The notes beneath the pieces were generated by a model that saw only the letters and a list, made by a program, of their open reading frames with translations, had not been told where the DNA came from and searched no databases. 64,000 bases of DNA from a virus (taxonomy: Duplodnaviria > Caudoviricetes): positions 32,001 through 96,000 of the IMG/VR virus record IMGVR_UViG_2830161386_000001. One strand, written 5' to 3'. Shown in pieces: positions 1-64,000 of the stretch. The position numbers and the translations under genes were made by a program. The first letter of the stretch is position 1; the number at the start of each line of letters is the position of its first letter.

Positions 1-381
1 CAAGGTCTGGGTATCTCCGCCTTTTAAGCTGAACGTAAGGGCGCCGGACATGACCCAAATGTACTGGTCATGCATTGGGTGGTAGTGCTCCGGCAAGTCG
101 TGGCCCGGAGCGCAGGCGACGGCGTAGACGTCGAAATCGTCTTGGTGGACAATTTTTTTCTCGGCCCACCCCTCGTTGTTTTTGAGGGCGAGGGACGGGG
201 GGGTTGCTTTTCCGTCGCTCGGGTCGAAGGCGCTTCGAAGCGCGGCCCGGCTGCTCCGGAGGTGCGTCAGCTCTTTCGCTGGCGCTGCTTCAGCTCCTGA
301 TAGAGATCGTCCATCAGGTCCCCCTGCTCCTGAAACTCGTCCATCGTCTCCTGATGCTTGTCGAGGGTCCGTTCCTTCCAT
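1..381 (-). CDS. Cupin-domain protein, partial (runs off the left edge; start uncertain)
   Basis: Manual translation of an open minus frame not in the ORF track: ...VYAVACAPGHDLPEHYHPMHDQYIWVMSGALTFSLKGGDTQTL. This matches cupin motif 1 (HxH...x6G). The only ATG upstream of the domain is at 381, inside the previous gene; see the frameshift finding. Confidence 0.65.
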   Translation of the reverse strand, partial: MEGTDPRQASGDDGRVSGAGGPDGRSLSGAEAAPAKELTHLRSSRAALRSAFDPSDGKATPPSLALKNNEGWAEKKIVHQDDFDVYAVACAPGHDLPEHYHPMHDQYIWVMSGALTFSLKGGDTQTL

Positions 382-512
382 TCATCTCTCTCGTTTCTTA
401 GCCGCTCGATCTGCTGTTCGAGCCGGCGGTTCCAGTAGTACATCGCAGTTACGGCAATCCCATAGGCGCCGAACTGCTTTAGAAAGACCGATATAATTTC
501 TTCAAAGCCCAT
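267..512 (-). CDS. Small membrane protein, holin-like (N-terminal hydrophobic helix plus coiled-coil tail)
   Basis: 81 aa; hydrophobic segment IISVFLKQFGAYGIAVTAMYYW followed by a charged heptad-like tail. Confidence 0.6.
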   Translation of the reverse strand: MGFEEIISVFLKQFGAYGIAVTAMYYWNRRLEQQIERLRNERDEWKERTLDKHQETMDEFQEQGDLMDDLYQELKQRQRKS

Positions 513-548
513 CTGATAATTTGTTCGTAGAACGCGAATCTAAGGAGA

Positions 549-1532
549 CTACGCTCCCTGAACTGCATCCCGAAAAAGCTCCCGCTCGGCGCTGGAAAGC
601 GCCTTCAGGGCGTCTTCGCCTTCTTTTTCATACCGGTCGGCAAACCCCTCGCCAAAAATCTCCGCCACCTTGCTAAGGTCCCGTTCTTGCTTTGGCGTTT
701 CGCTTTTGGGAAACACCACCTTGTGGGCCGTCGGCTCAACCTTGCTGGCCATTTTCTCCCCGTCCATCGGGGCCAGGCCCGCGACCTCGTCTAGCGACCG
801 CAGCTTCCGGGCTAGCTCCGGGAGGTCGGTGTTGCTCGCCTGCTTCTTCAGCTCCTGGTACATCGGCTGAAGTTTTTCGGGGGCGCGTGCCTTGCGGGCA
901 TCGACGTGCTCTTCAAACCGGACCGGCACCGAGGAGCGGCCGAACCGGGACACGGACGGTTCGCTGATTTCGGCCCCGGTTTTCTCCGCCTGCTTCAAAA
1001 TCGGCCGCGCCTTCTCGCACTTCTTCCGGGGCGGCATCGGGGCGGCGCCCAGCATCTTGGCGGCGGCCTTGACGTGATCCTTTGTGTCGAGGGGGTACTC
1101 CATGCCGTCGATCTCGACGGCCGTCTCCACCGCCGACGCGCTTGCCCGTTTTTCCTGCCAGGCCTGCTTGTCGATCGACCCGACGTAGACGATGTTTGTC
1201 GCCTGCGGGTCCGGGCGCTCCTCGAAAGCGGGCTCCGCAATTTTTTCCCGGGCGTGCTGGTCGATAAAGTACGCGGCGGTCTTGACGACCTCGTCCGGCA
1301 TCTCCCCGCGAGACTTATCGAGCGCCTCCTTGCTCATGCGGATGTCCATTTCCGTCTGTACCGGAAACTTCGGCCGCTTCTCCCGCCCGTCGTCTAGCAC
1401 GACGGCAAAGTCGTCGTGCGAGGCTTCTTTCAGCGCCTCTTTTCGGTCCGCAAGCTGGCTGGCCAGTTTTTCGGCCTCCTCGCGCCCCCGGTCGAACTGG
1501 TCGTTTACATGTCGAAGAAATTGTTGTAGCAT
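549..1532 (-). CDS. Hypothetical virion (internal head?) protein rich in K-x-A motifs
   Basis: 327 aa, charged and helical; nine K-x-A(S) motifs (KLAS, KEAS, KTAA, KRAS, KAAA, KQAE, KQAS, KMAS, KVAE). Confidence 0.6.
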   Translation of the reverse strand: MLQQFLRHVNDQFDRGREEAEKLASQLADRKEALKEASHDDFAVVLDDGREKRPKFPVQTEMDIRMSKEALDKSRGEMPDEVVKTAAYFIDQHAREKIAEPAFEERPDPQATNIVYVGSIDKQAWQEKRASASAVETAVEIDGMEYPLDTKDHVKAAAKMLGAAPMPPRKKCEKARPILKQAEKTGAEISEPSVSRFGRSSVPVRFEEHVDARKARAPEKLQPMYQELKKQASNTDLPELARKLRSLDEVAGLAPMDGEKMASKVEPTAHKVVFPKSETPKQERDLSKVAEIFGEGFADRYEKEGEDALKALSSAERELFRDAVQGA

Positions 1533-1555
1533 TCTGAGTCAGGTTTATTGCGCGC

Positions 1556-4543
1556 CTACGACAAGACCGTGATCGATACGGTGCCCGGCACGAACGTCTC
1601 GACGTTGCTTCGAGAAACTGAGAAATCGGTTGTTGATGTCCTGTTGCCGTCTCGGGAAAGGCGGCGGGCCGAAAGCGTGGCGGAATCGGTGTTTACGCTC
1701 TCGGCGCCGCGGTTTTGAAGGGCCGCCGCTAGGACCGATACGTCGATGAACTCTTTCTGGCGGTTCCGAATCCACTCGCGGATCATCGGCTCGACCTGCC
1801 CGCTAAACGTCCCGCGCACCTCGGCCGAAAAGTCGATCCACACCGGCCGGCGGTGGCGCGGAAGCAGGTCTGCGTCAATTTTTCGCTTCGGTGACGTATT
1901 CATAAAATCATGAACGGCGGCCACCTCGTTGTGGACGCGGGCCTCGGCGGTAATGGTCGTGCTCACGATGCCGGTATCAACCGGCATGTATACCGTCTCC
2001 TCCATCGACCCGCGGCGGCCGTCCCCGGCCCAGAAGTACCGGTACTCCGACCCCTCTTGGAGAGCAACTCCCTCTGGGCTTGACCCGGCGTATACGTTTG
2101 TAATCTCCGCAACTGGCCCACCGAAGTCCTCCGGCCGAAGGGTGTTGACCGCGTCCGCGGACTGGATCGTCGTTGACCGCGTGACGCTGGGCCGGTTGTC
2201 GCTTCCGGTGTCCTGGGTGAAGAACACGTCGGCCATGCCGCCAAGGTCGGTTTTGCCCTGGTAGCTCCGCCCGGTAATCTGGTCGACGTCCAGCTCCGCT
2301 ACGACCGGGGAGGCGGCCGGGCCTTCATGCGGGTGCGCGCTCGTGATGAGCATCCGGACGTGGCCGGAGCTGGTGCGGTAGCTGCCGACCTCGACCTCCA
2401 GCTGGCTGCTCCAAAACGAAAAGGAGTCGTAGCGCGGAGCCTTCGCTTCGGTCCACTCCTGGTTGCTTGGGTCCCAGAGGTAGATGTCGTGGCCGTAGGT
2501 TTCGGCGCCGTCGTGGCCTTTCCCGCGGGCAATTACGTCAATCTCGACCCGCCCAGAGAGGCCGGTTACGTCCACCTCCGAAATCACCTGCGGGTAGGAC
2601 TGCTGGACGTTTTCGACCCGGAAGCCGTTGAACGTCCAGTACTCGGTCCCGCCCGTAGAGCTGACGCCCAGGCCGACGTGGGTGGCGTTGATCGGGTTTT
2701 CCTGCGGGGTCGTAATGTCGTCGGGGCCCGGCTGCAACAGCTCCTCGCGCCGGTTTTCCGGCACGTAGGCCCCGTACTCCAGCGTTGGCGTGCCGGGCCG
2801 GGGCTGCCCGTCCGGCCAGAGGCGAACGGTCATTGTCATCCCGTTTTCCCCCTCCGCCGGGCTCCCGACCATAAGCTCGTACTGGTAGGTCGTCCCGGTG
2901 TCAACGGGCATGGAGGTCTGGGAAAGCGTGTTAAACTCCAGGGTCCCGCCGACGTGCTTCTCCCCGACGACGCTCATCTGGCGGGCCGCCGACGCGTTGT
3001 CGGTAATAAAGACGTTGGGGCGCCCTCCGTCCCCTGCTTTTACGATTGCGCCGTACCCCTCGAACCACCGGAACTTCGGGGCGCCCCGCCCGACCTGGGA
3101 AAGCGCGTCGGGGTTTTCGGTGCGGGCCATGCTGATGCAGGCCGGACGCTCCGGATCGGTCGTCTGGAAGCTCCCCCGCATGCGAAAGCCATAGGGCTGG
3201 GGGACTTTCCGTTGAAGCACCGGCGAGGTGTTGTTTTCGATGCCGCGGTACCCTTCCGACGGGTACTCGCGGGGCCGGGTAATTTCCTGCACGATGTCTT
3301 GCCGGACCTCCGAAGAGACGCCCTCCTCCCGCAAGCGCTGGTTGACCGCCTCCGCCCGGGCCTGGTCCTCCGACGTGGTCGAGAGGGTAAAAACCGGTAG
3401 GGTCAGGTCGGGGAAGCTATCCGACGGGTTCGGCAGCTCCTCCTCCCGCTTTTGCCGCAGGTTTCGGGGGCCTAACACGAGGCTGCCGTCGTTTACGAAA
3501 ATGCCGCTTGCGCTGTCTTTTTCGCGCCACCGCTCGCCGGTGTTGCCCGCGATCCAGCCGTTTCCGATTGCGGTCTTAAAGGACTGGTCGCGGCTGAAAT
3601 TGTCCTCAAACAGCACATCGGTCGACACCGACAGGGTTTCCAGGTCCGTGCTCGTTACGCTGTTGTAGCTCTCCTGCGGGACCTCTCCGTCAAAGGAGCT
3701 TGGCGGCTTTTGCTTCGACCGCGTGGTCCGGTAGTACAGCGCGCTGTTGTTGGGGATCGAGCGCCCCTTGGTTTTGTTGGCGTACCCAATTTCTTGCACC
3801 TCCTCGTAGGTGCGGACCGTGTTTCGCTCGATTTCCGGGTCCCCCGGCTCGGCAACAAACACGTTTTGGACCGCGTCCCCGAACTGCTCGCCCAGCTGAA
3901 ACTGAAGCCCGTCTTCGGTGTCCAGGGCGCGGGAGCTAACCGCCTGTTGGAGCCGAGAGCGAAGCCGCTCGTCCCCCTCTGATACCGAGGCGCTGGTGGT
4001 CGGCTCCGGGTTGTACGTCCCGACGAGATTGTCGATAATAAACCCCGGCGTCTGGATCGCATCGGCCCCTACCTCGTGGCTCGGGCCTTCTTCGGCGGCT
4101 TCAACCGGCACGTCCGGGGTCTCGTAAAGGGTCTGGTCGTTTCGGGTGACCTCCGTGAGCTGAGAGGCGGGGAACCGGACCGCCCGGGTTGTTTGGTATT
4201 CCAGGTCCTGAGCAAAAACAGACGACCCCTCCGGAAGATTGACTTCCGTGGGGGTCGTAAACAGAAGCCGGACGTCTGCGGTGGCCCGGCTCCCGCCCTG
4301 CCGCTCGGTTAGAAAACGGGCCGCTTGCGCCTCAAGCACGTCTCCGGTCGCGCCCGGGCCGGGCGGGTTGTTCTGCTGAATAAGCGTTTCGGCCTCGGAG
4401 AACACCGGCTCCATAATCATCGAAAGCGGGTTGATCACCTGGTCGACGATCACCGACCCCTCCCGCACCGCTCCGTCGCTGTCGCTGGAGCTGTACTCGC
4501 GGAAAAGCGACTCAAAAAGTGCCTTTACGTCTTGTTTGTCCAT
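1556..4543 (-). CDS. Baseplate wedge protein, P2 gpJ/T4 gp6-like, with large central insertion
   Basis: N-terminal Baseplate-J-like motifs (REGS.IVD...ERQGGSRATADVRL.F; VEAAEEGPSH.V; EGDERLRSRL); adjacent to a gp25-like gene; 995 aa. Confidence 0.8.
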   Translation of the reverse strand: MDKQDVKALFESLFREYSSSDSDGAVREGSVIVDQVINPLSMIMEPVFSEAETLIQQNNPPGPGATGDVLEAQAARFLTERQGGSRATADVRLLFTTPTEVNLPEGSSVFAQDLEYQTTRAVRFPASQLTEVTRNDQTLYETPDVPVEAAEEGPSHEVGADAIQTPGFIIDNLVGTYNPEPTTSASVSEGDERLRSRLQQAVSSRALDTEDGLQFQLGEQFGDAVQNVFVAEPGDPEIERNTVRTYEEVQEIGYANKTKGRSIPNNSALYYRTTRSKQKPPSSFDGEVPQESYNSVTSTDLETLSVSTDVLFEDNFSRDQSFKTAIGNGWIAGNTGERWREKDSASGIFVNDGSLVLGPRNLRQKREEELPNPSDSFPDLTLPVFTLSTTSEDQARAEAVNQRLREEGVSSEVRQDIVQEITRPREYPSEGYRGIENNTSPVLQRKVPQPYGFRMRGSFQTTDPERPACISMARTENPDALSQVGRGAPKFRWFEGYGAIVKAGDGGRPNVFITDNASAARQMSVVGEKHVGGTLEFNTLSQTSMPVDTGTTYQYELMVGSPAEGENGMTMTVRLWPDGQPRPGTPTLEYGAYVPENRREELLQPGPDDITTPQENPINATHVGLGVSSTGGTEYWTFNGFRVENVQQSYPQVISEVDVTGLSGRVEIDVIARGKGHDGAETYGHDIYLWDPSNQEWTEAKAPRYDSFSFWSSQLEVEVGSYRTSSGHVRMLITSAHPHEGPAASPVVAELDVDQITGRSYQGKTDLGGMADVFFTQDTGSDNRPSVTRSTTIQSADAVNTLRPEDFGGPVAEITNVYAGSSPEGVALQEGSEYRYFWAGDGRRGSMEETVYMPVDTGIVSTTITAEARVHNEVAAVHDFMNTSPKRKIDADLLPRHRRPVWIDFSAEVRGTFSGQVEPMIREWIRNRQKEFIDVSVLAAALQNRGAESVNTDSATLSARRLSRDGNRTSTTDFSVSRSNVETFVPGTVSITVLS

Positions 4544-4607
4544 AACAGAGTTGCGCTGGTAAGGCTACGTTTCGGGAGCTATGTCCTGGCGTTCTACACG
4601 CGAGTTG

Positions 4608-5024
4608 TCACACCTGTATTTCTGCGTTCTGCCCGGCCGCCGACCGGACCGTGATAAATATATCGAGTTGGCTCGGGTCGTCGCTGTTGCGGTTGACGCC
4701 GCTGACCGACATTGAGGCAAGGGTTTCGTCCGGTGGCAGGTCCAGCTCTTGCTGCTCGTTTTTCATCTCGACGGCCAGCTCGTCGACCCGGCTTTTGATC
4801 TCTTCGCGGAGGTCGGAGGAGTTGGTGCGGTACCGGCGGGTCAGGTCCCCGAGTCCGGCCCCGCGGTTTGGGCTCAGGGCGTCGCTTCCGGGGGTGGTCA
4901 AGAGGTTGTTGACCACCGCCTGCGCGAGGCTTACGATGCCTTCGGCCCGGAGGGGCACCTCGCCGGGAATTTTATACGTCACCGCCCCGTCCGACGGAAT
5001 TTGAAGAAGTCGAATGTCGGCCAT
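4608..5024 (-). CDS. Baseplate wedge / sheath initiator, gp25 (GPW)-like
   Basis: 138 aa with LAQAVVNNLLTTPGSD...PNRGAGL, resembling the gp25/GPW LxTxPGExxxxPxxG signature; directly upstream of the J-like gene. Confidence 0.8.
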   Translation of the reverse strand: MADIRLLQIPSDGAVTYKIPGEVPLRAEGIVSLAQAVVNNLLTTPGSDALSPNRGAGLGDLTRRYRTNSSDLREEIKSRVDELAVEMKNEQQELDLPPDETLASMSVSGVNRNSDDPSQLDIFITVRSAAGQNAEIQV

Positions 5025-5032
5025 TGCAAACG

Positions 5033-6790
5033 TTAGCTTGGCAGCTCAGCCATTTTCTGAGCGTCGGCGTCGTTGCTTTCGGAAATTGCGGTGATCGCCC
5101 CGCGGGCAAGCCGGGCCCGCTCTCTGGTTTTCCGTTTGGCTTCGAGGTACGCCCGCTCTTTGTCGGCGGGAAGCGTGCCGGTTGGTTCCGGGCACGTGTC
5201 GGCCTGCTGGACCGGGAGCAGAGACGTGGCTCCCGCAAACACGGTTTTGATCTCCCGCGAAAACTGCCCGCGCAGGATGCTCTCGATTGGGTTTTCGATT
5301 CCGGCGCTTCCAAGCAGCTCCGCAACCACCGACACGGTCGAGCTGGACTGTTCGTACAGCCCGGACAAGGCCTGGGCTTCTTGAAGCGCGCTTTCGGTTT
5401 CTTGAAGCGTCGTACTTGCGGCCTGCACCGGGTCTTCGGTTTTTGGCTCCAGCCCGACGAGACCGGTGGCCTGGTCGGCAAGCCGGCCGAACACCTCCAG
5501 GCGCTGAATGGGGCTTTGCCCGGACTGGCCCCGGAAAAACGGGCGATCAAAAAACGAAACCGCCCGGCTGTACCACTTCTCTTCGCTAATGGGGCGGTCG
5601 TCTCCGATCTGCGAGAGCAGCCCGAGCTTGCGGGCGAGCTCTTGTAGCTCCGAGGCAATTTCGGCCCGCCGCTCTGCCTCCTCCGGCCGGAGGGCTTCGA
5701 TCTCGCTTTGCAGGCGCTCTGTCTCTCCTTCAATGTAGCGAATCTGCTGGCCTGCCTTGACGAGCTGAGCCACGCCGTAGACCGGTCCGACCGTGTCGCT
5801 CATCGTCCGGGCAAGACTGCTCCAGGTAAGCACCTGCCCGTATAGAGACGCAATAGGGCTCGCGCCCAGACTTGAAATCGCGTCTCTGGCTTCCTGAAGC
5901 GCGTTTCGGCTCCGGCCGGCCCCGCCGATTGCAGAGCGGAGAAGCGCCGTCGCCCGGCTGGAGGCCAGAAGACGGCTTGCGTCAGATAAGTCCGTGCCGG
6001 CGGCCTCCAGGGCCGGCTCGTTGACCGAGCTGCTTTCCTCGTACTGCGAGCGGGCGACTTCCAGGTTCCGGTGGGCGGTTTCGGTGCGACGGGCCGCCTC
6101 CTCGATCCGGGGGCCACCTGCTCCAGACAAGGCCGACCGGGCCCGACGAGCCGCCGCGGCCCCGCGCCGTATCGACCGGACCCGAGAGCGGAACCGAACA
6201 AGCCGGTTTCGCATCCGGCGCAGGTCCCGCTCGGTCCGCCGGACCAAAAGCCCCATGACGCCCCGGAAAAAGGCGCTTTTGCTGCTTGAAACGATGTCAA
6301 GGGCGGCGACTGCCGCCTTCCGGGCGCGCTTTCCCTTCCGGCGCACAGCCCGGGCGGTTCCCTCCCCAAAGGTTCGGTCGAGCCCCTCGCTTACGGCCCG
6401 GTCAATTTTCTGGTTGGCAAGCTCCCCGATCTCTCCTGTCGACGTGCCGAGCCCGGCGGCAAGCGACTCCTCGGCCAGGCGCCGCGAGGCGTCGGAGAAG
6501 GTCGTTTCCGTGTTTTCCGCGGCGCTTGCGGCCTCCTGCTTTAGCTGCTTGTAGAGGCTGTCAACGCGGGACTGGACCTGCGACACGATCGACGAGGACA
6601 CCGGCTCAAGCCGCTTCCGGTTGCTCCGAATCGCGCTTCTTACGTCCCGAGCCTTCTCAAGCGCGGCGGAAACGCACTCCTCCGACGCGGAGCGGACGTC
6701 CGCGAACCGCCGGGCACGCCTCTTGGCGTTTTCGGCTACTTCTTTGGCCTGCTCGGTAACTTGTGCCGTAAGGCTGTCTTCTAAAATCAT
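5033..6790 (-). CDS. Hypothetical alpha-helical, Ala/Arg-rich protein
   Basis: 585-aa ORF in operon context with phage-like codon usage; no recognisable motif. Confidence 0.6.
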   Translation of the reverse strand: MILEDSLTAQVTEQAKEVAENAKRRARRFADVRSASEECVSAALEKARDVRSAIRSNRKRLEPVSSSIVSQVQSRVDSLYKQLKQEAASAAENTETTFSDASRRLAEESLAAGLGTSTGEIGELANQKIDRAVSEGLDRTFGEGTARAVRRKGKRARKAAVAALDIVSSSKSAFFRGVMGLLVRRTERDLRRMRNRLVRFRSRVRSIRRGAAAARRARSALSGAGGPRIEEAARRTETAHRNLEVARSQYEESSSVNEPALEAAGTDLSDASRLLASSRATALLRSAIGGAGRSRNALQEARDAISSLGASPIASLYGQVLTWSSLARTMSDTVGPVYGVAQLVKAGQQIRYIEGETERLQSEIEALRPEEAERRAEIASELQELARKLGLLSQIGDDRPISEEKWYSRAVSFFDRPFFRGQSGQSPIQRLEVFGRLADQATGLVGLEPKTEDPVQAASTTLQETESALQEAQALSGLYEQSSSTVSVVAELLGSAGIENPIESILRGQFSREIKTVFAGATSLLPVQQADTCPEPTGTLPADKERAYLEAKRKTRERARLARGAITAISESNDADAQKMAELPS

Positions 6791-6833
6791 GCTTTGGGCG
6801 CGCAGCGCGCAGCCTCGTGAAAGGCGGTGTCGC

Positions 6834-7871
6834 TCATGAGATGCGGTCGATTTCTTCTATGATTTTGTCTTTGTCGCGGCTGATGGTGGAGGAGCTGACG
6901 CCGGTTTTGTCTGCGACGGTGTCGATCAGTCCCTTGTTCATGCCAATCGGGTTTTTGGGCGCCCCGTCCAAAATGCCGGGAAACATGTGCTCCATAAGTA
7001 CCTGCCGGCGGTTGCTCGCGTCGGCGTATACAAGGTGAATTGCCTCCTTCTTGTCCGCGAGCCGGTCGGGGACCAGGTCCTCCTCGTCGATGGTCTGCTC
7101 CATGTCGTATTCGTCGGCCACTCCCATCAGGGCTTTGCCCGCCTTGTCTTTCGACACGGAGAACTGCTCCGCAAACTCCGCCCGCGTGGGGCGCCGGTTT
7201 TTCTGCTCTTTGACCTCGTCTATATAGTCTTTAATTTTGCCCAGGTTATCGCCAATGTCGCCGCTGCCGGGGGTGTTTGCGTCTCCGAACATTCGCACGA
7301 CTTCGCCGAGGCCCTGATACACGTAGTTTCCGACGTGGGTTGAAAGTTTGGCGTTGCCCTCCCTCGGGTCGTAGTTGTCGATTGCTTTCAAGGCCTCTCC
7401 ACGCCTGTTGGTGATAACGGCCGGCTTGGTCACGGCCTCGTCTTCGATTTTGTGAACCGCGTCCATCGTCATGTTTTTTACCGTCTGAAAGACCCGGCCC
7501 CTCATTCTCGGGTCGCCCCGCTCGGTCTCTTTGGTCCCAAATTTCCAGGCCCGCCAGAGGTTGTGCTGCTGGTCGTCTGGAAGGTTCTTGGCGGCTTCCC
7601 ACATCTCGCTATCTACGTCTTCAGGAGCGTCTTCCTCCATCTCGAAACTGGGGAGCCCGTAGCGCTCCGGGTTGGCGCTGGAGGGGCGGGCGCCTTTGTC
7701 TTTTAGAACGTTCATCTCCCCCTCGTAGGAGAGGTCGCTGTTTTGCAGCACTTCGGTGGCGTCGGCGTCCCCATCGTAGTTTTCAAACACCTCTTTTCGG
7801 ACCGGGGTGTCCCGGAAGAAGTCCGCCCCGTCGTCCCCGTCAAACAAGTCGTTTTCGTCAAGTGCGTCCAT
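6834..7871 (-). CDS. Phage sigma70-family RNA polymerase sigma factor-like protein
   Basis: Region-2-like ALKAIDNYDPREGNAKLSTHV (cf. FDPxRGxKFSTYA); region-3-like RRPTRAEFAEQFSVS; C-terminal HTH-like DTVADKTGVSSSTISR; acidic N-terminal extension. Confidence 0.8.
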   Translation of the reverse strand: MDALDENDLFDGDDGADFFRDTPVRKEVFENYDGDADATEVLQNSDLSYEGEMNVLKDKGARPSSANPERYGLPSFEMEEDAPEDVDSEMWEAAKNLPDDQQHNLWRAWKFGTKETERGDPRMRGRVFQTVKNMTMDAVHKIEDEAVTKPAVITNRRGEALKAIDNYDPREGNAKLSTHVGNYVYQGLGEVVRMFGDANTPGSGDIGDNLGKIKDYIDEVKEQKNRRPTRAEFAEQFSVSKDKAGKALMGVADEYDMEQTIDEEDLVPDRLADKKEAIHLVYADASNRRQVLMEHMFPGILDGAPKNPIGMNKGLIDTVADKTGVSSSTISRDKDKIIEEIDRIS

Positions 7872-7924
7872 CGGTCGTGGTAATTTGGTAGGCGCGTGTT
7901 CTTTGCTTTGGCCTTGTCGTTTTT

Positions 7925-7940
7925 AGTCCCAGCTGGGACT
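7925..7940. promoter_or_regulatory. 16-bp palindrome AGTCCCAGCTGGGACT, copy 1 (perfect)
   Basis: Intergenic, 53 nt upstream of the sigma-factor start. Confidence 0.85.
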
Positions 7941-7956
7941 AGCGCGCCAGCAGACT

Positions 7957-10902
7957 TTATCCGGTCTCGTCGGCAAAGGTGGCGTCGATTGCATTGTTTT
8001 CGTCTTGGATTTCGCTTCGGTAGTTGCGGGCCCAGTCCGCACGCTCTTTCATAAACGCCTGGTCCCGGCTTGCCATTTCAAACACGCGGTAGGGCGCCGA
8101 CCAGTCGGTCCCGCTGTTTGCCTGCTCCGCCCCCAGCACGCCTTTGAAAAACTCCTCTTCGGTTGCAACCGGCCGACTGGTATTCCGGCGCACCCAGCTG
8201 CGCGGCTCGTTTGCGTTTTTGTAGGCCCGGTGCAGGACCTGAAGAGCATCGGCAACGCTCATGGAATCTCCCTCAGAAGCGTCTTCAGAAGTGTCTTCAG
8301 AACTGTCGCCGGAAAGCTCGTTGGCCCAGTCGATGACCGACCCGACCTCCAAGAGGTCCTGGTACATCTCGTCCCCGATGGACTGGTCGCTAAATCGGTC
8401 CTCGAAAAAGATCGGGTTCCGGGGGTACCCGGCCTCGTTCATCTTGTGGCCGTCGGCGGAGTTGGCCATTTCGATGTGCTCGCGCACCGGGTTTTCCCGG
8501 TCGGTGTGGAAGGTGCAGTGGCTCATCGAAATCTCGGTGCTTGCCGACTCTTCCCGCACGCTCACCCGGTCGGTGATCTTTTCGATTGTGCCGGTTGTCC
8601 ACCCGAGCGCCGGGTGGTGGACCGCCGCCGGAAAGCCTGCCGCAAGGCTTGTGTTCAGCGGCAGGCTGACGCTAAAGACCCGGCTGCTTTTTCGCAGCAT
8701 CGAGAGCTTGTAATTAGCCCAGATCGAATCGGCGGTCAGAGATTCGGTGTCCTCCTCGTAGTTGTTGAGGGCGTCTTTCCGGGCCTCCATCGCCTCCTGC
8801 ACGACCTCGTTTGTCAGGGGCGTGAGGCTCGAAATAATGTCCTCGTTTGTCTGGATCGCGTCGCTTATATCCTGCTTAATTTCAGGAACGGCCCCGTCTG
8901 TCCCTAGCTTCGGAAAGGGAAACTTTCCGATGCTCGGCTGCACGCCTCGAAGCAGCTCCTCCATCGTGTAGAGGCTCAGCATGTGACTCGGGAGCGCGCT
9001 GTTTCCGTTTTGAATGGCGGACATCATGTCATTGAGCGCGGCGGCGGCCGTCTCCTCATGGGCGGCTCGCTTCTTTTCGATCGACTCGGAGAGCTCCTGA
9101 AACGAACCCGGCACGTCTTCCGCCTCTGCTTCCTGGACCCGCTCTCGGAACGACTCTTTCTCCGACTCGCTCATCACGTCGGGAATTTCGCCGCCGTCTT
9201 TGAGCTGGCTAATGAGATACGCGATCTTTCGGGGGGCGTAGGCCCGTTTGCTTGCAATTTCCTTTGCGGCGGGGGACCTGCCGGTCAGCTGGCTCAAGAT
9301 GCCGAGTTCCCGCCGCATCATAAGGCGGGTCGGCGTTCCGGTAAAGCGCTCCTGCGCGCTTATGCTCTCGATTTGGTTGTCAAACAGAACGTTGCAGCGG
9401 GGCGGCGGGGCTTCCCGTATAGTTGGTTTGATGAGGTGGGTTGGGAGGGTCTCCGGCGCCGTTTTCATTGCGCCCGGGGGCCGCCCGTCAACGGTAGGCG
9501 CAGGGGCGGAGTACCCCTCTTCAATTTGCCGCTTTTCGAAGGTGTCGTAGTAGTCTCGCAGGTCCTCGTGGGTGAGGTCCGGCGACCGGAGCGCGTCGAG
9601 CGGGGAGGTGCCCGAGCGGTCCGGAATCGAGGCCCACCGCTGGGCGGCGCGGTGGTTTGCCTCTTTGATGTTTCCGTTCAGGATCGGCTCGATGGCGCCC
9701 TCCTTTTTCAAAAGTGCAATCGCGGCGTAGTCTTGTTCTTGCTTTGAAAAACCGCTTAGGTACTGGCCGTACTCCTCGCTCCGAACCTGGTCCCAAGTGG
9801 TCGCTGTTATTTGATACCGGCCCGCTGCGGAGGTTTTCTTCCCGTCTCCGCGGTCGGCGTAAACCCGGGGGTGGCGCATGAGACCAGTCATGTTTTGGAA
9901 CTCTCGCCCGCCATAGAGCGTCTGGTACTGCTGTTCTTTCGAGTACCCGAGCCCGTTGAACTCCGCCTGCGCGATGGTGTCGAGGTAGGCCCGGACCCGC
10001 GGGTCTTTTCGGAGCTGAGGAAGGGACATGTCCGGGGTGGTGTCTGGAATCTCTCCGCTGCCTACAGTGAGCTTTTCTTTTTTCTTGTTTGGCTTAGACT
10101 GAGTCTCGCTTCGCTTTGGCTTCCGAAACGGAGCGCTCGGCAGGGTAACCATCTCGTGGAAGCTTTCCCGCAGCACAAGGCGCACCACGTCCATAAGCGT
10201 GGCGCTCGCGGGCAGCTCCCGGAAGCGGCGCCGAAAGAAGTCCAGTGTGTTGTCTTTCTGGAGCCACTTTGTGATCCGCTTGTTTTCGACGTACCCGATC
10301 CGGGAGTCGGTGCCGAGGGCGTTGTAGTTGCGGCGAAAAATTGGGCTGAGGCTCCCCATCGACCCCAAGATGGAGACAATCGCTTGCACCGGCCCCTCTT
10401 TTTCGATGAATTGGTCCAGAGCAAACTTGTAGGAGAAAAACCGGGAGCCGCCTTTGCTGCTTTTGTCGGCCATCTGGGCCCCGCGGGCCCCTTCGACCCC
10501 ATCAAATATTTCCTCGTCCTCCGCCGAGGAGAGCCCGTAGAAAAAGTGGGCCTCCTTTTCGGAGACAAACCCCCGGTTCTGGTCTACGTCAAACCCCATG
10601 CTCGTTTCGTTCCAGTCCCCGTCGATGCCCTCACACCGAATCCGCGTGGCGAGCCGCCCCTTCGAGGAGCGGAGGGCCCGGTTTTTGACCCGCCCCTCCG
10701 CAAAAAGCGCCCAGGGCTCCTCCCCCTCCTTGACAAACGCGTGGACGACAGTGTCCGGCAGGACGCGAAACGCAGACGGGGTCGGCGGCAGCCGGACGGT
10801 AAACTCCAGCGGCGCCCCCACTTGCTGCGTGCGGGTAATGCCGTATGCGGGGATTCGGACCCCCTCGGCGTAGACGCGAAGGTCGTAGGACCGGTCTTCC
10901 AT
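7957..10902 (-). CDS. Baseplate hub-like protein with inserted lambda-R-type muramidase (lytic transglycosylase) domain
   Basis: Central domain VRAYLDTIAQAE...LYGG...TSAAGRYQI...WD...FSKQEQDYAA..LL...RWASIP matches lambda R/GH104. The flanking beta-rich N-terminus and C-terminal GFPA...G.IEKITD segment fit a hub fold. Confidence 0.75.
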   Translation of the reverse strand: MEDRSYDLRVYAEGVRIPAYGITRTQQVGAPLEFTVRLPPTPSAFRVLPDTVVHAFVKEGEEPWALFAEGRVKNRALRSSKGRLATRIRCEGIDGDWNETSMGFDVDQNRGFVSEKEAHFFYGLSSAEDEEIFDGVEGARGAQMADKSSKGGSRFFSYKFALDQFIEKEGPVQAIVSILGSMGSLSPIFRRNYNALGTDSRIGYVENKRITKWLQKDNTLDFFRRRFRELPASATLMDVVRLVLRESFHEMVTLPSAPFRKPKRSETQSKPNKKKEKLTVGSGEIPDTTPDMSLPQLRKDPRVRAYLDTIAQAEFNGLGYSKEQQYQTLYGGREFQNMTGLMRHPRVYADRGDGKKTSAAGRYQITATTWDQVRSEEYGQYLSGFSKQEQDYAAIALLKKEGAIEPILNGNIKEANHRAAQRWASIPDRSGTSPLDALRSPDLTHEDLRDYYDTFEKRQIEEGYSAPAPTVDGRPPGAMKTAPETLPTHLIKPTIREAPPPRCNVLFDNQIESISAQERFTGTPTRLMMRRELGILSQLTGRSPAAKEIASKRAYAPRKIAYLISQLKDGGEIPDVMSESEKESFRERVQEAEAEDVPGSFQELSESIEKKRAAHEETAAAALNDMMSAIQNGNSALPSHMLSLYTMEELLRGVQPSIGKFPFPKLGTDGAVPEIKQDISDAIQTNEDIISSLTPLTNEVVQEAMEARKDALNNYEEDTESLTADSIWANYKLSMLRKSSRVFSVSLPLNTSLAAGFPAAVHHPALGWTTGTIEKITDRVSVREESASTEISMSHCTFHTDRENPVREHIEMANSADGHKMNEAGYPRNPIFFEDRFSDQSIGDEMYQDLLEVGSVIDWANELSGDSSEDTSEDASEGDSMSVADALQVLHRAYKNANEPRSWVRRNTSRPVATEEEFFKGVLGAEQANSGTDWSAPYRVFEMASRDQAFMKERADWARNYRSEIQDENNAIDATFADETG

Positions 10903-10937
10903 AAAGCTATTTTGTTGGGCGTATTAGCATATAACTT

Positions 10938-11705
10938 CTATGTGCCTTGAAGCCCCGCGATTTCGGACTGCTCGGCCTCCTCTTCCGGAGCGGCGGGCAC
11001 GTCGGCGGCCAGCTCCCGGGAGGCGGGCGTGAACCGGAACGAGGCGCTTTCGATGTCGAAGCTCCGGACGTACATCGAAAACTGGAACCGGGCCATCGCC
11101 GGGTCCATCTTCTCGCTTTGCGTGGTGCTGAAGTTGAGGATATACCCCCGGAGCGACAGGTCCCCAATCCGGAACCGGACAAACTCGTTGTTGCGCATCA
11201 TCTTGGTCGGGCGCAGTCGCTGGCGGTAAAACATCTCCATCGCCTTTCGCCACTGGGTTTCGCCGGTCCCGCTTCGCAGAATGCCATTGAACCCCCATAT
11301 TTTCGGCTTCTCCCCGAAGGAGTGGGCAATTTCCGGGGCGTCCCCGAACGTCGACCGGACGGAGAACCGCTCTGCGTTTTTGAAGCTCGTGTTCGTGATA
11401 ATAAACCGGTACTCTTGGAGGGGCGTCCCGTTTTGGGTCACCCGCTCGGAGCGAGGGACTTCCTTTCCGCCTCGCTGCTGCACCACGCTGCGGTAGATGT
11501 CGATGTGGGCCTGCGTGCCGCTTTTTCCGCCCCGCCCGCTCTCGACGGCCGAAAACAAGCGCTTGGCAAGCTGGTCCGAAACGCTCGTGTCCGGGGCCTC
11601 CGCCGCGGCCCGCTCCGCGTCGTCGCGGGTGGCGGCCGCGTCGATCTCGTTTGCCGGGCTGTCAAATAAGTTTTTTACTGCTCGGGTAACGCCTGCAAAT
11701 GGCAT
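10938..11705 (-). CDS. Putative baseplate / tail-tube initiator-type protein
   Basis: 255 aa; tube-fold-like pattern (FSVRSTFGD...FGEKPKIWGFNGIL...LRGYILNF...FQFSMYV); lies next to the hub gene. Confidence 0.55.
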   Translation of the reverse strand: MPFAGVTRAVKNLFDSPANEIDAAATRDDAERAAAEAPDTSVSDQLAKRLFSAVESGRGGKSGTQAHIDIYRSVVQQRGGKEVPRSERVTQNGTPLQEYRFIITNTSFKNAERFSVRSTFGDAPEIAHSFGEKPKIWGFNGILRSGTGETQWRKAMEMFYRQRLRPTKMMRNNEFVRFRIGDLSLRGYILNFSTTQSEKMDPAMARFQFSMYVRSFDIESASFRFTPASRELAADVPAAPEEEAEQSEIAGLQGT

Positions 11706-11725
11706 ATTCAGCTATATTTATCGAG

Positions 11726-12685
11726 TTACGCCCACCGGGCTTCAATGGGGCCGAAGTCTTGGATGGGCCGGTTTTTGTAGTCGCGGAGGTTTCCGTCTTC
11801 GTATCGGGCGCGAACCGGCGTGCCGCTTTCCGCGCCGGGCAGCTCGACAATAAGGGTGTCCTTGTTGCGCGGGTCCCGCACCACGTCCGGGCGGCGGGCG
11901 TCCCGGCCGACGCGGGCGGTGACCCCGTCGACTTGGTAGGTGCACAGGTCTGTCGAAAAGGTAAGGAGCCCCTCCGCCGCCGTTGATCCGCGGCCCTCCG
12001 ACACGACAAACGACTCGGGGGCCGCCGGGCTGGGCTCCTCTTTCACCTCCCCGCACTCGAAGCTGTCGGCCCGCAAGCTGTATTCGCTCGTGTCTGCAAC
12101 GCCGCCGTATTGAGGATTCTCTTCGTCTTGGCGGCGTTCCTGCCGCTCTAAAATTACGAAGCCTGACTGTACCACCGCCTGGTACACGTCGTCCTGCTCG
12201 GTGCCTTGGCGGGCGGGCTGGGGGGCCTGCATCTTTGGTTTCATCATGCCGAAAATGCCCCGGCGCCCCAGGTCCTTTCGTGCCAGGTCGATCAGGCGCC
12301 GCACCCGGTCGCCCAGCGCGTTGGCCTCGGCGGCCTCCTCCGCCGTGCAGATAAACATCACCTGCGCCTGGTCCGCGTAGACGTGCCGCCGGACCGCCTT
12401 TGTCCATTTGTTGAGGTTGTTGATCGAGCCCTCGTATTCGGAAATCGGGCCAATCCGTACCTCGATGCGGGGAAAGGACGCCTGGTCCTCGTTTGAAAGC
12501 GCGGACCGGACCCCAAGGCGACGCTCGCTTGGGTCTTCGCTGTAGGGAAACGTCTCGTGGCCCAGAAACGCGGCCCGGACCATTTCTATAAACGTCCGTT
12601 CGGCCTTTGCGCGGAGGCCATCGGTTAGGGGGGCGGTTGTGCCCTGGGCCGGGCCTAAATCGGGGTCAAATTGGCTATCAGTCAT
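11726..12685 (-). CDS. Putative tail completion/terminator protein
   Basis: 319 aa; FPRIEV...FICTA.....ANALGD.V pattern typical of tail terminator folds; synteny. Confidence 0.5.
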   Translation of the reverse strand: MTDSQFDPDLGPAQGTTAPLTDGLRAKAERTFIEMVRAAFLGHETFPYSEDPSERRLGVRSALSNEDQASFPRIEVRIGPISEYEGSINNLNKWTKAVRRHVYADQAQVMFICTAEEAAEANALGDRVRRLIDLARKDLGRRGIFGMMKPKMQAPQPARQGTEQDDVYQAVVQSGFVILERQERRQDEENPQYGGVADTSEYSLRADSFECGEVKEEPSPAAPESFVVSEGRGSTAAEGLLTFSTDLCTYQVDGVTARVGRDARRPDVVRDPRNKDTLIVELPGAESGTPVRARYEDGNLRDYKNRPIQDFGPIEARWA

Positions 12686-13037
12686 CGGGATCGGAAGGCG
12701 GGTGAGCCCGCCTGATCTCGCCTTTCCAGTCGTGGAGGCGAGCAGGGGGCACGGTCTGAAGCGAGCATGGAACGGCGTGTCCGTTTTCGGTGGCCCGCCA
12801 TTCGGTTCGTTCGGTCACGATCGGGGCGGGCTTTCCATTGGTAAAAGCCCCGAATGGCAAGATTCCCCATTCCGTGTCCGGGGGCGTTGTTGCCGAAAAC
12901 ACGAGCGCGGCAGCGCCCGCATCGGCCATCGTTCCCCCGTCTTTGAGCCGCCCGAGCAGACGGGGCGGCGTTTCTTTCGTCCACACCCCCTCTAACACGC
13001 CGGAGGACCGCTGGAGAACGATCGGAGCAACGTCCAT
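12678..13037 (-). CDS. Hypothetical protein
   Basis: 119 aa with ATG start that fills the gap and overlaps the next start. Its composition is more protein-like than the alternative 12682..13089 frame. Confidence 0.5.
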   Translation of the reverse strand: MDVAPIVLQRSSGVLEGVWTKETPPRLLGRLKDGGTMADAGAAALVFSATTPPDTEWGILPFGAFTNGKPAPIVTERTEWRATENGHAVPCSLQTVPPARLHDWKGEIRRAHPPSDPDD

Positions 13038-13092
13038 CTGCGCGCTGGCCTACTTCGTTTTTTGCTTGGGGCAGCTGCTTAAAACTCAAATT

Positions 13093-16000
13093 TTATTGGT
13101 ACGGCGTGTCGACCCGAGGGGTGACCTGGACGGACGTGTGGTCGGTGTCGGACACGCCCCCGACGGTGACCGTCACGCGGAGCCGAAGCGTTTTAACGCG
13201 GACCGAGGGGCTCTCGTAGTCGAACACGTCGTTTTCGCGGTAGAGCGGGCCTTCGTATTCGGTGCGCCCGATTTCATCGTCGGGTCGGAGCCGCTCCAGC
13301 TCCGTCGTGTCCCCGAAGAGATTCGACCAGTCGACGGTCACCGACACCTGCGTCGTCGAAGTGCCGGGGACCACCGTTTTGTTGGTAATCGGAAGCGTGG
13401 TGCCGCCGACCCACCCAATGTTTTTGCTGTCGATGCTTCCCTTGTTGACCTCGTAGTTTATCGTAAGCGACTCGTCCCGGTGGACGATCACCTGCGAGGG
13501 GCCGGTAATCTCGACGTTCTTCTGTGCCGCTTCCCCAATGGAGGTCACCCGTATTACCGGGTAGACGCTTCCTCCGATTTCAACCTCTCGGCTCATCACG
13601 ATACCGGTAGCTGTCAGGTCCGTCCCAGCTGGGACTGACACCGACCCGCTTTGGTCGACCAGGTATTCGGTTCCACCGTGGCTTACGACAACGCGCTCGT
13701 TGTCGGTTTCGCCGGTCACGTAGCGGTCGACGGTAAGGGCCCCGTCGCCGTTTCCGGAAAAGTCCCGCGCCTTCTTGTAGCGAGCAACATAAACGACGCT
13801 CCCGGACCCGCTGTCTTTGACCTGGGTACGCCCCTGGATGTGCGTTCCCCCCGGTCCGGCGGCGGGCTCGCGGCGCTCCCCGCTGATCGCCTGGGTGTTC
13901 GGCGGAAGCGACGACCGGTTTTTCTCAAACGTGTTTGCCCGCCGGCGCCACTCGTCAAAAATGTAGTTGTCTCCGCTTTCGCCAGTGGCCTCGATGGGGG
14001 CCTGCACGTCAAGGTCCGCCCCTTCGACCAGACCCCGAGAGAACGGCGGCTTGCGGCGCGCTGAGTCCGGCGGGGTGTTGTACCCAAGCTCCGGGGGCGC
14101 GCCCGCAAGGTCTGCCTCGTTTCCGTCGGCGGCGGCATCTACGATAAACCGGCTCTCGATGCGGTCGACTCGGGACTGGCTTTGCGGGTCGGACTGGACG
14201 GTGAAGGTGTGGCGCCCGAACTCGATGGTTTCGGACTTCATCCAGGCCTTCGCCCCGCTTTCGTTGAGGTCGCAGACGTAGGGCTGGTTCTCCGCGCCGT
14301 TGTAGTAGTAGTCTCCCACCGAGGCGCCTCCGACCGGCGGGGCGCTTTCGAAGCGGCCCCGGTTTTTGAGAACAAGCCCTTTTCCGTCGTGCAGGTCCCC
14401 GCCGGCAAGGCTTGAGGGGTAAAACACGTATTCAATCGCGAAGCTCGTTTCGATCCACAGGTTTGTCGCCCGGCTCGGGACGAGCACCTCAACGCCGTTG
14501 TTCGTGTGCTGAAGCGCGTAGTAGTAGGGGTCCCCGACCTGATTGCCAAACCGGGAGGCACCCTTGTAGGCAATCTGCGGCACAAGCCGCTCTTCCGGCA
14601 GCCGGCGGATCCGGATGTCCAAGACGTCGGACGGCACCATCTTTTTGGCCCGAAGCTGAAGCGCCCGGACCTCCTCGGTTTCTTCGACCGGGTGCTGCGG
14701 CGCGCTTGGGTCGCTGGCCATCTCGAAATTCGCGTCCAGCCCGTACCCGTCCAGCGCCTCGTCGGAGGCCGCGGCCCAGGGCTCCTCGAAAATCCCGGAC
14801 TTTGCGTCGGAAGACTCTTTTTTCGGCCAGCGCTTCGGAAACGGCCCATAGGGGGTTGGCTCCTGGGCCTCCCCGACCCGGGAGTCGTAGCGCCAGTAAG
14901 AGGCAGTGTTGCCGTAGGTCGTGCTTTCGGTAATCGAAGAGACGCGCTCTTCTTTAAACGAAAGCACGTTGGGGCCGACCACCGAGGGCTGGCTCTGTTC
15001 GTACCGGACGGCGAAGAAGTCCGACCCCCGCGCCCCGGCGTTAAACTCCAGCGTCACGACCGGCGCCTCCTCCTTCGACAGCTGCTCGATATTGGGGAGG
15101 TTTTTGATCGCGACTTGCGGGTCGCCCTGCCCAACAAGCACCTTAAAGTTCGCCTCTTCGGTAATCTCTTCTCGGGTGGAGTTTTCGTCGCTCTCGCCCG
15201 GCGGGGTGTAGCGCATAAACACCTTCTGCACGCTCCCCAGATTCCGGCCGGAAAAGCGGGTCACGCCCGGCTGCCTCGGCACGTCGAATGGACCGCTCAC
15301 CTTCGGCGGCGTGCCGTAGAGAGACGCCTGGTCGATAATCTTTCGGATCTCGTTCAGGCGGTTTTCCAGGTACTCGTTGAACGTTTCCGGATCGATGGTC
15401 TCCATCATCTCCTGGTACCCGGAGTAGATGTCGTTGATCGCCCGGTGGAGGTCAAACCCAAGCTGCGCGTTGAACTTGTCCCGCAGCTCCTTAGTGCGAA
15501 GGGTCGTTTTCTCTCCGTTTTGCCCGTCTTCCCCGACCGGCTGTACGGTTACCCGGTAGTCGGTCCCGCCCTTGATGCCGTTTAGATTGACGTTCATGGT
15601 GTCCCCCTGAAACGAGCCGCGGCTTACGTCGACCTGGATCCAGTACCCTTCGTTGTCGCTGTACGGGAAGGTCTGAATCGGGTCTCCATTTTCGTCGGTA
15701 AGGCTGCTTGCCTGGTCGGCCCGCATCTTTGGCTCGTAGCGCCAGTACCCGTTGTTTTCCGCGTTGCTGTCGCTCGCGACGTGGACGACGTCGTTTTCTT
15801 TCAGTGGGCGATCGCTGTCGGTCGTAACGTCGAGGCGGCCCATGTTGTGAGACAGGTTCGTCAGGTCCTGCTTCTCCGAGACGCTGCCCCGGTAGCGGTC
15901 GCTCATAAGATCAATCCAGGTCAGCTCCCGCATCAGCTCGGTCGTCGATCGGTACACCACCGTTTCCCGCTCGGTTTGCCAGCCCTCTCCGGTAAGCATT

Positions 16001-17592
16001 TCGACGGCCAGCTTGTACCCGACGGTCATTGACTGCTTCGTCTCGCTTCGGGTGCGGGACTGCGGCGTGATTTCGATCCGGAGGTTGACCTCCTGCTCCT
16101 GGATTCGCTTTAGCTCCTCCCGGATCCGGTCGATGTACCGGTCGAGGTCCTCCTGGTTGACCTTTGGCTCCCCCCGCTGATCGACCTCGATGTTGTTGAA
16201 CGGGTTTGCCGGGATCGTGTCGCCGTCCTCTTCGGTGGCCGGCTCGACCTGCTCGCCGGAGAGGTCAATGGAGGCGGGGGCCCGCGGGGCGATCAGCTCC
16301 GGAATTTCGACGCTGTGGGTCGTGGTGGCGCGGGCGTCTTGGCTTTTGCTTTGAATAATGACGTTCCACGCGCCGGGCTCAAGGCTCAGCTGCCCGACCG
16401 GCGCCCGCGAGTCGCTCTCGACGGCGAAGTCCTTGCTTCCCTTTCCTTTGCGGAACCACTTGAGGCTCGGCTCCGCGACGACTTGAAACTCCTCGGCCCC
16501 GTTTGTAATCGCGGCGTTCGGGTCCTCGGTCGCGCTGCTTTCAATCTCTGTCTTCAAGGAAACGGTGTTGGGCCCGGGGAACCCTTCGATCGGATAGAGG
16601 TCCCCGTCAAACCGGAGCTGAAGCGGCACGTCCGGGCTTTGGTAATTGATGGACCCGAAGTTCTGCTCGGTGCGGATCTCCACGCTTTTCGGGCCGGTCT
16701 TTGTCGCCAAAACCCCGTAGAGGTTCCACTCCACCTCTACAACCCGCGCCGGGTCCGGCCGGATCTCCAGCTCCGCGTCGATTGTGTTCATGTCCCGCAG
16801 GGTTTTCCGGACGGCCGGCTCGTTTCGGGTCCGGACAAAGACCGGCTCAGCCGCCTCTTTCAGCCGGGTCACGACCCGCTCGCCGTTTAGCATCTGGTCG
16901 TCAAACAGGGCGTGGATGTCCTCGACGATGCCGTCTCGGCCAAACACTTCCTCGACGTCGCCGACCAGGGCCGGGTCCACCATTTTCTCCCGGAGCGTCT
17001 GGTCGGCCCGGAGGCGGGCGGCGTGGCTCGCCCGCACGTCCTCAACGTACGGCTCTCCGAGCCCGCTTGGCGTCACGCGGCCGACCGGCACGCCCTCTTC
17101 GATGGCCGGGGCCGACTCCGTTAGGATAAGCCTGTATCCGGGGACGACTCGAAGCTCGACCTCTCCGTTTCCGTAGGGCACAATGTCAACGGGGGTGTCT
17201 CGCGTCTCCTCGTACATCAAGCTGAGGTAGGCGTCCTCGCTTGTAGAAAAAAGCGGCTCAGACCACTCTCCGTCCTTGCGGATCCGGACCTCACCGCCGC
17301 TTTGAAACCGCTCGCGGTCTACCACGAGAGAGGTGGTCGACTGGACGCGCACGACGCCCTTGCCAACGACGGCAAAGCCGGGGCGCACCGCGAGCTCGAC
17401 GCCGCTATCGACGTTGGCCTCGCTGGCCTGTGGCTCTAGCTCGTCGGTATGCGGGGCCGTCACGCCTCTTTTTTCAAAAAGCGCGTCGGCAAGGGCTTGC
17501 AGGTTTTCGTTGGCGTACCGCTGGCTGAGCTCGGCAATCTCGTACGGGTGGCCCATGACCACCCCGTCTTCAATGTTTAGCTTTTTTATCAT
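13093..17592 (-). CDS. Large virion protein (baseplate-anchored fibre/wedge extension with FN3/Ig-like segments)
   Basis: 1499 aa; N-terminal GVELAVRPGFAVVG segment typical of baseplate-attached fibre proteins; FN3-like NGIKGGTDYRVTVQPV; shares a domain with the 1055-aa neighbour. Confidence 0.65.
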   Translation of the reverse strand: MIKKLNIEDGVVMGHPYEIAELSQRYANENLQALADALFEKRGVTAPHTDELEPQASEANVDSGVELAVRPGFAVVGKGVVRVQSTTSLVVDRERFQSGGEVRIRKDGEWSEPLFSTSEDAYLSLMYEETRDTPVDIVPYGNGEVELRVVPGYRLILTESAPAIEEGVPVGRVTPSGLGEPYVEDVRASHAARLRADQTLREKMVDPALVGDVEEVFGRDGIVEDIHALFDDQMLNGERVVTRLKEAAEPVFVRTRNEPAVRKTLRDMNTIDAELEIRPDPARVVEVEWNLYGVLATKTGPKSVEIRTEQNFGSINYQSPDVPLQLRFDGDLYPIEGFPGPNTVSLKTEIESSATEDPNAAITNGAEEFQVVAEPSLKWFRKGKGSKDFAVESDSRAPVGQLSLEPGAWNVIIQSKSQDARATTTHSVEIPELIAPRAPASIDLSGEQVEPATEEDGDTIPANPFNNIEVDQRGEPKVNQEDLDRYIDRIREELKRIQEQEVNLRIEITPQSRTRSETKQSMTVGYKLAVEMLTGEGWQTERETVVYRSTTELMRELTWIDLMSDRYRGSVSEKQDLTNLSHNMGRLDVTTDSDRPLKENDVVHVASDSNAENNGYWRYEPKMRADQASSLTDENGDPIQTFPYSDNEGYWIQVDVSRGSFQGDTMNVNLNGIKGGTDYRVTVQPVGEDGQNGEKTTLRTKELRDKFNAQLGFDLHRAINDIYSGYQEMMETIDPETFNEYLENRLNEIRKIIDQASLYGTPPKVSGPFDVPRQPGVTRFSGRNLGSVQKVFMRYTPPGESDENSTREEITEEANFKVLVGQGDPQVAIKNLPNIEQLSKEEAPVVTLEFNAGARGSDFFAVRYEQSQPSVVGPNVLSFKEERVSSITESTTYGNTASYWRYDSRVGEAQEPTPYGPFPKRWPKKESSDAKSGIFEEPWAAASDEALDGYGLDANFEMASDPSAPQHPVEETEEVRALQLRAKKMVPSDVLDIRIRRLPEERLVPQIAYKGASRFGNQVGDPYYYALQHTNNGVEVLVPSRATNLWIETSFAIEYVFYPSSLAGGDLHDGKGLVLKNRGRFESAPPVGGASVGDYYYNGAENQPYVCDLNESGAKAWMKSETIEFGRHTFTVQSDPQSQSRVDRIESRFIVDAAADGNEADLAGAPPELGYNTPPDSARRKPPFSRGLVEGADLDVQAPIEATGESGDNYIFDEWRRRANTFEKNRSSLPPNTQAISGERREPAAGPGGTHIQGRTQVKDSGSGSVVYVARYKKARDFSGNGDGALTVDRYVTGETDNERVVVSHGGTEYLVDQSGSVSVPAGTDLTATGIVMSREVEIGGSVYPVIRVTSIGEAAQKNVEITGPSQVIVHRDESLTINYEVNKGSIDSKNIGWVGGTTLPITNKTVVPGTSTTQVSVTVDWSNLFGDTTELERLRPDDEIGRTEYEGPLYRENDVFDYESPSVRVKTLRLRVTVTVGGVSDTDHTSVQVTPRVDTPYQ
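13621..13636. promoter_or_regulatory. 16-bp palindrome copy 2 (CGTCCCAGCTGGGACT, 1 mismatch), intragenic
   Basis: Inside the 1499-aa gene, where it encodes SVPAGT. Confidence 0.75.
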
Positions 17593-17625
17593 CGGTAGGT
17601 TAGGTTAAGTGTGGCGCGCCTGCCA

Positions 17626-17670
17626 AGAGCTAAAAATCAGAGAGCTAAAAATCAGAGAGCTAAAAATTAG
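17626..17670. repeat. Tandem repeat, 3 x 15 bp (AGAGCTAAAAATCAG)
   Basis: agagctaaaaatcag agagctaaaaatcag agagctaaaaattag; overlaps the stop codon of the 1055-aa gene. Confidence 0.9.
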
Positions 17671-20600
17671 AGAGGTCAACTTCCTTTGTCGTCGTGTTCA
17701 CGGCGCCGGAGCTGTCTTTCACCCCGAGCCGAACGGTAAATTTCGTGCTCCGGCTCCCCCGCGACCCGCTTCGAAAGCGGTTGAACGTTTTGGTTTTTTG
17801 GGCAGCGTCCTTGTTGTATTCGGTATTCCATTTGCCGTCGTTGATCCAGTCCCACCGGTACTTCAGGTCGTCACCGTCGGGGTGGGAGCTTTCCGATGCG
17901 TCAAATTTAATTGTAGAGCGCTCCCGCCCGTCTCGGTTCCGGTTGATTGTGGTCGACACGCTGGCGGTCGGGAAGGTTACGTCGGTGGTCTCGCTGTATA
18001 CGTCCCGGTCGGCCTCCGGCACCTCCGGATTTGTGGTGCGGCCCTCAAACGTGACGGTTTTCGTGCCCCCGCTATTGACGGCCCGCTCAAAGACGCTTAC
18101 GCTTTGCCACCCGGTAAAGCCGTTTCCGTCGTGCCAGTCAACGCGAAACTCCCATTTGTACCCCTCGGGGGAGAAGTTCGCCCCCGGGGTTACGACCCGG
18201 ATCTTCTGGCCGGGCGTCAAAATATCGGGGGCTTTTCCGGGGGACTCCTCTCCTCCGTTTTCGCTTACGAGAAGCGTGTTTGCCGTATCGGTGTCGACCG
18301 AATCGTTTTCGTCTCGGGCCTCCGCCTCGACGCGAACCTCGTTGATCGTGACGTTTTCATTTTCGCTTGGCGGGCGGTTTAGGTCCCGCTGCGGGCCGCC
18401 CCACGCGGTCCACTCCCCAAAATCGCGCTCCCCGTTTGCAACCCGAAAGCGGTACTCAAGCCCTCCGCTTGCGGTGGTGGAGCTTCCGGAGGCGTCGACG
18501 CTGAGGGTGCTCGTGCTTGCGGTATAGTAAAACGAGGATATTGTGGCGGTAACGAAGGACACCGACACGCCTACGTTGGTCGTCGCCCCCAGGGCAGTTT
18601 GCGCCTCGACGTTAATGGGCTGGGAGGCGCTGGTGTCGCTGTAGTTATAAGAAATCTCTTTGCTGGTTGTCGGCCCGGCGTCCAAGGACCCGTCGCCGGT
18701 CCAGTCGACCGAGTAGCTGAACTCGACGCCCTCGACGTCGGGCGGGTCGATTTGCAGGGTCGCGACGCTTCCCCGGGCTTTCACCGACGCGTTCGCGTCG
18801 TCGAAATTCGGAAAGTAGATTTCCTTGGTGCCCTCGTCTTTCGCCTCCCGGCCGTCCCGGACCTCCAGGGCTACCTGGTAGAACCGCCCTGGCGTGCCGT
18901 CGGGCAAGGAAAACTGCTTTTCGGCCGTGGGGCTCTCCTTCCAGCTTAGCTTCGCCCAACCGCTTGTAAGCTCTCCGTCGAGCCCGACCGGCGGGGTGCC
19001 TTCTGGCACGCTTGTCGTGGTCTTGTAGATCGTCTCTGTTTCCGGGTAGTACACCCGCGCCCCGCTCTCGTAGCCGGAGCTGCTTGACCAGGTCTGAAAG
19101 GCCATCCGGTACTCCAGGGGGAACGACGGGTTGCGGACGCTTTCCGACCCGTCTAGCGTGGCGGTTTTGTCCTCGAACGTAACCCGCGGAATTGCCTTCG
19201 GCAAAATAATTGTGTCGGTCGCCTCGTCGGTCGCGTCGACCTCGTCGACCGCCTGAACGCGAATGGTCTTCGTGCCGCCGTCTTCAAAAACGTGTTCGAT
19301 GGTCTCCTGCTCTCCAAGGGCCGTGTTCCAGGCCCCGTCCTCGCTCCAGTCGAACCGGTAGCGGTTGTCCAGCCCGTTGGGGTGACCGCTCTCCGAGGCG
19401 CTGATCTGGACCCGCTTTCCGCCGAGGGCCTCGGTCTTGAGGCGGGCGTTGGGGGCCTTAAATTCCTCAAGCGGGACCTCCTCGGGGCTTTTCTTCTCGA
19501 CGATGGACTCGGCCTCCCCCTCCAAGGGGTCGATTTTGCTGTCGGCCTTGTCGTAAAACCGGACGATGTCTTTGCTGGCCGGCTTGGCAGACTGCTCGGC
19601 AAGGGTCGAAAACCGCTCCCCCAGATTGGGGTGCGCTTCAAACCCTCCTCCCGACGGCTGGGCCGGCTGGTCGGTTTCTGCGGTGTGGACCGACCGCCCC
19701 ATCTCGTCGATAAAGGAGATCTCGATGCGCCGTTTGTGCGAGGAGGAGTACCGCCCGAGATCCACGATGCCGGACTTCACGTCTGAGTCCGGGTCGCTTT
19801 GAAGCATCCACCGCAGGGTCGCGGCCGAAAACGGCCGGAAGGTCGGCTCGTTGTAGCGCCACTCCCCGCTCGACCGGGTGGCCACGCGGTGGCGAAGCCC
19901 CAGAAGCACGGCGTCGCTGTCGGGGTGGGGCACCTCCACGTTTGCCACGAGCGTGTTCATCGTGCGGTTGAGGCCCCGCTCGGTGCCGGGGTTCCCGACC
20001 GGGGACCCGTCGCGGTACCCGGTGCCTTTGACCCGCCCGGTGTCTGGGCGAGAAACGGTCACCTCCAGGCTGTCGGACTGGCGGGCGGACTGGTCCTGGC
20101 GCCGGGCCTTGACCACGATTTCGTGCGGGCCGGGCATCGCCTCTGCGCTCAGCACCGGGGTCGGCCGCCCGGTCGTCGTGTTTTCCGCCCGGTCTTTCGC
20201 CCGCTCCCTGCTTCCGGACTCCGGGTCCGAGATCATAAGCAGCCGAGAGGCGCCGTTGTAAATGGCCCCGTTTTGCGGGCCGCTAAAGCGAAGGTCCGTC
20301 CCCAGCTCCAAGACGCTTCCCTCGATGTCGACAATGGGGTAGTCGGTTCCGTCGACGTCGAGATAGTAGGTGTGAGCGCCGACCGCCTCCCGAAGGGCCT
20401 CCACCGCCGTCTGGTCGGAGTCTCCCCCTTGCGGGCCTGCAACACGCTTGACGCGGACGCTGCGCCGCCCCGACGGGGTGACGTACACGCCGGGCCACCC
20501 GACCGTCACAATGAGGCGGGCCTTCGGCGCCGGGCGGATTTCGGGCCGCTCGTTTCCCTCCTCGATCAGCCCCTCCAAGCGCTCGCGGATGGCCGGTTCC

Positions 20601-20827
20601 GTGGCGTAACGAACCGCGCCGATCGGGGCCATCTCCTGGTCGACGGTTTGAACTTCCCTGCCGCCGAGCTTGCCCTCGCTGAAAAGAAGATCGATCTCCT
20701 GCGGGAGCGACCCGCGGTCGAAGGCCCGCTCGACCCGCTCGACGAGCCCCGGGTTGATGATTCGGGGCCGCAGGTGATGCAAGCGCGGGCGGGGCGCGGC
20801 GGGCTGTCGGAGGTTTTGGGTCGGCAT
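17660..20827 (-). CDS. Virion protein with multiple PKD/Ig-like domains
   Basis: Repeated PKD-like motifs (ASES.HP.G...YRFDWSEDG.WNT; FDASESSHPDGDDLKYRWDWINDGKWNT; GTKTIRVQAVD). Confidence 0.75.
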   Translation of the reverse strand: MPTQNLRQPAAPRPRLHHLRPRIINPGLVERVERAFDRGSLPQEIDLLFSEGKLGGREVQTVDQEMAPIGAVRYATEPAIRERLEGLIEEGNERPEIRPAPKARLIVTVGWPGVYVTPSGRRSVRVKRVAGPQGGDSDQTAVEALREAVGAHTYYLDVDGTDYPIVDIEGSVLELGTDLRFSGPQNGAIYNGASRLLMISDPESGSRERAKDRAENTTTGRPTPVLSAEAMPGPHEIVVKARRQDQSARQSDSLEVTVSRPDTGRVKGTGYRDGSPVGNPGTERGLNRTMNTLVANVEVPHPDSDAVLLGLRHRVATRSSGEWRYNEPTFRPFSAATLRWMLQSDPDSDVKSGIVDLGRYSSSHKRRIEISFIDEMGRSVHTAETDQPAQPSGGGFEAHPNLGERFSTLAEQSAKPASKDIVRFYDKADSKIDPLEGEAESIVEKKSPEEVPLEEFKAPNARLKTEALGGKRVQISASESGHPNGLDNRYRFDWSEDGAWNTALGEQETIEHVFEDGGTKTIRVQAVDEVDATDEATDTIILPKAIPRVTFEDKTATLDGSESVRNPSFPLEYRMAFQTWSSSSGYESGARVYYPETETIYKTTTSVPEGTPPVGLDGELTSGWAKLSWKESPTAEKQFSLPDGTPGRFYQVALEVRDGREAKDEGTKEIYFPNFDDANASVKARGSVATLQIDPPDVEGVEFSYSVDWTGDGSLDAGPTTSKEISYNYSDTSASQPINVEAQTALGATTNVGVSVSFVTATISSFYYTASTSTLSVDASGSSTTASGGLEYRFRVANGERDFGEWTAWGGPQRDLNRPPSENENVTINEVRVEAEARDENDSVDTDTANTLLVSENGGEESPGKAPDILTPGQKIRVVTPGANFSPEGYKWEFRVDWHDGNGFTGWQSVSVFERAVNSGGTKTVTFEGRTTNPEVPEADRDVYSETTDVTFPTASVSTTINRNRDGRERSTIKFDASESSHPDGDDLKYRWDWINDGKWNTEYNKDAAQKTKTFNRFRSGSRGSRSTKFTVRLGVKDSSGAVNTTTKEVDLSNF

Positions 20828-20967
20828 GCGCCGATGCGGTTTAGCAGGCCGCCCGTCCGGGCAGCCGGGAACAACACGTTAACAAACTAACGGGCCGGGC
20901 GCGGGCCGTTGACGCCCAGCGGTCTTTCGGCCTTCTTTTTGGCCGCAGGATTTGCGGCCCTGTCGAC

Positions 20968-21007
20968 AAAAAAAAGACCCCACCCCCTTTAGAGAGGGGC
21001 GGGGCCT
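20968..21007 (-). terminator. Rho-independent terminator
   Basis: Minus strand GGCCCCGCCCCTC-TCTA-AAGGGGGTGGGGTC followed by T8, just after the stop of 21040..21840. Confidence 0.8.
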
Positions 21008-21014
21008 AGGCGCC

Positions 21015-21030
21015 AGTCCCAGCTGGGACT
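21015..21030. promoter_or_regulatory. 16-bp palindrome copy 3 (perfect)
   Basis: Between the stop at 21040 and the terminator. Confidence 0.85.
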
Positions 21031-21039
21031 CAGCTGAGC

Positions 21040-21840
21040 TTAAGCCTGCGCCGCTTCGGCGGGCTCGTCCGCCTCGCCGTTCTCTGCGGCATCCGACGTC
21101 TGATCCTCTTCATCTTCTTGGAGGGCGGCAATCGTCTCCTCCGCCGCCTCAATAACCTGGTCGCGGCTTTCGTTTTGGATGATTGCCCTCACGAGAGAGG
21201 GCCGGGCGTTTTCGAGGCCCTGAACACTGACGATTATACTTCTCGCCACAGACTCGTCCAGAGCGCGGCTCCGAATATCCCAAAGCTCGGGAATCTCTCT
21301 CAAGTCGCCAATCCGAGACATAATCGCGTTCTCCAGCGACTGGATTGGCTCGTACCCACTGCCCAGCTCATCGACGTCTTCAACGCCGACCGCGTCGGCG
21401 ATTTGCTCCATCGCCAATCGGGTTTTTCTCTGCTCTCTTCGAAGAATGCGCTGGGCTTCCTCCGAGTCTACCTCATCCTGCACGTACGGCAGGTCAATTT
21501 CGACCTGCTCTTTCGGACGCATAATCCCGTGCAGCTTCTTGCCAGCAGCGGTGCCGCCGGTTATACCCGCAGCAAGGCACAGCCCTTCGACAGTGTCGTC
21601 GCTCAGGCCTTCGGTGGCAGCGTCAAGCTGCCCCAATATTACGTTTTCGGAGCCCTTGCTCTGAAGGGCATCTCGCAGAGCTAAACCTGCTCCTGCGCCG
21701 AACAAGGTTGAGCCGAGGAACGTGGCGTGTGCTGAATAGCGCCGTACTGTCCGGCGGAATTCTTCTTGGTCGTCAGGGGTAAGAAAATTCTTCGTTGAGT
21801 TCCAGGCGTTCTGAATTGAATTTAGCATGGTAGGCACCAT
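21040..21840 (-). CDS. Hypothetical membrane-associated protein (lower-GC insert)
   Basis: 266 aa; Gly/Ala-rich hydrophobic segments (FLGSTLFGAGAGLAL; GLCLAAGITGG); visibly more A/T-ending codons; own AT-rich leader and terminator. Confidence 0.7.
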   Translation of the reverse strand: MVPTMLNSIQNAWNSTKNFLTPDDQEEFRRTVRRYSAHATFLGSTLFGAGAGLALRDALQSKGSENVILGQLDAATEGLSDDTVEGLCLAAGITGGTAAGKKLHGIMRPKEQVEIDLPYVQDEVDSEEAQRILRREQRKTRLAMEQIADAVGVEDVDELGSGYEPIQSLENAIMSRIGDLREIPELWDIRSRALDESVARSIIVSVQGLENARPSLVRAIIQNESRDQVIEAAEETIAALQEDEEDQTSDAAENGEADEPAEAAQA

Positions 21841-21929
21841 GGCTCTTTATTTATGTAGAGTGAAAGCAACAGACACACACCGCCCGTTGCATAACTATGG
21901 TGCCGACTTGCCTGCTATATTTGCACGGT

Positions 21930-22664
21930 TTACCGGAGGCGGCTGGGCACCCCCATCGTACGGTGGGTTTTGGAAGGTAGACCTGTTTCTTGCGCGCCGT
22001 TTTGTTTTGGGGCTTGGCCTCCTTTGGAGCGGCCGTTTTCTTTTGCGGCGCATTCTGCAATTCCGCTTCCCGCAGCCCCGTCTCCCAAAGGCGGAAGGTC
22101 GTGCTCGTTTACCGACCCGCGAGCGAGAGCGCGGAGAAATGACGCGTTGGCGTCACCTTTCATGAGATAGGCCTGGACCATCCCCTCGATGGTCTGCTCG
22201 ATCTGGTCGACTATTGTGCGCTCCAAGGCGTCGTTTTCCGGAACCAGCGCCTCGATCTGCCGCTGAAGCGGGGCAAGCTGGAGGTGGCACATCTCGTGCA
22301 GAAGCGCCTCCGTGCGCCTCGGTCGCGAGAGGCCTGCCGCCGGCGGAGCGGCCCAAATGACCGCCCGGCGGTACCGGGTAATTGGGCGGCACTCAAACGG
22401 GCGCTCCACCCCCAGCTCCGGGTCTTCGGTCGGCGCCTCGCGCCAAGAGATAAGCAGCTCGGTGCACCAGTGGGGGATGATGTTGATGTGCTTCCGGATC
22501 ACCGGGCGGATCTGCCGAAGCAGAAATGGAGGGATGTCTTCTTCAAACCCGACCTTTCGCTGGCCGTTTGTCGCCGGGTCTTGGCCGTGAGAACTGAGCT
22601 TCCGGAACATCTCTCCGCACTGGCTAAAGCCGTAAAACTCCATTGGCCGACTAAATTGGTGCAC
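21930..22664 (-). CDS. HExxH zincin-motif protein (putative metallopeptidase)
   Basis: EALLHEMCHLQL motif with a downstream E; start and C-terminal extent uncertain. Confidence 0.55.
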   Translation of the reverse strand: MHQFSRPMEFYGFSQCGEMFRKLSSHGQDPATNGQRKVGFEEDIPPFLLRQIRPVIRKHINIIPHWCTELLISWREAPTEDPELGVERPFECRPITRYRRAVIWAAPPAAGLSRPRRTEALLHEMCHLQLAPLQRQIEALVPENDALERTIVDQIEQTIEGMVQAYLMKGDANASFLRALARGSVNEHDLPPLGDGAAGSGIAECAAKENGRSKGGQAPKQNGAQETGLPSKTHRTMGVPSRLR

Positions 22665-22769
22665 TTAAAGACAAGCAAAGTAGCGAACGGGCTTCTTTTA
22701 GACCAGCTTTATAGAAATGTTTTTGTCTATCGCCCAAATAAAAAGTGAATGCTGAACTTATTCGTTACT

Positions 22770-23798
22770 TCATGCCACGTGCCGAAAAAGAAGCGCCCGC
22801 CCGCTTTCCGGCGGGGTCGGGCTCGCCCAGATCCTTGTTTTGTAGGCCCGCTCGACAAGGCGGGATTGGGAGCGGTCCCGGCCCGCGTAGATTGCCCGCT
22901 CTTTCGACCCGGACGCAAACCGCGTCGCGTACGCCGTGAGGCGCCCCGCCGACAGGCTCGCCCGAAACGCCGTTGGCGACTGCAAAACAAGAGCCTGGCC
23001 GTCCTCGCTCGTGCCCCGCCCGCTGGTCACGTGCACAAACGCGGTTCCGTCTGGAAGGGGGACAGCGCCTCCTGCAAAGCCGTGCCGTTTCCGGGTTACA
23101 ACCGGCCGGGCAACCATGCTGGTGCCACCGAGGCCGATCTCCAGGTTGGGGCCCTCGTCCTGGTAGCCAATTCGCCCGCTTGGGGCGAGCACGACGCGCC
23201 AGGGGCTCCACCCGCTTCCGCTTACAGGCTGATCCCCGCTTGCCCACGTCGTTTTTTGGTCCCCGCTCCCCGTCGTTAGCGCGGCGGAGACGGTCCCGCT
23301 TCCTTTCGCGGCCCCGAACACGACCAGCGCCGCGTCGCTTCGAACCGACTCTGTAGAGAGAGGGGCCTTCACTTCATTGGAGGCGACATAGTACTCCGCC
23401 GTTACGCTCGCCTGCGTCTCTGTTTTCACGTTAGACACCGACACGTCTCTCCCGCTCTGGTAGGGGTAAGGCCACCGGTTTGCCCGCAGAAACGCCCCGA
23501 CGCGGGGGTTCTTGCGGGCAGGGGGGGCTTGGCCTATTGGCTCGACGCGCCCGTTTCGGTAGGCCTTATACGCGTGCTCTGGGCCGGAGAGCTCGACGTA
23601 CTCTTTTTCGGATACTCCGGTGCTTCCGGCCGAAAACGGGCCGCCCGCGGCCATGAGGTCCTCCCCGCTGCCTGGAACGCGCCCGGACACCGACGCCCCG
23701 ACCAAATCGGCCCGCGCCTCCGTCAGGCGAAGGAGCCCGGGAAGCTCCGCGCCATTGAAAATAATGTCTTCTTCTGGCTTCTCGAACTGTCGGATCAT
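22770..23798 (-). CDS. Hypothetical virion/baseplate protein
   Basis: 342 aa; ATGA overlap with the upstream gene. Confidence 0.6.
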   Translation of the reverse strand: MIRQFEKPEEDIIFNGAELPGLLRLTEARADLVGASVSGRVPGSGEDLMAAGGPFSAGSTGVSEKEYVELSGPEHAYKAYRNGRVEPIGQAPPARKNPRVGAFLRANRWPYPYQSGRDVSVSNVKTETQASVTAEYYVASNEVKAPLSTESVRSDAALVVFGAAKGSGTVSAALTTGSGDQKTTWASGDQPVSGSGWSPWRVVLAPSGRIGYQDEGPNLEIGLGGTSMVARPVVTRKRHGFAGGAVPLPDGTAFVHVTSGRGTSEDGQALVLQSPTAFRASLSAGRLTAYATRFASGSKERAIYAGRDRSQSRLVERAYKTRIWASPTPPESGRALLFRHVA

Positions 23799-25036
23799 GA
23801 GGCGGATTGCATCGAAATGGTAGCCGGCGCGCCCGGCGGCAGGGACCGCTTAATTTCCTCTCGGATGCGGCGTTTCGGGGCGCCGCGCTCGTAGGGACTG
23901 TCTAGCTGAATCGACCAGTTTTTCGCGCCGGTGGCCCGCCCCTCTACAGGCACGAGGTAGGCGACGTCCTCCCCGCCCATCGGCGGGACCTCCCCGACGA
24001 CCGACGTTACCGTGCCCGGCGACTCGACCCGAAGGGTGCGGTCGAAGTCTTGGGTCAAAACGCGGAGCTCCGCCACTTGGCCGGCGGAAAGCCCAGGCGG
24101 GTCGTGAAACTGGATTTCGTTGTCGGCGGGAACCGTATCTTTGACCTCGACTGGCGCCCCCGCCGAGCGGCCGCTTCCGCCGGGGGAGCCGACCGACGCC
24201 TCCGTAATGCAAAGCGGCTCGAAGCGCTCGACCGACGTGCCGGGCGCTTTGAGCGGGAGGGACCCCATTACGCTCAGGTCTTCTTCGACCACCGAATAGG
24301 CCCCGCCCAGCGACGCGTCCTCCGGCACAAAAGAGCCGTACTCGGTTCCGCCCTCATCTTCGATTACCGCAAGCCCCACGCCGCCTTTCCGGCGGTAATC
24401 GGTAATTATCCCGCCCCCGTAGGCAAAGGGGACGCCCAAAAGCGCCTGCCCAAGGCGAAGAATTGTCTTCGGGCGCGCCCCCTCTTGGCGGGCCTTCTCG
24501 ACAAGTTCGGTCACGTAGCTGAGGTGCGGCGGCGGGTACTTTGGGAAGTGCTCGGCCCGAAGCCCGTGGGACTGGCTTAGGTGGTTTTCCACGTAGGGGT
24601 TCGCGAAGCGCATCTCGACAACCCAGGCGCCCCCGTCGTACCCAGTGTAGTTCCCAATTGGGTTTAGCGTGCCGCCGTCGCTGTCGTACTGAAACGGAAT
24701 CTGCCCGCCCTCGACGGTTTCTTGCACGGAAACGACCCGGTAGGGCGCGGGGGTTAGGTCTGCCTCCCCGCCGGAAAAGTCCACCCGGACCCAGGACTCG
24801 GAAAAGAAGGGAATCGCCTCCCCGGGCGTAAGCGACGAGAAAAGCGTAGAGAGGCGAAGAGTCGCGTCGATGCCCAATACCTTGACTCCTTCCCGGATGG
24901 CCTCCAGGCGGCGCAGTGTTTCCTCGGTTGCGGCCTGCTGGTAGGCGTCCGACACGATCGAGCCGGTATCGATGCCGTCCCCCCGGACTTGCCGAAGGCG
25001 GCGGTCTTCGTCCAAGACGTGAAGCTGTGCAGACAT
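23795..25036 (-). CDS. Putative baseplate wedge protein
   Basis: 413 aa; L.QALLGVPFA segment and C-terminal IK..LP.G pattern reminiscent of wedge/tail protein I folds; synteny. Confidence 0.5.
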   Translation of the reverse strand: MSAQLHVLDEDRRLRQVRGDGIDTGSIVSDAYQQAATEETLRRLEAIREGVKVLGIDATLRLSTLFSSLTPGEAIPFFSESWVRVDFSGGEADLTPAPYRVVSVQETVEGGQIPFQYDSDGGTLNPIGNYTGYDGGAWVVEMRFANPYVENHLSQSHGLRAEHFPKYPPPHLSYVTELVEKARQEGARPKTILRLGQALLGVPFAYGGGIITDYRRKGGVGLAVIEDEGGTEYGSFVPEDASLGGAYSVVEEDLSVMGSLPLKAPGTSVERFEPLCITEASVGSPGGSGRSAGAPVEVKDTVPADNEIQFHDPPGLSAGQVAELRVLTQDFDRTLRVESPGTVTSVVGEVPPMGGEDVAYLVPVEGRATGAKNWSIQLDSPYERGAPKRRIREEIKRSLPPGAPATISMQSAS

Positions 25037-25051
25037 AAAGGCCCTTCGGTG

Positions 25052-25441
25052 TTAGTGGGCGGCGATGTCCCCGAACTGCTCCTGCGCTTTTTTCTCTTCT
25101 TGGCGCTCTTTGAGAATTTCGGGGTCGAGCTGGAAGTGCTCCGACCAGTCCACGTCTCGGAGGGAGCGGAGGTACTCCGCCTGCTTTTGCTGGCGGGTTT
25201 CGTCTCGCCCCTTGTGGCCGGGCAGAAGCATTTCAAAGACTGTTTCGAGGGTGTCCTCAGGGCTTTCCAGCTCGGAGGCCCCGCCGGCGAACGCCGCCTT
25301 CTTGTACTCGATCTGCCGGCACCGCTGCTCGTGAAAAAGAAGCGCCACCTCCCGAATCGTGCCCGGATGCACCTCGATGTCGTAAAGCCCCCGCTTCATG
25401 AGGCTAAGCCGGTGCCAGCGAAGGGGGGCCGTTAAAAATTT
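25052..25441 (-). CDS. Tail assembly chaperone frameshift extension (GT-like)
   Basis: Open -1 frame (FLTAPLRWHRLSLMKRGLYD...) that begins at the slippery site and overlaps the stop of the upstream chaperone. Confidence 0.75.
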   Translation of the reverse strand, partial: KFLTAPLRWHRLSLMKRGLYDIEVHPGTIREVALLFHEQRCRQIEYKKAAFAGGASELESPEDTLETVFEMLLPGHKGRDETRQQKQAEYLRSLRDVDWSEHFQLDPEILKERQEEKKAQEQFGDIAAH

Positions 25442-26136
25442 GCGATGCTCCGGTTGGTGGCGTCTTTCACCCGCTCGCGGAAGGCGTTGACCCGCTCCCC
25501 GATTGCATCTAAAACCGGCGTCGGCACCTCCATGCACTCCCGAAACCGCGCTTTCAGGGCGTCGGTGCTGGAAAAAGACTCCCCTGGCGCTGCGCCCGGC
25601 ATCTGCTCCCCCCGGAAATACGAAAGATGCTGGCTTACCAGCATCGGCCCCCGCACCGCTTGCGTGATCGGCTCGTCCTCCCCTAAGGTGTCCTGCAAGA
25701 CGCGCACGACGTTGTGCGTGACGTTCGGGTCGGCGGTCCGGAGGCGAAAGGACGTGGCCCCGAGCTCAAACTCCCGCTCGTAGTGGCCCTCCATGATGAG
25801 CCCGTCTAGGATCTTTTCATCTAGCTCGTTGGGCTCCCGCTCCTCCCCTTCTTTCATCTCCTCCATGATCTCGCGGGGGGTAAAGCCCGCGTCGGTCTCG
25901 GCGATCCGGTAGGTGTCGGCAAACGCCTCCAGGGAGCTGAGGTCCGTTTCCGGGCCCTGCGGGCCCCCGTCCTCCTGTTCAGGTTCGCCCTGAACAGACT
26001 CTTCCTCGCCGTCGGCAGCGCCGCTGGCGGTTTCGCCGGAGGCGCTTTGGGGGCCCTCCCCGTCGTACTCGTCAAGCGGATTGGGGGGCTCGCCAAACGA
26101 GCCGCTGTTTTCATCGGGAGGTCCAAGTTCGGGCAT
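25432..26136 (-). CDS. Tail assembly chaperone (G-like)
   Basis: Follows the tube gene; acidic; ends in a slippery heptamer. Confidence 0.75.
   Translation of the reverse strand: MPELGPPDENSGSFGEPPNPLDEYDGEGPQSASGETASGAADGEEESVQGEPEQEDGGPQGPETDLSSLEAFADTYRIAETDAGFTPREIMEEMKEGEEREPNELDEKILDGLIMEGHYEREFELGATSFRLRTADPNVTHNVVRVLQDTLGEDEPITQAVRGPMLVSQHLSYFRGEQMPGAAPGESFSSTDALKARFRECMEVPTPVLDAIGERVNAFRERVKDATNRSIANF
25435..25441 (-). other. Programmed -1 ribosomal frameshift site A AAT TTT
   Basis: Minus strand GCA AAT TTT TAA: an X XXY YYZ heptamer directly before the stop, in the canonical position downstream of the tail tube gene. Confidence 0.8.
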
Positions 26137-26192
26137 CTGCTAAAAGAGGTCTATTTCAGGTTTGCTGTGAGATCGCCGTGTCTGCCGGGCCG

Positions 26193-26786
26193 TTACTGCG
26201 GCTGGACGGGAAGCATCTGGTCGAAGAGCAGCTGCACCCCCTCCCCGATAAACGGGCTGTTGGAGGACACCTGCATGTTGTGCGAGACGATAAACGTTCG
26301 CTCGAAGAACACGACGCCGACCGGCTCGTCCTCCAGGTCGCGAAAGACGGCAAACAGGCCGACCGGCTTCGAGAAGAGGCTCGACCCGAGGTTGATCATA
26401 AAGTCGCCGTAGCCCGGCTTGTCGCGGCGCTCGAAGTCCTCGACCGCCTGGCCCTCCTGCCCGAGCTGCGGGGAGAGGACGTTCAAGAGGCTCTCTCCGT
26501 CGAAGAGGACCCGGCTGATGTTCATCGAGTCGTTCGTCCGGCTGGAGGAGATGGTGTAGCGCTGGTTCGACCCGACCTCGTGGACCTGGACGACTTGCCG
26601 CTGCTGATTAAACGACATGTCCTGGGTCAGCGCCACGGCGCGGGCTTGCTGAAGCGCGCTTGGGTTGTAGGTCGGCTCCGGGCTGATCAAAAGCAGCGTC
26701 GACTCGCTGGTGACGAAGTCCTGGCCCGCGACGTCGGTCGCGAGCTTGTTGCCGCGAAAGTCCCAGTCTTGGTAGTTGGTTGGCAT
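26193..26786 (-). CDS. Tail tube protein
   Basis: About 197 aa directly after the sheath; QDMSFNQQRQVVQVHEVGS...ISRV.F tube-like motif; strongly biased codons. ATG at 26786 preferred over TTG at 26792. Confidence 0.8.
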   Translation of the reverse strand: MPTNYQDWDFRGNKLATDVAGQDFVTSESTLLLISPEPTYNPSALQQARAVALTQDMSFNQQRQVVQVHEVGSNQRYTISSSRTNDSMNISRVLFDGESLLNVLSPQLGQEGQAVEDFERRDKPGYGDFMINLGSSLFSKPVGLFAVFRDLEDEPVGVVFFERTFIVSHNMQVSSNSPFIGEGVQLLFDQMLPVQPQ

Positions 26787-26873
26787 GCTCAAAAAGGGTC
26801 AAAGTGGCCGCCTATGCGGCGGCGAAAGGCATCAATGGGTTGAGGCAGCGCAGGGCGCTCGAAGCGCAGGGTG

Positions 26874-28784
26874 CTACGTAACGATCGTGGCCTCGACCTC
26901 CCCGCGGTTGTACGGGTAGAGGTGGCGAGCGGTCACTTCGTAGATCACGGTGTCCGGGTTCTCCTCGCTCTGCCGCACGTCCTCGACCGAGACGTTCTGG
27001 TAGCGGTAGTGCTCGGACTGGGGATCCGACAGGGTCGTCGCGATCTCCGAGGCCTGAAGCCCCAGCAGGTCGAGGGTCCGGCCGCTGATCCGGAAGTCGC
27101 GGAGGCCCTCGCTCAATTCGTTCCGGAAGAACCGGGAGAGGTAGTCCCGCTCCACAACCAGAATGGCCTCCATGCGCTCCACGGCCGAGGCGTCGGTCGT
27201 GACCGTCCGGAGCGTGTTGACCGGCTCGCCGTCGCGGTCGTTGGCTAGGATGGTCCACCCGGCGGACACAATCTCCTCCAGCTCACTCGGGGTAAAGAAG
27301 CCGGAGCTCCGGAAGACCTGTTCCGTCGAGTCTCGGAGCTGGAAAAACGGCTCGACGCCGGGGGCGGCGCCGGCCGGCTCTTCCCCGGTGCGGCAAAACT
27401 CCGCCGCAAGCTGGGCGGCGGCGTAGTGGCTCGGAACGTCGATCCCCGCGTCCATATCGCCAACGAAGTTCGGCATGACCAGCACCACGCGCTCGTTTTC
27501 GATCGAACGGGCCTTTGCCTTGTGCAGGTCAATAAATTCGGTCCGCTCGGTGGCCGGGTCGATAACGCGAATGGCCTGCCAGGGGCGACTGTCTACCGGG
27601 TTGGCGCCGCCGGCATCGACCTCAATCACGTTTTCGTGCTGGGGGATCGGAAGCGCCTGAATCGTGGCCTCAACGGTCGAGCCGTCGTCGGCCTGAAACT
27701 CAATTCGGTCGTCGCTCTCCAGGGCGCGGGTCGGCGGGGAGATTGCGCTCTCCTCCAGCCCGATCAAAAAGAGGCCGTTGAAGCTAACCGAATAGCTGGT
27801 GCCCCCGAGCGTGACCGTCTCGGCGGTCCCGCTTCCCGAGGGCACGAGCCCCTGGACGTAATACGTCCCGTCGGCGGTTTTCACGATCGTGTATCCGCCG
27901 CGCTCGATCGTGTCGCCGGCCGCCTTGTTGGAGAAGGAGTCGGCCAGGTCGGTGCTCGTGTCGTCCGTGATCGGATACCACGGGGTAAAGCCCCGCCCGC
28001 GGCGCACGACGTCTTCTCCGTCGATTCGGGGCGCGAGCACGGTGAGGCGCTCTTGGTTCCCCCCGGTCGGGTTGCTCATTCGGTTGACGTGGTTTTCGAC
28101 CAGGGAGTGCACCAGCTCGTTGGGCGTGAGCGGCACGACCGTGTAGACGTCCTCTGTCTCCAGGAACTGAAGCACCTCCGAATACGCCCCGGTTACGTTT
28201 TGGACCTGGGCGCTGTACTGCCCCTGCCCGCCGTCGGTTGGGTTCGTGACCGCGACGCCCGCGGCCGCCAGCCCGGAGTACTCCATCGACTGGTACATCG
28301 CGTAGCCAAGCGGGTTGGCCGGCCCGATGCCCGCCTCGCTAAAGAGGCTGGTCAGCTCCTCAAACGATGAAGCGGTGAGAAGCTCCCGCTCGGTTCCGGC
28401 GTACTTGTCGTGCCGGGCGCGGTAGGAGACGTACAGGGCGCCGCTAAACGGGAAGGCGCCCCCGATGTCGAAGTCGCTGGCTGTGACGTTCATCTCGGAG
28501 GTCACGTCCTGCTGGGTCCCGTCTTCGGCCACGAGGGTAAAGGTCGGCGCAAACCGGGAGGTGGTGTCCACCGACAGCTTTTGCGACGGGTCGTTTTCGG
28601 AGCTGGGCAGCCCCGGGTACGGCCACGGGCCGGTGTCGCCCGGCGAAACGTTGGCCACAAACTCTTCCTGAGCGACGTGGTAGTGCTCCCCAATGACGCA
28701 CGGCGTAAGCGCGGGGCTCGTGACCGTAGGCGTCGGCTCCGGGATGTCTACCGAGACAAATACGTCGGGAATTGCAAGGCTCAT
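26874..28784 (-). CDS. Tail sheath protein
   Basis: N-terminal PDVFVS...PCVIG; GPANPLGY; C-terminal sheath motifs (GWTIL...RTVTTD...DYLSR...YPYN.GEV). ATG at 28784 preferred. Confidence 0.9.
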   Translation of the reverse strand: MSLAIPDVFVSVDIPEPTPTVTSPALTPCVIGEHYHVAQEEFVANVSPGDTGPWPYPGLPSSENDPSQKLSVDTTSRFAPTFTLVAEDGTQQDVTSEMNVTASDFDIGGAFPFSGALYVSYRARHDKYAGTERELLTASSFEELTSLFSEAGIGPANPLGYAMYQSMEYSGLAAAGVAVTNPTDGGQGQYSAQVQNVTGAYSEVLQFLETEDVYTVVPLTPNELVHSLVENHVNRMSNPTGGNQERLTVLAPRIDGEDVVRRGRGFTPWYPITDDTSTDLADSFSNKAAGDTIERGGYTIVKTADGTYYVQGLVPSGSGTAETVTLGGTSYSVSFNGLFLIGLEESAISPPTRALESDDRIEFQADDGSTVEATIQALPIPQHENVIEVDAGGANPVDSRPWQAIRVIDPATERTEFIDLHKAKARSIENERVVLVMPNFVGDMDAGIDVPSHYAAAQLAAEFCRTGEEPAGAAPGVEPFFQLRDSTEQVFRSSGFFTPSELEEIVSAGWTILANDRDGEPVNTLRTVTTDASAVERMEAILVVERDYLSRFFRNELSEGLRDFRISGRTLDLLGLQASEIATTLSDPQSEHYRYQNVSVEDVRQSEENPDTVIYEVTARHLYPYNRGEVEATIVT

Positions 28785-28935
28785 AAAGTCGTGTAGTCGA
28801 GGTAGCCGGGGGGCCGGCGTATCGGTAGGTGCAAGTGGCCGCCGTGAAGACGGCATTGAAAAGGTAGTGGCTACATTTCCACTACCGGTGTTCCCCGCCC
28901 TGTGTCCTTATAAAGAAGACTGTGCCACAAAAGGG

Positions 28936-29319
28936 CTACGTGCCGCCCAGCCAGGCAAACACGCCCAGCACGCGGACGACCCCGTAGGCGCACTGGCGGA
29001 GCCACTTCGGGTCTTCCGGGTCCGCGGCAATCGCCGCGTCGGCCACGACCCGCGGCACCGCGTCTTCGGGGCGGTCTTCGATTTCGTCGTAGAGGTAGTC
29101 GTGCAGGGCCATCGCCCGGTGGAGGGCGTAGGGCCGCCCGAGAAGCGAAAGAATCAAGATCGTCTCCGACCACACGCCCGGCTTGCACCGGTAGCCCTCC
29201 GGAATCGTGCGCCGGTAGGTCACGCCCTGATACGTCCACGCGACGGTCGTCTCCTCGTCTACGACTAGGTACTTTCGGTCGTCGGAAATGCGAAACGAGA
29301 GGCCTAGCTTTGAGGGCAT
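28936..29319 (-). CDS. DUF1353-like protein
   Basis: TIPEGY...A.ALHDYLY...ADA...Y..VR.G pattern of DUF1353. Confidence 0.75.
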   Translation of the reverse strand: MPSKLGLSFRISDDRKYLVVDEETTVAWTYQGVTYRRTIPEGYRCKPGVWSETILILSLLGRPYALHRAMALHDYLYDEIEDRPEDAVPRVVADAAIAADPEDPKWLRQCAYGVVRVLGVFAWLGGT

Positions 29320-29339
29320 TTGAAGAAGCCTAGACGGTT

Positions 29340-30080
29340 TTAATCAGAGGACTCCGCGTCCTCAAGGGCGCGCCGTACGGTAACCCGGTCTTCGTTTTCG
29401 AAAAACCCGTCCGGCCACACCCCGCTTCCGTATTCCCCGATGAGCTTCCGGAGCGGCTTGGCGTTCATGTCGCTGGAGGTCTCGACACCGTCTTCAACCG
29501 CGCCCATTTCCTGAAGGGTAGCTAAGATGTTTTCTTGCTCGGCGCCGCCCTCTTCCGAGGCCTCTTCCGCCGAAGCGTTTTCGGCGCCGGCGCTTTCAGT
29601 AGAGGCGCCCTGGCTCTCGTCTTCTTCGGTCGCCGTTTCCTCGGCATCAGACTTTTCAATGTCAGTATCCTCGGCATCAGTCTCCTCGGTAGCAGCCTCT
29701 TCAGTAACAGCTTCCTCAGTAGCACCCTCTTCAGAAACCGCCTCTTCCTCGCCCTGACTTGTTTCGGGGGCCGTTTCTACAAGGCCAAGCACCTCTTCTT
29801 TCTTTCGGACCCGGCCGTCTACGTTGCTTGTCACGGACGTTTGCGTGCTGCTTTCGATTTTGAGGCCCCGCTCCCGCAGGGTGCGCTCGGTCACCATCGC
29901 TCCGCTCTCCCGGTGCACGCGAAGGTCCCCGGACCGGATGCCCTTCAGCACATCGGAGGTCAGCTCCTCGACCTGCATCGTGTCGGTCGGGTAGAGGCGG
30001 GTGCCGCTGACGTTTAGCACGCGCCGGTCCGAGGGGCTACCGGGCGTGGAGGCTTGGGTCGTGTTTTGAACGGTAAACAT
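29340..30080 (-). CDS. Acidic hypothetical protein with pentapeptide low-complexity tract
   Basis: 246 aa; EEAVS/EEGAT/EEAVT/EEAAT/EETDA 15-bp-period repeats at about 29620-29750. Confidence 0.7.
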   Translation of the reverse strand: MFTVQNTTQASTPGSPSDRRVLNVSGTRLYPTDTMQVEELTSDVLKGIRSGDLRVHRESGAMVTERTLRERGLKIESSTQTSVTSNVDGRVRKKEEVLGLVETAPETSQGEEEAVSEEGATEEAVTEEAATEETDAEDTDIEKSDAEETATEEDESQGASTESAGAENASAEEASEEGGAEQENILATLQEMGAVEDGVETSSDMNAKPLRKLIGEYGSGVWPDGFFENEDRVTVRRALEDAESSD

Positions 30081-30122
30081 ATCAGGTCGTAAGGGGTCGT
30101 GATTTGTTCACGTGAGCCGCCG

Positions 30123-30138
30123 AGTCCCAGCTGGGACT
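30123..30138. promoter_or_regulatory. 16-bp palindrome copy 4 (perfect)
   Basis: Intergenic, 42 nt upstream of the start at 30080. Confidence 0.85.
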
Positions 30139-30222
30139 GGCGTTTGTTTCTGTTTTTTAACCTATGAAGCCCTCGCCCGGCCGTTGATGCGCTTTGGGCG
30201 CGGGCTTTCGGCCCCGCCTCCT

Positions 30223-30936
30223 TCAGCTCACCTTATCCGCCACGGCGCGGGCGGAGGACCCCTGCTCGACAAACTTTAGGATCAGGTTCTGCCGCAGGTC
30301 GTGGCCCTTTCGCTTCGTGGGCCGCCGCTTGACGACGCGAAACACCTCCCGGTCTCGGTCCCGGACCAGGTGGTCTCCGATGTCGACTTCGGGGTAGGCG
30401 CCGGTCCATGCCTTGAGCTGAAGGGTCTCGATTTCCCCGCCCTGCGTTTCTTTTGGCTCCGGCTCCCCGGCCCCGATGCACGCCCGAAAAGAAATAGGCG
30501 CGGACCACCCGCCGATGTATCCGTTGCCCCCGCACGTGTCGCAATCCGACCGCTTGCGCACCCGGCGCACCTCGTCCCAGCAATCCGGGCAGCGCTCCCC
30601 CTCTTTTTCCTCGAAGAGATGCATCTTTTCCCCGACCCGCCGGAGGTGGCGCTCCGTTTGGCGGCGGATGTGGGCGGTCTTGTGGCCGACCGGCGGCCCC
30701 GGCGCGACCGGCCCAAGGGTTTTTCCCTGAGCCTCGACTTGGTAGTAGGTTTCGTCCCGCCGGCCTTTTTTTGGCGGGGTGTCTACGTACCGGCTTACGT
30801 TTTGCAGGCTGGCAATCTCCTCAAACCCGCCGGACTGCCGCGCCGAGCGCTTTACAACCGCGTCTGTGACGGCGCCCCACCGCAGGACGATGCGGCGGCG
30901 GTCTAAAACCTGCGCGTCGAGATCGAGGCCAGGCAC
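30223..30936 (-). CDS. Neck / head-closure protein with Zn-finger
   Basis: GERCPDCWD...CDTCGGNGYIGGW; C-terminal P.V..GD..V...R.F.V closure-like barrel. Confidence 0.7.
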   Translation of the reverse strand: MPGLDLDAQVLDRRRIVLRWGAVTDAVVKRSARQSGGFEEIASLQNVSRYVDTPPKKGRRDETYYQVEAQGKTLGPVAPGPPVGHKTAHIRRQTERHLRRVGEKMHLFEEKEGERCPDCWDEVRRVRKRSDCDTCGGNGYIGGWSAPISFRACIGAGEPEPKETQGGEIETLQLKAWTGAYPEVDIGDHLVRDRDREVFRVVKRRPTKRKGHDLRQNLILKFVEQGSSARAVADKVS

Positions 30937-31008
30937 GTCGCTCCGTGAAAGCTAGTAGCCGGGCGTCCCGGCAAAGAGGCGTGCAAAGAAGAGGCGGTGC
31001 AGAAGGGG

Positions 31009-31803
31009 TTAGTGGAGGTGGTCCCCAAACGCTCCGTTGCCGTAGCGCTCGTCGATGGACATCCCGCCCCAATAGCGCTGGGCGTTGGAGGCGGCTTTGT
31101 ACTTCTGCTTTTTCTTCTCGTACTCCGCGTTGAGGCGCTGGGCGAACTGCATAAAGGCCGGGGCGTGGGAGTTCTCCTCCGCCGAGAAGCCCTGGTCGGA
31201 GTAGCTGTATTGGTTTCGCCCCTCGGATTGGGCGGCAGACCGGAGCGTCTCAACCGCCGTCTTTTGGTAGAGAAGCCGCCGGGCCTCGACCGGGAACTGG
31301 TCTAGGTCGTGGCTGGTGTGGGGCTGGGTGGAGTTCCAGTCCGAGAGGGCCGAGCGGACCGCCCGGCGCATGTCATCGAAACTCGACTGAAGCTCCCCGA
31401 AGTTCAGCTCGTTGTCCGAGGGCCGGTCCCGGAGAAACTGCCGGGCCATAAACGCGGCGCGCCGCATCGAGAGGTCCTCCGGCTCCGCGTAGATGTCGCC
31501 TACTGGCAGGGTGTATCCCCGCTTGAGCACAAGCCCGTCGCTGGTGTCGATGGTGGCGGTTACGCGGTAAAACGTCCCGCTCTCCCCAGCCCCAACGATG
31601 GCCTCTGTAGACCCGCCGGCGGCCGATACAGACCCGAAAGAAAGGTCTCCGGCGGGGTCTCCGGCCCAGCTGGCCGAGCTGATCTGGTCGGTGTCCGCCA
31701 ATCGGTCGGAGAAGTCGATCTCGTGGCGGACCTTTTCGTCGGGGTCTTTGCGGGGCGCGTGGGCCCAGTTCGAAAACTCTTCGCCTCCAAATACAGCGGG
31801 CAT
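31009..31803 (-). CDS. Head-tail adaptor (neck) protein with N-terminal fibre-adaptor-like domain
   Basis: N-terminal KDPDEK..HEIDFSD.L...G..G..Y.VT..I.TS.G domain; C-terminal RQFLRD.P..NEL...ALSDWN..P...RNQYSYSDQG adaptor-like domain. Confidence 0.65.
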   Translation of the reverse strand: MPAVFGGEEFSNWAHAPRKDPDEKVRHEIDFSDRLADTDQISSASWAGDPAGDLSFGSVSAAGGSTEAIVGAGESGTFYRVTATIDTSDGLVLKRGYTLPVGDIYAEPEDLSMRRAAFMARQFLRDRPSDNELNFGELQSSFDDMRRAVRSALSDWNSTQPHTSHDLDQFPVEARRLLYQKTAVETLRSAAQSEGRNQYSYSDQGFSAEENSHAPAFMQFAQRLNAEYEKKKQKYKAASNAQRYWGGMSIDERYGNGAFGDHLH

Positions 31804-31826
31804 TGTATAGGAAAACCTAATTCGTT

Positions 31827-31842
31827 AGTCCCAGCTGGGACT
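31827..31842. promoter_or_regulatory. 16-bp palindrome copy 5 (perfect)
   Basis: Intergenic, 23 nt upstream of the start at 31803. Confidence 0.85.
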
Positions 31843-31861
31843 GAGCCCCGTTTCGGGGGAG

Positions 31862-32557
31862 TTACTCAAACACAGGAAGGTCGCCAGCAGGCCTCGCGTC
31901 GAGAACGGTAATGCCGCTTAGGCCCTCCAGCACCGACGGGTCCTCGGTCCGGATCGCCCCGACTTTTCGTCCGTCGAGCGTGCCGCCGGTAAAAGCCTCC
32001 TCCTGCTCGTCGTAGGTGGGCGGGTCGCTGTAAAACTCCCCGATCCAGTGCACGCCGTTGTCGTACAGAAGCGTGGGCTCGCCGTCAATCTCTTCTTCGT
32101 GGGCCAGTCCTACTTCCTTCATTGCGCCGTTGAAGTCCGCCTGGGTGCTGGCTTTGACCCAGACGGTCTGGTAGTCCGGAAGGGCTCCGGGGCCGGGCGT
32201 GTTGTCCTCCAGAGTAACTTCATGGGTCCGCTCTACCTCTTCTCCACTGGAATCGAGCCACTTCCGCGTAACCGTGTACCCTTCCTTGTGCTTCGTGGAC
32301 CACGTGTCGATGCGGATCGCCTGGGTCCAGTTCTTGTCCAGGTCCAGACCAAACTCCGGCAACGCTTCGCTCCAGGGAAGCCCCTGATCGGAGGGCGCCT
32401 CGTTCCAGTTGTCCGCGGCCGCTTCGGTTCCGCCCTGGGGCAAGTCCCCGTGGGAAATGATTCCCTGCCACGCCCGGCCATACTCCTCAAAATAGGAGCG
32501 TTGGCCTTGCTTGATGGCGTCGAAGTGATTTTGGAAGCGGTCGTCTTGAATTGCCAT
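31862..32557 (-). CDS. Hypothetical two-domain protein, likely fibre-associated
   Basis: 231 aa, acidic. The C-terminal half (VWVKASTQADFNGAMKEVGL) resembles the N-terminus of the 151-aa gene at 37371 (LLTKTPDFQTFKQDMLDAGL). Confidence 0.65.
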   Translation of the reverse strand: MAIQDDRFQNHFDAIKQGQRSYFEEYGRAWQGIISHGDLPQGGTEAAADNWNEAPSDQGLPWSEALPEFGLDLDKNWTQAIRIDTWSTKHKEGYTVTRKWLDSSGEEVERTHEVTLEDNTPGPGALPDYQTVWVKASTQADFNGAMKEVGLAHEEEIDGEPTLLYDNGVHWIGEFYSDPPTYDEQEEAFTGGTLDGRKVGAIRTEDPSVLEGLSGITVLDARPAGDLPVFE

Positions 32558-32598
32558 AGTAAGTTGAACTTTGTACCGCGCTCAGCGAGCGCAGGAGA

Positions 32599-34845
32599 TT
32601 ACACGCTAGAGGTAATCACGTCATTCCACGAGAAGCCGTTGCCGCTGTTGTACGGATCAGCAGACGGCCACTGGAGGGATTCACCCTTGGAGGGGTCTGC
32701 ATACTCAACAACAATTTGATGCACGACAACGTCACCGGGGTCCTCCCCCTTCCCGATGCAAAATCGTTGGCCCGTATCGAGCATGCTGTCATTTGTCGTT
32801 TGGGTGTTCGCACTGCCCCCATCAAGCCGAGCGTGCATCTCCTTGTTGCTGTTCGTAAACCACCCTTCAATGAACACAGTCTCTCCTGTCGAAAAAATTG
32901 AAGGGGCTACAGCTGCTCTTTGGGCACCAGCATCGTGCTTTAGAAAAATTACATCACCAGTATCGCTCGTTCGAAGGCCCCAGCCGCTCTCCTCGAAGCT
33001 CGACTTCTGGACGATATTTACTCTGGCAAACGTATTCACCGTAATCCAGGCAGCAGCGTACACATCTCTGCCTTCGTGCGAGGGAAACGGCTCCCTAGCG
33101 TGCTCCTCGCTATTCGCCCCGAGATACTGGCCGCTCTGCAACCCAAACTTCGAATCACTCGTAGACGCCTGTACGCTATTCACGTCCCCAAACTCGTCGG
33201 CCCACGTCCCCCGAACCCGATTCGGCAGCGGCTCTCCCGCCGACCAGTTGTTGTAGTCCACGAACACCTCCAGGTTGCGGAGGAGTTTCGGCTTCTGTTC
33301 GAGGTGGTTCTTCTGGCTGGTGGAGAGGGGCGCGGGATGGGCGGCGATGCGGCGGATGCCGAAGGACGCGCCATTGACATTGACATTACTTCCCATATCG
33401 GGTATAACCTGCAACTCTTCTATTTCTTCGTTATTTGGCCCCTGAACATCCGTATTGTCTGCAACCCTGTAAACGCCATCCTCATCTGTGTCTACTCCGT
33501 TTACTTTTACTCCAGTAAAGTAGCCAGTAAGACCTGATTCTTGTCCAGTATTATCCGAGGGACCGAGATTGAGATTGGCTTTATAATACACGCCCCCTTG
33601 ACTATTATCATACTCTCCGGCAGCATACTGACTGACTTCAAACATCCCCCCACTCGTCACCCCGGTCGGCCAGTCCACCGGCATCCCGTTGATCTCGTCA
33701 GCGGCGCGGGTGCGAGTACCCACGGAGTAGTCCGGCGGCCCGGTGAAGATCGGGTGGGCGCGGTAGACCTCATCGGCGTAGCCGTTGCCGTCCTCGGCGG
33801 CGGGGCCGTGGCGGATCATCGTTACGCCATCAATAATGATAGAGCCAGTTGCGGACGGCTCGTCAACATTATCAACGGTGGTCGCCCAAGCTGGCGATAT
33901 CTGAATTTGTGAGTTACTGCTACCTGAATTATCGTTGTTTACAGTAACAAGAACCCACCACCACCCAGGTGTCGAAATAATCTCGACGGCACCGGCGTCC
34001 TTCTTCTGTATATAATCGCCAGTTACAGGATCAAATACTATTGATGCTTCAAGAGTGCTTCCATTTCCAAAAATGGACCCCCGAACCTCAACTGTCGCAT
34101 TAGTTGAGGACGCCTTTTTTATGAAGGCTATATAGGTGACACCGTTGTTGTCATCGGGGACAGTAGTGTTAAATATTGCACTTCCTGCATTATTGGAGTC
34201 GGCGTCTTCTAGCTCCGACGCTGCGCTTTGTCCGTCTATGCCTGTTTTGGACGTAGAGGGTACTGTTACATTGCTAAGATTCCATCCACTAGATGACAGA
34301 TCCCGCCCCGCGTCAACGAGATTCGTATGCTCCTTCTCGAACCACCCCATGCGCTGTCCCGTCACCGGGTCGTGATGGATCGCCACCTCGCCCGCAGGCA
34401 CTTCTTTCCAGTTCCCGTCTGCGCCAAGCACGGTCGCCTTCGAGGTGCGCGTGTGGTGGTCCTTTACCTTCTGCGGCACGACGCCCTCCCTGAAATCCAA
34501 ATCAAACGACGGGTTGATCTTCAGCCCGTCCTGGTCGGTCAGGCCGCACTCGTCCCAGATGTCGTCATTCAAGAGTTCGACCTGCTGGACGTTGCCCCCA
34601 TTTGCTGACAGGTCCACCGAGCGCCAGGGCTCGGGGAGGACCACTTCGGTTTTGGTGTTGGAGACGGGCGTGGTGTTCCCGTTGTAATTGGTGTACGCCG
34701 TGAGGTCGTACTCGCCGGGGCGAACGAGGGCGTTGGCCCACCGAGCATGGACCTCTTGCGAGGCGCTGGGTTGATCGGAATGGTCGGACAGAGGGCGCTC
34801 CGTGCCGCCGGGGCGCTTTGCTTTTACGTTGGTGGTCTTAGACAT
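32599..34845 (-). CDS. Fibre/spike protein: TRxS...EHTN module, variable beta-sandwich domains and C-terminal LamG-like domain
   Basis: TRTSKATVLGADG..KEVPAGE...HHDPVTGQRMGWFEKEHTN is the common phage spike/fibre motif TRAS..T..D..G....A..EPR...DP.TG..LGL.E..RTN. A later PI..TRAAD motif is present. The C-terminus is concanavalin-like. Confidence 0.75.
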   Translation of the reverse strand: MSKTTNVKAKRPGGTERPLSDHSDQPSASQEVHARWANALVRPGEYDLTAYTNYNGNTTPVSNTKTEVVLPEPWRSVDLSANGGNVQQVELLNDDIWDECGLTDQDGLKINPSFDLDFREGVVPQKVKDHHTRTSKATVLGADGNWKEVPAGEVAIHHDPVTGQRMGWFEKEHTNLVDAGRDLSSSGWNLSNVTVPSTSKTGIDGQSAASELEDADSNNAGSAIFNTTVPDDNNGVTYIAFIKKASSTNATVEVRGSIFGNGSTLEASIVFDPVTGDYIQKKDAGAVEIISTPGWWWVLVTVNNDNSGSSNSQIQISPAWATTVDNVDEPSATGSIIIDGVTMIRHGPAAEDGNGYADEVYRAHPIFTGPPDYSVGTRTRAADEINGMPVDWPTGVTSGGMFEVSQYAAGEYDNSQGGVYYKANLNLGPSDNTGQESGLTGYFTGVKVNGVDTDEDGVYRVADNTDVQGPNNEEIEELQVIPDMGSNVNVNGASFGIRRIAAHPAPLSTSQKNHLEQKPKLLRNLEVFVDYNNWSAGEPLPNRVRGTWADEFGDVNSVQASTSDSKFGLQSGQYLGANSEEHAREPFPSHEGRDVYAAAWITVNTFARVNIVQKSSFEESGWGLRTSDTGDVIFLKHDAGAQRAAVAPSIFSTGETVFIEGWFTNSNKEMHARLDGGSANTQTTNDSMLDTGQRFCIGKGEDPGDVVVHQIVVEYADPSKGESLQWPSADPYNSGNGFSWNDVITSSV

Positions 34846-34865
34846 AAGGGGTTCCTAATTCTTGG

Positions 34866-37313
34866 TTACGCCCGAACGTAGGCGCTGAGGTTGATGCCGT
34901 TGGAATCGGTGAGGGTGATTTCGGGGGCGTCGGGGGTGGTTATAGTGTTGAGGGTGGATTCTGTGAGGGTACGAGGAACATAAAAGAGCTTCACTAGCTC
35001 ATAAGAGCTTGATCCGCCTGTAAGCCGTATATTTCCCTTCTTTACAAATGCGTCACTTACAGATGCGGTACTGCTTTTGCCATTAGATGAAAGTATAACA
35101 GAGCTTTCATCAAATGAAATTCCAAAAAGCTCTCTTTGAAATGGTCTAATATTATCAAGGGGATAATCTGGCGTTCCACTTTCGCCACTGTCATAAACTC
35201 GGGGATCGTGCGACTGTCCAAAATCTAAGTATCTGGTTCCGTTTGAACTATTTTCTATAAAAGAATCATTGTCTAATGTGATGAATTGCGTCATCACAAC
35301 ATCAAACAAAAGCGTACCTTCGCTTGTATTCCACCAATCCCCCATAGGAATCGAGTAGTCATCCCACGCCCGTGTCACAGATGATGCGTCGGTTATTATA
35401 GGACTCCCGCCCGGTGGGCCTTCGCTGAACCCTGTATAGTGATGAATGCACCCGTTCCCGGCTCCATCGGCATCGGGCCAAATCTCCAAGTCCAACTGAG
35501 CGCCATCCACGTTAAAAGACTCGTTCCCGTCCCACCAGGCGAAAATCTCCACTAGAGTGCCCCCGTTGGGACCGTCAGCAGAAAGAATACGAGACTCCAG
35601 CTGACCTGACGGAATAACGCCGTTTGAGAGATCGTAGCTCCCCCAATCATATTTTAGAATGTCTGACGTATTTCCATCCGTCTCAACTCTGATAAGTGAC
35701 GCACTCGCAGGAGACGAAGATTTTTCAAGGATAAAATGAGCATGCTCAAGCCCTCCTGAGTGTTGCTGGAAGTTCCATTCCGGCCCCTCCGCATCATCCG
35801 TTGCCTCAATCAAATGAGCCGTCTCCCCCTTAACGATTGACGTTCTATCGGCAATGTTGGAAAGCTCCCCTGCTCCATTTTTAACAGATGCATCGCAGCT
35901 TTGGCTAACTTGGTTCGTTTTCCCGTCCGCCTCCACCTGAAGCCCATTCGGATTTCCGTCCGGCCCGTAGTCCAACCGAGCAACATCCGCCCCCTCGCTC
36001 ACGAACTTGCTTCCGTCAAACCGCCGCGCACTTGAGGAGCGGTTCCACGCGCTTCGGATTTTGGCGGGGATCGTGCCGTGCTTCGCGATGTCCCACTGGT
36101 AGGGCGGCGGGTCAATTCCGTTGTCGTCCCACAGCTGGTCGGAATTGAGGTCCGAGATGGTCTCCCCGTCGAGTTCGAGCCACGGCTGGGGGCGGCCGTT
36201 TCTCAGGCTCTCTTTCTCCGATTGCGTGCGCTCGCCTTCCCACACGTCAAGGTTGTAGATGCGGTAGATTGCGCCCTCGCCAGTAGTGTCTTTGTGGGGT
36301 TTGATGACGAAGGTGTCCACATCCGACGTGGTGGAGTTCCCCTGGATGTCCGAGTCGGAGGTATTGATGACCTCGTCGATGATGCCATCCGCGCTTACGC
36401 CCATCACGCCCGCAGACGGTCGCAAAAGCCCATTCCCGGCGCTTCCTTCGTTGCCGGAGGTGGTGAGGTTGATGGCCGCGTTGGTGATGTTGCCGCCCTC
36501 GCCCGGGCCGTAGCCCGCCGCTTCTTGCCCCACGCGGAAGTAGACGCTCTTTGCGCCGGAGGCGAGGGGGGCGGTTAGGCTAGAGACCTCGTCGTTAGAG
36601 CGGGTGACTGTGGAGGAGCCTGTTACGATTGGCGAGGTGGAGAAAGGGGCTTCTTCGACTTGGGTATGGTGTATTACTACTGAATCATTATTTTCATCTA
36701 TATCTAAAAATACGACCAAATTACGAGAGTTACCGGAACGATCTGTGCCATCTTGGTCAGTTGGATCATAACGTACAACAATTTTTACAAGGTCCTGCCC
36801 ATCAAATGAAAATCTTTGATGGTGTGTTGATAGCTCTGCACCGATACTGTCACTAAACGACTCATCTTCAGCCCACAAATAATCAACCCCTGCAACATTG
36901 CCACCTTGATTTCCGTCTCCCAGACGAAAACGAACATGATTGGCCGTCCCTCTTTCTAATATAGCGTAAGCGACTTCTATATTATTTGTGTAAGTTCCTG
37001 CTGAATCTTGTGTAGCTCTTGCTCCTGGACTATTATTCTGCGCCGTAAACTCATACGCAGTCTTGTTAGGAATAACAGAGGTTTTCGTGTCAGATTCGAC
37101 AGCGTCAGTCTGAACGACATAATCATTTGACCAAGCACTACTTCGCCCACATTCATTCGTCCGCTGCGGCTCGGCCAAGATGTAGCGGTCCCCCGTCTCC
37201 GGGTCAATCGCTTCGCGGGGTTCTCCGGCTTGGGCCTTGGCATACTTTTCCCCGTCCCAGTAGTAGCCGACGGTGCTTCGGGTCCACTGATCACGAAGTG
37301 CTTGTGGTATCAT
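34866..37313 (-). CDS. Fibre/spike protein with two tandem TRxS...RTN modules
   Basis: TRSTVGYYWDG...EPREAIDPETG..ILAEPQRTN...SPIVT.SSTVTRSND, and a second copy NRSSSARRFDG...ARLDYGPDG..GLQVE..KTN...SPIIT..SSVTRAWD. Confidence 0.8.
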   Translation of the reverse strand: MIPQALRDQWTRSTVGYYWDGEKYAKAQAGEPREAIDPETGDRYILAEPQRTNECGRSSAWSNDYVVQTDAVESDTKTSVIPNKTAYEFTAQNNSPGARATQDSAGTYTNNIEVAYAILERGTANHVRFRLGDGNQGGNVAGVDYLWAEDESFSDSIGAELSTHHQRFSFDGQDLVKIVVRYDPTDQDGTDRSGNSRNLVVFLDIDENNDSVVIHHTQVEEAPFSTSPIVTGSSTVTRSNDEVSSLTAPLASGAKSVYFRVGQEAAGYGPGEGGNITNAAINLTTSGNEGSAGNGLLRPSAGVMGVSADGIIDEVINTSDSDIQGNSTTSDVDTFVIKPHKDTTGEGAIYRIYNLDVWEGERTQSEKESLRNGRPQPWLELDGETISDLNSDQLWDDNGIDPPPYQWDIAKHGTIPAKIRSAWNRSSSARRFDGSKFVSEGADVARLDYGPDGNPNGLQVEADGKTNQVSQSCDASVKNGAGELSNIADRTSIVKGETAHLIEATDDAEGPEWNFQQHSGGLEHAHFILEKSSSPASASLIRVETDGNTSDILKYDWGSYDLSNGVIPSGQLESRILSADGPNGGTLVEIFAWWDGNESFNVDGAQLDLEIWPDADGAGNGCIHHYTGFSEGPPGGSPIITDASSVTRAWDDYSIPMGDWWNTSEGTLLFDVVMTQFITLDNDSFIENSSNGTRYLDFGQSHDPRVYDSGESGTPDYPLDNIRPFQRELFGISFDESSVILSSNGKSSTASVSDAFVKKGNIRLTGGSSSYELVKLFYVPRTLTESTLNTITTPDAPEITLTDSNGINLSAYVRA

Positions 37314-37370
37314 TGTGTGTCGGTCCTAAAATTTGCCCTCTCAGGCGGTTAGCTCAATCGCTTTTTCTCG

Positions 37371-37826
37371 TTACGGCTGGGCGATATCAATATCGTATCC
37401 GGCCCACCCGCTCGTCAGATTGGCGGGGGCTTTTTGGTCTTGGGTATTGTCCCAGATGATCTCGCTCCCGCCAACGGTAAACCCTGTTTTGAGGTTGGCC
37501 ACGTCGATCGTGTCTCCTTCCCCTGTGAACGACACGTAGTCGCTGCTCTGAACGGCCCGAGCAGTGAGCAAGCTCAGCACATACACGTAGCTTGCCTTCT
37601 GGGCGTCATTTGTGATGTTGCCGTCCTCATCGCGCTCGGGAAGCGTGGGGTCGCCGTTCGAATCGACCCAGACGGTTCGCTGGAGGGTGTGGGTGCCAAC
37701 TGGTTGTATTTTTGTGCCGCCCTCCAGGTCGTTTGCCGGGACCTCTTTAGCTAGCCCAGCATCGAGCATGTCCTGTTTGAACGTTTGAAAGTCGGGCGTT
37801 TTCGTAAGGAGAATTTTGGCGTTCAT
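37371..37826 (-). CDS. Hypothetical fibre-associated protein
   Basis: 151 aa, directly upstream of the fibre gene; weak similarity to the C-terminal half of 31862..32557. Confidence 0.65.
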   Translation of the reverse strand: MNAKILLTKTPDFQTFKQDMLDAGLAKEVPANDLEGGTKIQPVGTHTLQRTVWVDSNGDPTLPERDEDGNITNDAQKASYVYVLSLLTARAVQSSDYVSFTGEGDTIDVANLKTGFTVGGSEIIWDNTQDQKAPANLTSGWAGYDIDIAQP

Positions 37827-37828
37827 GG

Positions 37829-38038
37829 TTAGTCGTTTGCGTACCTTTCGTTGTGGATCAGTCGAAAATCGGGAGGGTTGCCCCTTCCGTTTGCATCGGT
37901 TAATCCGATGGCCCTGTAAAGCTCACGGTCTACCAGCTCAGACGGCACTCTTTTGTCTTCCGAGCCCCACGGAATTGGCAAGAACCCGCTATCTACGCGA
38001 GAAGCAATTTGAACAATGGCATCTCTTGTGCTGCTCAT
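37829..38038 (-). CDS. Small protein resembling the inter-module linker of the fibre genes
   Basis: 69 aa that fills the gap exactly; PIPW...LY..IGLTDANG..NPP resembles PEPW...IW..CGLTDQDG..INP in 32599..34845. Confidence 0.6.
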   Translation of the reverse strand: MSSTRDAIVQIASRVDSGFLPIPWGSEDKRVPSELVDRELYRAIGLTDANGRGNPPDFRLIHNERYAND

Positions 38039-38051
38039 TGAGTTTTGTATT

Positions 38052-41000
38052 TTAATTAACGTACGTGTATTCGATGTCGTACTGATAACTTTCGTCTCCT
38101 GCCGACGTTTTTATTCCGACGTCAACCCGCCATTCACGGCCGAGAAGCTCTCCGGCTCGTTTGTTTGAGCTGTCTGACAAAGAGGGGTGCACTTGAAGCG
38201 TCGACAATCCCGATGCGGTAAGCGCCCCGGTTGATATGACGTTTTGAACAACCCCACCGGGCGTTTTTCGCTGAATTCGAGCAGTAAGCTCCGGAGACGT
38301 GCCGCCAATGTTGTTCACATTCACAAAAACCATTACTCCCTTGTACGCTCCAGAGGTTTGTGTGTCTGTTGTGCGCGCAGAGGTCGCATCGGTAATCAGT
38401 ATTCCCTTTTCGTTGACGCTCTGCTGCGCAAGGGCAGACTCATAGATCGCGTCAACAATATCTTGTTGGGTTGCCCCGCCTCGAATACCCGGGTCCGTGG
38501 CCGGCTGGATTTGGGTGCCCTGCGGGTCCTCGATGCCGACCGGAGACTGCTGCTCAGTCGGCACCGTGGCGCCAGAGACGTCGAGCGGCTCGGCGCTCGC
38601 GGCGGCCAGATCCACGTCCAAATTGTCGGACAGGGAGTCCTGGGAGAGCTCGACGCTGACGTTTTGCAGGCTTTGGCTGTTGAGGTCGACGTCGATCTCC
38701 GCCGCGCTCGCGTCGAGCGGATTCGGGGACGTGACCCGGACTTCGTCGGTGCCATTGGAAGCCAGAGCGTCGTCTAGCGCCTCGGCCGCCGCCTTGATCG
38801 CGGTTACTGTCTGCTCGGTGGCGGGGTCGATATTTGCGCCCCCACTTGTCTCAAGTTGAACGGGGCTTTGCTGCTCGGTCGGCACCGTGGCTCCGGACAC
38901 GTCTAAGGCGCCGCTTGTCTGCTCGGCGATATCGACGTCGAGGCCGCTTGTGAGGCTGTCTGCGGCCAGCTCGACGGTTAGGTTCGGGCCGGACTGCCCC
39001 GCGATGTCAACGTCGATGTTACCGCTCAGAAGGTCCGACGCCAGCGCCACGCGCAGCTCGTCGTCGGCCTGCCCGCTTGTCAACGCGTCGACCAGCGCCG
39101 TAACGCGTTCGATTAGCGTGGCGGAAACGCCCGAGTCTGCCTGTTCAGAAGCAGTAGACTCATCACCAATCGCCGCCTCCACGGCGCTTACGTCCCCGGA
39201 GGTCGCCGGATCGATGTTCGTTCCCGAGGAGTCCTCGACCTGCACCGGCGTCTGCTGCTCGACCGCCAGGGTTCCGGCGGACACCTCCGAGAGGTCCACG
39301 TCCAGGTTTGCCCCAAGCGAGTCGTTGGTCAGGGAGACGCTAATTTCCCCGTCTTGGCCCGCCAGGTGCGCCCGGACCGCGTCGCCGGTGCGCCCGACCT
39401 CTCCGTAGGAGGTGCCGTCAGTCGCCTGCAAGACCGTTGCCACCCGCGAGAGCGACTGGGAATTCAGGTTGATGTCCAGCTCCGCCTGGCTTACGTCCAG
39501 GGGCTGGTCTCCGGCGGAAAGAGGGTCGATGGTATTCCCCGCCCCGTCTTCCAGTTTGACTGGGCTTTGCTGCTCGACCTGAAGCGTTCCGTTGGAGTTG
39601 GCCGCAATGTCAACGTCTAAGGCTCCGGCGAGCGAGTCGCTCGATAGGTTGACGTTGACCGACCCGCTCTGCCCGTTTAGGTTCACGTCCAGGTTGCCGG
39701 ACAAGAGGTCGCTCGCCAGGGCCACCCGAATCTCGTCGTCTGCCTGCCCGGACTGCAAGGCGTCGACCAGCGCGGTCACCCGCTGGATCAGCGTGGCCGC
39801 AAGGCTGGAATCGGCCTGTTGGGCGGGGGTGGTTTCGTCTCCGATGGCCGCCTCCACGGCGCTTACGGCCGCTTCGGTCGCCGGGTTGATCGCCGCGCCC
39901 CCGGAGTCTTCAAGCTTAATGGGGCTTTGCTGCTCGGTTGGAACGGTGGCCCCGGACACATCAATCGGCTCGGCGCTTGCCTCCGCGAGGTCTACGTCCA
40001 GGTTTCCAGTAAGAGAGTCTTGCGCCAGGTCGACGCTTAGGTTCGAAAGGCTCTGGCTGTTTAGGTCCACGTCGATCTCCGCCGCGCTCGCGTCTATCGG
40101 CGAGGGGGTGGAGACCTGGAGGGTGTCGGTGCCGTTCGACGCCAGGGCGTCGTCTAGGGCTTCTGCGGCCGTCTTAATCGCAGAAACGGTTTGTTCGGTC
40201 GCCGGGTCGATGTTGGTTCCGGTGCTCGATTCGAGCTGGACCGGCGTCTGCTGCTCGGTTGGGACCGTGGCGCCGGATACGTCCAGCGGCTCGGCGCTCG
40301 CTTCCGCGAGGTCCACGTCGAGATTGGCCGTCAGGCTGTCGCTCGCGAGCTGAACGGCGACTTGGCTGTCCTGCCCGCCGATGTTGACGTCGAGATTGCC
40401 GCTCAAGATGTCTTGGGCGAGGGACACCCGCACCGCGTCGTCCGCCTGGCCGGACGTGAGCGCGTCGGTCAGGGCGGTTACCCGCTCGATCAGGGTCGCC
40501 GCGATGGTGGAGTCCGGCTCTTGGGCGGCGGTGGTCTCGTCTCCGACGGCGCTTTCGAGAGACTGCACGTCGCTTGAGGTCGCGACGTCGGAGTTGTTGT
40601 TCGTGAGGTCGACCCGGAGCTGGTCGTCTGCTTGTCCGGTGGTAAGCGCGTCCGTCAGGGCGGAGAGGCGCTCGATCACCGTCGCTGCGGTGGCAGAATC
40701 CGGGTTTTCGGAGGCCGTTGTGTCGTCTCCGATCGTGGCCTCCAGTGCTGCGATATCCCCGGTCGTGGCGACGTCGGAGTTGTTGTTCGTAAGGTCCACG
40801 CGGATCTGGTCGTCGGCCTGCCCTTCCTGAAGGGCATCGACCAAGGCGGAGAGGCGCTCGATTACGGTCGCGGCCACGGAGGAGTCCGCCTCCTCGGACG
40901 CGGCGCCCTCGCTTCCGACCGCCGAGTCGTTCACCTCCAGCTGCGTCGTGAGGGAGTCCTCAATCAGCTCGACGCGGATCTCGTCGCTGGCCTGCCCGCT

Positions 41001-41414
41001 CGCCAAGGCATCAACCAAAGCAGAGAGGCGCTCGATTGTCGTGGCCGCGACGGAGGAGTCCGCTTCCTGCGAAGAGGTATTTTTGTCCCGCAGCACCGAG
41101 GTCAAGGTGCCGAGGTCCCCGGTCGTGGCCAGGTTCGCGTTGTTGTTGGTGAGGTCGACGCGGATCTGGTCGTCGGCCTGGCCCTCCTGCAAGGCGTCGA
41201 CCAGGGCCGTGAGCCGCTCTAGCACCGTCGCGGCAACCAAAGAGTCCGGCTGCTCCGACGCGGTGGTCTCGTCCCCGATGGCCTGCTCAATGGCAACGGC
41301 CTGATCGACAATGTCCTGAAGCGTCGCCCCTCCGCCCTCGGCGGGGTCGTCGCTGTCGTGAATGACGATGGCCTCGTTTGAGGCGTCGAGGGCATCGACC
41401 TGTTGAACTGACAT
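38052..41414 (-). CDS. Hyperacidic repeat protein (putative long fibre shaft) with C-terminal beta domain
   Basis: 1120 aa; 7 copies of ATxIERxxALxDALxxGQADDxxRV and 6 copies of EQQ[ST]PxxxExxxGxxIxP; lower-GC C-terminal ~140 aa. Confidence 0.85.
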   Translation of the reverse strand: MSVQQVDALDASNEAIVIHDSDDPAEGGGATLQDIVDQAVAIEQAIGDETTASEQPDSLVAATVLERLTALVDALQEGQADDQIRVDLTNNNANLATTGDLGTLTSVLRDKNTSSQEADSSVAATTIERLSALVDALASGQASDEIRVELIEDSLTTQLEVNDSAVGSEGAASEEADSSVAATVIERLSALVDALQEGQADDQIRVDLTNNNSDVATTGDIAALEATIGDDTTASENPDSATAATVIERLSALTDALTTGQADDQLRVDLTNNNSDVATSSDVQSLESAVGDETTAAQEPDSTIAATLIERVTALTDALTSGQADDAVRVSLAQDILSGNLDVNIGGQDSQVAVQLASDSLTANLDVDLAEASAEPLDVSGATVPTEQQTPVQLESSTGTNIDPATEQTVSAIKTAAEALDDALASNGTDTLQVSTPSPIDASAAEIDVDLNSQSLSNLSVDLAQDSLTGNLDVDLAEASAEPIDVSGATVPTEQQSPIKLEDSGGAAINPATEAAVSAVEAAIGDETTPAQQADSSLAATLIQRVTALVDALQSGQADDEIRVALASDLLSGNLDVNLNGQSGSVNVNLSSDSLAGALDVDIAANSNGTLQVEQQSPVKLEDGAGNTIDPLSAGDQPLDVSQAELDINLNSQSLSRVATVLQATDGTSYGEVGRTGDAVRAHLAGQDGEISVSLTNDSLGANLDVDLSEVSAGTLAVEQQTPVQVEDSSGTNIDPATSGDVSAVEAAIGDESTASEQADSGVSATLIERVTALVDALTSGQADDELRVALASDLLSGNIDVDIAGQSGPNLTVELAADSLTSGLDVDIAEQTSGALDVSGATVPTEQQSPVQLETSGGANIDPATEQTVTAIKAAAEALDDALASNGTDEVRVTSPNPLDASAAEIDVDLNSQSLQNVSVELSQDSLSDNLDVDLAAASAEPLDVSGATVPTEQQSPVGIEDPQGTQIQPATDPGIRGGATQQDIVDAIYESALAQQSVNEKGILITDATSARTTDTQTSGAYKGVMVFVNVNNIGGTSPELTARIQRKTPGGVVQNVISTGALTASGLSTLQVHPSLSDSSNKRAGELLGREWRVDVGIKTSAGDESYQYDIEYTYVN

Positions 41415-41415
41415 T

Positions 41416-42168
41416 TTACATAGCGGCTATAGTAGCAGAGTTGCTGCCTGCGCTAAAGCGAAACTGCATCTGCACTCCCAAAAAGCTTCCCGCGCTCAAA
41501 AGCCCCAGAATGTCGTCGCGCCCGCCCCCCTCGCCTTTAAACTCGTTCCAGACGTAGACCTGCTGGACGGTCCCGGCGTAGCTGATTTTGTTCGGCGCGT
41601 TGCCGACGTAGATTGTGCCGGTTCGGGTCCGGTCCCCCGCGTGAGGCGCCGAGGCGAGCGTGTCGTCGACTTGAAGCACAAGTTCGCTTTCGCTGCACGC
41701 CACAAAAATGCGGGCCGAGTCCCCGGAGTGCGGCACCGAAAGCGAGGTGTTGGACTCGTAGAGGTCCGCCCGAATCGACCCGTTTTTCTCGCTGATGCCA
41801 ACCCCATCGACGTGTGCAATGGCGTGCTCGTCCGGCCGCGTGTCGGGGTTGGCACGGAGGCCGATGGTCCGCTCCCGGCTTTTCGGAATCGGGTGCTCGT
41901 AGTATTCCCCGTCGCTGTTGAAGCGGAGGCTCGGGCGCCCGTTTTCAAGCACCAGCCCTCCGTTTCGGACCACGTACGGCTTGTTGTCCCCCATTGACTT
42001 CAGGGCGCGGGTGTTGCCGGAGAGGTCTTGCACCTGATTCACGAGCCCGCTGGCCGACTTGTCCAGCTTGGTGACCCACCGGTAAAGCGCCCCGGACGCG
42101 ATCTCATCGGCCGAAAACAGGCGAATCGCCCCGTCGGTCGAGCGCTCCACCTCCACAATTTCTTTCAT
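41416..42168 (-). CDS. LamG/concanavalin-like virion protein
   Basis: V..VQDLSGNTR.L......P..V.NG.L...NGRPSLRF N-terminus and IYVGN....YAGTVQQVYVWN C-terminus. ATG at 42168 preferred over 42249. Confidence 0.65.
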   Translation of the reverse strand: MKEIVEVERSTDGAIRLFSADEIASGALYRWVTKLDKSASGLVNQVQDLSGNTRALKSMGDNKPYVVRNGGLVLENGRPSLRFNSDGEYYEHPIPKSRERTIGLRANPDTRPDEHAIAHVDGVGISEKNGSIRADLYESNTSLSVPHSGDSARIFVACSESELVLQVDDTLASAPHAGDRTRTGTIYVGNAPNKISYAGTVQQVYVWNEFKGEGGGRDDILGLLSAGSFLGVQMQFRFSAGSNSATIAAM

Positions 42169-42189
42169 AAGCGGGCCGGCTCTTGTCTG

Positions 42190-42205
42190 AGTCCCAGCTG
42201 GGACT
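42190..42205. promoter_or_regulatory. 16-bp palindrome copy 6 (perfect)
   Basis: 21 nt upstream of ATG 42168, just downstream (in transcription direction) of a terminator-like hairpin. Confidence 0.85.
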
Positions 42206-42252
42206 GAGGCCTGTTTGGCCCTCTTTTGCGGTTTCGAATCCGATACCAAACT

Positions 42253-42293
42253 AAAAGGCCCAGCCCGCCTTGTTGTGGAGCGGGCCTTCTGGG
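42253..42293 (-). terminator. Probable intrinsic terminator
   Basis: Minus strand GCCCGCTCCACAACAAGGCGGGC then TGGGCCTTTT after the stop at 42295. Confidence 0.5.
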
Positions 42294-42294
42294 T

Positions 42295-45006
42295 TTAGAA
42301 GCTGTACTCTTCAACGTTTACGCTCTTTTTCGCCGTTTTGCCGTTTGCGTCCTCCAGAACGTAATACACGCTGTCGCCAAAAGAGGACTCCATGACATTG
42401 GTACCCGAGTCGCTGCCGCCACTTAAATCGGTCTCCGTGTGCAGAAGAGTCGTTTGAGAATCGGTTTTGTAAATCCGGAGCTGAAATGGCCCGGCCCCGC
42501 CGGACCACTCAATGTTGTGGTTAAGATAACTAGCATATCCGTAGTCTGTCGCCTCCGTCTTGTCAAACGAGGGGCCTATTGTGCCTCCCCCCCCGCCTCC
42601 ATCGCTGCTGCTCGATAGCGTAAAGGAAAGGTCGTCGATCCAGTAGTAGCAGTCACCAGAGCCGAAACTCCCGCCCTGATAGTTTGTGATCTGAATTTTC
42701 TCGACGCCCCTCCCACCGATATCGACGCCGTTTTCTGTCCGGCTCGTTCCGGTCGACTCGTTAGTAAAGGTCACGTCGGCGGTCCCCGCGCCCCAGTCAA
42801 ACGCCATTTCGACCTTGATCCAATCCTGGTACTCTCCGCCCCCGTCGTAGAGCTGGGTAATTGTCCCGTTTCCGTCGTAGACCTTCCACTGCGGGTTGTC
42901 GGTCAGGGCCGCGATTACGCTTGTCCCGCCCGAGTCGTACAGCCGGAGTCCACCTCCGTAGCTGCCCACTCTTTCGGTGTAGTAGAACGTCAAGGACTGG
43001 ATTTGATTGCCGCCTCTCAATTCAGCAGGTTCGACGTAGGCGATTTCACCAGCTTGTGCGCCGCTTACCCCACCCCCATAGGAGTAAGAGCCGTTCCGTG
43101 CGTAGGTCGTCGTGCGCCCGAACCCTGACTCGACGGGCACCCACCCCTCATCACCGCTCTCAAAGTCATGCGTTACCGTTTCGCCGTCGGCTCCTCCACC
43201 GCCCCCTGAAGAAGCCCGATTTACGCTCGTAGACACCGAACGCCCGACTGTTGCTGTACTTGAGGTGGACCTCTTTATCACCTCTTTTGCCCGCTCCACG
43301 CTTGTTTCAATGGAGCGTCCAACTGATGCTGTACTTGAAATGTCTTTTTCGAAGGTCTGAAGGCGCCACGTTTTGCCGGGAAACGTCTCGACTTTCGCGA
43401 CGGTCTTTTCCGCGCCCCGATCTTCTTCTTGATACGTCATCCGGTTTTCCGGCAGGCCGCTTTCCGGGCGGCCGATCCCGTCACTATCGCTTCCGGCAAT
43501 ATCGCCATCGTAAGACAGGTAATAGTCGTCATCTACCTTCTGCCCGTCGACCCAAAGCTCTAGGTCTCCTTTAGGAATGTTCGCGGTCCACTCGATCACG
43601 TGGGCCCCGCCTTCTACGTTGTACTCACGGCACTCCCCGGAGCCGCCCTCCTTCCCCCCGTCTCCGACCTGTAGGTACAAGTCTCCCTGGTGCAAATATA
43701 AAATAGCCCCGTCCCCGCCAGCGCCCCAATGGGCAATAATTCCACCAGCATTTGAGCCGTCACTGATGTTCACGTATGCGCGGGCAGAAGAGCGCTTCCC
43801 CAGGTCCACGCCCGAGCCGTACTCAACTGCTTCGTGGCGGTAGACGACCGGACCGGAAAACTCCTCGGTTTTGTACTGCGGAACTACCTGTCCGGTGGTC
43901 TCCCCGTCGTAGATGTCCGCCCAGTACACCTCTCCGCCGTACTCGTAGTCCGACCCGCTCCACCCCTGACCTAAGTCTCGGGCCCCGCCGCTACTGTCCC
44001 CAATCGTTCCGTCATCGCCCCCGCACAGCCGGCTGTTGCTAATTGTATCGGTGTCAACCGGCGCCCCGTTTACGTACAAAACGCACTGTCCAGTATCTAC
44101 GTCCGCGCTCCAAGCAGGCCAGATTTTGCCTGGAAGCACGTAGACTGCACTTGCCGAATAATCGTAACCTGCATACTCTCCGTCGTGGCCGAGGGTTGTC
44201 TCGTCGTCGGAGGCGTCGTAGGAAACTGACGTAATTGACCCTGTGTCGTAGTTTATCGACCAGCCGATCCGGTCGCCTTTTTGGATGTCATCGGTCCAGT
44301 CTCCTTCCAAAACAGTTTCGTCTCCATTAACATCCACGCCGGAAAACCGGAGCCCAAGGCGGTGGCTCAGCGTAGCAACGTCCGTTCCGGAGGTAGACCC
44401 CCCGTCTCCAAACATCGCAACCAGCCGCTCGGTGCCAAGAATCGGATCTCCGTAGTTGTCCCGGTCCGCCACAATTGCCATCGCGAGCCCGTCTCCCGTT
44501 CCGCCTGACTCCATCAAAATGCCCGTGGCCCCCAGCTCAAGCCGGGCCCGGGCGTAAACGGTAGCGGAGGAGCTGTAATTCAAATCCGAATAATCTTCGT
44601 AGGAACGGTCCCACCGTTCGTCCCGGGAAAACCCTTCCACGAGAGGGTATATTGCCCGCTTCGATGCGACGCTCGTCGCAGAAACGCTTCGGCTAAGCGA
44701 CACCCCGACTTCTCGTGGACGCTTCGCGTCCGTGCTAATAGAACGGCCAACGGTCGCAAGGCTTGAGGCAGACTTTTGAAACGTCCGTTCGACCTCGGCT
44801 TCTATAGAGCGGCCAACCATCGCGGCGCTTGAAGCTGAGATTTTCAAAAGGCGCTCAACGGTCGTCTCAACCGACCGGCCAACCCGCGCTTCCGACTGGG
44901 CCTCAACGGACCTTGCTTTTGTTACCTCGATTGATCGCCCGACCTCTGCCGTCGAGCTGGCCTGGCGCTGCCGGAAGGCAGAGCCGGACAAGTGCGTAAT
45001 GGGCAT
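42295..45006 (-). CDS. Modular adhesin/fibre protein: VGRS repeats plus lectin-like domains
   Basis: 903 aa; repeats SSxAxVGRS[IV]; two related lectin-like domains (G.GDG...GDGG...W.A..GD/Q..L.V.G..VD.D); poly-Gly linkers. Confidence 0.75.
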   Translation of the reverse strand: MPITHLSGSAFRQRQASSTAEVGRSIEVTKARSVEAQSEARVGRSVETTVERLLKISASSAAMVGRSIEAEVERTFQKSASSLATVGRSISTDAKRPREVGVSLSRSVSATSVASKRAIYPLVEGFSRDERWDRSYEDYSDLNYSSSATVYARARLELGATGILMESGGTGDGLAMAIVADRDNYGDPILGTERLVAMFGDGGSTSGTDVATLSHRLGLRFSGVDVNGDETVLEGDWTDDIQKGDRIGWSINYDTGSITSVSYDASDDETTLGHDGEYAGYDYSASAVYVLPGKIWPAWSADVDTGQCVLYVNGAPVDTDTISNSRLCGGDDGTIGDSSGGARDLGQGWSGSDYEYGGEVYWADIYDGETTGQVVPQYKTEEFSGPVVYRHEAVEYGSGVDLGKRSSARAYVNISDGSNAGGIIAHWGAGGDGAILYLHQGDLYLQVGDGGKEGGSGECREYNVEGGAHVIEWTANIPKGDLELWVDGQKVDDDYYLSYDGDIAGSDSDGIGRPESGLPENRMTYQEEDRGAEKTVAKVETFPGKTWRLQTFEKDISSTASVGRSIETSVERAKEVIKRSTSSTATVGRSVSTSVNRASSGGGGGADGETVTHDFESGDEGWVPVESGFGRTTTYARNGSYSYGGGVSGAQAGEIAYVEPAELRGGNQIQSLTFYYTERVGSYGGGLRLYDSGGTSVIAALTDNPQWKVYDGNGTITQLYDGGGEYQDWIKVEMAFDWGAGTADVTFTNESTGTSRTENGVDIGGRGVEKIQITNYQGGSFGSGDCYYWIDDLSFTLSSSSDGGGGGGTIGPSFDKTEATDYGYASYLNHNIEWSGGAGPFQLRIYKTDSQTTLLHTETDLSGGSDSGTNVMESSFGDSVYYVLEDANGKTAKKSVNVEEYSF

Positions 45007-45074
45007 AAAGAAATGAACTCGGCATTAGCCAGCAATCCCTCTGGCTAAACGGCCCGCCGCACAGGCGGGCGCTT

Positions 45075-45836
45075 CTAATAGGTCAAGTCGTGATACAGAG
45101 ACGTGATGCGCAGCTCCGCGAGGTCCGGCACGTCAACCGAGCTGAAAGTGGCGACGTCAAACAGGTACCAGTTGTTGTCCCCGCTGTCGCGGATTTCGCA
45201 TTTCACCCGGTCGATCCCCGACCACTTGCTTCCGCTTTGGTTCGTAAACCGGAGATTGTCTGAAATGCTTATGTACCCCGAGCCGGCCGTAGTGTAGTTT
45301 TGATTGTTGGCGATAATAATTCCGCCGCCGGAGAGGTCGCTTAGGTAGTCACCAGAGCCAGAGCCGAGCGTAAAGCGGTATTTTATGTTACTATTGCTTG
45401 TCCCGCCCTGATTTACAAGCGAGACAAACCCGGGGTGTCCGCTGAACGTTTGGGAGGCGCGATTGATAATGAGCGTGTCCCCCTTCCCCAGATCCTCGCC
45501 GCTGGTCGAGAACTTAAACGTAACCCATTCGAGCTCTTGAGGGATGTTTGAGATAAGAAAGGCAGGCGACCAAGTAAAATATAGCGGCTCATTCCACGTC
45601 CCGGTCGACTCGTTTGTAAACTCCAGGTCATCACTTGAAGACCCCGGCGTGATCGTGAGGCGAGGCGGGTTGTTTGCCGGCTCGGCCGTAATTGCTGTGT
45701 CAGACCCTCCACTTTTTACTGGAGTGTTAGACCCGTTTTCATAAAGGTCATATGCAGCTCCCGCGTCAAAGCCTGCGGTTCCCTCGTTCAGCAACCGGTC
45801 TAGCGCCCCGGCGGGCTTGTTGTTCTGCGATGGCAT
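45075..45836 (-). CDS. Hypothetical beta-rich virion protein
   Basis: 253 aa, Ser/Gly/Thr-rich; internal duplication (DDLEFTNESTGTW / DNLRFTNQSGSKW). Confidence 0.7.
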   Translation of the reverse strand: MPSQNNKPAGALDRLLNEGTAGFDAGAAYDLYENGSNTPVKSGGSDTAITAEPANNPPRLTITPGSSSDDLEFTNESTGTWNEPLYFTWSPAFLISNIPQELEWVTFKFSTSGEDLGKGDTLIINRASQTFSGHPGFVSLVNQGGTSNSNIKYRFTLGSGSGDYLSDLSGGGIIIANNQNYTTAGSGYISISDNLRFTNQSGSKWSGIDRVKCEIRDSGDNNWYLFDVATFSSVDVPDLAELRITSLYHDLTY

Positions 45837-45872
45837 AAAAAGAAATTGTTCGTATTGGCCGCAAGGCGCGGC

Positions 45873-45888
45873 AATCCCAGCTGGGACT
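45873..45888. promoter_or_regulatory. 16-bp palindrome copy 7 (AATCCCAGCTGGGACT, 1 mismatch)
   Basis: Intergenic, 36 nt upstream of the start at 45836. Confidence 0.8.
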
Positions 45889-45905
45889 CAGCTTCTCACT
45901 TGCAA

Positions 45906-46121
45906 TTACTGATTAGAACTGCCCTTTTTCTCTTCAGAACCTGGCTCTTCAGGCGCCTCTTCTTCGGGGACCTCCTCCGAGGCCCCTTCCTCAGAGCTTC
46001 CTCCCTCCGAGCTTTCTCCCTTAGAACCTTCTTCTTTTTCAGGCTTACCTCCCGGCTTGTCCTCCGGCATTACAACTTCGACCTCGGCGTGGGACTCGAC
46101 GCGAACGTTTTTATCAGGCAT
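45906..46121 (-). CDS. Small acidic low-complexity protein
   Basis: MPDKNVRVESHAEVEVVMPE followed by E/G/S pentapeptide repeats; ATG at 46121. Confidence 0.55.
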   Translation of the reverse strand: MPDKNVRVESHAEVEVVMPEDKPGGKPEKEEGSKGESSEGGSSEEGASEEVPEEEAPEEPGSEEKKGSSNQ

Positions 46122-46155
46122 TTTTTTGAGTCTTGAGTTGTTTTGGGGCTTGCGT

Positions 46156-49100
46156 TTATTCAATTGGGCTAAGATCAAAGGAAATTGTCACCTCCCCAAT
46201 CCCGGAATCCGCAGACGCGGTCGTGGCCCGGATTACGTCTCCCTTCGAGACTTCCCTGCCGATGCTTCCATCCACGACGTAGTTTTGGCCTCCATCTAAG
46301 GATACCGTTTGGGCGTTTCCACCCACGTCCACGTTTACAGCATAAGAGCTATCCGGGGCGCTGTTGGCGTACAGAATCGCCTCCTCGACCCGAAACTTCT
46401 CGTGGAAGATGTGCTGAAGCAGAAGCTCCCCCTTCGGTGGCGTGCCGGCAAAGGTGCTCGCGACCTGGTTGTCGACCACATCCGTTGTGTCCGAGCGCTG
46501 GACCTCGATGCTTCCGGTGCGCCCTTCAAAAGAGCTCACGCCACCCCCACTTCCACCCCCACCCCCACTTACAACACCGACTGAGCCGTTCGCGCCAAGG
46601 GTTGAGGTTACCCGAGGCGACACTTTCGAAAAGACTCCGTTTTTATTGACAACTGTTCGAGGACGAAATTGACGCCACGTCACGTCGTTTAAACCTGGTG
46701 TGCTGGTTTTCAGCCCCCCTATCGAAGCACTAATCTGTTCGGCGCTGTCGATGTCCCGGTCTGTTTCGAGAGTCACGACAAACTCGACGACGTCCCCGAA
46801 CTGCGGACGACTAATAACAGCGTCGTCAAACGAGAAGGATTCGGTGATAGTATATCCGCTGTAATCCGGGGTTACCGTTCCCGTCCCTACGATCTTTTTA
46901 GCGAGGGTTCCGTCGGTAATGCTTGTGTTTTCGCGGAGCTCAAACACAAGAGTAAAGTCAAGATCTTCAGCCTGGCCGGTATTGCCAATTGTAATAGATA
47001 GATTGACCTCCGACGCCATCTCAACCGGTACATCCGGGCTATGCCCGAAATCCGTTACGTCGAACCCCTCACTTCCATCGAGCCTCAGCAACTCGTATGA
47101 GGTTTGCCTATTTCCTCCAGGGTCATTCGTGCTAAACGTGCGGGAATAAGTCTGCCCCAGGCTTTCTGTTGCAACCGGGTTCATGTTGCCCGGAAAGCTC
47201 GCGTTCGGCCCGATTGCAATCGACGGTCGAGACGGTTCGTCGGGAAGCTCATTGGCGTATACCCGAATCTCTTCTTCCCCGCCATCTAGCCGGATCCCTT
47301 CGTCCGGCGGATCTCCCAGGTCAACCGTCCTGCCCTGCTGTATTTTCCCAGCCAATCTTCCGTTAAGAGCCAAGACCCCCTCGTGATACCCGAAAAACGT
47401 GTCTGTGTCCTCATCAGCCGTTCCATTACTCGGGTAATCCCCAGAGGACAACGACTTGAAAAACGACTTTGCTTCCCCGACACGACCAACCGCAAAGAGC
47501 CCGCTATCTGGGGTACTGGGCGTTCCCCAGTTCGCCACGTACTGCATCGAGGTCTCGTCGTCGGACTCGTTGAGGTAGAGGTCCCCGCTGTCCGACAGGT
47601 AGGTGCGCCAGCGGCGGGCGTGTTCGTCAATGGTTTCGCCGTCCCCGTCGCTCTCGACGTTTTCAAGCGCGGTGAGGTACCCAATCGCGTCGGCGGAGGT
47701 CGCAAGGCCGCTAAAACCGTCCCCAAGCTTCCTTGCCGCCTTTCCGCGCTCCGCCAGCCCCGGCCCGATCACGTCGCGACCGATTCGGTAGTTGACCACC
47801 CCAACTGGCTGGATTTCTTCTCCACTTGCCCTTGTGGCAATCACCTTTACCTTCGCCTTGCCGCCGGTAAACGGCGCGGTGTAGTCCTGCGGCACGAGGC
47901 GTGCGTAGTCCCCTTCCGACTCGGTTTTCACCGGCGCTTTCGCCTGCGAAAACGGCCCGTTGTCAACGACCGTTGCGGAGCTGATGGCAAGCTGCTTCGC
48001 GCCCTCGTACACCCGAAACTCCGCCGCCCCGCGGTCTAGGTCCCCCACAATGTCGCCGTTTTGGTCGACCGGGTACGCGTGGGTGTCGTTCGCCACGGAC
48101 AGCACAATGCCGTCGCTTCCCTCCTGCACGACGGGAAAGGTCTCTACGTCCGTGTAGGACTCCCCGTCTGCGCCGTCGGTGACGGTCAGCCGAACAGTTT
48201 TCTGAAACGGGTCTGTGCCTACTGACGGGTGGCTTACGGTAAACGTATCCCCCCCGTTGTCGCCGGTCTGGGTTTGGGCGGCCGAATACGAGCCCCCTCC
48301 TTCTTTGGTCTCCCACTTATACGTGATTTCAGAGGGATTCCCGACCAGCCCGCCGGTCTTTGCCGTCAGGCCAATTTCCGGGACCGACCAATCCTCTTGC
48401 GCGGTCGGCTTGTTTTTGATAAAGACGTACTGCCCCGCCGAAATCCGGGCCTGCTCCGCCGCGTCTTGCCCCTCCCGCAGCGCGGTGACCTGCCGGGTGC
48501 GGCGGTAGGTCTTGTCGTGGGGGTCCCACTCGGTTGTCGCGCCGTCTGGGGGGTCCCCAACGGTTGTCGATACGACCGTACAGATGTAATTGCTGCCCTC
48601 GTAGCTTACTACGTCTCCCTCCCCGTACTGCACGTCGCTCTGCCAGGGCTTCGACTCGCTTGGGTCCTCGTACACAAACTCCACGTCTACAGACCGCGCC
48701 GGAAGCGAGCCGCCCCCCGCCGCCGTTACGTTAACCGTATAGTTTGAGCCGACGTTTGAGGCGCTGGTGACGTCGGAGAGCGTCCCGCTTCCGGTATCGA
48801 GCCGGAGGTCTACGCGGGCGGACTGCCGCTCGGAGGCGCCCTTATAAAAGGTGGCTTTCAGCCGCGTCTCCCGGTTTCCGTTTGCCGTCGGGCCCGGCGC
48901 CCAATCGCCACTCTGGTCGCGCACCCACTCTTTCGGGCCCAACACGCGGTCGATGTCCAAAAGCGGGGCGTCGTCTCCGTCCGTGCCTTCTTTCTGGTCA
49001 ATAATGCGGAGGGACTCGACCGTCGCGCTTCCCTTTCGTAGCTGAAGCAAGGCGCTTCCAGACACGTCTTCGTGGCCGACTTCAACCGAGGTTCCGCCGC

Positions 49101-52100
49101 CGGTGTAGGTCTTCGTGGGAGTGGAGTCGGTGTCGTCGAAAAGCGCAAACGAGTAGGGATTTCCGTCAACCGAGAGCGTTTTTTCGCTTTTGCTACCCTC
49201 CCGGCGGCCCCGGAAGGTCAAGCTCTCAGGCTCGATGCGGTCCCCGTCGGGGTTGATCCGAAACACCTGGTCGTCCGGGTCCTCGATCAAGTACTCGGCA
49301 AAGTCCCGGTTGAACCGCACCGTCTCGGAGAACCGAATTGTTTTGTCGGCCGTCTCCGCGTTGTGCTCAAACGAGATTGTCCACCGGCTGGGGCTCGTTG
49401 CCGTGGTGTCGGGGGGGACGTCGTTTCCGTTTTCGTCGGTGACGGTCACGCCCCCGTTCAGGTTGTTTTGGGGCCCAATCGTCCAGTACGCGTCGATTTC
49501 TGAGCCGTTAGGCGAGGCGTGCACGTCGACGACCGTCCGCACCGTCGATCCGGTCGGCGGGGCGTAGGTGCCTTTGATGGCAATCGGGGACGGCGCGACG
49601 GTATCGTCTGTTTCGTTGGGGGTCCCGTCGGTGAAGTACGTAATCTCCGTTCCTTTTGGGGTAACGATGTATCCGGTGCTTACCCCGTCGTTTAGGTCCA
49701 CAAGGCGCTCGGAGTCTAAGACCTGCCCGTCCCAGGTCTGGAGTTGAATCACGTCTTGTTCGGCGATGTCATCCGGCGTAATCTCAACAGTTGAGACCGG
49801 GGATGCCGAGCTGCTTCCTGGCACCGCCTGTTGCGGATTGGTCTGGTCTCCGCCCTCGTACCGGACGAGCTTGAGCTCTCCGTACTGCAAGTCAATCGGC
49901 TCCCCGCTCCGTTTAAACCCAAACGACAGGGCCTGATTTGAGCCGTCCTTGATGCTTGTCCCCTTCTGCGGGTCGATGCGGTAGATGCCAAAGTCGCGGG
50001 GGAGCTGAAGCTGCTCGGCGAAGGTAATTGTGTCCCCGGCGTGCGGGTCCTCTCCTTCAAACTCGACCAGAAGATCCTCGACCGGCCCGGTCACGCCGGT
50101 TTGCGCCGGGCTGTCCGCGTTCAGCGGCGAGGAGACCTCTGTGCCTTGAGCTTTCACGGCGTAGCTTACGTCCGCGTCTCCCGCGCCTGCGCTCCAGCTG
50201 ATCTCCAGCTCGTTTCCACTTGTTTCCGTGCCGCCGATCAAGACCTCTTGGGCGTGCCCCCCGCCCTGCACGTCCACAAACCGGCCGGTAAACGTGACGC
50301 CACTTGGGCTTACGACATCAACCCCTGGGCCGTTGAAGTGCGTCATCTCCAGGGAGGAGGGCTGGACGTAGCCGGTCGATACCGCGTCGTTTAGGTCCGC
50401 CAGGGCGATGCTGTCAACGATCCCGGACTCATTGGCCGAATCCCCGAGATAGACGCGCCGACGCCCGCCTCCGATATCCCCTGGCTGAAGGGTTGGCTCG
50501 TAGTCGCCCGCCGCGCTTGTCAGGTCGCTGATCGGGGGATAGCTGCTCCCGTCTTTGACGCGGAGCTTGTAGTTTCCGCTTGTAATCGGGGTTTCGGTGT
50601 CCCCGACCACCTTGACCGCGCTTAGGGTTATGGAGCCGTCTCCGTTTTTAATAACGCGCCCGTCCTGCGAGCGGATAAACCGCTGGACCGTGCTGTCCCC
50701 CGGCCGGACGGCAAACACCCGCTCGCGGGCCGTTTCCGTGACGCTCGCGTTCGGGTCGTCGTAGGTAAACTCGGCGGTTGCGGCCTGCCCATCGCCTCGC
50801 AGCGTCACGGACACGTCCCCGGGACTCGTCTCGGAAAACGAGCCGCCGGAGGAAGCGCCCGTAACGCTTCCGTCCAGGGAAAAGCTCGTTCCGTCCCACG
50901 TGACCTTCGCCAGCTTTGCCGCCACGCGACTTCCTCGAAAAAACTGCGCCCCGATAAACACCGACTCGGTTTGCCAGTCCGTATCCGCGTCTCGGGTAAA
51001 GACCGCGCTTCCCTCGACCACCTCGGTTGTGCCGCGGATCAGGTCCGTTAAATCCGCGAGCCGCATCGTGTCGTAGGTGACACCCCTGCTTTTGTCCGCA
51101 AGATGAAGGGTCAGCTGCCCGTCGGTAATTTGAGGCGCGCTAATCGAGGGGCTGTACGGGTCGCTTGCCCCGATGGAGTTGGCCGAATCGGTAATCGGGT
51201 AGAGCGTCCCGCCGGACTTGGTGTAGAGCTTAATTTCAGGCTCGTGGCTGGAGGAAATGGCTTTTTGCTCGCTTGCCCGGACGTGGGTGGCGCGGACCTG
51301 AACGGTCTCTCCTGAATTGCGGATCACCCGACCCCCATCGGTCCGGATGTAGAAGTACTCCGACGCCTCTCCCTTTTCGCCTTTGACCCGGGCAACGTCC
51401 CAGTCCGACCAGTCGCCGCTACCGTCGCTTCCGGCCTCGTCGTCGTAGCGGCTTACCGCCACGAAATACGGGTCCCGGCTTGTTACATCGTTTGGGCTTT
51501 TCTTCCAGCCGTTGCTCCCAGGATCCCAGCTGGGACTGGCGCCCGGGCGGCCGGTCGGCTGGTTTTCCGGGGCGGGCGGCTTTCCGATTCCAGGGGCGGT
51601 CGGGTCGTCTGCGGTCGGCTCGCTCCCGGTGCCAGGGTGCCATACCCGAAACACCCCCGCCTTCGAGTCGAGCTTCTCCGGGGCCGACCAGGCGGCGTCT
51701 TCCGCCCCGTCTCCAGTGGTGTCAATTGTTTTGGCCGGCCCGCCTGCCGCGACCGTATACACCGCCTTGCTCATCCAAAGCTGCTTTTCGGAACCGGAAC
51801 CGGTTGGGGGCGCGTCGCTCCAGCCGCTCGGCGGATTGGGGTCGAAGTACGTCCCGCCCGCCGAGTTTGAGGGGCGCCCCGGGCTGCCGCTGCTGCGCTG
51901 AAAGACGTAGCTCGTAAACGCGCCCGGCTCCCCGGTCCGGATGGCCGTCACGTCTCCGTATGCCCGCTGTACGATCCCGGACTCGTTTTCGTACTCGACG
52001 GCGACGTCGGCAGCGTAGTCCGAAAGAACCGTCCCGTTTCCGTCTGCAATGAGGCTTACCGACGCCCCGGGCTCTTTCGTCGAGGCGCTAGAAACAGAGA

Positions 52101-55100
52101 GCGACCAGCTCGGGGAGGCGCTCGGGCCGTTGTAGGTGACCTTGGCGGTAAGCTCCGCCACCGGGTCCGGCCTCGGGCCCTGGAAAAACGCGTACTCGAT
52201 GGTTGTCGTCGTCCCAAGGGCGGGCGTCCAGGACCGGTCTTCGTTTTGGTCGTAGGTCCGCGGCCCGCTTGTGTAGTCGACTGTCGGCACGACCGACTCA
52301 GTTAGGTCCGCCAGGGTTACCCCCTGGACCTGCCGGCCCGGCGCCCCGCCATCCCAGGTCTGAAGCAAAACGTCGGTAGAGTTGTCGATGGCCCCGGCCG
52401 AAAATTCGTAGTAAAGGTCCCCGCTTCCCCCTTTCTGAGACACCCCGCTGGTGTTTTCGTCCAGCACTGTGCCCGTTCCGTCCGTAAGCCGGAATCCATC
52501 GCTTTTGGAGAGACGGTTTTCCCGCGGGCCCTTTGTCTTTCGGGCCTCCACCGGAAGAGTGCCCTGAGAGTTTTTGATCAGGTTCCCGTTTTCGAGAAGC
52601 AGGTTGTAGCTGGTCCCGTGCTCCCCGTCTCTCCGGACCGTAATGGTTTCAGATTCGGTATCGCGGGCGTCGTCGCCGGTGTCGACCCACACCCCATCGG
52701 CCGCCTCCCCGTCGGGGTTCCAAACTGCCTCACCAGACACGTCAAGACTGGACCCGTCTCGGGTCGTATCCAGCTTCCAAAACGTGCCGCTTTCCTCCAC
52801 GTACCGGAGGTCGTCGTCGCGGGTCTCTTTCTTTTTGATGCTGGTCAGGTCGGAGGGGGCCTGCACGCCGCTTTCCGGCTCGTGTTTGTAGGTAAACTCC
52901 AGCCCCAGCGCCTGGCCGCTCTCGCTGAGAGACTTTTCGTAGGTAATCTCCGAGCTGGAAATGCTGGCGTCGTCTTTAATAAAGAGCGACGCATTCGGCG
53001 CATCGAACCCAATCGTAACCGAGCCGCGGGCCTGGACGGCAAGCCCCCGCCGGGCCGTCGCGGTAATTACAGTATCTGTTGTCCGGTCCCACGTCTCGCT
53101 CTCCTGGTCCCAGCTATACACCAGGTCCTGTGGGTTCCGCTCAAGCGCAACGTCGATGGCGTCGGCCCCGTCGGTCCCGTCTTTTAGGTCGACGATCTTA
53201 ACCGCCTCCAGCACCGCGTCTCCGTCCCGCAACACGAGGTCATCGTCCCCGTCGATGTCGGTCTCGTTCAGCACAATCCGCCCAGAGGGCGCCTCCCCGC
53301 TTCCGTCTTTGAGGCGGCCCTCCGACCCGTCCAGGACAACAGATTGAGTGTCAACCGGCCTTAGCTCAACGGTAAACTCCGCGTCTTCGCGCCCGGCTAC
53401 GCCGGTGATGCTGTCGATCTCTTTTTTGGTGAGACGGCGGTTGACCGCGCCCCGCTCGCGGACGTCGATCTTGACCGTTCCGCTTCCGTTTCGGATGACC
53501 TTCGGGGTCACTTGCTTGAAGTAGAAGCTCCCCGGGTCGTCGACAAATTCAAGCTGCTCCTCCTCGGTGGAGGACTCCCCGGTTTCCGGGTCCACCATTG
53601 TAAACCGGACGCGCATCCGCTTTGGGTCCGTCGTGGCCGCCGTGCCGGACTTGTCCGTTCCGGCGCTGGTGTCGTAAACGACCGTGCCCGCCTCGTTTAT
53701 GACCTTGAAGTCTATGCTCCCCGCCTCGTTTTCGACCGGCGCCCCGCTTGCGGCCATCTCCGCGATCACAAGGTCCCCCGAATCGTTTTCCTCAAACCGG
53801 AAATACGCGTCTTGGCGGCGGGTCGACCGGCTATCGCCCGGCGGCTGAAACACGCCGGTAAACCGCAGGTCCTCCGGGTCAATCGGGAGCCCTCCCGTTA
53901 CCTCGTCGACGGTGTAGTGGGTCACCTCCCGGCCGCTCGGGGCCTGAATGTAGGTGACCTGAAACGGGTCGGTCGTGTCCAAAATCCGCTCTGCGTCCAG
54001 CACGGCCGGGTCCCCGGAGGCCGGGTCGGTCTGGAGCTGCACGACGTCCTGCTGCTTGATGTCGCTGGCGGTCAGCTCCACCTTTGAAATTAGGTTCCCC
54101 GACCCGTCTTTGGGCCACACCTCAATAGGGTCGGTCGGGGCGTCGATGCCCTCGTACTGCACGAAGCGAAGCTCTCCCTCCTCCAAGTCGACCTGCCGGT
54201 TCGGGTCGTTTCCATCGAAGCGCTTGAACTTAAAGACAAGCGTTTTGTCGGTGCCCTTCTTCAAGTCCGTTCCGTTGGGCGCGTCGATCCGGTAGGTCCC
54301 GTCGTCGCGAAGAAGCTGAAGCTGCTCTAAAAAAGAGACGGTCTCGCCGGTATTCGGGTCCGTGCCGGTAAACTCGACGACCAGCTCGCGGACGGTGCCC
54401 GAAACCCCGCTTACAGACGGGTTGTCCGCGTTCACCGACCCGCTAGTTCCGTTGGACGGGTCAAATACAACCGTTCCCTGCGCCCGCACGACGTAGGTGG
54501 TGTCCTCGTCGGCGGGAATCGAATTGCTGGGCGTGCCGTGCTGGAAATCGACGATCAGGTCTCCGTCGGCGTTGTCCGACGGTTTCATCTCCAGCCCCTG
54601 GGCGTGCTCTGTTTTTTGGCTGTCGAAGAACCGTCCGGTAAACGGCACGCTGGAGGCGGACACAGAGCCGTGAGCCGGGCCGGTAAAGTGGGTTACGTCC
54701 AGGGTGGGGGCCTGCACGTACCCGGTCGAGAGCCCGTCTGTAACGTCGGCAACGGCGATGCTGTCCTCCTGTACCGCCTCGCCGGTTCCCGGCCCCAAAT
54801 ACAAAATCCGCTGCCCCTCGATCTGCGCGTCGTTTAAGGACGGGCTATACGGGTCTGCCCCCGGAAGCGGGGAGCCCGGCGCCCCGAGGGGCACAAACCC
54901 GTCTCCGCTATCGGTCTCGTCGGTTCGGATCTTGTACCCGTCCCCGCTCCCGAGGCGGACCTCTTCGTTTGCCTGCTGGCGGATAATTTTGAGGTCGACC
55001 GTTCCGACGCCGTCTTTGATAGCCTTTCCGTTTTCGGCTCGGATAAACCGGTCGGTGGTCGACTTCCCGCCCGTTAGGGCGACGACTTCGTCTTGAATAT

Positions 55101-57594
55101 TAACGTCCGGGGCACCGGAATCTCGGTACTTCCATACGATTTGAACGCTGTCGTTGGTCGTGTTCGGGGCTTTTGTGATCTTCCCGGGATTGGTCTCCGA
55201 AGGGTGGGTAATGTCCGTTGTCGTAAAGGTGCTTCCGTCGTAAAAGACCTCAATCGCGTCGGAGGCCAGCTCCGTGTCCCCGATAAACACCCGCCCGATA
55301 AGCTGAACGGTCCGGTCGGATTCCGGCTGCTCGGCCCAAGACTCGTTGGCCGGCTTCGTAAAAACGGTTTGCCCAGACAAGACCTCGACCGTTGAGGAGT
55401 ACTGGTCGCTCGCGTCGACGAGGGTAATCGTGTCGAGGGTATTCCCCGCGTCGGTGTCCCGCAGAAAGACGTCAAAATCACCCGCGTCGGTAATGAAGCT
55501 CGCCCCGATTTGCGTGGGGTTGTAGTCGTCGAGCCCGATATTGGAAAGGAGCTGAAAGTTTCCGTTGTCGTCCTGGTAGTGCAGCTTGTGCGGCCCGGAG
55601 GTGAGAACCTCCTTGGCCCCGCCTTCCGCCCGGACAACTTCAAGGCCAAGCTCCTTCGCTGCGTTGTCGGAGGGAATGACCGTTCCTTTCGTCGGGCGGA
55701 TGTACCGCCGAATCGAGGGCTTTCCGGCCGATACCGCGACAATGGACTTCGTCCGGCTGACCGTCACCGACACCTCGCCGGTGTCGGACCACACGCCGTC
55801 GTAGGTGCCGTCTCCGTTTGGGTCCCAACCGACTTGACCGGTCTCTGGGGACGTGCTCGTCTCGTCAAGGCGCCAGTACGTGCCGGTTTCTACTACAAAA
55901 TACCGGGCCCCGCCTGCCGCCTCCGCGGCGCTGATTCCTTTGAGGGACGCGGTGGTGTCAACAGAGGTTACCGGCACGTAGGTGTACTCGAACGTCACGT
56001 CGATAATCTGGCCCTCTTCCCCAAACTCCTCTCCCTCTTCAGTCGTGATCTCGACGTAGCCTTTGTTTTTGTAGTCGCCGGGCCCGGACGGCTCCTTCGT
56101 GACGCTGAAGGTGTAGTTCCCGTTTGCGTTTTCGTCCCAGGTTACGTCGACGTAGCTCCGGGCCTTCAGCGCGGTGCCCTGAAAAAACGCGCCCTTCAGC
56201 CGCGTCGTGCCGGTTTGCCAGTTCCCCTCCGGGTCGCGGTAGTAAGAGTAAAAGCCATCGATCAGCGAGACGACCCCGACAAGCGATTCGGTGAGGTCTG
56301 TAAGCGTGATGCTGTCTAGCACGTCGCTTTTCGACAGGTCCCCCTCAAGCGAGTCGATTGCGTATACGTCAATCTCCTCGTTAATGTCGGAGGCGGCGAC
56401 CTGAGGCGCGTAGTTGTCCTTGCCGATGGCCGTCTTCAGCGTGACGTAATTGCCGTTTTGGTCGGTCGTGTAGAGGCGAACCGGCCCGCTTTGAACGGGA
56501 AACTCCCCGCGCCCGGACACCCGGATGAGCTCTAGCCCGAGGGTCCCAGACGAGTTTTTCAGAACCGTTCCATCGGTCGGCCGCACGCGGTACTGCACGT
56601 TGTCTTCCCCGTCCTGGCCGTCTTCGATGGCCCGGATCACCTGCCGGGCCTCCTCGACCGCGCCCCGGCCGGTCTCGTACTTCGCGATGACCTCCACCGA
56701 GCGGCCCGCCTCGTCGAACTCAAACTCGATTTTCGAGGAGCTGCCGGCGGAGACGACCGAAAACTCCGCCCCGTCCCAGCTTACCGATACGGTATCGCTG
56801 GCAAGCGGCTTCCCTCCTTCCCGAAACTCGGCGCGAAGGGTCGTAATGCCAGTATTCCAGGCTCCTCCTTTCGGCTTTCGGTACTCCACCCGGCCGCTTA
56901 CGACCGTGAGCTTCCCGGAAATCGCTTCGGTTAGGTCCGTGAGCGTAACAGAGGCCTTTGCCTGGTCCTCCGGTCCAAAAAGCCGGAGCACGGTTTGGGT
57001 GCCGATGTCCGCCGCGTCGAGGTAAAACGAAAGTGCCTCTTCGCTGGCCGGGGCGCCTAAATTCGACTCCAGGGCGCCGACCGTCTCCCCGTCTCCGGTC
57101 TTGAGGGAAAAGCCCTCGCCCAGCTGAATTGGCTCTCCGTTCCGCTCCGCCCGCACGAGAAGGCGGCCCTCGGAGTTTTTCAGCCGGGTGCCCTCCGGCG
57201 TAGCAATTTCGTAGAGAAGCGCGTCTTGGCCGGCCTGCCCGCGGATAACGGACCGCTCGAACGGGAGCCAGCCCCCGCCCTCGTAGACGGACTGGGCCAT
57301 GTAGACGGTATCGGCCCCGGAGCGGAGCGACCAGTCTCCGTCGCCGGTCCACTCAACGCCGCCGGGCTCCCCCTCAATGTCAGATACGCGAGGGACCTCT
57401 GGGCTCGGGTCTGCGGGGCCGTAGAGAACAAGAACGCCAGATACGCTCGCCCCCTCCGCGCTGGAATCGCTTTGGGTACCGCCGGCTTCAATTTTATCGA
57501 TGCGCTGCCGCAGCCGGTTGATCTTCGAGCGGTCGCCGGTGCCACTGTTTCCGCCCTGGCCGCTGCCAAGAGGAGATGAGGGGCGCTCTGCCAT
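46156..57594 (-). CDS. Giant (~3,810 aa) repetitive fibre/adhesin with CBM5/12-like insert
   Basis: About 12 repeats of Y.I....G..[IL]KN..G...[DS]...L.D[LV].[DE]; PWQSDVQYGEGDVVSYEGSNY.C (CBM5/12-like) near 48520-48650; lower-GC C-terminal region. ATG at 57594 preferred over 57636. Confidence 0.8.
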   Translation of the reverse strand: MAERPSSPLGSGQGGNSGTGDRSKINRLRQRIDKIEAGGTQSDSSAEGASVSGVLVLYGPADPSPEVPRVSDIEGEPGGVEWTGDGDWSLRSGADTVYMAQSVYEGGGWLPFERSVIRGQAGQDALLYEIATPEGTRLKNSEGRLLVRAERNGEPIQLGEGFSLKTGDGETVGALESNLGAPASEEALSFYLDAADIGTQTVLRLFGPEDQAKASVTLTDLTEAISGKLTVVSGRVEYRKPKGGAWNTGITTLRAEFREGGKPLASDTVSVSWDGAEFSVVSAGSSSKIEFEFDEAGRSVEVIAKYETGRGAVEEARQVIRAIEDGQDGEDNVQYRVRPTDGTVLKNSSGTLGLELIRVSGRGEFPVQSGPVRLYTTDQNGNYVTLKTAIGKDNYAPQVAASDINEEIDVYAIDSLEGDLSKSDVLDSITLTDLTESLVGVVSLIDGFYSYYRDPEGNWQTGTTRLKGAFFQGTALKARSYVDVTWDENANGNYTFSVTKEPSGPGDYKNKGYVEITTEEGEEFGEEGQIIDVTFEYTYVPVTSVDTTASLKGISAAEAAGGARYFVVETGTYWRLDETSTSPETGQVGWDPNGDGTYDGVWSDTGEVSVTVSRTKSIVAVSAGKPSIRRYIRPTKGTVIPSDNAAKELGLEVVRAEGGAKEVLTSGPHKLHYQDDNGNFQLLSNIGLDDYNPTQIGASFITDAGDFDVFLRDTDAGNTLDTITLVDASDQYSSTVEVLSGQTVFTKPANESWAEQPESDRTVQLIGRVFIGDTELASDAIEVFYDGSTFTTTDITHPSETNPGKITKAPNTTNDSVQIVWKYRDSGAPDVNIQDEVVALTGGKSTTDRFIRAENGKAIKDGVGTVDLKIIRQQANEEVRLGSGDGYKIRTDETDSGDGFVPLGAPGSPLPGADPYSPSLNDAQIEGQRILYLGPGTGEAVQEDSIAVADVTDGLSTGYVQAPTLDVTHFTGPAHGSVSASSVPFTGRFFDSQKTEHAQGLEMKPSDNADGDLIVDFQHGTPSNSIPADEDTTYVVRAQGTVVFDPSNGTSGSVNADNPSVSGVSGTVRELVVEFTGTDPNTGETVSFLEQLQLLRDDGTYRIDAPNGTDLKKGTDKTLVFKFKRFDGNDPNRQVDLEEGELRFVQYEGIDAPTDPIEVWPKDGSGNLISKVELTASDIKQQDVVQLQTDPASGDPAVLDAERILDTTDPFQVTYIQAPSGREVTHYTVDEVTGGLPIDPEDLRFTGVFQPPGDSRSTRRQDAYFRFEENDSGDLVIAEMAASGAPVENEAGSIDFKVINEAGTVVYDTSAGTDKSGTAATTDPKRMRVRFTMVDPETGESSTEEEQLEFVDDPGSFYFKQVTPKVIRNGSGTVKIDVRERGAVNRRLTKKEIDSITGVAGREDAEFTVELRPVDTQSVVLDGSEGRLKDGSGEAPSGRIVLNETDIDGDDDLVLRDGDAVLEAVKIVDLKDGTDGADAIDVALERNPQDLVYSWDQESETWDRTTDTVITATARRGLAVQARGSVTIGFDAPNASLFIKDDASISSSEITYEKSLSESGQALGLEFTYKHEPESGVQAPSDLTSIKKKETRDDDLRYVEESGTFWKLDTTRDGSSLDVSGEAVWNPDGEAADGVWVDTGDDARDTESETITVRRDGEHGTSYNLLLENGNLIKNSQGTLPVEARKTKGPRENRLSKSDGFRLTDGTGTVLDENTSGVSQKGGSGDLYYEFSAGAIDNSTDVLLQTWDGGAPGRQVQGVTLADLTESVVPTVDYTSGPRTYDQNEDRSWTPALGTTTTIEYAFFQGPRPDPVAELTAKVTYNGPSASPSWSLSVSSASTKEPGASVSLIADGNGTVLSDYAADVAVEYENESGIVQRAYGDVTAIRTGEPGAFTSYVFQRSSGSPGRPSNSAGGTYFDPNPPSGWSDAPPTGSGSEKQLWMSKAVYTVAAGGPAKTIDTTGDGAEDAAWSAPEKLDSKAGVFRVWHPGTGSEPTADDPTAPGIGKPPAPENQPTGRPGASPSWDPGSNGWKKSPNDVTSRDPYFVAVSRYDDEAGSDGSGDWSDWDVARVKGEKGEASEYFYIRTDGGRVIRNSGETVQVRATHVRASEQKAISSSHEPEIKLYTKSGGTLYPITDSANSIGASDPYSPSISAPQITDGQLTLHLADKSRGVTYDTMRLADLTDLIRGTTEVVEGSAVFTRDADTDWQTESVFIGAQFFRGSRVAAKLAKVTWDGTSFSLDGSVTGASSGGSFSETSPGDVSVTLRGDGQAATAEFTYDDPNASVTETARERVFAVRPGDSTVQRFIRSQDGRVIKNGDGSITLSAVKVVGDTETPITSGNYKLRVKDGSSYPPISDLTSAAGDYEPTLQPGDIGGGRRRVYLGDSANESGIVDSIALADLNDAVSTGYVQPSSLEMTHFNGPGVDVVSPSGVTFTGRFVDVQGGGHAQEVLIGGTETSGNELEISWSAGAGDADVSYAVKAQGTEVSSPLNADSPAQTGVTGPVEDLLVEFEGEDPHAGDTITFAEQLQLPRDFGIYRIDPQKGTSIKDGSNQALSFGFKRSGEPIDLQYGELKLVRYEGGDQTNPQQAVPGSSSASPVSTVEITPDDIAEQDVIQLQTWDGQVLDSERLVDLNDGVSTGYIVTPKGTEITYFTDGTPNETDDTVAPSPIAIKGTYAPPTGSTVRTVVDVHASPNGSEIDAYWTIGPQNNLNGGVTVTDENGNDVPPDTTATSPSRWTISFEHNAETADKTIRFSETVRFNRDFAEYLIEDPDDQVFRINPDGDRIEPESLTFRGRREGSKSEKTLSVDGNPYSFALFDDTDSTPTKTYTGGGTSVEVGHEDVSGSALLQLRKGSATVESLRIIDQKEGTDGDDAPLLDIDRVLGPKEWVRDQSGDWAPGPTANGNRETRLKATFYKGASERQSARVDLRLDTGSGTLSDVTSASNVGSNYTVNVTAAGGGSLPARSVDVEFVYEDPSESKPWQSDVQYGEGDVVSYEGSNYICTVVSTTVGDPPDGATTEWDPHDKTYRRTRQVTALREGQDAAEQARISAGQYVFIKNKPTAQEDWSVPEIGLTAKTGGLVGNPSEITYKWETKEGGGSYSAAQTQTGDNGGDTFTVSHPSVGTDPFQKTVRLTVTDGADGESYTDVETFPVVQEGSDGIVLSVANDTHAYPVDQNGDIVGDLDRGAAEFRVYEGAKQLAISSATVVDNGPFSQAKAPVKTESEGDYARLVPQDYTAPFTGGKAKVKVIATRASGEEIQPVGVVNYRIGRDVIGPGLAERGKAARKLGDGFSGLATSADAIGYLTALENVESDGDGETIDEHARRWRTYLSDSGDLYLNESDDETSMQYVANWGTPSTPDSGLFAVGRVGEAKSFFKSLSSGDYPSNGTADEDTDTFFGYHEGVLALNGRLAGKIQQGRTVDLGDPPDEGIRLDGGEEEIRVYANELPDEPSRPSIAIGPNASFPGNMNPVATESLGQTYSRTFSTNDPGGNRQTSYELLRLDGSEGFDVTDFGHSPDVPVEMASEVNLSITIGNTGQAEDLDFTLVFELRENTSITDGTLAKKIVGTGTVTPDYSGYTITESFSFDDAVISRPQFGDVVEFVVTLETDRDIDSAEQISASIGGLKTSTPGLNDVTWRQFRPRTVVNKNGVFSKVSPRVTSTLGANGSVGVVSGGGGGSGGGVSSFEGRTGSIEVQRSDTTDVVDNQVASTFAGTPPKGELLLQHIFHEKFRVEEAILYANSAPDSSYAVNVDVGGNAQTVSLDGGQNYVVDGSIGREVSKGDVIRATTASADSGIGEVTISFDLSPIE
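51522..51537. promoter_or_regulatory. 16-bp palindrome copy 8 (GATCCCAGCTGGGACT, 2 mismatches), intragenic
   Basis: Inside the giant gene, in a Pro/Gly linker (ASPSWDPG). Confidence 0.7.
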
Positions 57595-57612
57595 AGAAGG
57601 CAACTTTTTTTG

Positions 57613-57628
57613 AGTCCCAGTTGGGACG
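57613..57628. promoter_or_regulatory. 16-bp palindrome copy 9 (AGTCCCAGTTGGGACG, 2 mismatches)
   Basis: 18 nt upstream of ATG 57594. Confidence 0.7.
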
Positions 57629-57702
57629 GAGGCCAACTACACATTTACAAGGTAGCGCCCCGGCGGCCTTTCCGTGTTGCCGGAGCGCCGACTCAAAACG
57701 CG

Positions 57703-57737
57703 AAAAGCCCGGCCGCCATCGACAGGCGGGCCGGGCC
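57703..57737 (-). terminator. Rho-independent terminator after the major capsid gene
   Basis: Minus strand GCCCGGCCCGCC-TGTCGAT-GGCGGCCGGGC-TTTT. Confidence 0.75.
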
Positions 57738-57787
57738 CTTCGGGACTAAGAAGAAGTGCGGCTGCGGGCCGAGATGGCCACAAAGCG

Positions 57788-59119
57788 TTACCCGAGGTGA
57801 CGGGCGCGCTGCATGCGGTACTTCGCGACGCCTTCGGTGTTGCCGATGCCGAGGCCGAAGTACTCCCAGGAGCGCCGGTTGATCTCGTTCTCGCCCTTGG
57901 TCTTCCAGACCTCCGACTCGACGTCCTTGCCCGAGAGGCGCACGATCTCGCCCATGAACTCCTCGTCGGGGAACGCCCACATGACGTCGAAGCGGTCGTA
58001 GCCCTTCGTCTGGGCAGTGCCGCCGCCGAAGTTGGAGAGGTCCACCGTAATCTGGTGGGACGCAAACTCCCGGTCGTCCAGGTTGTTGTCCGGGGCGCGG
58101 GAAATCCGGACTGTGGTGTCGTCGAAGAGCTCCGCTCGGACGTGGCGCTTCACGGCGCCGTCGACCTCCTCAACAATGCCGGGGGCTCCGTCCAGCGGCG
58201 TGAGGCTCTGGATGCCCTCCGCGAGCTGCTGGGCAGCCTCCGCGGCGCTTGCGGCGTTGACGGTAATCGCCTCGCCCTCCACCATGATGTCCTCGTCGAC
58301 CGAGCCGTTGCCGGCCTCGAAGGAGACGAGCGTGACCCGCTCGTGCTCGGTGAGCAGGCGCTTCTTGATGGAGCTCATAAACTCAAGCCCCTGCACCTGC
58401 TCGCGGGTGAAGCCGTCGGTAAAGACTTCGCCCGTCAAGTTATCCCCGAGCTGGTTCAGGTCCAGCTTGCCGAAGTCCTTTCTCGTATCCTCGTTGATGA
58501 GCATACGGGTGGCCTTCAGCTGGTCCTCGGCGGGCATCCCGGTGCGGGTGCCGCTCTCCAGAAGCGTGCTCAGGTCGTTGATGTGGTCCTTCTGGATCTG
58601 GACCGCGCCCTCCTGGGCGTCGTCCGTTACGTCGGTCGTCTTCCCGGAAATGCGGACGCACTCGTTCAGGATGGTGAGGAGCTTGACGTCCCGCTGGATC
58701 CCCAGCTCGTAGACGTCCTTGTCCGCCGCGTCGGCGAGGAGGTCATAGTCGTAGGCCATGAGCTCCTCCTTGTTCTTCTGCACGATCGGCGTCTGGTGCT
58801 CCCCGAGCGGGATCTCAAAGCGGTTGCCGTACAGGTACCGCTCGTACGGGCGGTCCCTAAAGTTTGCAACCGTGGCCTGCTCGGTGCCCTGCTCCACGTC
58901 GGTCAGCACGTAGTACGAATCGGTCTCCGTGTCGACCTGGAGGTCGTTCTCAGTTACCGGCCGCACTGCGAGAATCTGGTCCGCGAAGCTGTCCTCATAC
59001 AGCTTTACGCGAATGTAGGGCCGGATCGCTTCGCCTACCTTGTCGAACTCACCGTCGTCGACAAAGGAGCGAATGCGCTCGTTGTATGCCTTCTTGTCAA
59101 AGTCAAACTCAGCGTCCAT
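57788..59119 (-). CDS. Major capsid protein
   Basis: IRVKLYEDSFADQIL...PVT..DL N-terminus and WEYFGLGIGN.EGVA C-terminus, typical of HK97-fold MCPs of this type. Strong codon bias, follows the decoration gene and is followed by a terminator. Confidence 0.85.
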   Translation of the reverse strand: MDAEFDFDKKAYNERIRSFVDDGEFDKVGEAIRPYIRVKLYEDSFADQILAVRPVTENDLQVDTETDSYYVLTDVEQGTEQATVANFRDRPYERYLYGNRFEIPLGEHQTPIVQKNKEELMAYDYDLLADAADKDVYELGIQRDVKLLTILNECVRISGKTTDVTDDAQEGAVQIQKDHINDLSTLLESGTRTGMPAEDQLKATRMLINEDTRKDFGKLDLNQLGDNLTGEVFTDGFTREQVQGLEFMSSIKKRLLTEHERVTLVSFEAGNGSVDEDIMVEGEAITVNAASAAEAAQQLAEGIQSLTPLDGAPGIVEEVDGAVKRHVRAELFDDTTVRISRAPDNNLDDREFASHQITVDLSNFGGGTAQTKGYDRFDVMWAFPDEEFMGEIVRLSGKDVESEVWKTKGENEINRRSWEYFGLGIGNTEGVAKYRMQRARHLG

Positions 59120-59232
59120 AGTTGGTAATGGGGTTGTTGTGGGGGCCGAATGGGCCCCGTTCCGGCCAGCGTTGTTGGAAGCTGGAAAGACCAGGCGGCC
59201 GGATTAGCGCCAGGTGGCGCTTAAAGCGTTAG

Positions 59233-59730
59233 TTACACTGTGTGGGGGGCGGGGAAGACCTTAATCCGCATCGGCGTGTTGGCGCTCGCGTCCTGCGGGG
59301 CCGTCTGCACCTGCCCAATTGCGTGGGTCGTGCTTCCGTCGGTCGGGGCAAAGACGCCGCCGTCGATGCCCGAATCGTAGCCGGCGGTCACGAAGTCGCC
59401 CAGCTCGTAGCTGCCGCTTGCGTCGTAGAGCTCCGTCTCCACGATAAAGAGACCGTCCACGACCGTAATCGCGCCGGACTCCAGCGTGTCGTAGCGGGTG
59501 TTGTCGATCCGCATCGCGACGTTGGCGGCCTGGTCCACCGCGTTGCCCGCAGTGACCTTCTCAAGCGTCAGGCTCTGGCCGGCTGACGGGCGCAGGCCCA
59601 CCAGCTCGCCGAGGGCTACGTCCTCGTGATCAACGCCACGGGGAAGGTGGCGCTTCTCGGGGAATGCCGTCTTGGTCATTCCCGACAGGATGCGAAAAGG
59701 CTGCTCGTCCTCTCGATAAATCGTTCCCAT
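59233..59730 (-). CDS. Capsid decoration/cement protein
   Basis: 165 aa directly upstream of the MCP; RYDT.ESG.ITV..G.F.VET.LYD....Y..GD.VT...IG.V...P beta-tulip-like pattern. Confidence 0.7.
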   Translation of the reverse strand: MGTIYREDEQPFRILSGMTKTAFPEKRHLPRGVDHEDVALGELVGLRPSAGQSLTLEKVTAGNAVDQAANVAMRIDNTRYDTLESGAITVVDGLFIVETELYDASGSYELGDFVTAGYDSGIDGGVFAPTDGSTTHAIGQVQTAPQDASANTPMRIKVFPAPHTV

Positions 59731-59795
59731 AGTAGAATAAAGGTTGTGCGGCGGTTGCCGCGAAGTCTAGCGCCAGTCGGCGCTGTAAGCTCTGG

Positions 59796-60191
59796 TTACG
59801 CGGCGCCGATGTCCGATGCGCGCTTTTGAAGGTTGCGCATGGCATTGGCGGCGTACTTGCTCGAAGTTGATGGCTCGGTGCTGGCGGCCTCCTTCGCGGG
59901 GCCGTCGTCGACGTCTTCGACCAGCGACTGGCCGCCGGCAAAGCCCGGCCCGGCCTCCTTCATCGCGGTCTTCGTCTTTTGCAGGTCCTTGTCCGACTCG
60001 ACGAGCCGATCCCGTTCCTGCAAGAAGTTGCTCGGCTCGGTGGCCCCGTTGGCAATCTTCATGTCCACGATCTCCTCGGCAACCTTCTCGCGCCGAAACG
60101 CCGCCAGCTTCTCTCGCTGCTCCTCAATGGTTTCCTGCTGAGACTCCAGTCGCTCTCGCGCCGCCTTCAGCATCTGTGCGGTCTTGTTCAT
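59796..60191 (-). CDS. Coiled-coil head assembly/scaffold-like protein
   Basis: 131 aa, heptad-rich, six K-x-A motifs; position upstream of the capsid genes. Confidence 0.65.
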   Translation of the reverse strand: MNKTAQMLKAARERLESQQETIEEQREKLAAFRREKVAEEIVDMKIANGATEPSNFLQERDRLVESDKDLQKTKTAMKEAGPGFAGGQSLVEDVDDGPAKEAASTEPSTSSKYAANAMRNLQKRASDIGAA

Positions 60192-60225
60192 AGTAGTGAC
60201 TTACGATCTGTTGGGCCGTGGGGCC

Positions 60226-61161
60226 TTAAAGCGAATCGATAAACGCGTTGGTGTCGTTGCCGGGCAGGGCCTCGCTTCGGGCCTGCGCGACCTTGTCGGT
60301 CAGCTCGCGAACGGCATCCTCGTCGGCGGTCCGGGCGGCGGCCTTCGCGACCGTCTCCTCGACGATCTCGGTCTCAAGCGCCTGGGCAACCTTGTTCAGG
60401 TCGTGGCAAGACTTGTCGTCGAGGCGGTCGGTGATCTTCTCTTTCTTGGCCCCGTCTTCGCCAGCCTCCTTGTCGTTGAGCTTCTCTTTGACCTCCTCCG
60501 GCATGTCGTCGTCGGAGCCCTCGTTGGAGCTGTCCTCCGACTCCTCATCAGAATCCTCATCGGACTCCTCCTCGCCGGACTCTTCCTCGTCGGAGTCTCC
60601 GCCGGACTCGTTGGCCTCCTCGACGCCGCCCTCCTCCTTGGCCTCTTCGGCCTGCTCCTGCATCTCCTCGGGCAGGTCTTCCATCGACTCGGCCTGCTTC
60701 TTGTTGGAGGTGGCGTCCTGCATCGGGGCGCCGTCGGTCTGCATGCCGCTGTCGGTGCGCCCGGTCTCGGTCGAGCCCTCGTTTTGGGCCGACGCGCCGG
60801 AGGGGACCCCAGAGTGCTCACCGTCGTTTTTGGCGGACTCTCCAGAGGGGACCCCGTCGTGCTCCCCGTCGTCTTTGGCGGACTCCCCGGAGGGGACCGA
60901 CTCTTCGTTGGGCATGTTTTGCCCGTCGCCCTTAGCCGGGGACTCGCTGGGGGCGTTGTCCATCGGGCCGCTTCCGCCGCTGATCTCTCCCTGCTCGGCC
61001 TGCTTTTGCAGCTCGCCGAGACTGGAGATTAGATCGCCCGTCGACATCTCCGAGGGCGGGTCTTGAGGGCTTGCCTCCTTGGTGTGGTCGCCGCCGGACC
61101 CGCTTTCAAGGTCGGTCAGGTCCTCGATAATTTCTCGGCGCGTTTCGTCAAAGTCGCTCAT
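60226..61161 (-). CDS. Very acidic scaffold/internal head-like protein
   Basis: 311 aa, D/E/S-rich disordered core; several K-x-A motifs. Confidence 0.65.
   Translation of the reverse strand: MSDFDETRREIIEDLTDLESGSGGDHTKEASPQDPPSEMSTGDLISSLGELQKQAEQGEISGGSGPMDNAPSESPAKGDGQNMPNEESVPSGESAKDDGEHDGVPSGESAKNDGEHSGVPSGASAQNEGSTETGRTDSGMQTDGAPMQDATSNKKQAESMEDLPEEMQEQAEEAKEEGGVEEANESGGDSDEEESGEEESDEDSDEESEDSSNEGSDDDMPEEVKEKLNDKEAGEDGAKKEKITDRLDDKSCHDLNKVAQALETEIVEETVAKAAARTADEDAVRELTDKVAQARSEALPGNDTNAFIDSL
60778..60903. repeat. Coding tandem repeat, about 3 x 45 bp (VPSGESAKxDGEHxG)
   Basis: VPSGESAKDDGEHDG VPSGESAKNDGEHSG VPSGASAQNEG. Confidence 0.8.
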
Positions 61162-61213
61162 AAAAAGGGTGTTGGTTTGTTACGCCGCGTCTGCGGCGGG
61201 CCGGTCGGCGCGT

Positions 61214-61684
61214 TTACTGGTTGGCGGCCTTCAGCTGCTGGGCCACCAGGTTGCGGGCGCTCTTCTCCATCTCCTCGTCCGGCTCCTGCCCGGTCAGAGA
61301 CGACCAGGCCTCCATCGCGCCTTTGACCATGCGGTCGAACATCTCCTGGTCCTCCTCGTCGCTCTCCGGGGCCATCGAGGCGCTCTTCTGAAGCTCACTT
61401 CGGGCCTCTCGGACCTCGCTCAGCACCTCGTCGGTGGAGGCGCCCTTCTCGATCATCTCCTCCATGGTCGAGAGCATCTTGAGCGCGCCCTGGTCGTGGG
61501 CGAGCTTCTGCTGCTCCCCGCGGTAGGCGAGGTCATCGGCAAGGCTCGCGGTAAGGGCATACCGCTCCTCGGAGATGTCCTCCCCGTTGTCCGCGGACTT
61601 TTCAAGGTCCTTCGACTCGGCGTCGACAAAGGCGCGGGTCGCGACTTCGCGACCGTACATTTCACTGTAGGCAAGCTTCTGCAT
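61214..61684 (-). CDS. K-x-A-rich head-associated protein
   Basis: 156 aa; KLAY, KSAD, KLAH, KGAS, KSAS, KGAM, KSAR, KAAN. Confidence 0.7.
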   Translation of the reverse strand: MQKLAYSEMYGREVATRAFVDAESKDLEKSADNGEDISEERYALTASLADDLAYRGEQQKLAHDQGALKMLSTMEEMIEKGASTDEVLSEVREARSELQKSASMAPESDEEDQEMFDRMVKGAMEAWSSLTGQEPDEEMEKSARNLVAQQLKAANQ

Positions 61685-61715
61685 AGGTAAAAAGGGTTGT
61701 TTGAATTGGGAGGCG

Positions 61716-61731
61716 CGTCCCAGCTGGGACT
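61716..61731. promoter_or_regulatory. 16-bp palindrome copy 10 (CGTCCCAGCTGGGACT, 1 mismatch)
   Basis: Intergenic, 31 nt upstream of the start at 61684. Confidence 0.8.
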
Positions 61732-61764
61732 CACCCGTTTTGGGCGAGCGTGCCGGGCACGGAG

Positions 61765-62115
61765 CTAGCGCTCCGATTCGGCCTCGATTCGACTAAGAAA
61801 CCGATTCGTTCTTCGCGTTCGGTGCCGCACTGATCCTTCTTTCTCGTCTCCGGCCAGGTACCCGGCCCCGCCTGCGGCGGCAGCCCCGCCAGCGGCCATG
61901 CCCGGCGTGAGGTTCTCGTCTGCCTTTTCGTAGGCGCTGGAAAGCCGGTTTCGGGCCTGCTCGACCCCGCCCTCCGTTGATTCCCGGACTTTCTTCAAAA
62001 AGTCGCCCCCCATGTCTATGGCATCGTCAATTGCTTTCCCAATCTGCTTTCCGGCCGACGCGCTAAAGGCAGTTTTGACGTTTTGAAGTCGGCGCCGGGC
62101 CTTGGAGACAGCCAT
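61765..62115 (-). CDS. Hypothetical protein with Gly/Ala hydrophobic stretch
   Basis: 116 aa; GMAAGGAAAAGGAGYLAG. Confidence 0.65.
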   Translation of the reverse strand: MAVSKARRRLQNVKTAFSASAGKQIGKAIDDAIDMGGDFLKKVRESTEGGVEQARNRLSSAYEKADENLTPGMAAGGAAAAGGAGYLAGDEKEGSVRHRTRRTNRFLSRIEAESER

Positions 62116-62194
62116 ATCAATTTGGGGTCTCGTTTGAGAGGGGGGCGTCCCTCGAATGTCATCACTCGCTCAATTAAATGCCTACAGCTTTACA

Positions 62195-62926
62195 TCAACC
62201 GCCCGGCGCAAGTGAGATCTGAAACGACCGCTCTCCCTCCCCCCGGTCTACCGCCCGGCTCGCGCTTATCCGGTCGTTAATCGGGCGCTTGAGGTAAGAC
62301 TCGATGAGCGAAAGATCTTTTTCCTTCCGGTCGCGCTTCCGCTTCGCTTTTGCAAGGCGCTTCGCTGCGGTTTCGGCCGTTTGCCGCCCGGGGTTCCTAT
62401 ACTGCTTGACGATGCTTTTGCCCGGCAAAACGGCGCCAAGGGCTTTTGACCCGAGGTTGTATCCCGCCCGGCTCATTTGAGCCCGCGCCTCTGCTACTTC
62501 CTGGGCCGTATCGGCATTGAGGTCTTTCTCGACCGCGTTTCGGTGCATCTCAAACGACTCGCGGGCCGCGCCCGGAAGCGTAAACGGGCCCAGAAGCACG
62601 TCTTTACCCGCTTTCCCGGCCAGGGACGCGGCCTCGGACACCGACTCCGCGACCCCGGCTGGCGCCGCCTCCATGCCCCCGGACGTGGCGGCGTTATAAA
62701 GCGTCCCGGCCGCCCCGCCAAGCGCGTTCATCGCCCCGACCGACGCGGCGGCTTTTCCCGCCCGGATCAGGTGGTCGGGCACGACCCCCATTTCGTACTT
62801 CTGGTGGGGGTAGAGCTCCTCGTCCATCAGCCTCCGCTCCTCCCGCCCGACGTAGTTTCGGAGGTCGCGGACGCCCCAGTTGATCGGCGTCGTTTTTGGA
62901 ACGTGTGCGTTTAGCTCCTCGGGCAT
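62195..62926 (-). CDS. Hypothetical protein with Gly/Ala-rich segments (possible ejected/internal protein)
   Basis: 243 aa; TAATG stop/start overlap with the upstream gene. Confidence 0.6.
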   Translation of the reverse strand: MPEELNAHVPKTTPINWGVRDLRNYVGREERRLMDEELYPHQKYEMGVVPDHLIRAGKAAASVGAMNALGGAAGTLYNAATSGGMEAAPAGVAESVSEAASLAGKAGKDVLLGPFTLPGAARESFEMHRNAVEKDLNADTAQEVAEARAQMSRAGYNLGSKALGAVLPGKSIVKQYRNPGRQTAETAAKRLAKAKRKRDRKEKDLSLIESYLKRPINDRISASRAVDRGEGERSFQISLAPGG

Positions 62927-64000
62927 TACGTGTGGCGAAGTGCCGATTGAATTAGCGCGGCGTTCACGTCCGGCGCGTCGTGGCGGGTCGGCTCTTCAAG
63001 CACCCAATCGACCTGCTGGCTCGCGACTTTTTGAAGCCCGGCCATCGACTCCCCGATTCGCCGCATCCGGCGGCTGGCCTGTTTCCGGAGGGCCGACTCC
63101 TTCTGCATCGCGCTCTCGGCGGGGCCGTATACCTGCGTATTTCCGCCCGTGCCCCGAATAAACTGCGTGACCGGAAGGGTCATCATCCCTGCGTCTCGGG
63201 GGCGGCGCCGGTTGCTGCGCCGGGCCCGGCGGGCGGCCAGTTGCCGGCGGGGCCGCCGGCGGCGCACGTCCCGCCGGATGGTCTGCCGCTGGCGCCGGGG
63301 CACGCGGCCTTCGGTCCATTGGCCCTCCGCCAATACGTTGGCAATTGCCTCCAGGACCGAAGCCTGCTCGACTTCCTCTCGCGCCCGCCGGTTCCGATTC
63401 ATTCGTATTCGGCGCCGCTCCTCGGGACTGGCCATCGCGGCGGCGCGCCCAGGGGTAATTTCTTGCCGGTTTCGGACGTACGGGTTCGGCCCGAGGGCCC
63501 CGCTTTTCTCCAGGCGACGCGAAAGGTGAAGCGGGTGGTAGCTCCGCTTGTCCATAAGCCCCTCGTCACTGGCAATTTTCTCGTAGAGGCGGCCGTTGAC
63601 GTGCGGGGGGCCGACCTCCAGTCCGCCCTCCTTCTTGTTTTCCGGCGACAAGACCGACCCGGTTTTCCGAAGCCGCCGGGCCAGCTCCGGCGCCCCTGCT
63701 TTGGTAAGGGCCACGTGCTGAAGCTCAACCGGTCGGAGGGAAATGCCCGCCGCGGCGGCCGTCGACGCGACCGATTCCATCGGGTACCCGGCCACCGACT
63801 CCAGTGTCTCCGCCGGAATCAGGGTTTCGTTTTCCCGGAGCGCCTGAACCGCTTCTTTGATGCGCTCCTCGGTTTCCTCGGGCAGCTCCTCGACGTCGGC
63901 CTGGACCCGCTTTTTGATGTAAGAGGTTTTCCCCTCTTCGTTGTCGGGCGCTTCAGATGCGGGCGCTTCAGATGCGGATTTGCGCCAGCGAAGCGGCTTC
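62926..64000 (-). CDS. Partial gene entering from the right edge; probable C-terminal part of the prohead (capsid maturation) protease
   Basis: The frame is open from 64000 (…RKSASEAPASEAPDNEEGKTSYIKKRVQAD…TLIPAETLESVAGYPMESVASTAAAAGISLRPVELQ). I recall the ST…GI.L[RK]P.E.Q segment from protease C-terminal regions of related phages, and the position upstream of the scaffold and capsid genes fits. The catalytic part is not in the window. Confidence 0.45.
   Translation of the reverse strand, partial: KPLRWRKSASEAPASEAPDNEEGKTSYIKKRVQADVEELPEETEERIKEAVQALRENETLIPAETLESVAGYPMESVASTAAAAGISLRPVELQHVALTKAGAPELARRLRKTGSVLSPENKKEGGLEVGPPHVNGRLYEKIASDEGLMDKRSYHPLHLSRRLEKSGALGPNPYVRNRQEITPGRAAAMASPEERRRIRMNRNRRAREEVEQASVLEAIANVLAEGQWTEGRVPRRQRQTIRRDVRRRRPRRQLAARRARRSNRRRPRDAGMMTLPVTQFIRGTGGNTQVYGPAESAMQKESALRKQASRRMRRIGESMAGLQKVASQQVDWVLEEPTRHDAPDVNAALIQSALRHT

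Follow-up and report, generated by a model that had tools for sequence, protein, structure and literature searches.

A dispersed 16-bp palindrome spaced evenly across a large phage genome with a plasmid-like rep-iteron-parA module

Dispersed dyad repeats have already been described in phages, as in the Cluster O mycobacteriophages, and are still unexplained. The 17-bp repeat of these phages (Corndog and relatives) is the closest precedent for the palindrome described here. It is reported in more than 30 copies, many intergenic and about one third in genes, with site orientation unrelated to transcription and a function given as unknown (PMC4351075). Other dispersed sites have assigned roles. 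Cluster A stoperators are numerous repressor sites spread across the genome in the short intergenic gaps of long operons, where they stop elongation (PMC9283540, PMC4351075). The dispersed OB palindromes of the IncP plasmid RK2 are bound by KorB, a partition protein which also acts as a global long-range silencer and has a ParA-type partner (PMC11790492). F sopC, the N15 sites IR1-4, and chromosomal parS are 16-bp inverted repeats served by a dimeric centromere-binding protein and a ParA ATPase, with four separate natural IR sites in the N15 prophage-plasmid (PMC3177203, PMC7205306).

The present phage resembles Cluster O in having more than 30 short dyad sites spread through its genome (PMC4351075). 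As described, a variable spacer of 3 bp interrupts the Cluster O repeat, which becomes denser toward one genome end, whereas the palindrome here is spacerless, perfect, of unrelated sequence, and evenly spaced. Cluster O phages are also presented in that account as being without parAB (PMC4351075), while this phage has parA, rep, and iterons. KorB is described as a ParB-family CTPase clamp, but ParB_N was not found in this phage genome; its sites number 12 according to a reference title in PMC11790492, versus 35 putative sites here. With stoperators the palindrome shares a genome-wide distribution and a preference for short intergenic gaps (27 of 35 copies). Stoperators, as described, lack symmetry, follow the direction of transcription, and have a monomeric repressor as their binding protein. 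The motif here is symmetric, with an asymmetry at the ±1 positions that runs both ways (15 versus 9), and is thus not a member of the stoperator class proper, which needs an asymmetric, transcription-oriented site.

The IR sites of N15 lie dispersed among phage genes. The sopC, N15, and parS systems use helix-turn-helix ParB or SopB proteins at tandem or few sites, in contrast to about 35 even copies here. A site for a ParB of this kind (HTH, CTPase) would fit a 16-bp inverted repeat alongside a ParA, but was rejected given the missing ParB_N and the unclustered sites. The arm hexamers of sopC (TGGGACCACGGTCCCA, PMC3177203) have the same letters as the palindrome in everted order, an identity treated here as coincidence.

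Number, placement, and spacing of the palindrome

The window, a 64-kb stretch, derives from the 197,771-bp genome, with terminal repeats, of a large virus from salt lakes. Gene calls were our own codon-model set of 204 genes genome-wide, 201 of which are covered by Pfam family lists. One strand is common to 200 of the 204 genes, and all calls within the window are on the minus strand. Intergenic DNA, divided into 165 gaps, makes up 9.7% of the genome.

Searching the window reproduced all positions and mismatch classes in the initial annotation: 10 copies, of which five are exact, three carry one mismatch, and two carry two (Table 1). Nine of them keep the 12-nt core intact and the tenth departs from it at one position, the same count as first reported. 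Dinucleotide shuffles of the window (n=100) contained a mean of 0.02 copies and at most one. A scan of the full genome revealed 34 sites with up to two mismatches, versus none for a reversed control pattern, and 35 with up to three. The array is therefore genome-wide. It had been presented as a feature of the virion operon, a limit which the scan removes, since copies also occur in replication, nucleotide-metabolism, and right-end regions. The same distribution counts against a late activator as the binding protein.

Although intergenic DNA is scarce, it holds 27 of the 35 copies (P~5e-21), and the palindrome is by far its most enriched word. Independent gene calls gave the same distances for the seven window copies 18-53 nt before start codons, placed copy 21015 between a stop codon and a terminator, and located two copies in coding sequence in different frames. 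The proposal that the palindrome marks gene leaders holds only in part: seven copies do precede starts, but the upstream stop codon is as near as the next start (3-107 nt), and of the 27 intergenic copies 10 belong to, or stand directly before, strong terminator hairpins. The gene at 6834-7871, previously labelled a sigma factor, has no Pfam match, and a six-frame search of the whole genome for Sigma70_r2 returned nothing at E<=1. At copy 42190, the flanks lengthen the dyad by 2 bp past a C/C non-pair.

Table 1. Copies of the palindrome in the window, with the terminator-like hairpin beside one of them
Feature	Position	Strand	Context
Copy, exact	7925..7940	.	16 nt past 981-aa gene stop; 53 nt before 345-aa gene start
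Copy, 1 outer mismatch	13621..13636	.	inside 1499-aa ORF (13093-17592, minus); reads SVPAGT
Terminator-like hairpin	20964..21007	-	34 nt at -25.7 kcal/mol, then a T-run; follows copy 21015 immediately when read as mRNA (genome 52973 entry)
Copy, exact	21015..21030	.	9 nt past 262-aa gene stop; 7 nt before strong terminator hairpin
Copy, exact	30123..30138	.	intergenic; 42 nt before 246-aa gene start
Copy, exact	31827..31842	.	intergenic; 19 nt past stop; 23 nt before 264-aa gene start
Copy, exact	42190..42205	.	intergenic; 21 nt before 250-aa gene start
Copy, 1 mismatch (position 2/15 transition)	45873..45888	.	intergenic; 17 nt past stop; 36 nt before 253-aa gene start
Copy, 2 mismatches	51522..51537	.	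near middle of 3812-aa ORF (46156-57594, minus); reads SPSWD
Copy, 2 mismatches (one outer, one central)	57613..57628	.	18 nt before 3812-aa gene start
Copy, 1 mismatch	61716..61731	.	intergenic; 33 nt past stop; 31 nt before 156-aa gene start

The copies are more evenly spaced than chance predicts. The coefficient of variation (CV) of their intervals is 0.57. Uniform placement would give 0.97 (P=0.0002), and picking 35 of the 165 gaps by chance gives 1.14 (0 in 20,000 draws). The widest copy-free gap is 13.5 kb, where 22.5-27.5 kb was expected. Four of the five genes longer than 3.9 kb contain internal copies; these genes represent 18.8% of coding DNA and hold five of the seven intragenic copies (P=0.0035). 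Intragenic copies use all three reading frames, and one lies within the plus-strand rep gene, transcribed opposite to most genes. Both the over-regular spacing and the in-frame copies in giant genes point to selection on where the copies lie.

The objection that the array might be an assembly artefact was addressed with a separate, independent contig from IMG/VR, L006, which shares 91.9% identity across 10,077 columns. Because both orthologous copies are present in it, the palindrome is not such an artefact. The contig retains an intergenic copy amid a rewritten upstream flank, and one of its orthologues has an altered loop base and a restored stem pair. The motif is also no repeat of the candidate host order: among 151 genomes of Rhodothermales, tentatively that order, two had a single one-mismatch match each. 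Elsewhere in IMG/VR, it occurs only as single copies in two unrelated contigs.

A parA-leader copy and a candidate binder

A copy of the palindrome lies between a sigma70-like promoter and parA, 19 nt downstream of the -10 hexamer and 30 nt before the gene. This promoter (TTGAAA-17-TATGTT) is the sole intergenic one among 25 sense-strand sigma70-like matches in the genome. The parA product is a 263-aa deviant-Walker-A ATPase (PHROG ParA-like, 1.3e-61; Pfam AAA_31, 2e-41, also CbiA/MipZ). The same module contains six iterons and, on the opposite strand, a Rep gene (RPA/Rep3_N). From this gene content we infer a probable plasmid-like lifestyle. The leader has a single palindrome, abutted by a CAGCTG partial repeat, and the other 34 copies are distributed evenly over 198 kb without clustering at parA.

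The gene directly downstream of parA encodes 138 aa. Its product is conserved in an N-terminal peptide and in a C-terminal domain, which are joined by a variable, disordered linker, and we tentatively consider it a candidate binder of the palindrome. In type Ib partition systems, a small ParA works with a ribbon-helix-helix centromere protein whose gene comes right after parA, and repeats at the parA promoter double as operator and centromere. The 138-aa product matched nothing in Pfam or PHROG with the cutoff relaxed to E<=10, and no sequence in the PDB. A strand-helix-helix pattern was judged by eye, while both AF2 models (pLDDT 50-53) show three helices only, with none at the putative strand. 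A fold search with these low-pLDDT models gave no significant match. Its Atlas neighbours, which are unaligned and serve as leads only, include CB_ParB_C, Arc, RHH_9, and HicB clusters, pointing to ribbon-helix-helix or ParB-C families. Six-frame HMM searches of the whole genome found neither ParB_N (PF02195; 0 at E<=1) nor CB_ParB_C (PF18064), and ParB_N is likewise not in the Pfam lists of the 201 genes.

Protein site or RNA hairpin

The initial annotation offered two models, a site for a dimeric protein and an RNA hairpin. We lean toward the former, in its genome-wide form, because of the regular copies throughout the genome, the giant-ORF copies in three frames, the central dyad, and the copy between promoter and parA. 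Our preferred reading, held at somewhat below even odds, is that the palindrome may be a double-stranded DNA site for a phage-encoded dimeric (or dimer-of-dimers) protein, serving as operator, roadblock, or centromere. The putative binder would occupy all of the approximately 35 sites, one per 5-6 kb over 198 kb, placed in intergenic gaps where present and otherwise inside very long genes. The bound array could then form a genome-wide operator or roadblock network, a nucleation array for partition or silencing, or both, acting while the rep-iteron-parA module keeps the phage as a plasmid-like episome. The copy in the parA leader would autoregulate the parA operon. At genome 143785 and 171162, the palindrome stops 3 nt short of a promoter-like motif that is found elsewhere in the genome as well, in keeping with a DNA site.

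A more specific version of the protein-site reading seems unlikely, if worth stating. One small non-ParB protein, possibly ribbon-helix-helix, would both segregate and silence a jumbo phage-plasmid genome through about 35 even palindromes, following KorB-like logic on another scaffold. Sites written into giant ORFs would leave no stretch longer than about 13 kb, and where sites are fused to terminator stems, occupancy would set read-through. 

In the hypersaline setting, carriage as an episome has been reported for a Salinibacter virus described as without a Par system (PMC12064560). The too-even spacing, the giant-gene copies, and the parA-leader copy within a rep-iteron-parA module add constraints on mechanism to what dispersed phage repeats had offered. 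If a phage protein binds the sites, the array would reveal how such a large phage genome, read in one direction, is silenced or organised as an episome in hypersaline bacteria; the palindrome itself is a convenient handle for pull-down experiments.

The main rival, which we consider possible but on balance improbable, is an RNA element: a hairpin in long minus-strand transcripts, recognised by a phage or host factor for mRNA processing, 3'-end protection, or termination control. Intrinsic terminators, lambda boxB, and RAT-type hairpins are likewise short GC-rich stem-loops between genes. The 27 intergenic copies lie on the sense strand, often 3-33 nt past a stop, and the isolated hairpin (a 6-bp stem with a 4-nt loop) has a free energy of -8.7 kcal/mol. 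It is the minimum-free-energy structure in only 19 of the 35 local contexts. Another structure is preferred in the remaining 16, which counts against an RNA role, as does the result that no Rfam family matched at gathering score within the window.

The dyad is perfect through its centre, and its four central bases vary no more than the arms do (34 of 35 copies). An RNA stem-loop does not need a self-complementary loop conserved like its stem, so this central symmetry favours a DNA site. The bases at ±1 tend to be identical on the same strand (C..C or G..G) rather than complementary, pairing in 8 of 35 sites versus 15.7 expected (Fisher P=0.0014). Such flanks are not accounted for by a symmetric dimer and argue against the DNA-site reading, and in RNA an aversion to pairing at ±1 would fix the length of the stem. 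In mRNA sense, 15 sites are C..C and nine are G..G. As both orientations are present, the element appears independent of the sense strand, which counts against RNA.

Stem variants that preserve G:U pairing in mRNA sense number 14, against 5 of the opposite kind (two-sided P=0.064), and site 147711 retains all six pairs through three wobble pairs, in the sense strand only. The loop-base change and restored stem pair in the related contig also suit a hairpin. In contrast, compensatory stem changes, which the RNA model would lead one to look for, were absent: none of the 35 copies has a Watson-Crick double change. Seven copies are in translated ORFs, five of these copies in giant genes, where ribosomes would unwind a hairpin or cleavage would be harmful, and the copy in the oppositely transcribed rep gene is equally awkward for an RNA role. 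Cas6, RNase III, and NusG are absent from the Pfam lists (201 of 204 gene calls).

Among the 27 intergenic copies, seven double as part of a terminator hairpin: a near-repeat lies downstream of each and also pairs with the left arm of the palindrome, giving a longer stem-loop with a T-run after it. Another three sit directly ahead of strong terminators, at 7-17 nt. These terminator-linked copies look like an RNA-level element and so count against the DNA-site reading, as do the varying positions of copies relative to promoters. The layout of alternative structures at the seven shared sites could work in a nut/boxB-like or RAT-like manner, with the hairpin competing with the overlapping terminator stem. 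Unlike the known hairpins, the palindrome has ORF copies and a self-complementary loop, and at 17 of the 27 intergenic sites a strong T-run terminator is lacking both within the copy and beside it. The palindrome as an intrinsic (rho-independent) terminator was rejected, as just seven of these copies share a T-run hairpin. Several copies have A-runs after them.

Spread as a selfish or recombining repeat, whether a REP- or MITE-like unit or a small regulatory cassette duplicated from one intergenic region to another in either orientation, with little or no function of its own, appears distinctly unlikely. Consistent with this origin, an oriented 18-mer (C..C) occurs in both orientations, and the outward fading of flank conservation fits founder copies. 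Four neighbours (147711, 148460, 148733, and 150528) have in common a palindrome-plus-terminator cassette of about 36 nt, and a 1047-bp segment that is replaced in other strains has its ends near two such cassettes, at distances of 46 and 20 nt. However, of about 30 listed joint ends, only three lie no more than 50 nt from a site, versus about 1.6 expected. Regular spacing and in-frame giant-gene copies also oppose such an origin, no target-site duplications extend past the single flanking base, and the motif is not a feature of the candidate host order or, beyond two single copies, of unrelated contigs. A REP/RAYT or MITE mobile palindrome was rejected on that rarity and on the absence of Y1/HUH or other transposase families from the Pfam lists.

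Least likely is a signal, whether promoter, pause, or factor-loading site, that the phage's own multisubunit RNA polymerase would read in DNA or in the transcription bubble: the fused beta-beta' gene at genome 171201-178367 (Rpb2_6, 2.9e-60; Rpb1_5, 2e-22), coming without a recognisable sigma, would need signals of its own, and both the intergenic enrichment and the seven copies upstream of starts would suit one, but a perfect palindrome is directionless in a genome transcribed almost entirely one way, no conserved flank asymmetry extends beyond ±3, copies occur within ORFs and terminator stems, and another promoter-like motif recurs in the genome.

Number, placement and spacing of the copies

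The initial annotation had reported ten copies of the 16-bp palindrome in the window, and all ten were found in place: five exact, three with one mismatch and two with two, while dinucleotide shuffles (n = 100) gave a mean of 0.02. The 12-nt core was likewise intact in 9 of the 10. Scanning all 197,771 bp of the genome revealed 34 copies with ≤2 mismatches (16 exact, 13 with one, 5 with two) versus 0 for a reversed control pattern. A 35th copy carries 3 mismatches.

Most copies are intergenic (27 of 35, against an intergenic share of 9.7% of the genome; P~5e-21), and the 8-mers of the palindrome top the list of intergenic-enriched words. Seven copies lie in ORFs and one crosses a called gene end. 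The copies are spaced too regularly for chance, at a mean interval of 5.55 kb with a CV of 0.57, versus 0.97 for uniform placement (P = 0.0002). Drawing 35 of 165 intergenic gaps at random gave a CV of 1.14, and the observed value was reached in 0 of 20,000 draws. The widest gap between copies is 13.5 kb versus the 22.5-27.5 kb expected (P = 0.01 and 0.00045), and within genome 31-137 kb the CV falls to 0.37.

Internal copies are present in four of the five genes longer than 3.9 kb. These genes make up 18.8% of coding DNA yet house five of the seven intragenic copies (P = 0.0035), and the 11.4-kb gene of the window has one copy close to its middle. Intragenic copies use all three reading frames (SVPAGT, SPSWD, and S-Q-L-G five times), and one lies within a plus-strand rep gene. 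Copy placement looks to have been selected for distance along the DNA rather than for the particular gene leaders proposed by the initial annotation.

Structure of the unit and its possible forms

Positions 3-14 of the 16-mer are near-invariant, with the central four bases kept in 34 of 35 copies. Variation falls mostly at positions 1/16 and 2/15, and every change at 2/15, counted per half-site, is one and the same transition (13 of 70). Outside the 16-mer, a pyrimidine at -2 and a purine at +2 weakly continue the dyad. The adjacent -1/+1 bases behave differently: read on one strand they are C..C at 15 sites and G..G at 9, and they are complementary in 8 of 35 sites versus 15.7 expected by permutation (Fisher test on the C/G table, P = 0.0014). 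This makes the unit an oriented 18-mer, found in both orientations relative to transcription. Read by eye, a further CAGCTG-like word directly adjoins one side of about 12 copies, its centre lying 11 bp from the dyad centre.

Several further ideas were dropped. CAGCTG is not avoided in the genome (96 versus 105 expected). Exactly one GANTC is completed by the flanking base at 22 of 35 copies, but GANTC is at its expected frequency genome-wide (637 versus 619). A target-site-duplication model, with a 5-bp direct repeat around a 12-nt core, fully fits only 3-4 sites by eye. The two flank orientations do not segregate along the genome, as a replication-direction bias would have them do.

We tentatively read the palindrome as a duplex-DNA site, whose binding by a protein we infer. 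Its symmetry is perfect through the centre, the copies within ORFs include one in the oppositely transcribed rep, the flank asymmetry is seen in either orientation, and the copies are evenly spaced. Folding of contexts of ±30 nt gave the hairpin as the minimum-free-energy structure in just 19 of 35, and none of the 35 copies carries a compensatory double change.

An RNA hairpin, or another single-stranded form, is a less probable reading. Pairing is avoided at ±1, a rule that fits a stem stopping at 6 bp and would suit a hairpin. Copy 147711 (genome coordinate) retains all six pairs, three of them as wobble pairs. Of the stem changes, 14 allow G:U pairing in the sense strand and 5 are of the opposite kind (P = 0.064), counts that are not independent because some copies share one duplicated cassette. 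Some copies are also built into terminator stems.

These terminators were sought with our own scan for a hairpin plus T-run. Seven copies are included in a longer terminator hairpin, with T-runs starting at genome 4738, 10319, 17536, 147694, 148443, 148716 and 150515. At 4738 and at four cassette copies (147.7-150.5 kb), the left arm is base-paired to a near-repeat downstream, leaving the right arm as the loop; at 10319 and 17536 the palindrome itself is the apex of a longer stem. Separate strong terminators follow three copies by 7-17 nt (genome 52973, which is window copy 21015, 107738 and 188373). The scan also made four weak calls (-9.4 to -10.6 kcal/mol). All other copies are without a terminator, and several are followed by A-runs. 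The local contexts of the copies are heterogeneous.

In other hypersaline strains, the differences listed (40 of 2,227) include replacement or deletion of small-gene cassettes at genome 147.6-150.9 kb (L012:11665-14939). In two runs, 27 nt stand in place of 1047 bp, and the ends of this replacement lie 46 and 20 nt away from palindrome-terminator cassettes. One bin of the read comparison had no coverage.

In L006, an IMG/VR contig of 91.9% identity, the orthologue of copy 107777 has regained the consensus base at position 2, changed one central base and rewritten its upstream flank, and the copy in a 1380-aa ORF is unchanged. The comparison shows conservation and favours neither the duplex-DNA nor the RNA model.

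That the palindrome is a selfish or recombination-spread repeat seems improbable; the ±1 rule also agrees with descent of the copies from an asymmetric founder. A signal for the phage RNA polymerase is more doubtful still. Copies 143785 and 171162 stop 3 nt short of a promoter-like motif in variant form.

This motif is a second recurring intergenic element. Of its 10 canonical copies, four lie toward the right end of the genome (188-194 kb). Usually a small hairpin and TCTCACTC come next, and the motif probably represents a class of promoters whose leader is conserved. Each copy of a further hairpin cassette, which includes GGGCTGGGCA, lies 52-53 nt upstream of a small-gene start codon.

Plasmid-like module, candidate binder and known systems

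Copy 182424 is located in a plasmid-like module. In order, the module has rep on the opposite strand, six iterons and a promoter, followed by 19 nt, the palindrome, 30 nt, parA and the gene for a 138-aa protein of no recognised family. Among 25 sense-strand sigma70-like matches in the genome, this promoter is the only intergenic one. The combination of rep, iterons, promoter and parA, with a PhdYeFM antitoxin domain elsewhere in the genome, suggests from its gene content a phage-plasmid lifestyle.

Features with coordinates or family assignments (genome positions unless stated; L-numbers are contigs or loci)
Feature	Coordinates	Strand	Content or match
Second intergenic motif	window 21896-21926 and 9 other genome places	minus (window copy)	GTGCAAATAT-like, 13 nt, then GCACCATA
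Hairpin cassette	142.9-146.5 kb (L012)		GGGCTGGGCA, ~9 nt, CTGCCCA, then TTTATTCTT; five or six copies
Plasmid-like module	181129-184522 (L014:5129-8522)		
Module: rep		plus (opposite)	RPA 34.6 bits, above cut-off; RPA/Rep3_N
Module: iterons	182507-182702		six, four at exact 22-bp period
Module: promoter			TTGAAA-17-TATGTT, sigma70-like
Antitoxin domain	121157-121318		Phd/YefM type (PhdYeFM)
Fused RNA polymerase ORF	171201-178367 (L034:201-7367)	minus	Rpb2_6 2.9e-60; Rpb1 domains 2, 4, 5; intein
Ribonucleotide reductase large subunit	L011:7559-11284		intein with LAGLIDADG domain
tRNA Lys-TTT (predicted)	L012:1230-1303		
tRNA Ser-ACT (predicted)	L014:11040-11112		
tRNA Glu-CTC (predicted)	L014:13372-13459		
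Replication			DnaB; DnaE-type Pol III alpha; PriCT primase domain (Pfam/PHROG)
Nucleotide metabolism			ribonucleotide reductase with intein; thymidylate synthase; dUTPase (Pfam/PHROG)
Recombination and remodelling			RecA; 2152-aa SNF2 helicase (Pfam/PHROG)
Packaging and virion			GpA-type large terminase; weak tail-sheath match (Pfam/PHROG)
Transcription			2388-aa fused RNA polymerase beta-beta' with intein (Pfam/PHROG)

A six-frame search of the whole genome found no ParB_N, CB_ParB_C or sigma70 region 2. Cas6, NusG, RNase III and transposase families were missing from the Pfam lists for 201 of the 204 gene calls; the three Pfam alignment lists were complete, at 16, 14 and 13 families. Two HTH_3 domains are encoded, at genome 152.3 kb and 155.9 kb.

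As a candidate binder we put forward the 138-aa parA-neighbour, whose binding to the palindrome we infer only. In it, a variable low-complexity linker joins a conserved N-terminal peptide to 75 C-terminal residues. These residues are near-invariant across 4 strain-level homologues, and by eye the C-terminal part follows a strand-helix-helix pattern. Its Atlas neighbours include CB_ParB_C, Arc, RHH_9 and HicB clusters, which serve as leads only. The protein had no Pfam or PHROGs match even at E ≤ 10 and 0 matches in a PDB sequence profile search. Two AF2 models were of low confidence (pLDDT 50 and 53), and their best structural matches were a VIA-align Z of 4.5 and, with Foldseek against the PDB, an E of 1.8.

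In kind, the array most resembles the 17-bp dyad repeat of Cluster O mycobacteriophages. Corndog carries 34 copies of that repeat, many between genes and one third within them, and the repeat's function is unknown (PMC4351075). Nearest in proposed mechanism are the KorB-OB network of RK2 (PMC11790492), stoperators (PMC9283540), the separate IR centromere sites of the prophage-plasmid N15 and the 16-bp sopC site of F (PMC7205306, PMC3177203). The array lacks defining features of each: the genome has no ParB-family protein, and the site is neither asymmetric nor clustered. We therefore class the array as a variant of dispersed dyad repeats in phage or plasmid genomes, in no named family. Among the matches listed in a literature search for the core, which were unrelated eukaryotic primer or gene papers, there was no description of the motif.

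Gene content, relatives and host

The window spans bases 32,001-96,000 of the virus record, which carries direct terminal repeats, with an exact repeat of 95 bp. Our own codon-usage caller, trained on long ORFs and distinct from an annotation, called 204 genes, of which 200 lie on the minus strand; together the genes take up 90.3% of the genome. Protein families were assigned by Pfam and PHROG scans. The phage-encoded fused multisubunit RNA polymerase merits separate study. For the 3812-aa ORF (window 46156-57594, minus strand), termed a giant fibre in the initial annotation, the sole Pfam match is a weak CBM_5_12 (1.3e-05, below cut-off).

A DNA search found no match among GenBank phages, and the TerL matches in a protein search, from Bacillus phages and others, were only 22-24% identical. 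When IMG/VR was scanned with TerL, a TerL alignment, DnaE and a parA-neighbour alignment, only the 92%-identical fragment L006 or DnaE relatives of 29-36% came back. The matches listed from a metagenome scan were relatives at 24-26%. TerL homologues at 45-77% identity exist, one of them encoded on a 206-kb contig. The exact motif occurs in 3 other IMG/VR stretches, one copy each, of which L005 and L007 have no protein in common with the phage. An assembly artefact, a concern of the initial annotation, is countered by the palindrome's presence in L006, an independent contig.

Among the listed runs that contain the sequence (20 rows, 7 studies), the sources are hypersaline lakes, brines and salterns, and none of those listed is an RNA run. 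The closest TerL in a genome collection (57% identity) is encoded by a 4.3-kb contig in the bin of a Rhodothermales MAG. These findings make a Salinibacter-like host plausible. Shine-Dalgarno-like words precede 9 of 161 genes versus 21% of random windows, and leaders are G-poor (15% G); both are as in Bacteroidota-type hosts, consistent with the Rhodothermales hint.

The initial annotation had also weighed an abundant host repeat. Of two MAGs with TerL relatives, one had 0 motif matches (≤2 mismatches) and the other a single two-mismatch match, and 2 of 151 Rhodothermales genomes held the motif once each, with one mismatch. Rhodothermales genomes therefore do not carry the motif as an abundant repeat; the host is tentatively assigned to this order. 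Several 6-bp palindromes are strongly avoided in the phage genome (observed versus expected: CTCGAG 0 versus 76, CTGCAG 0 versus 41, CGCGCG 6 versus 63, AAGCTT 12 versus 48), which looks like host restriction-site avoidance.
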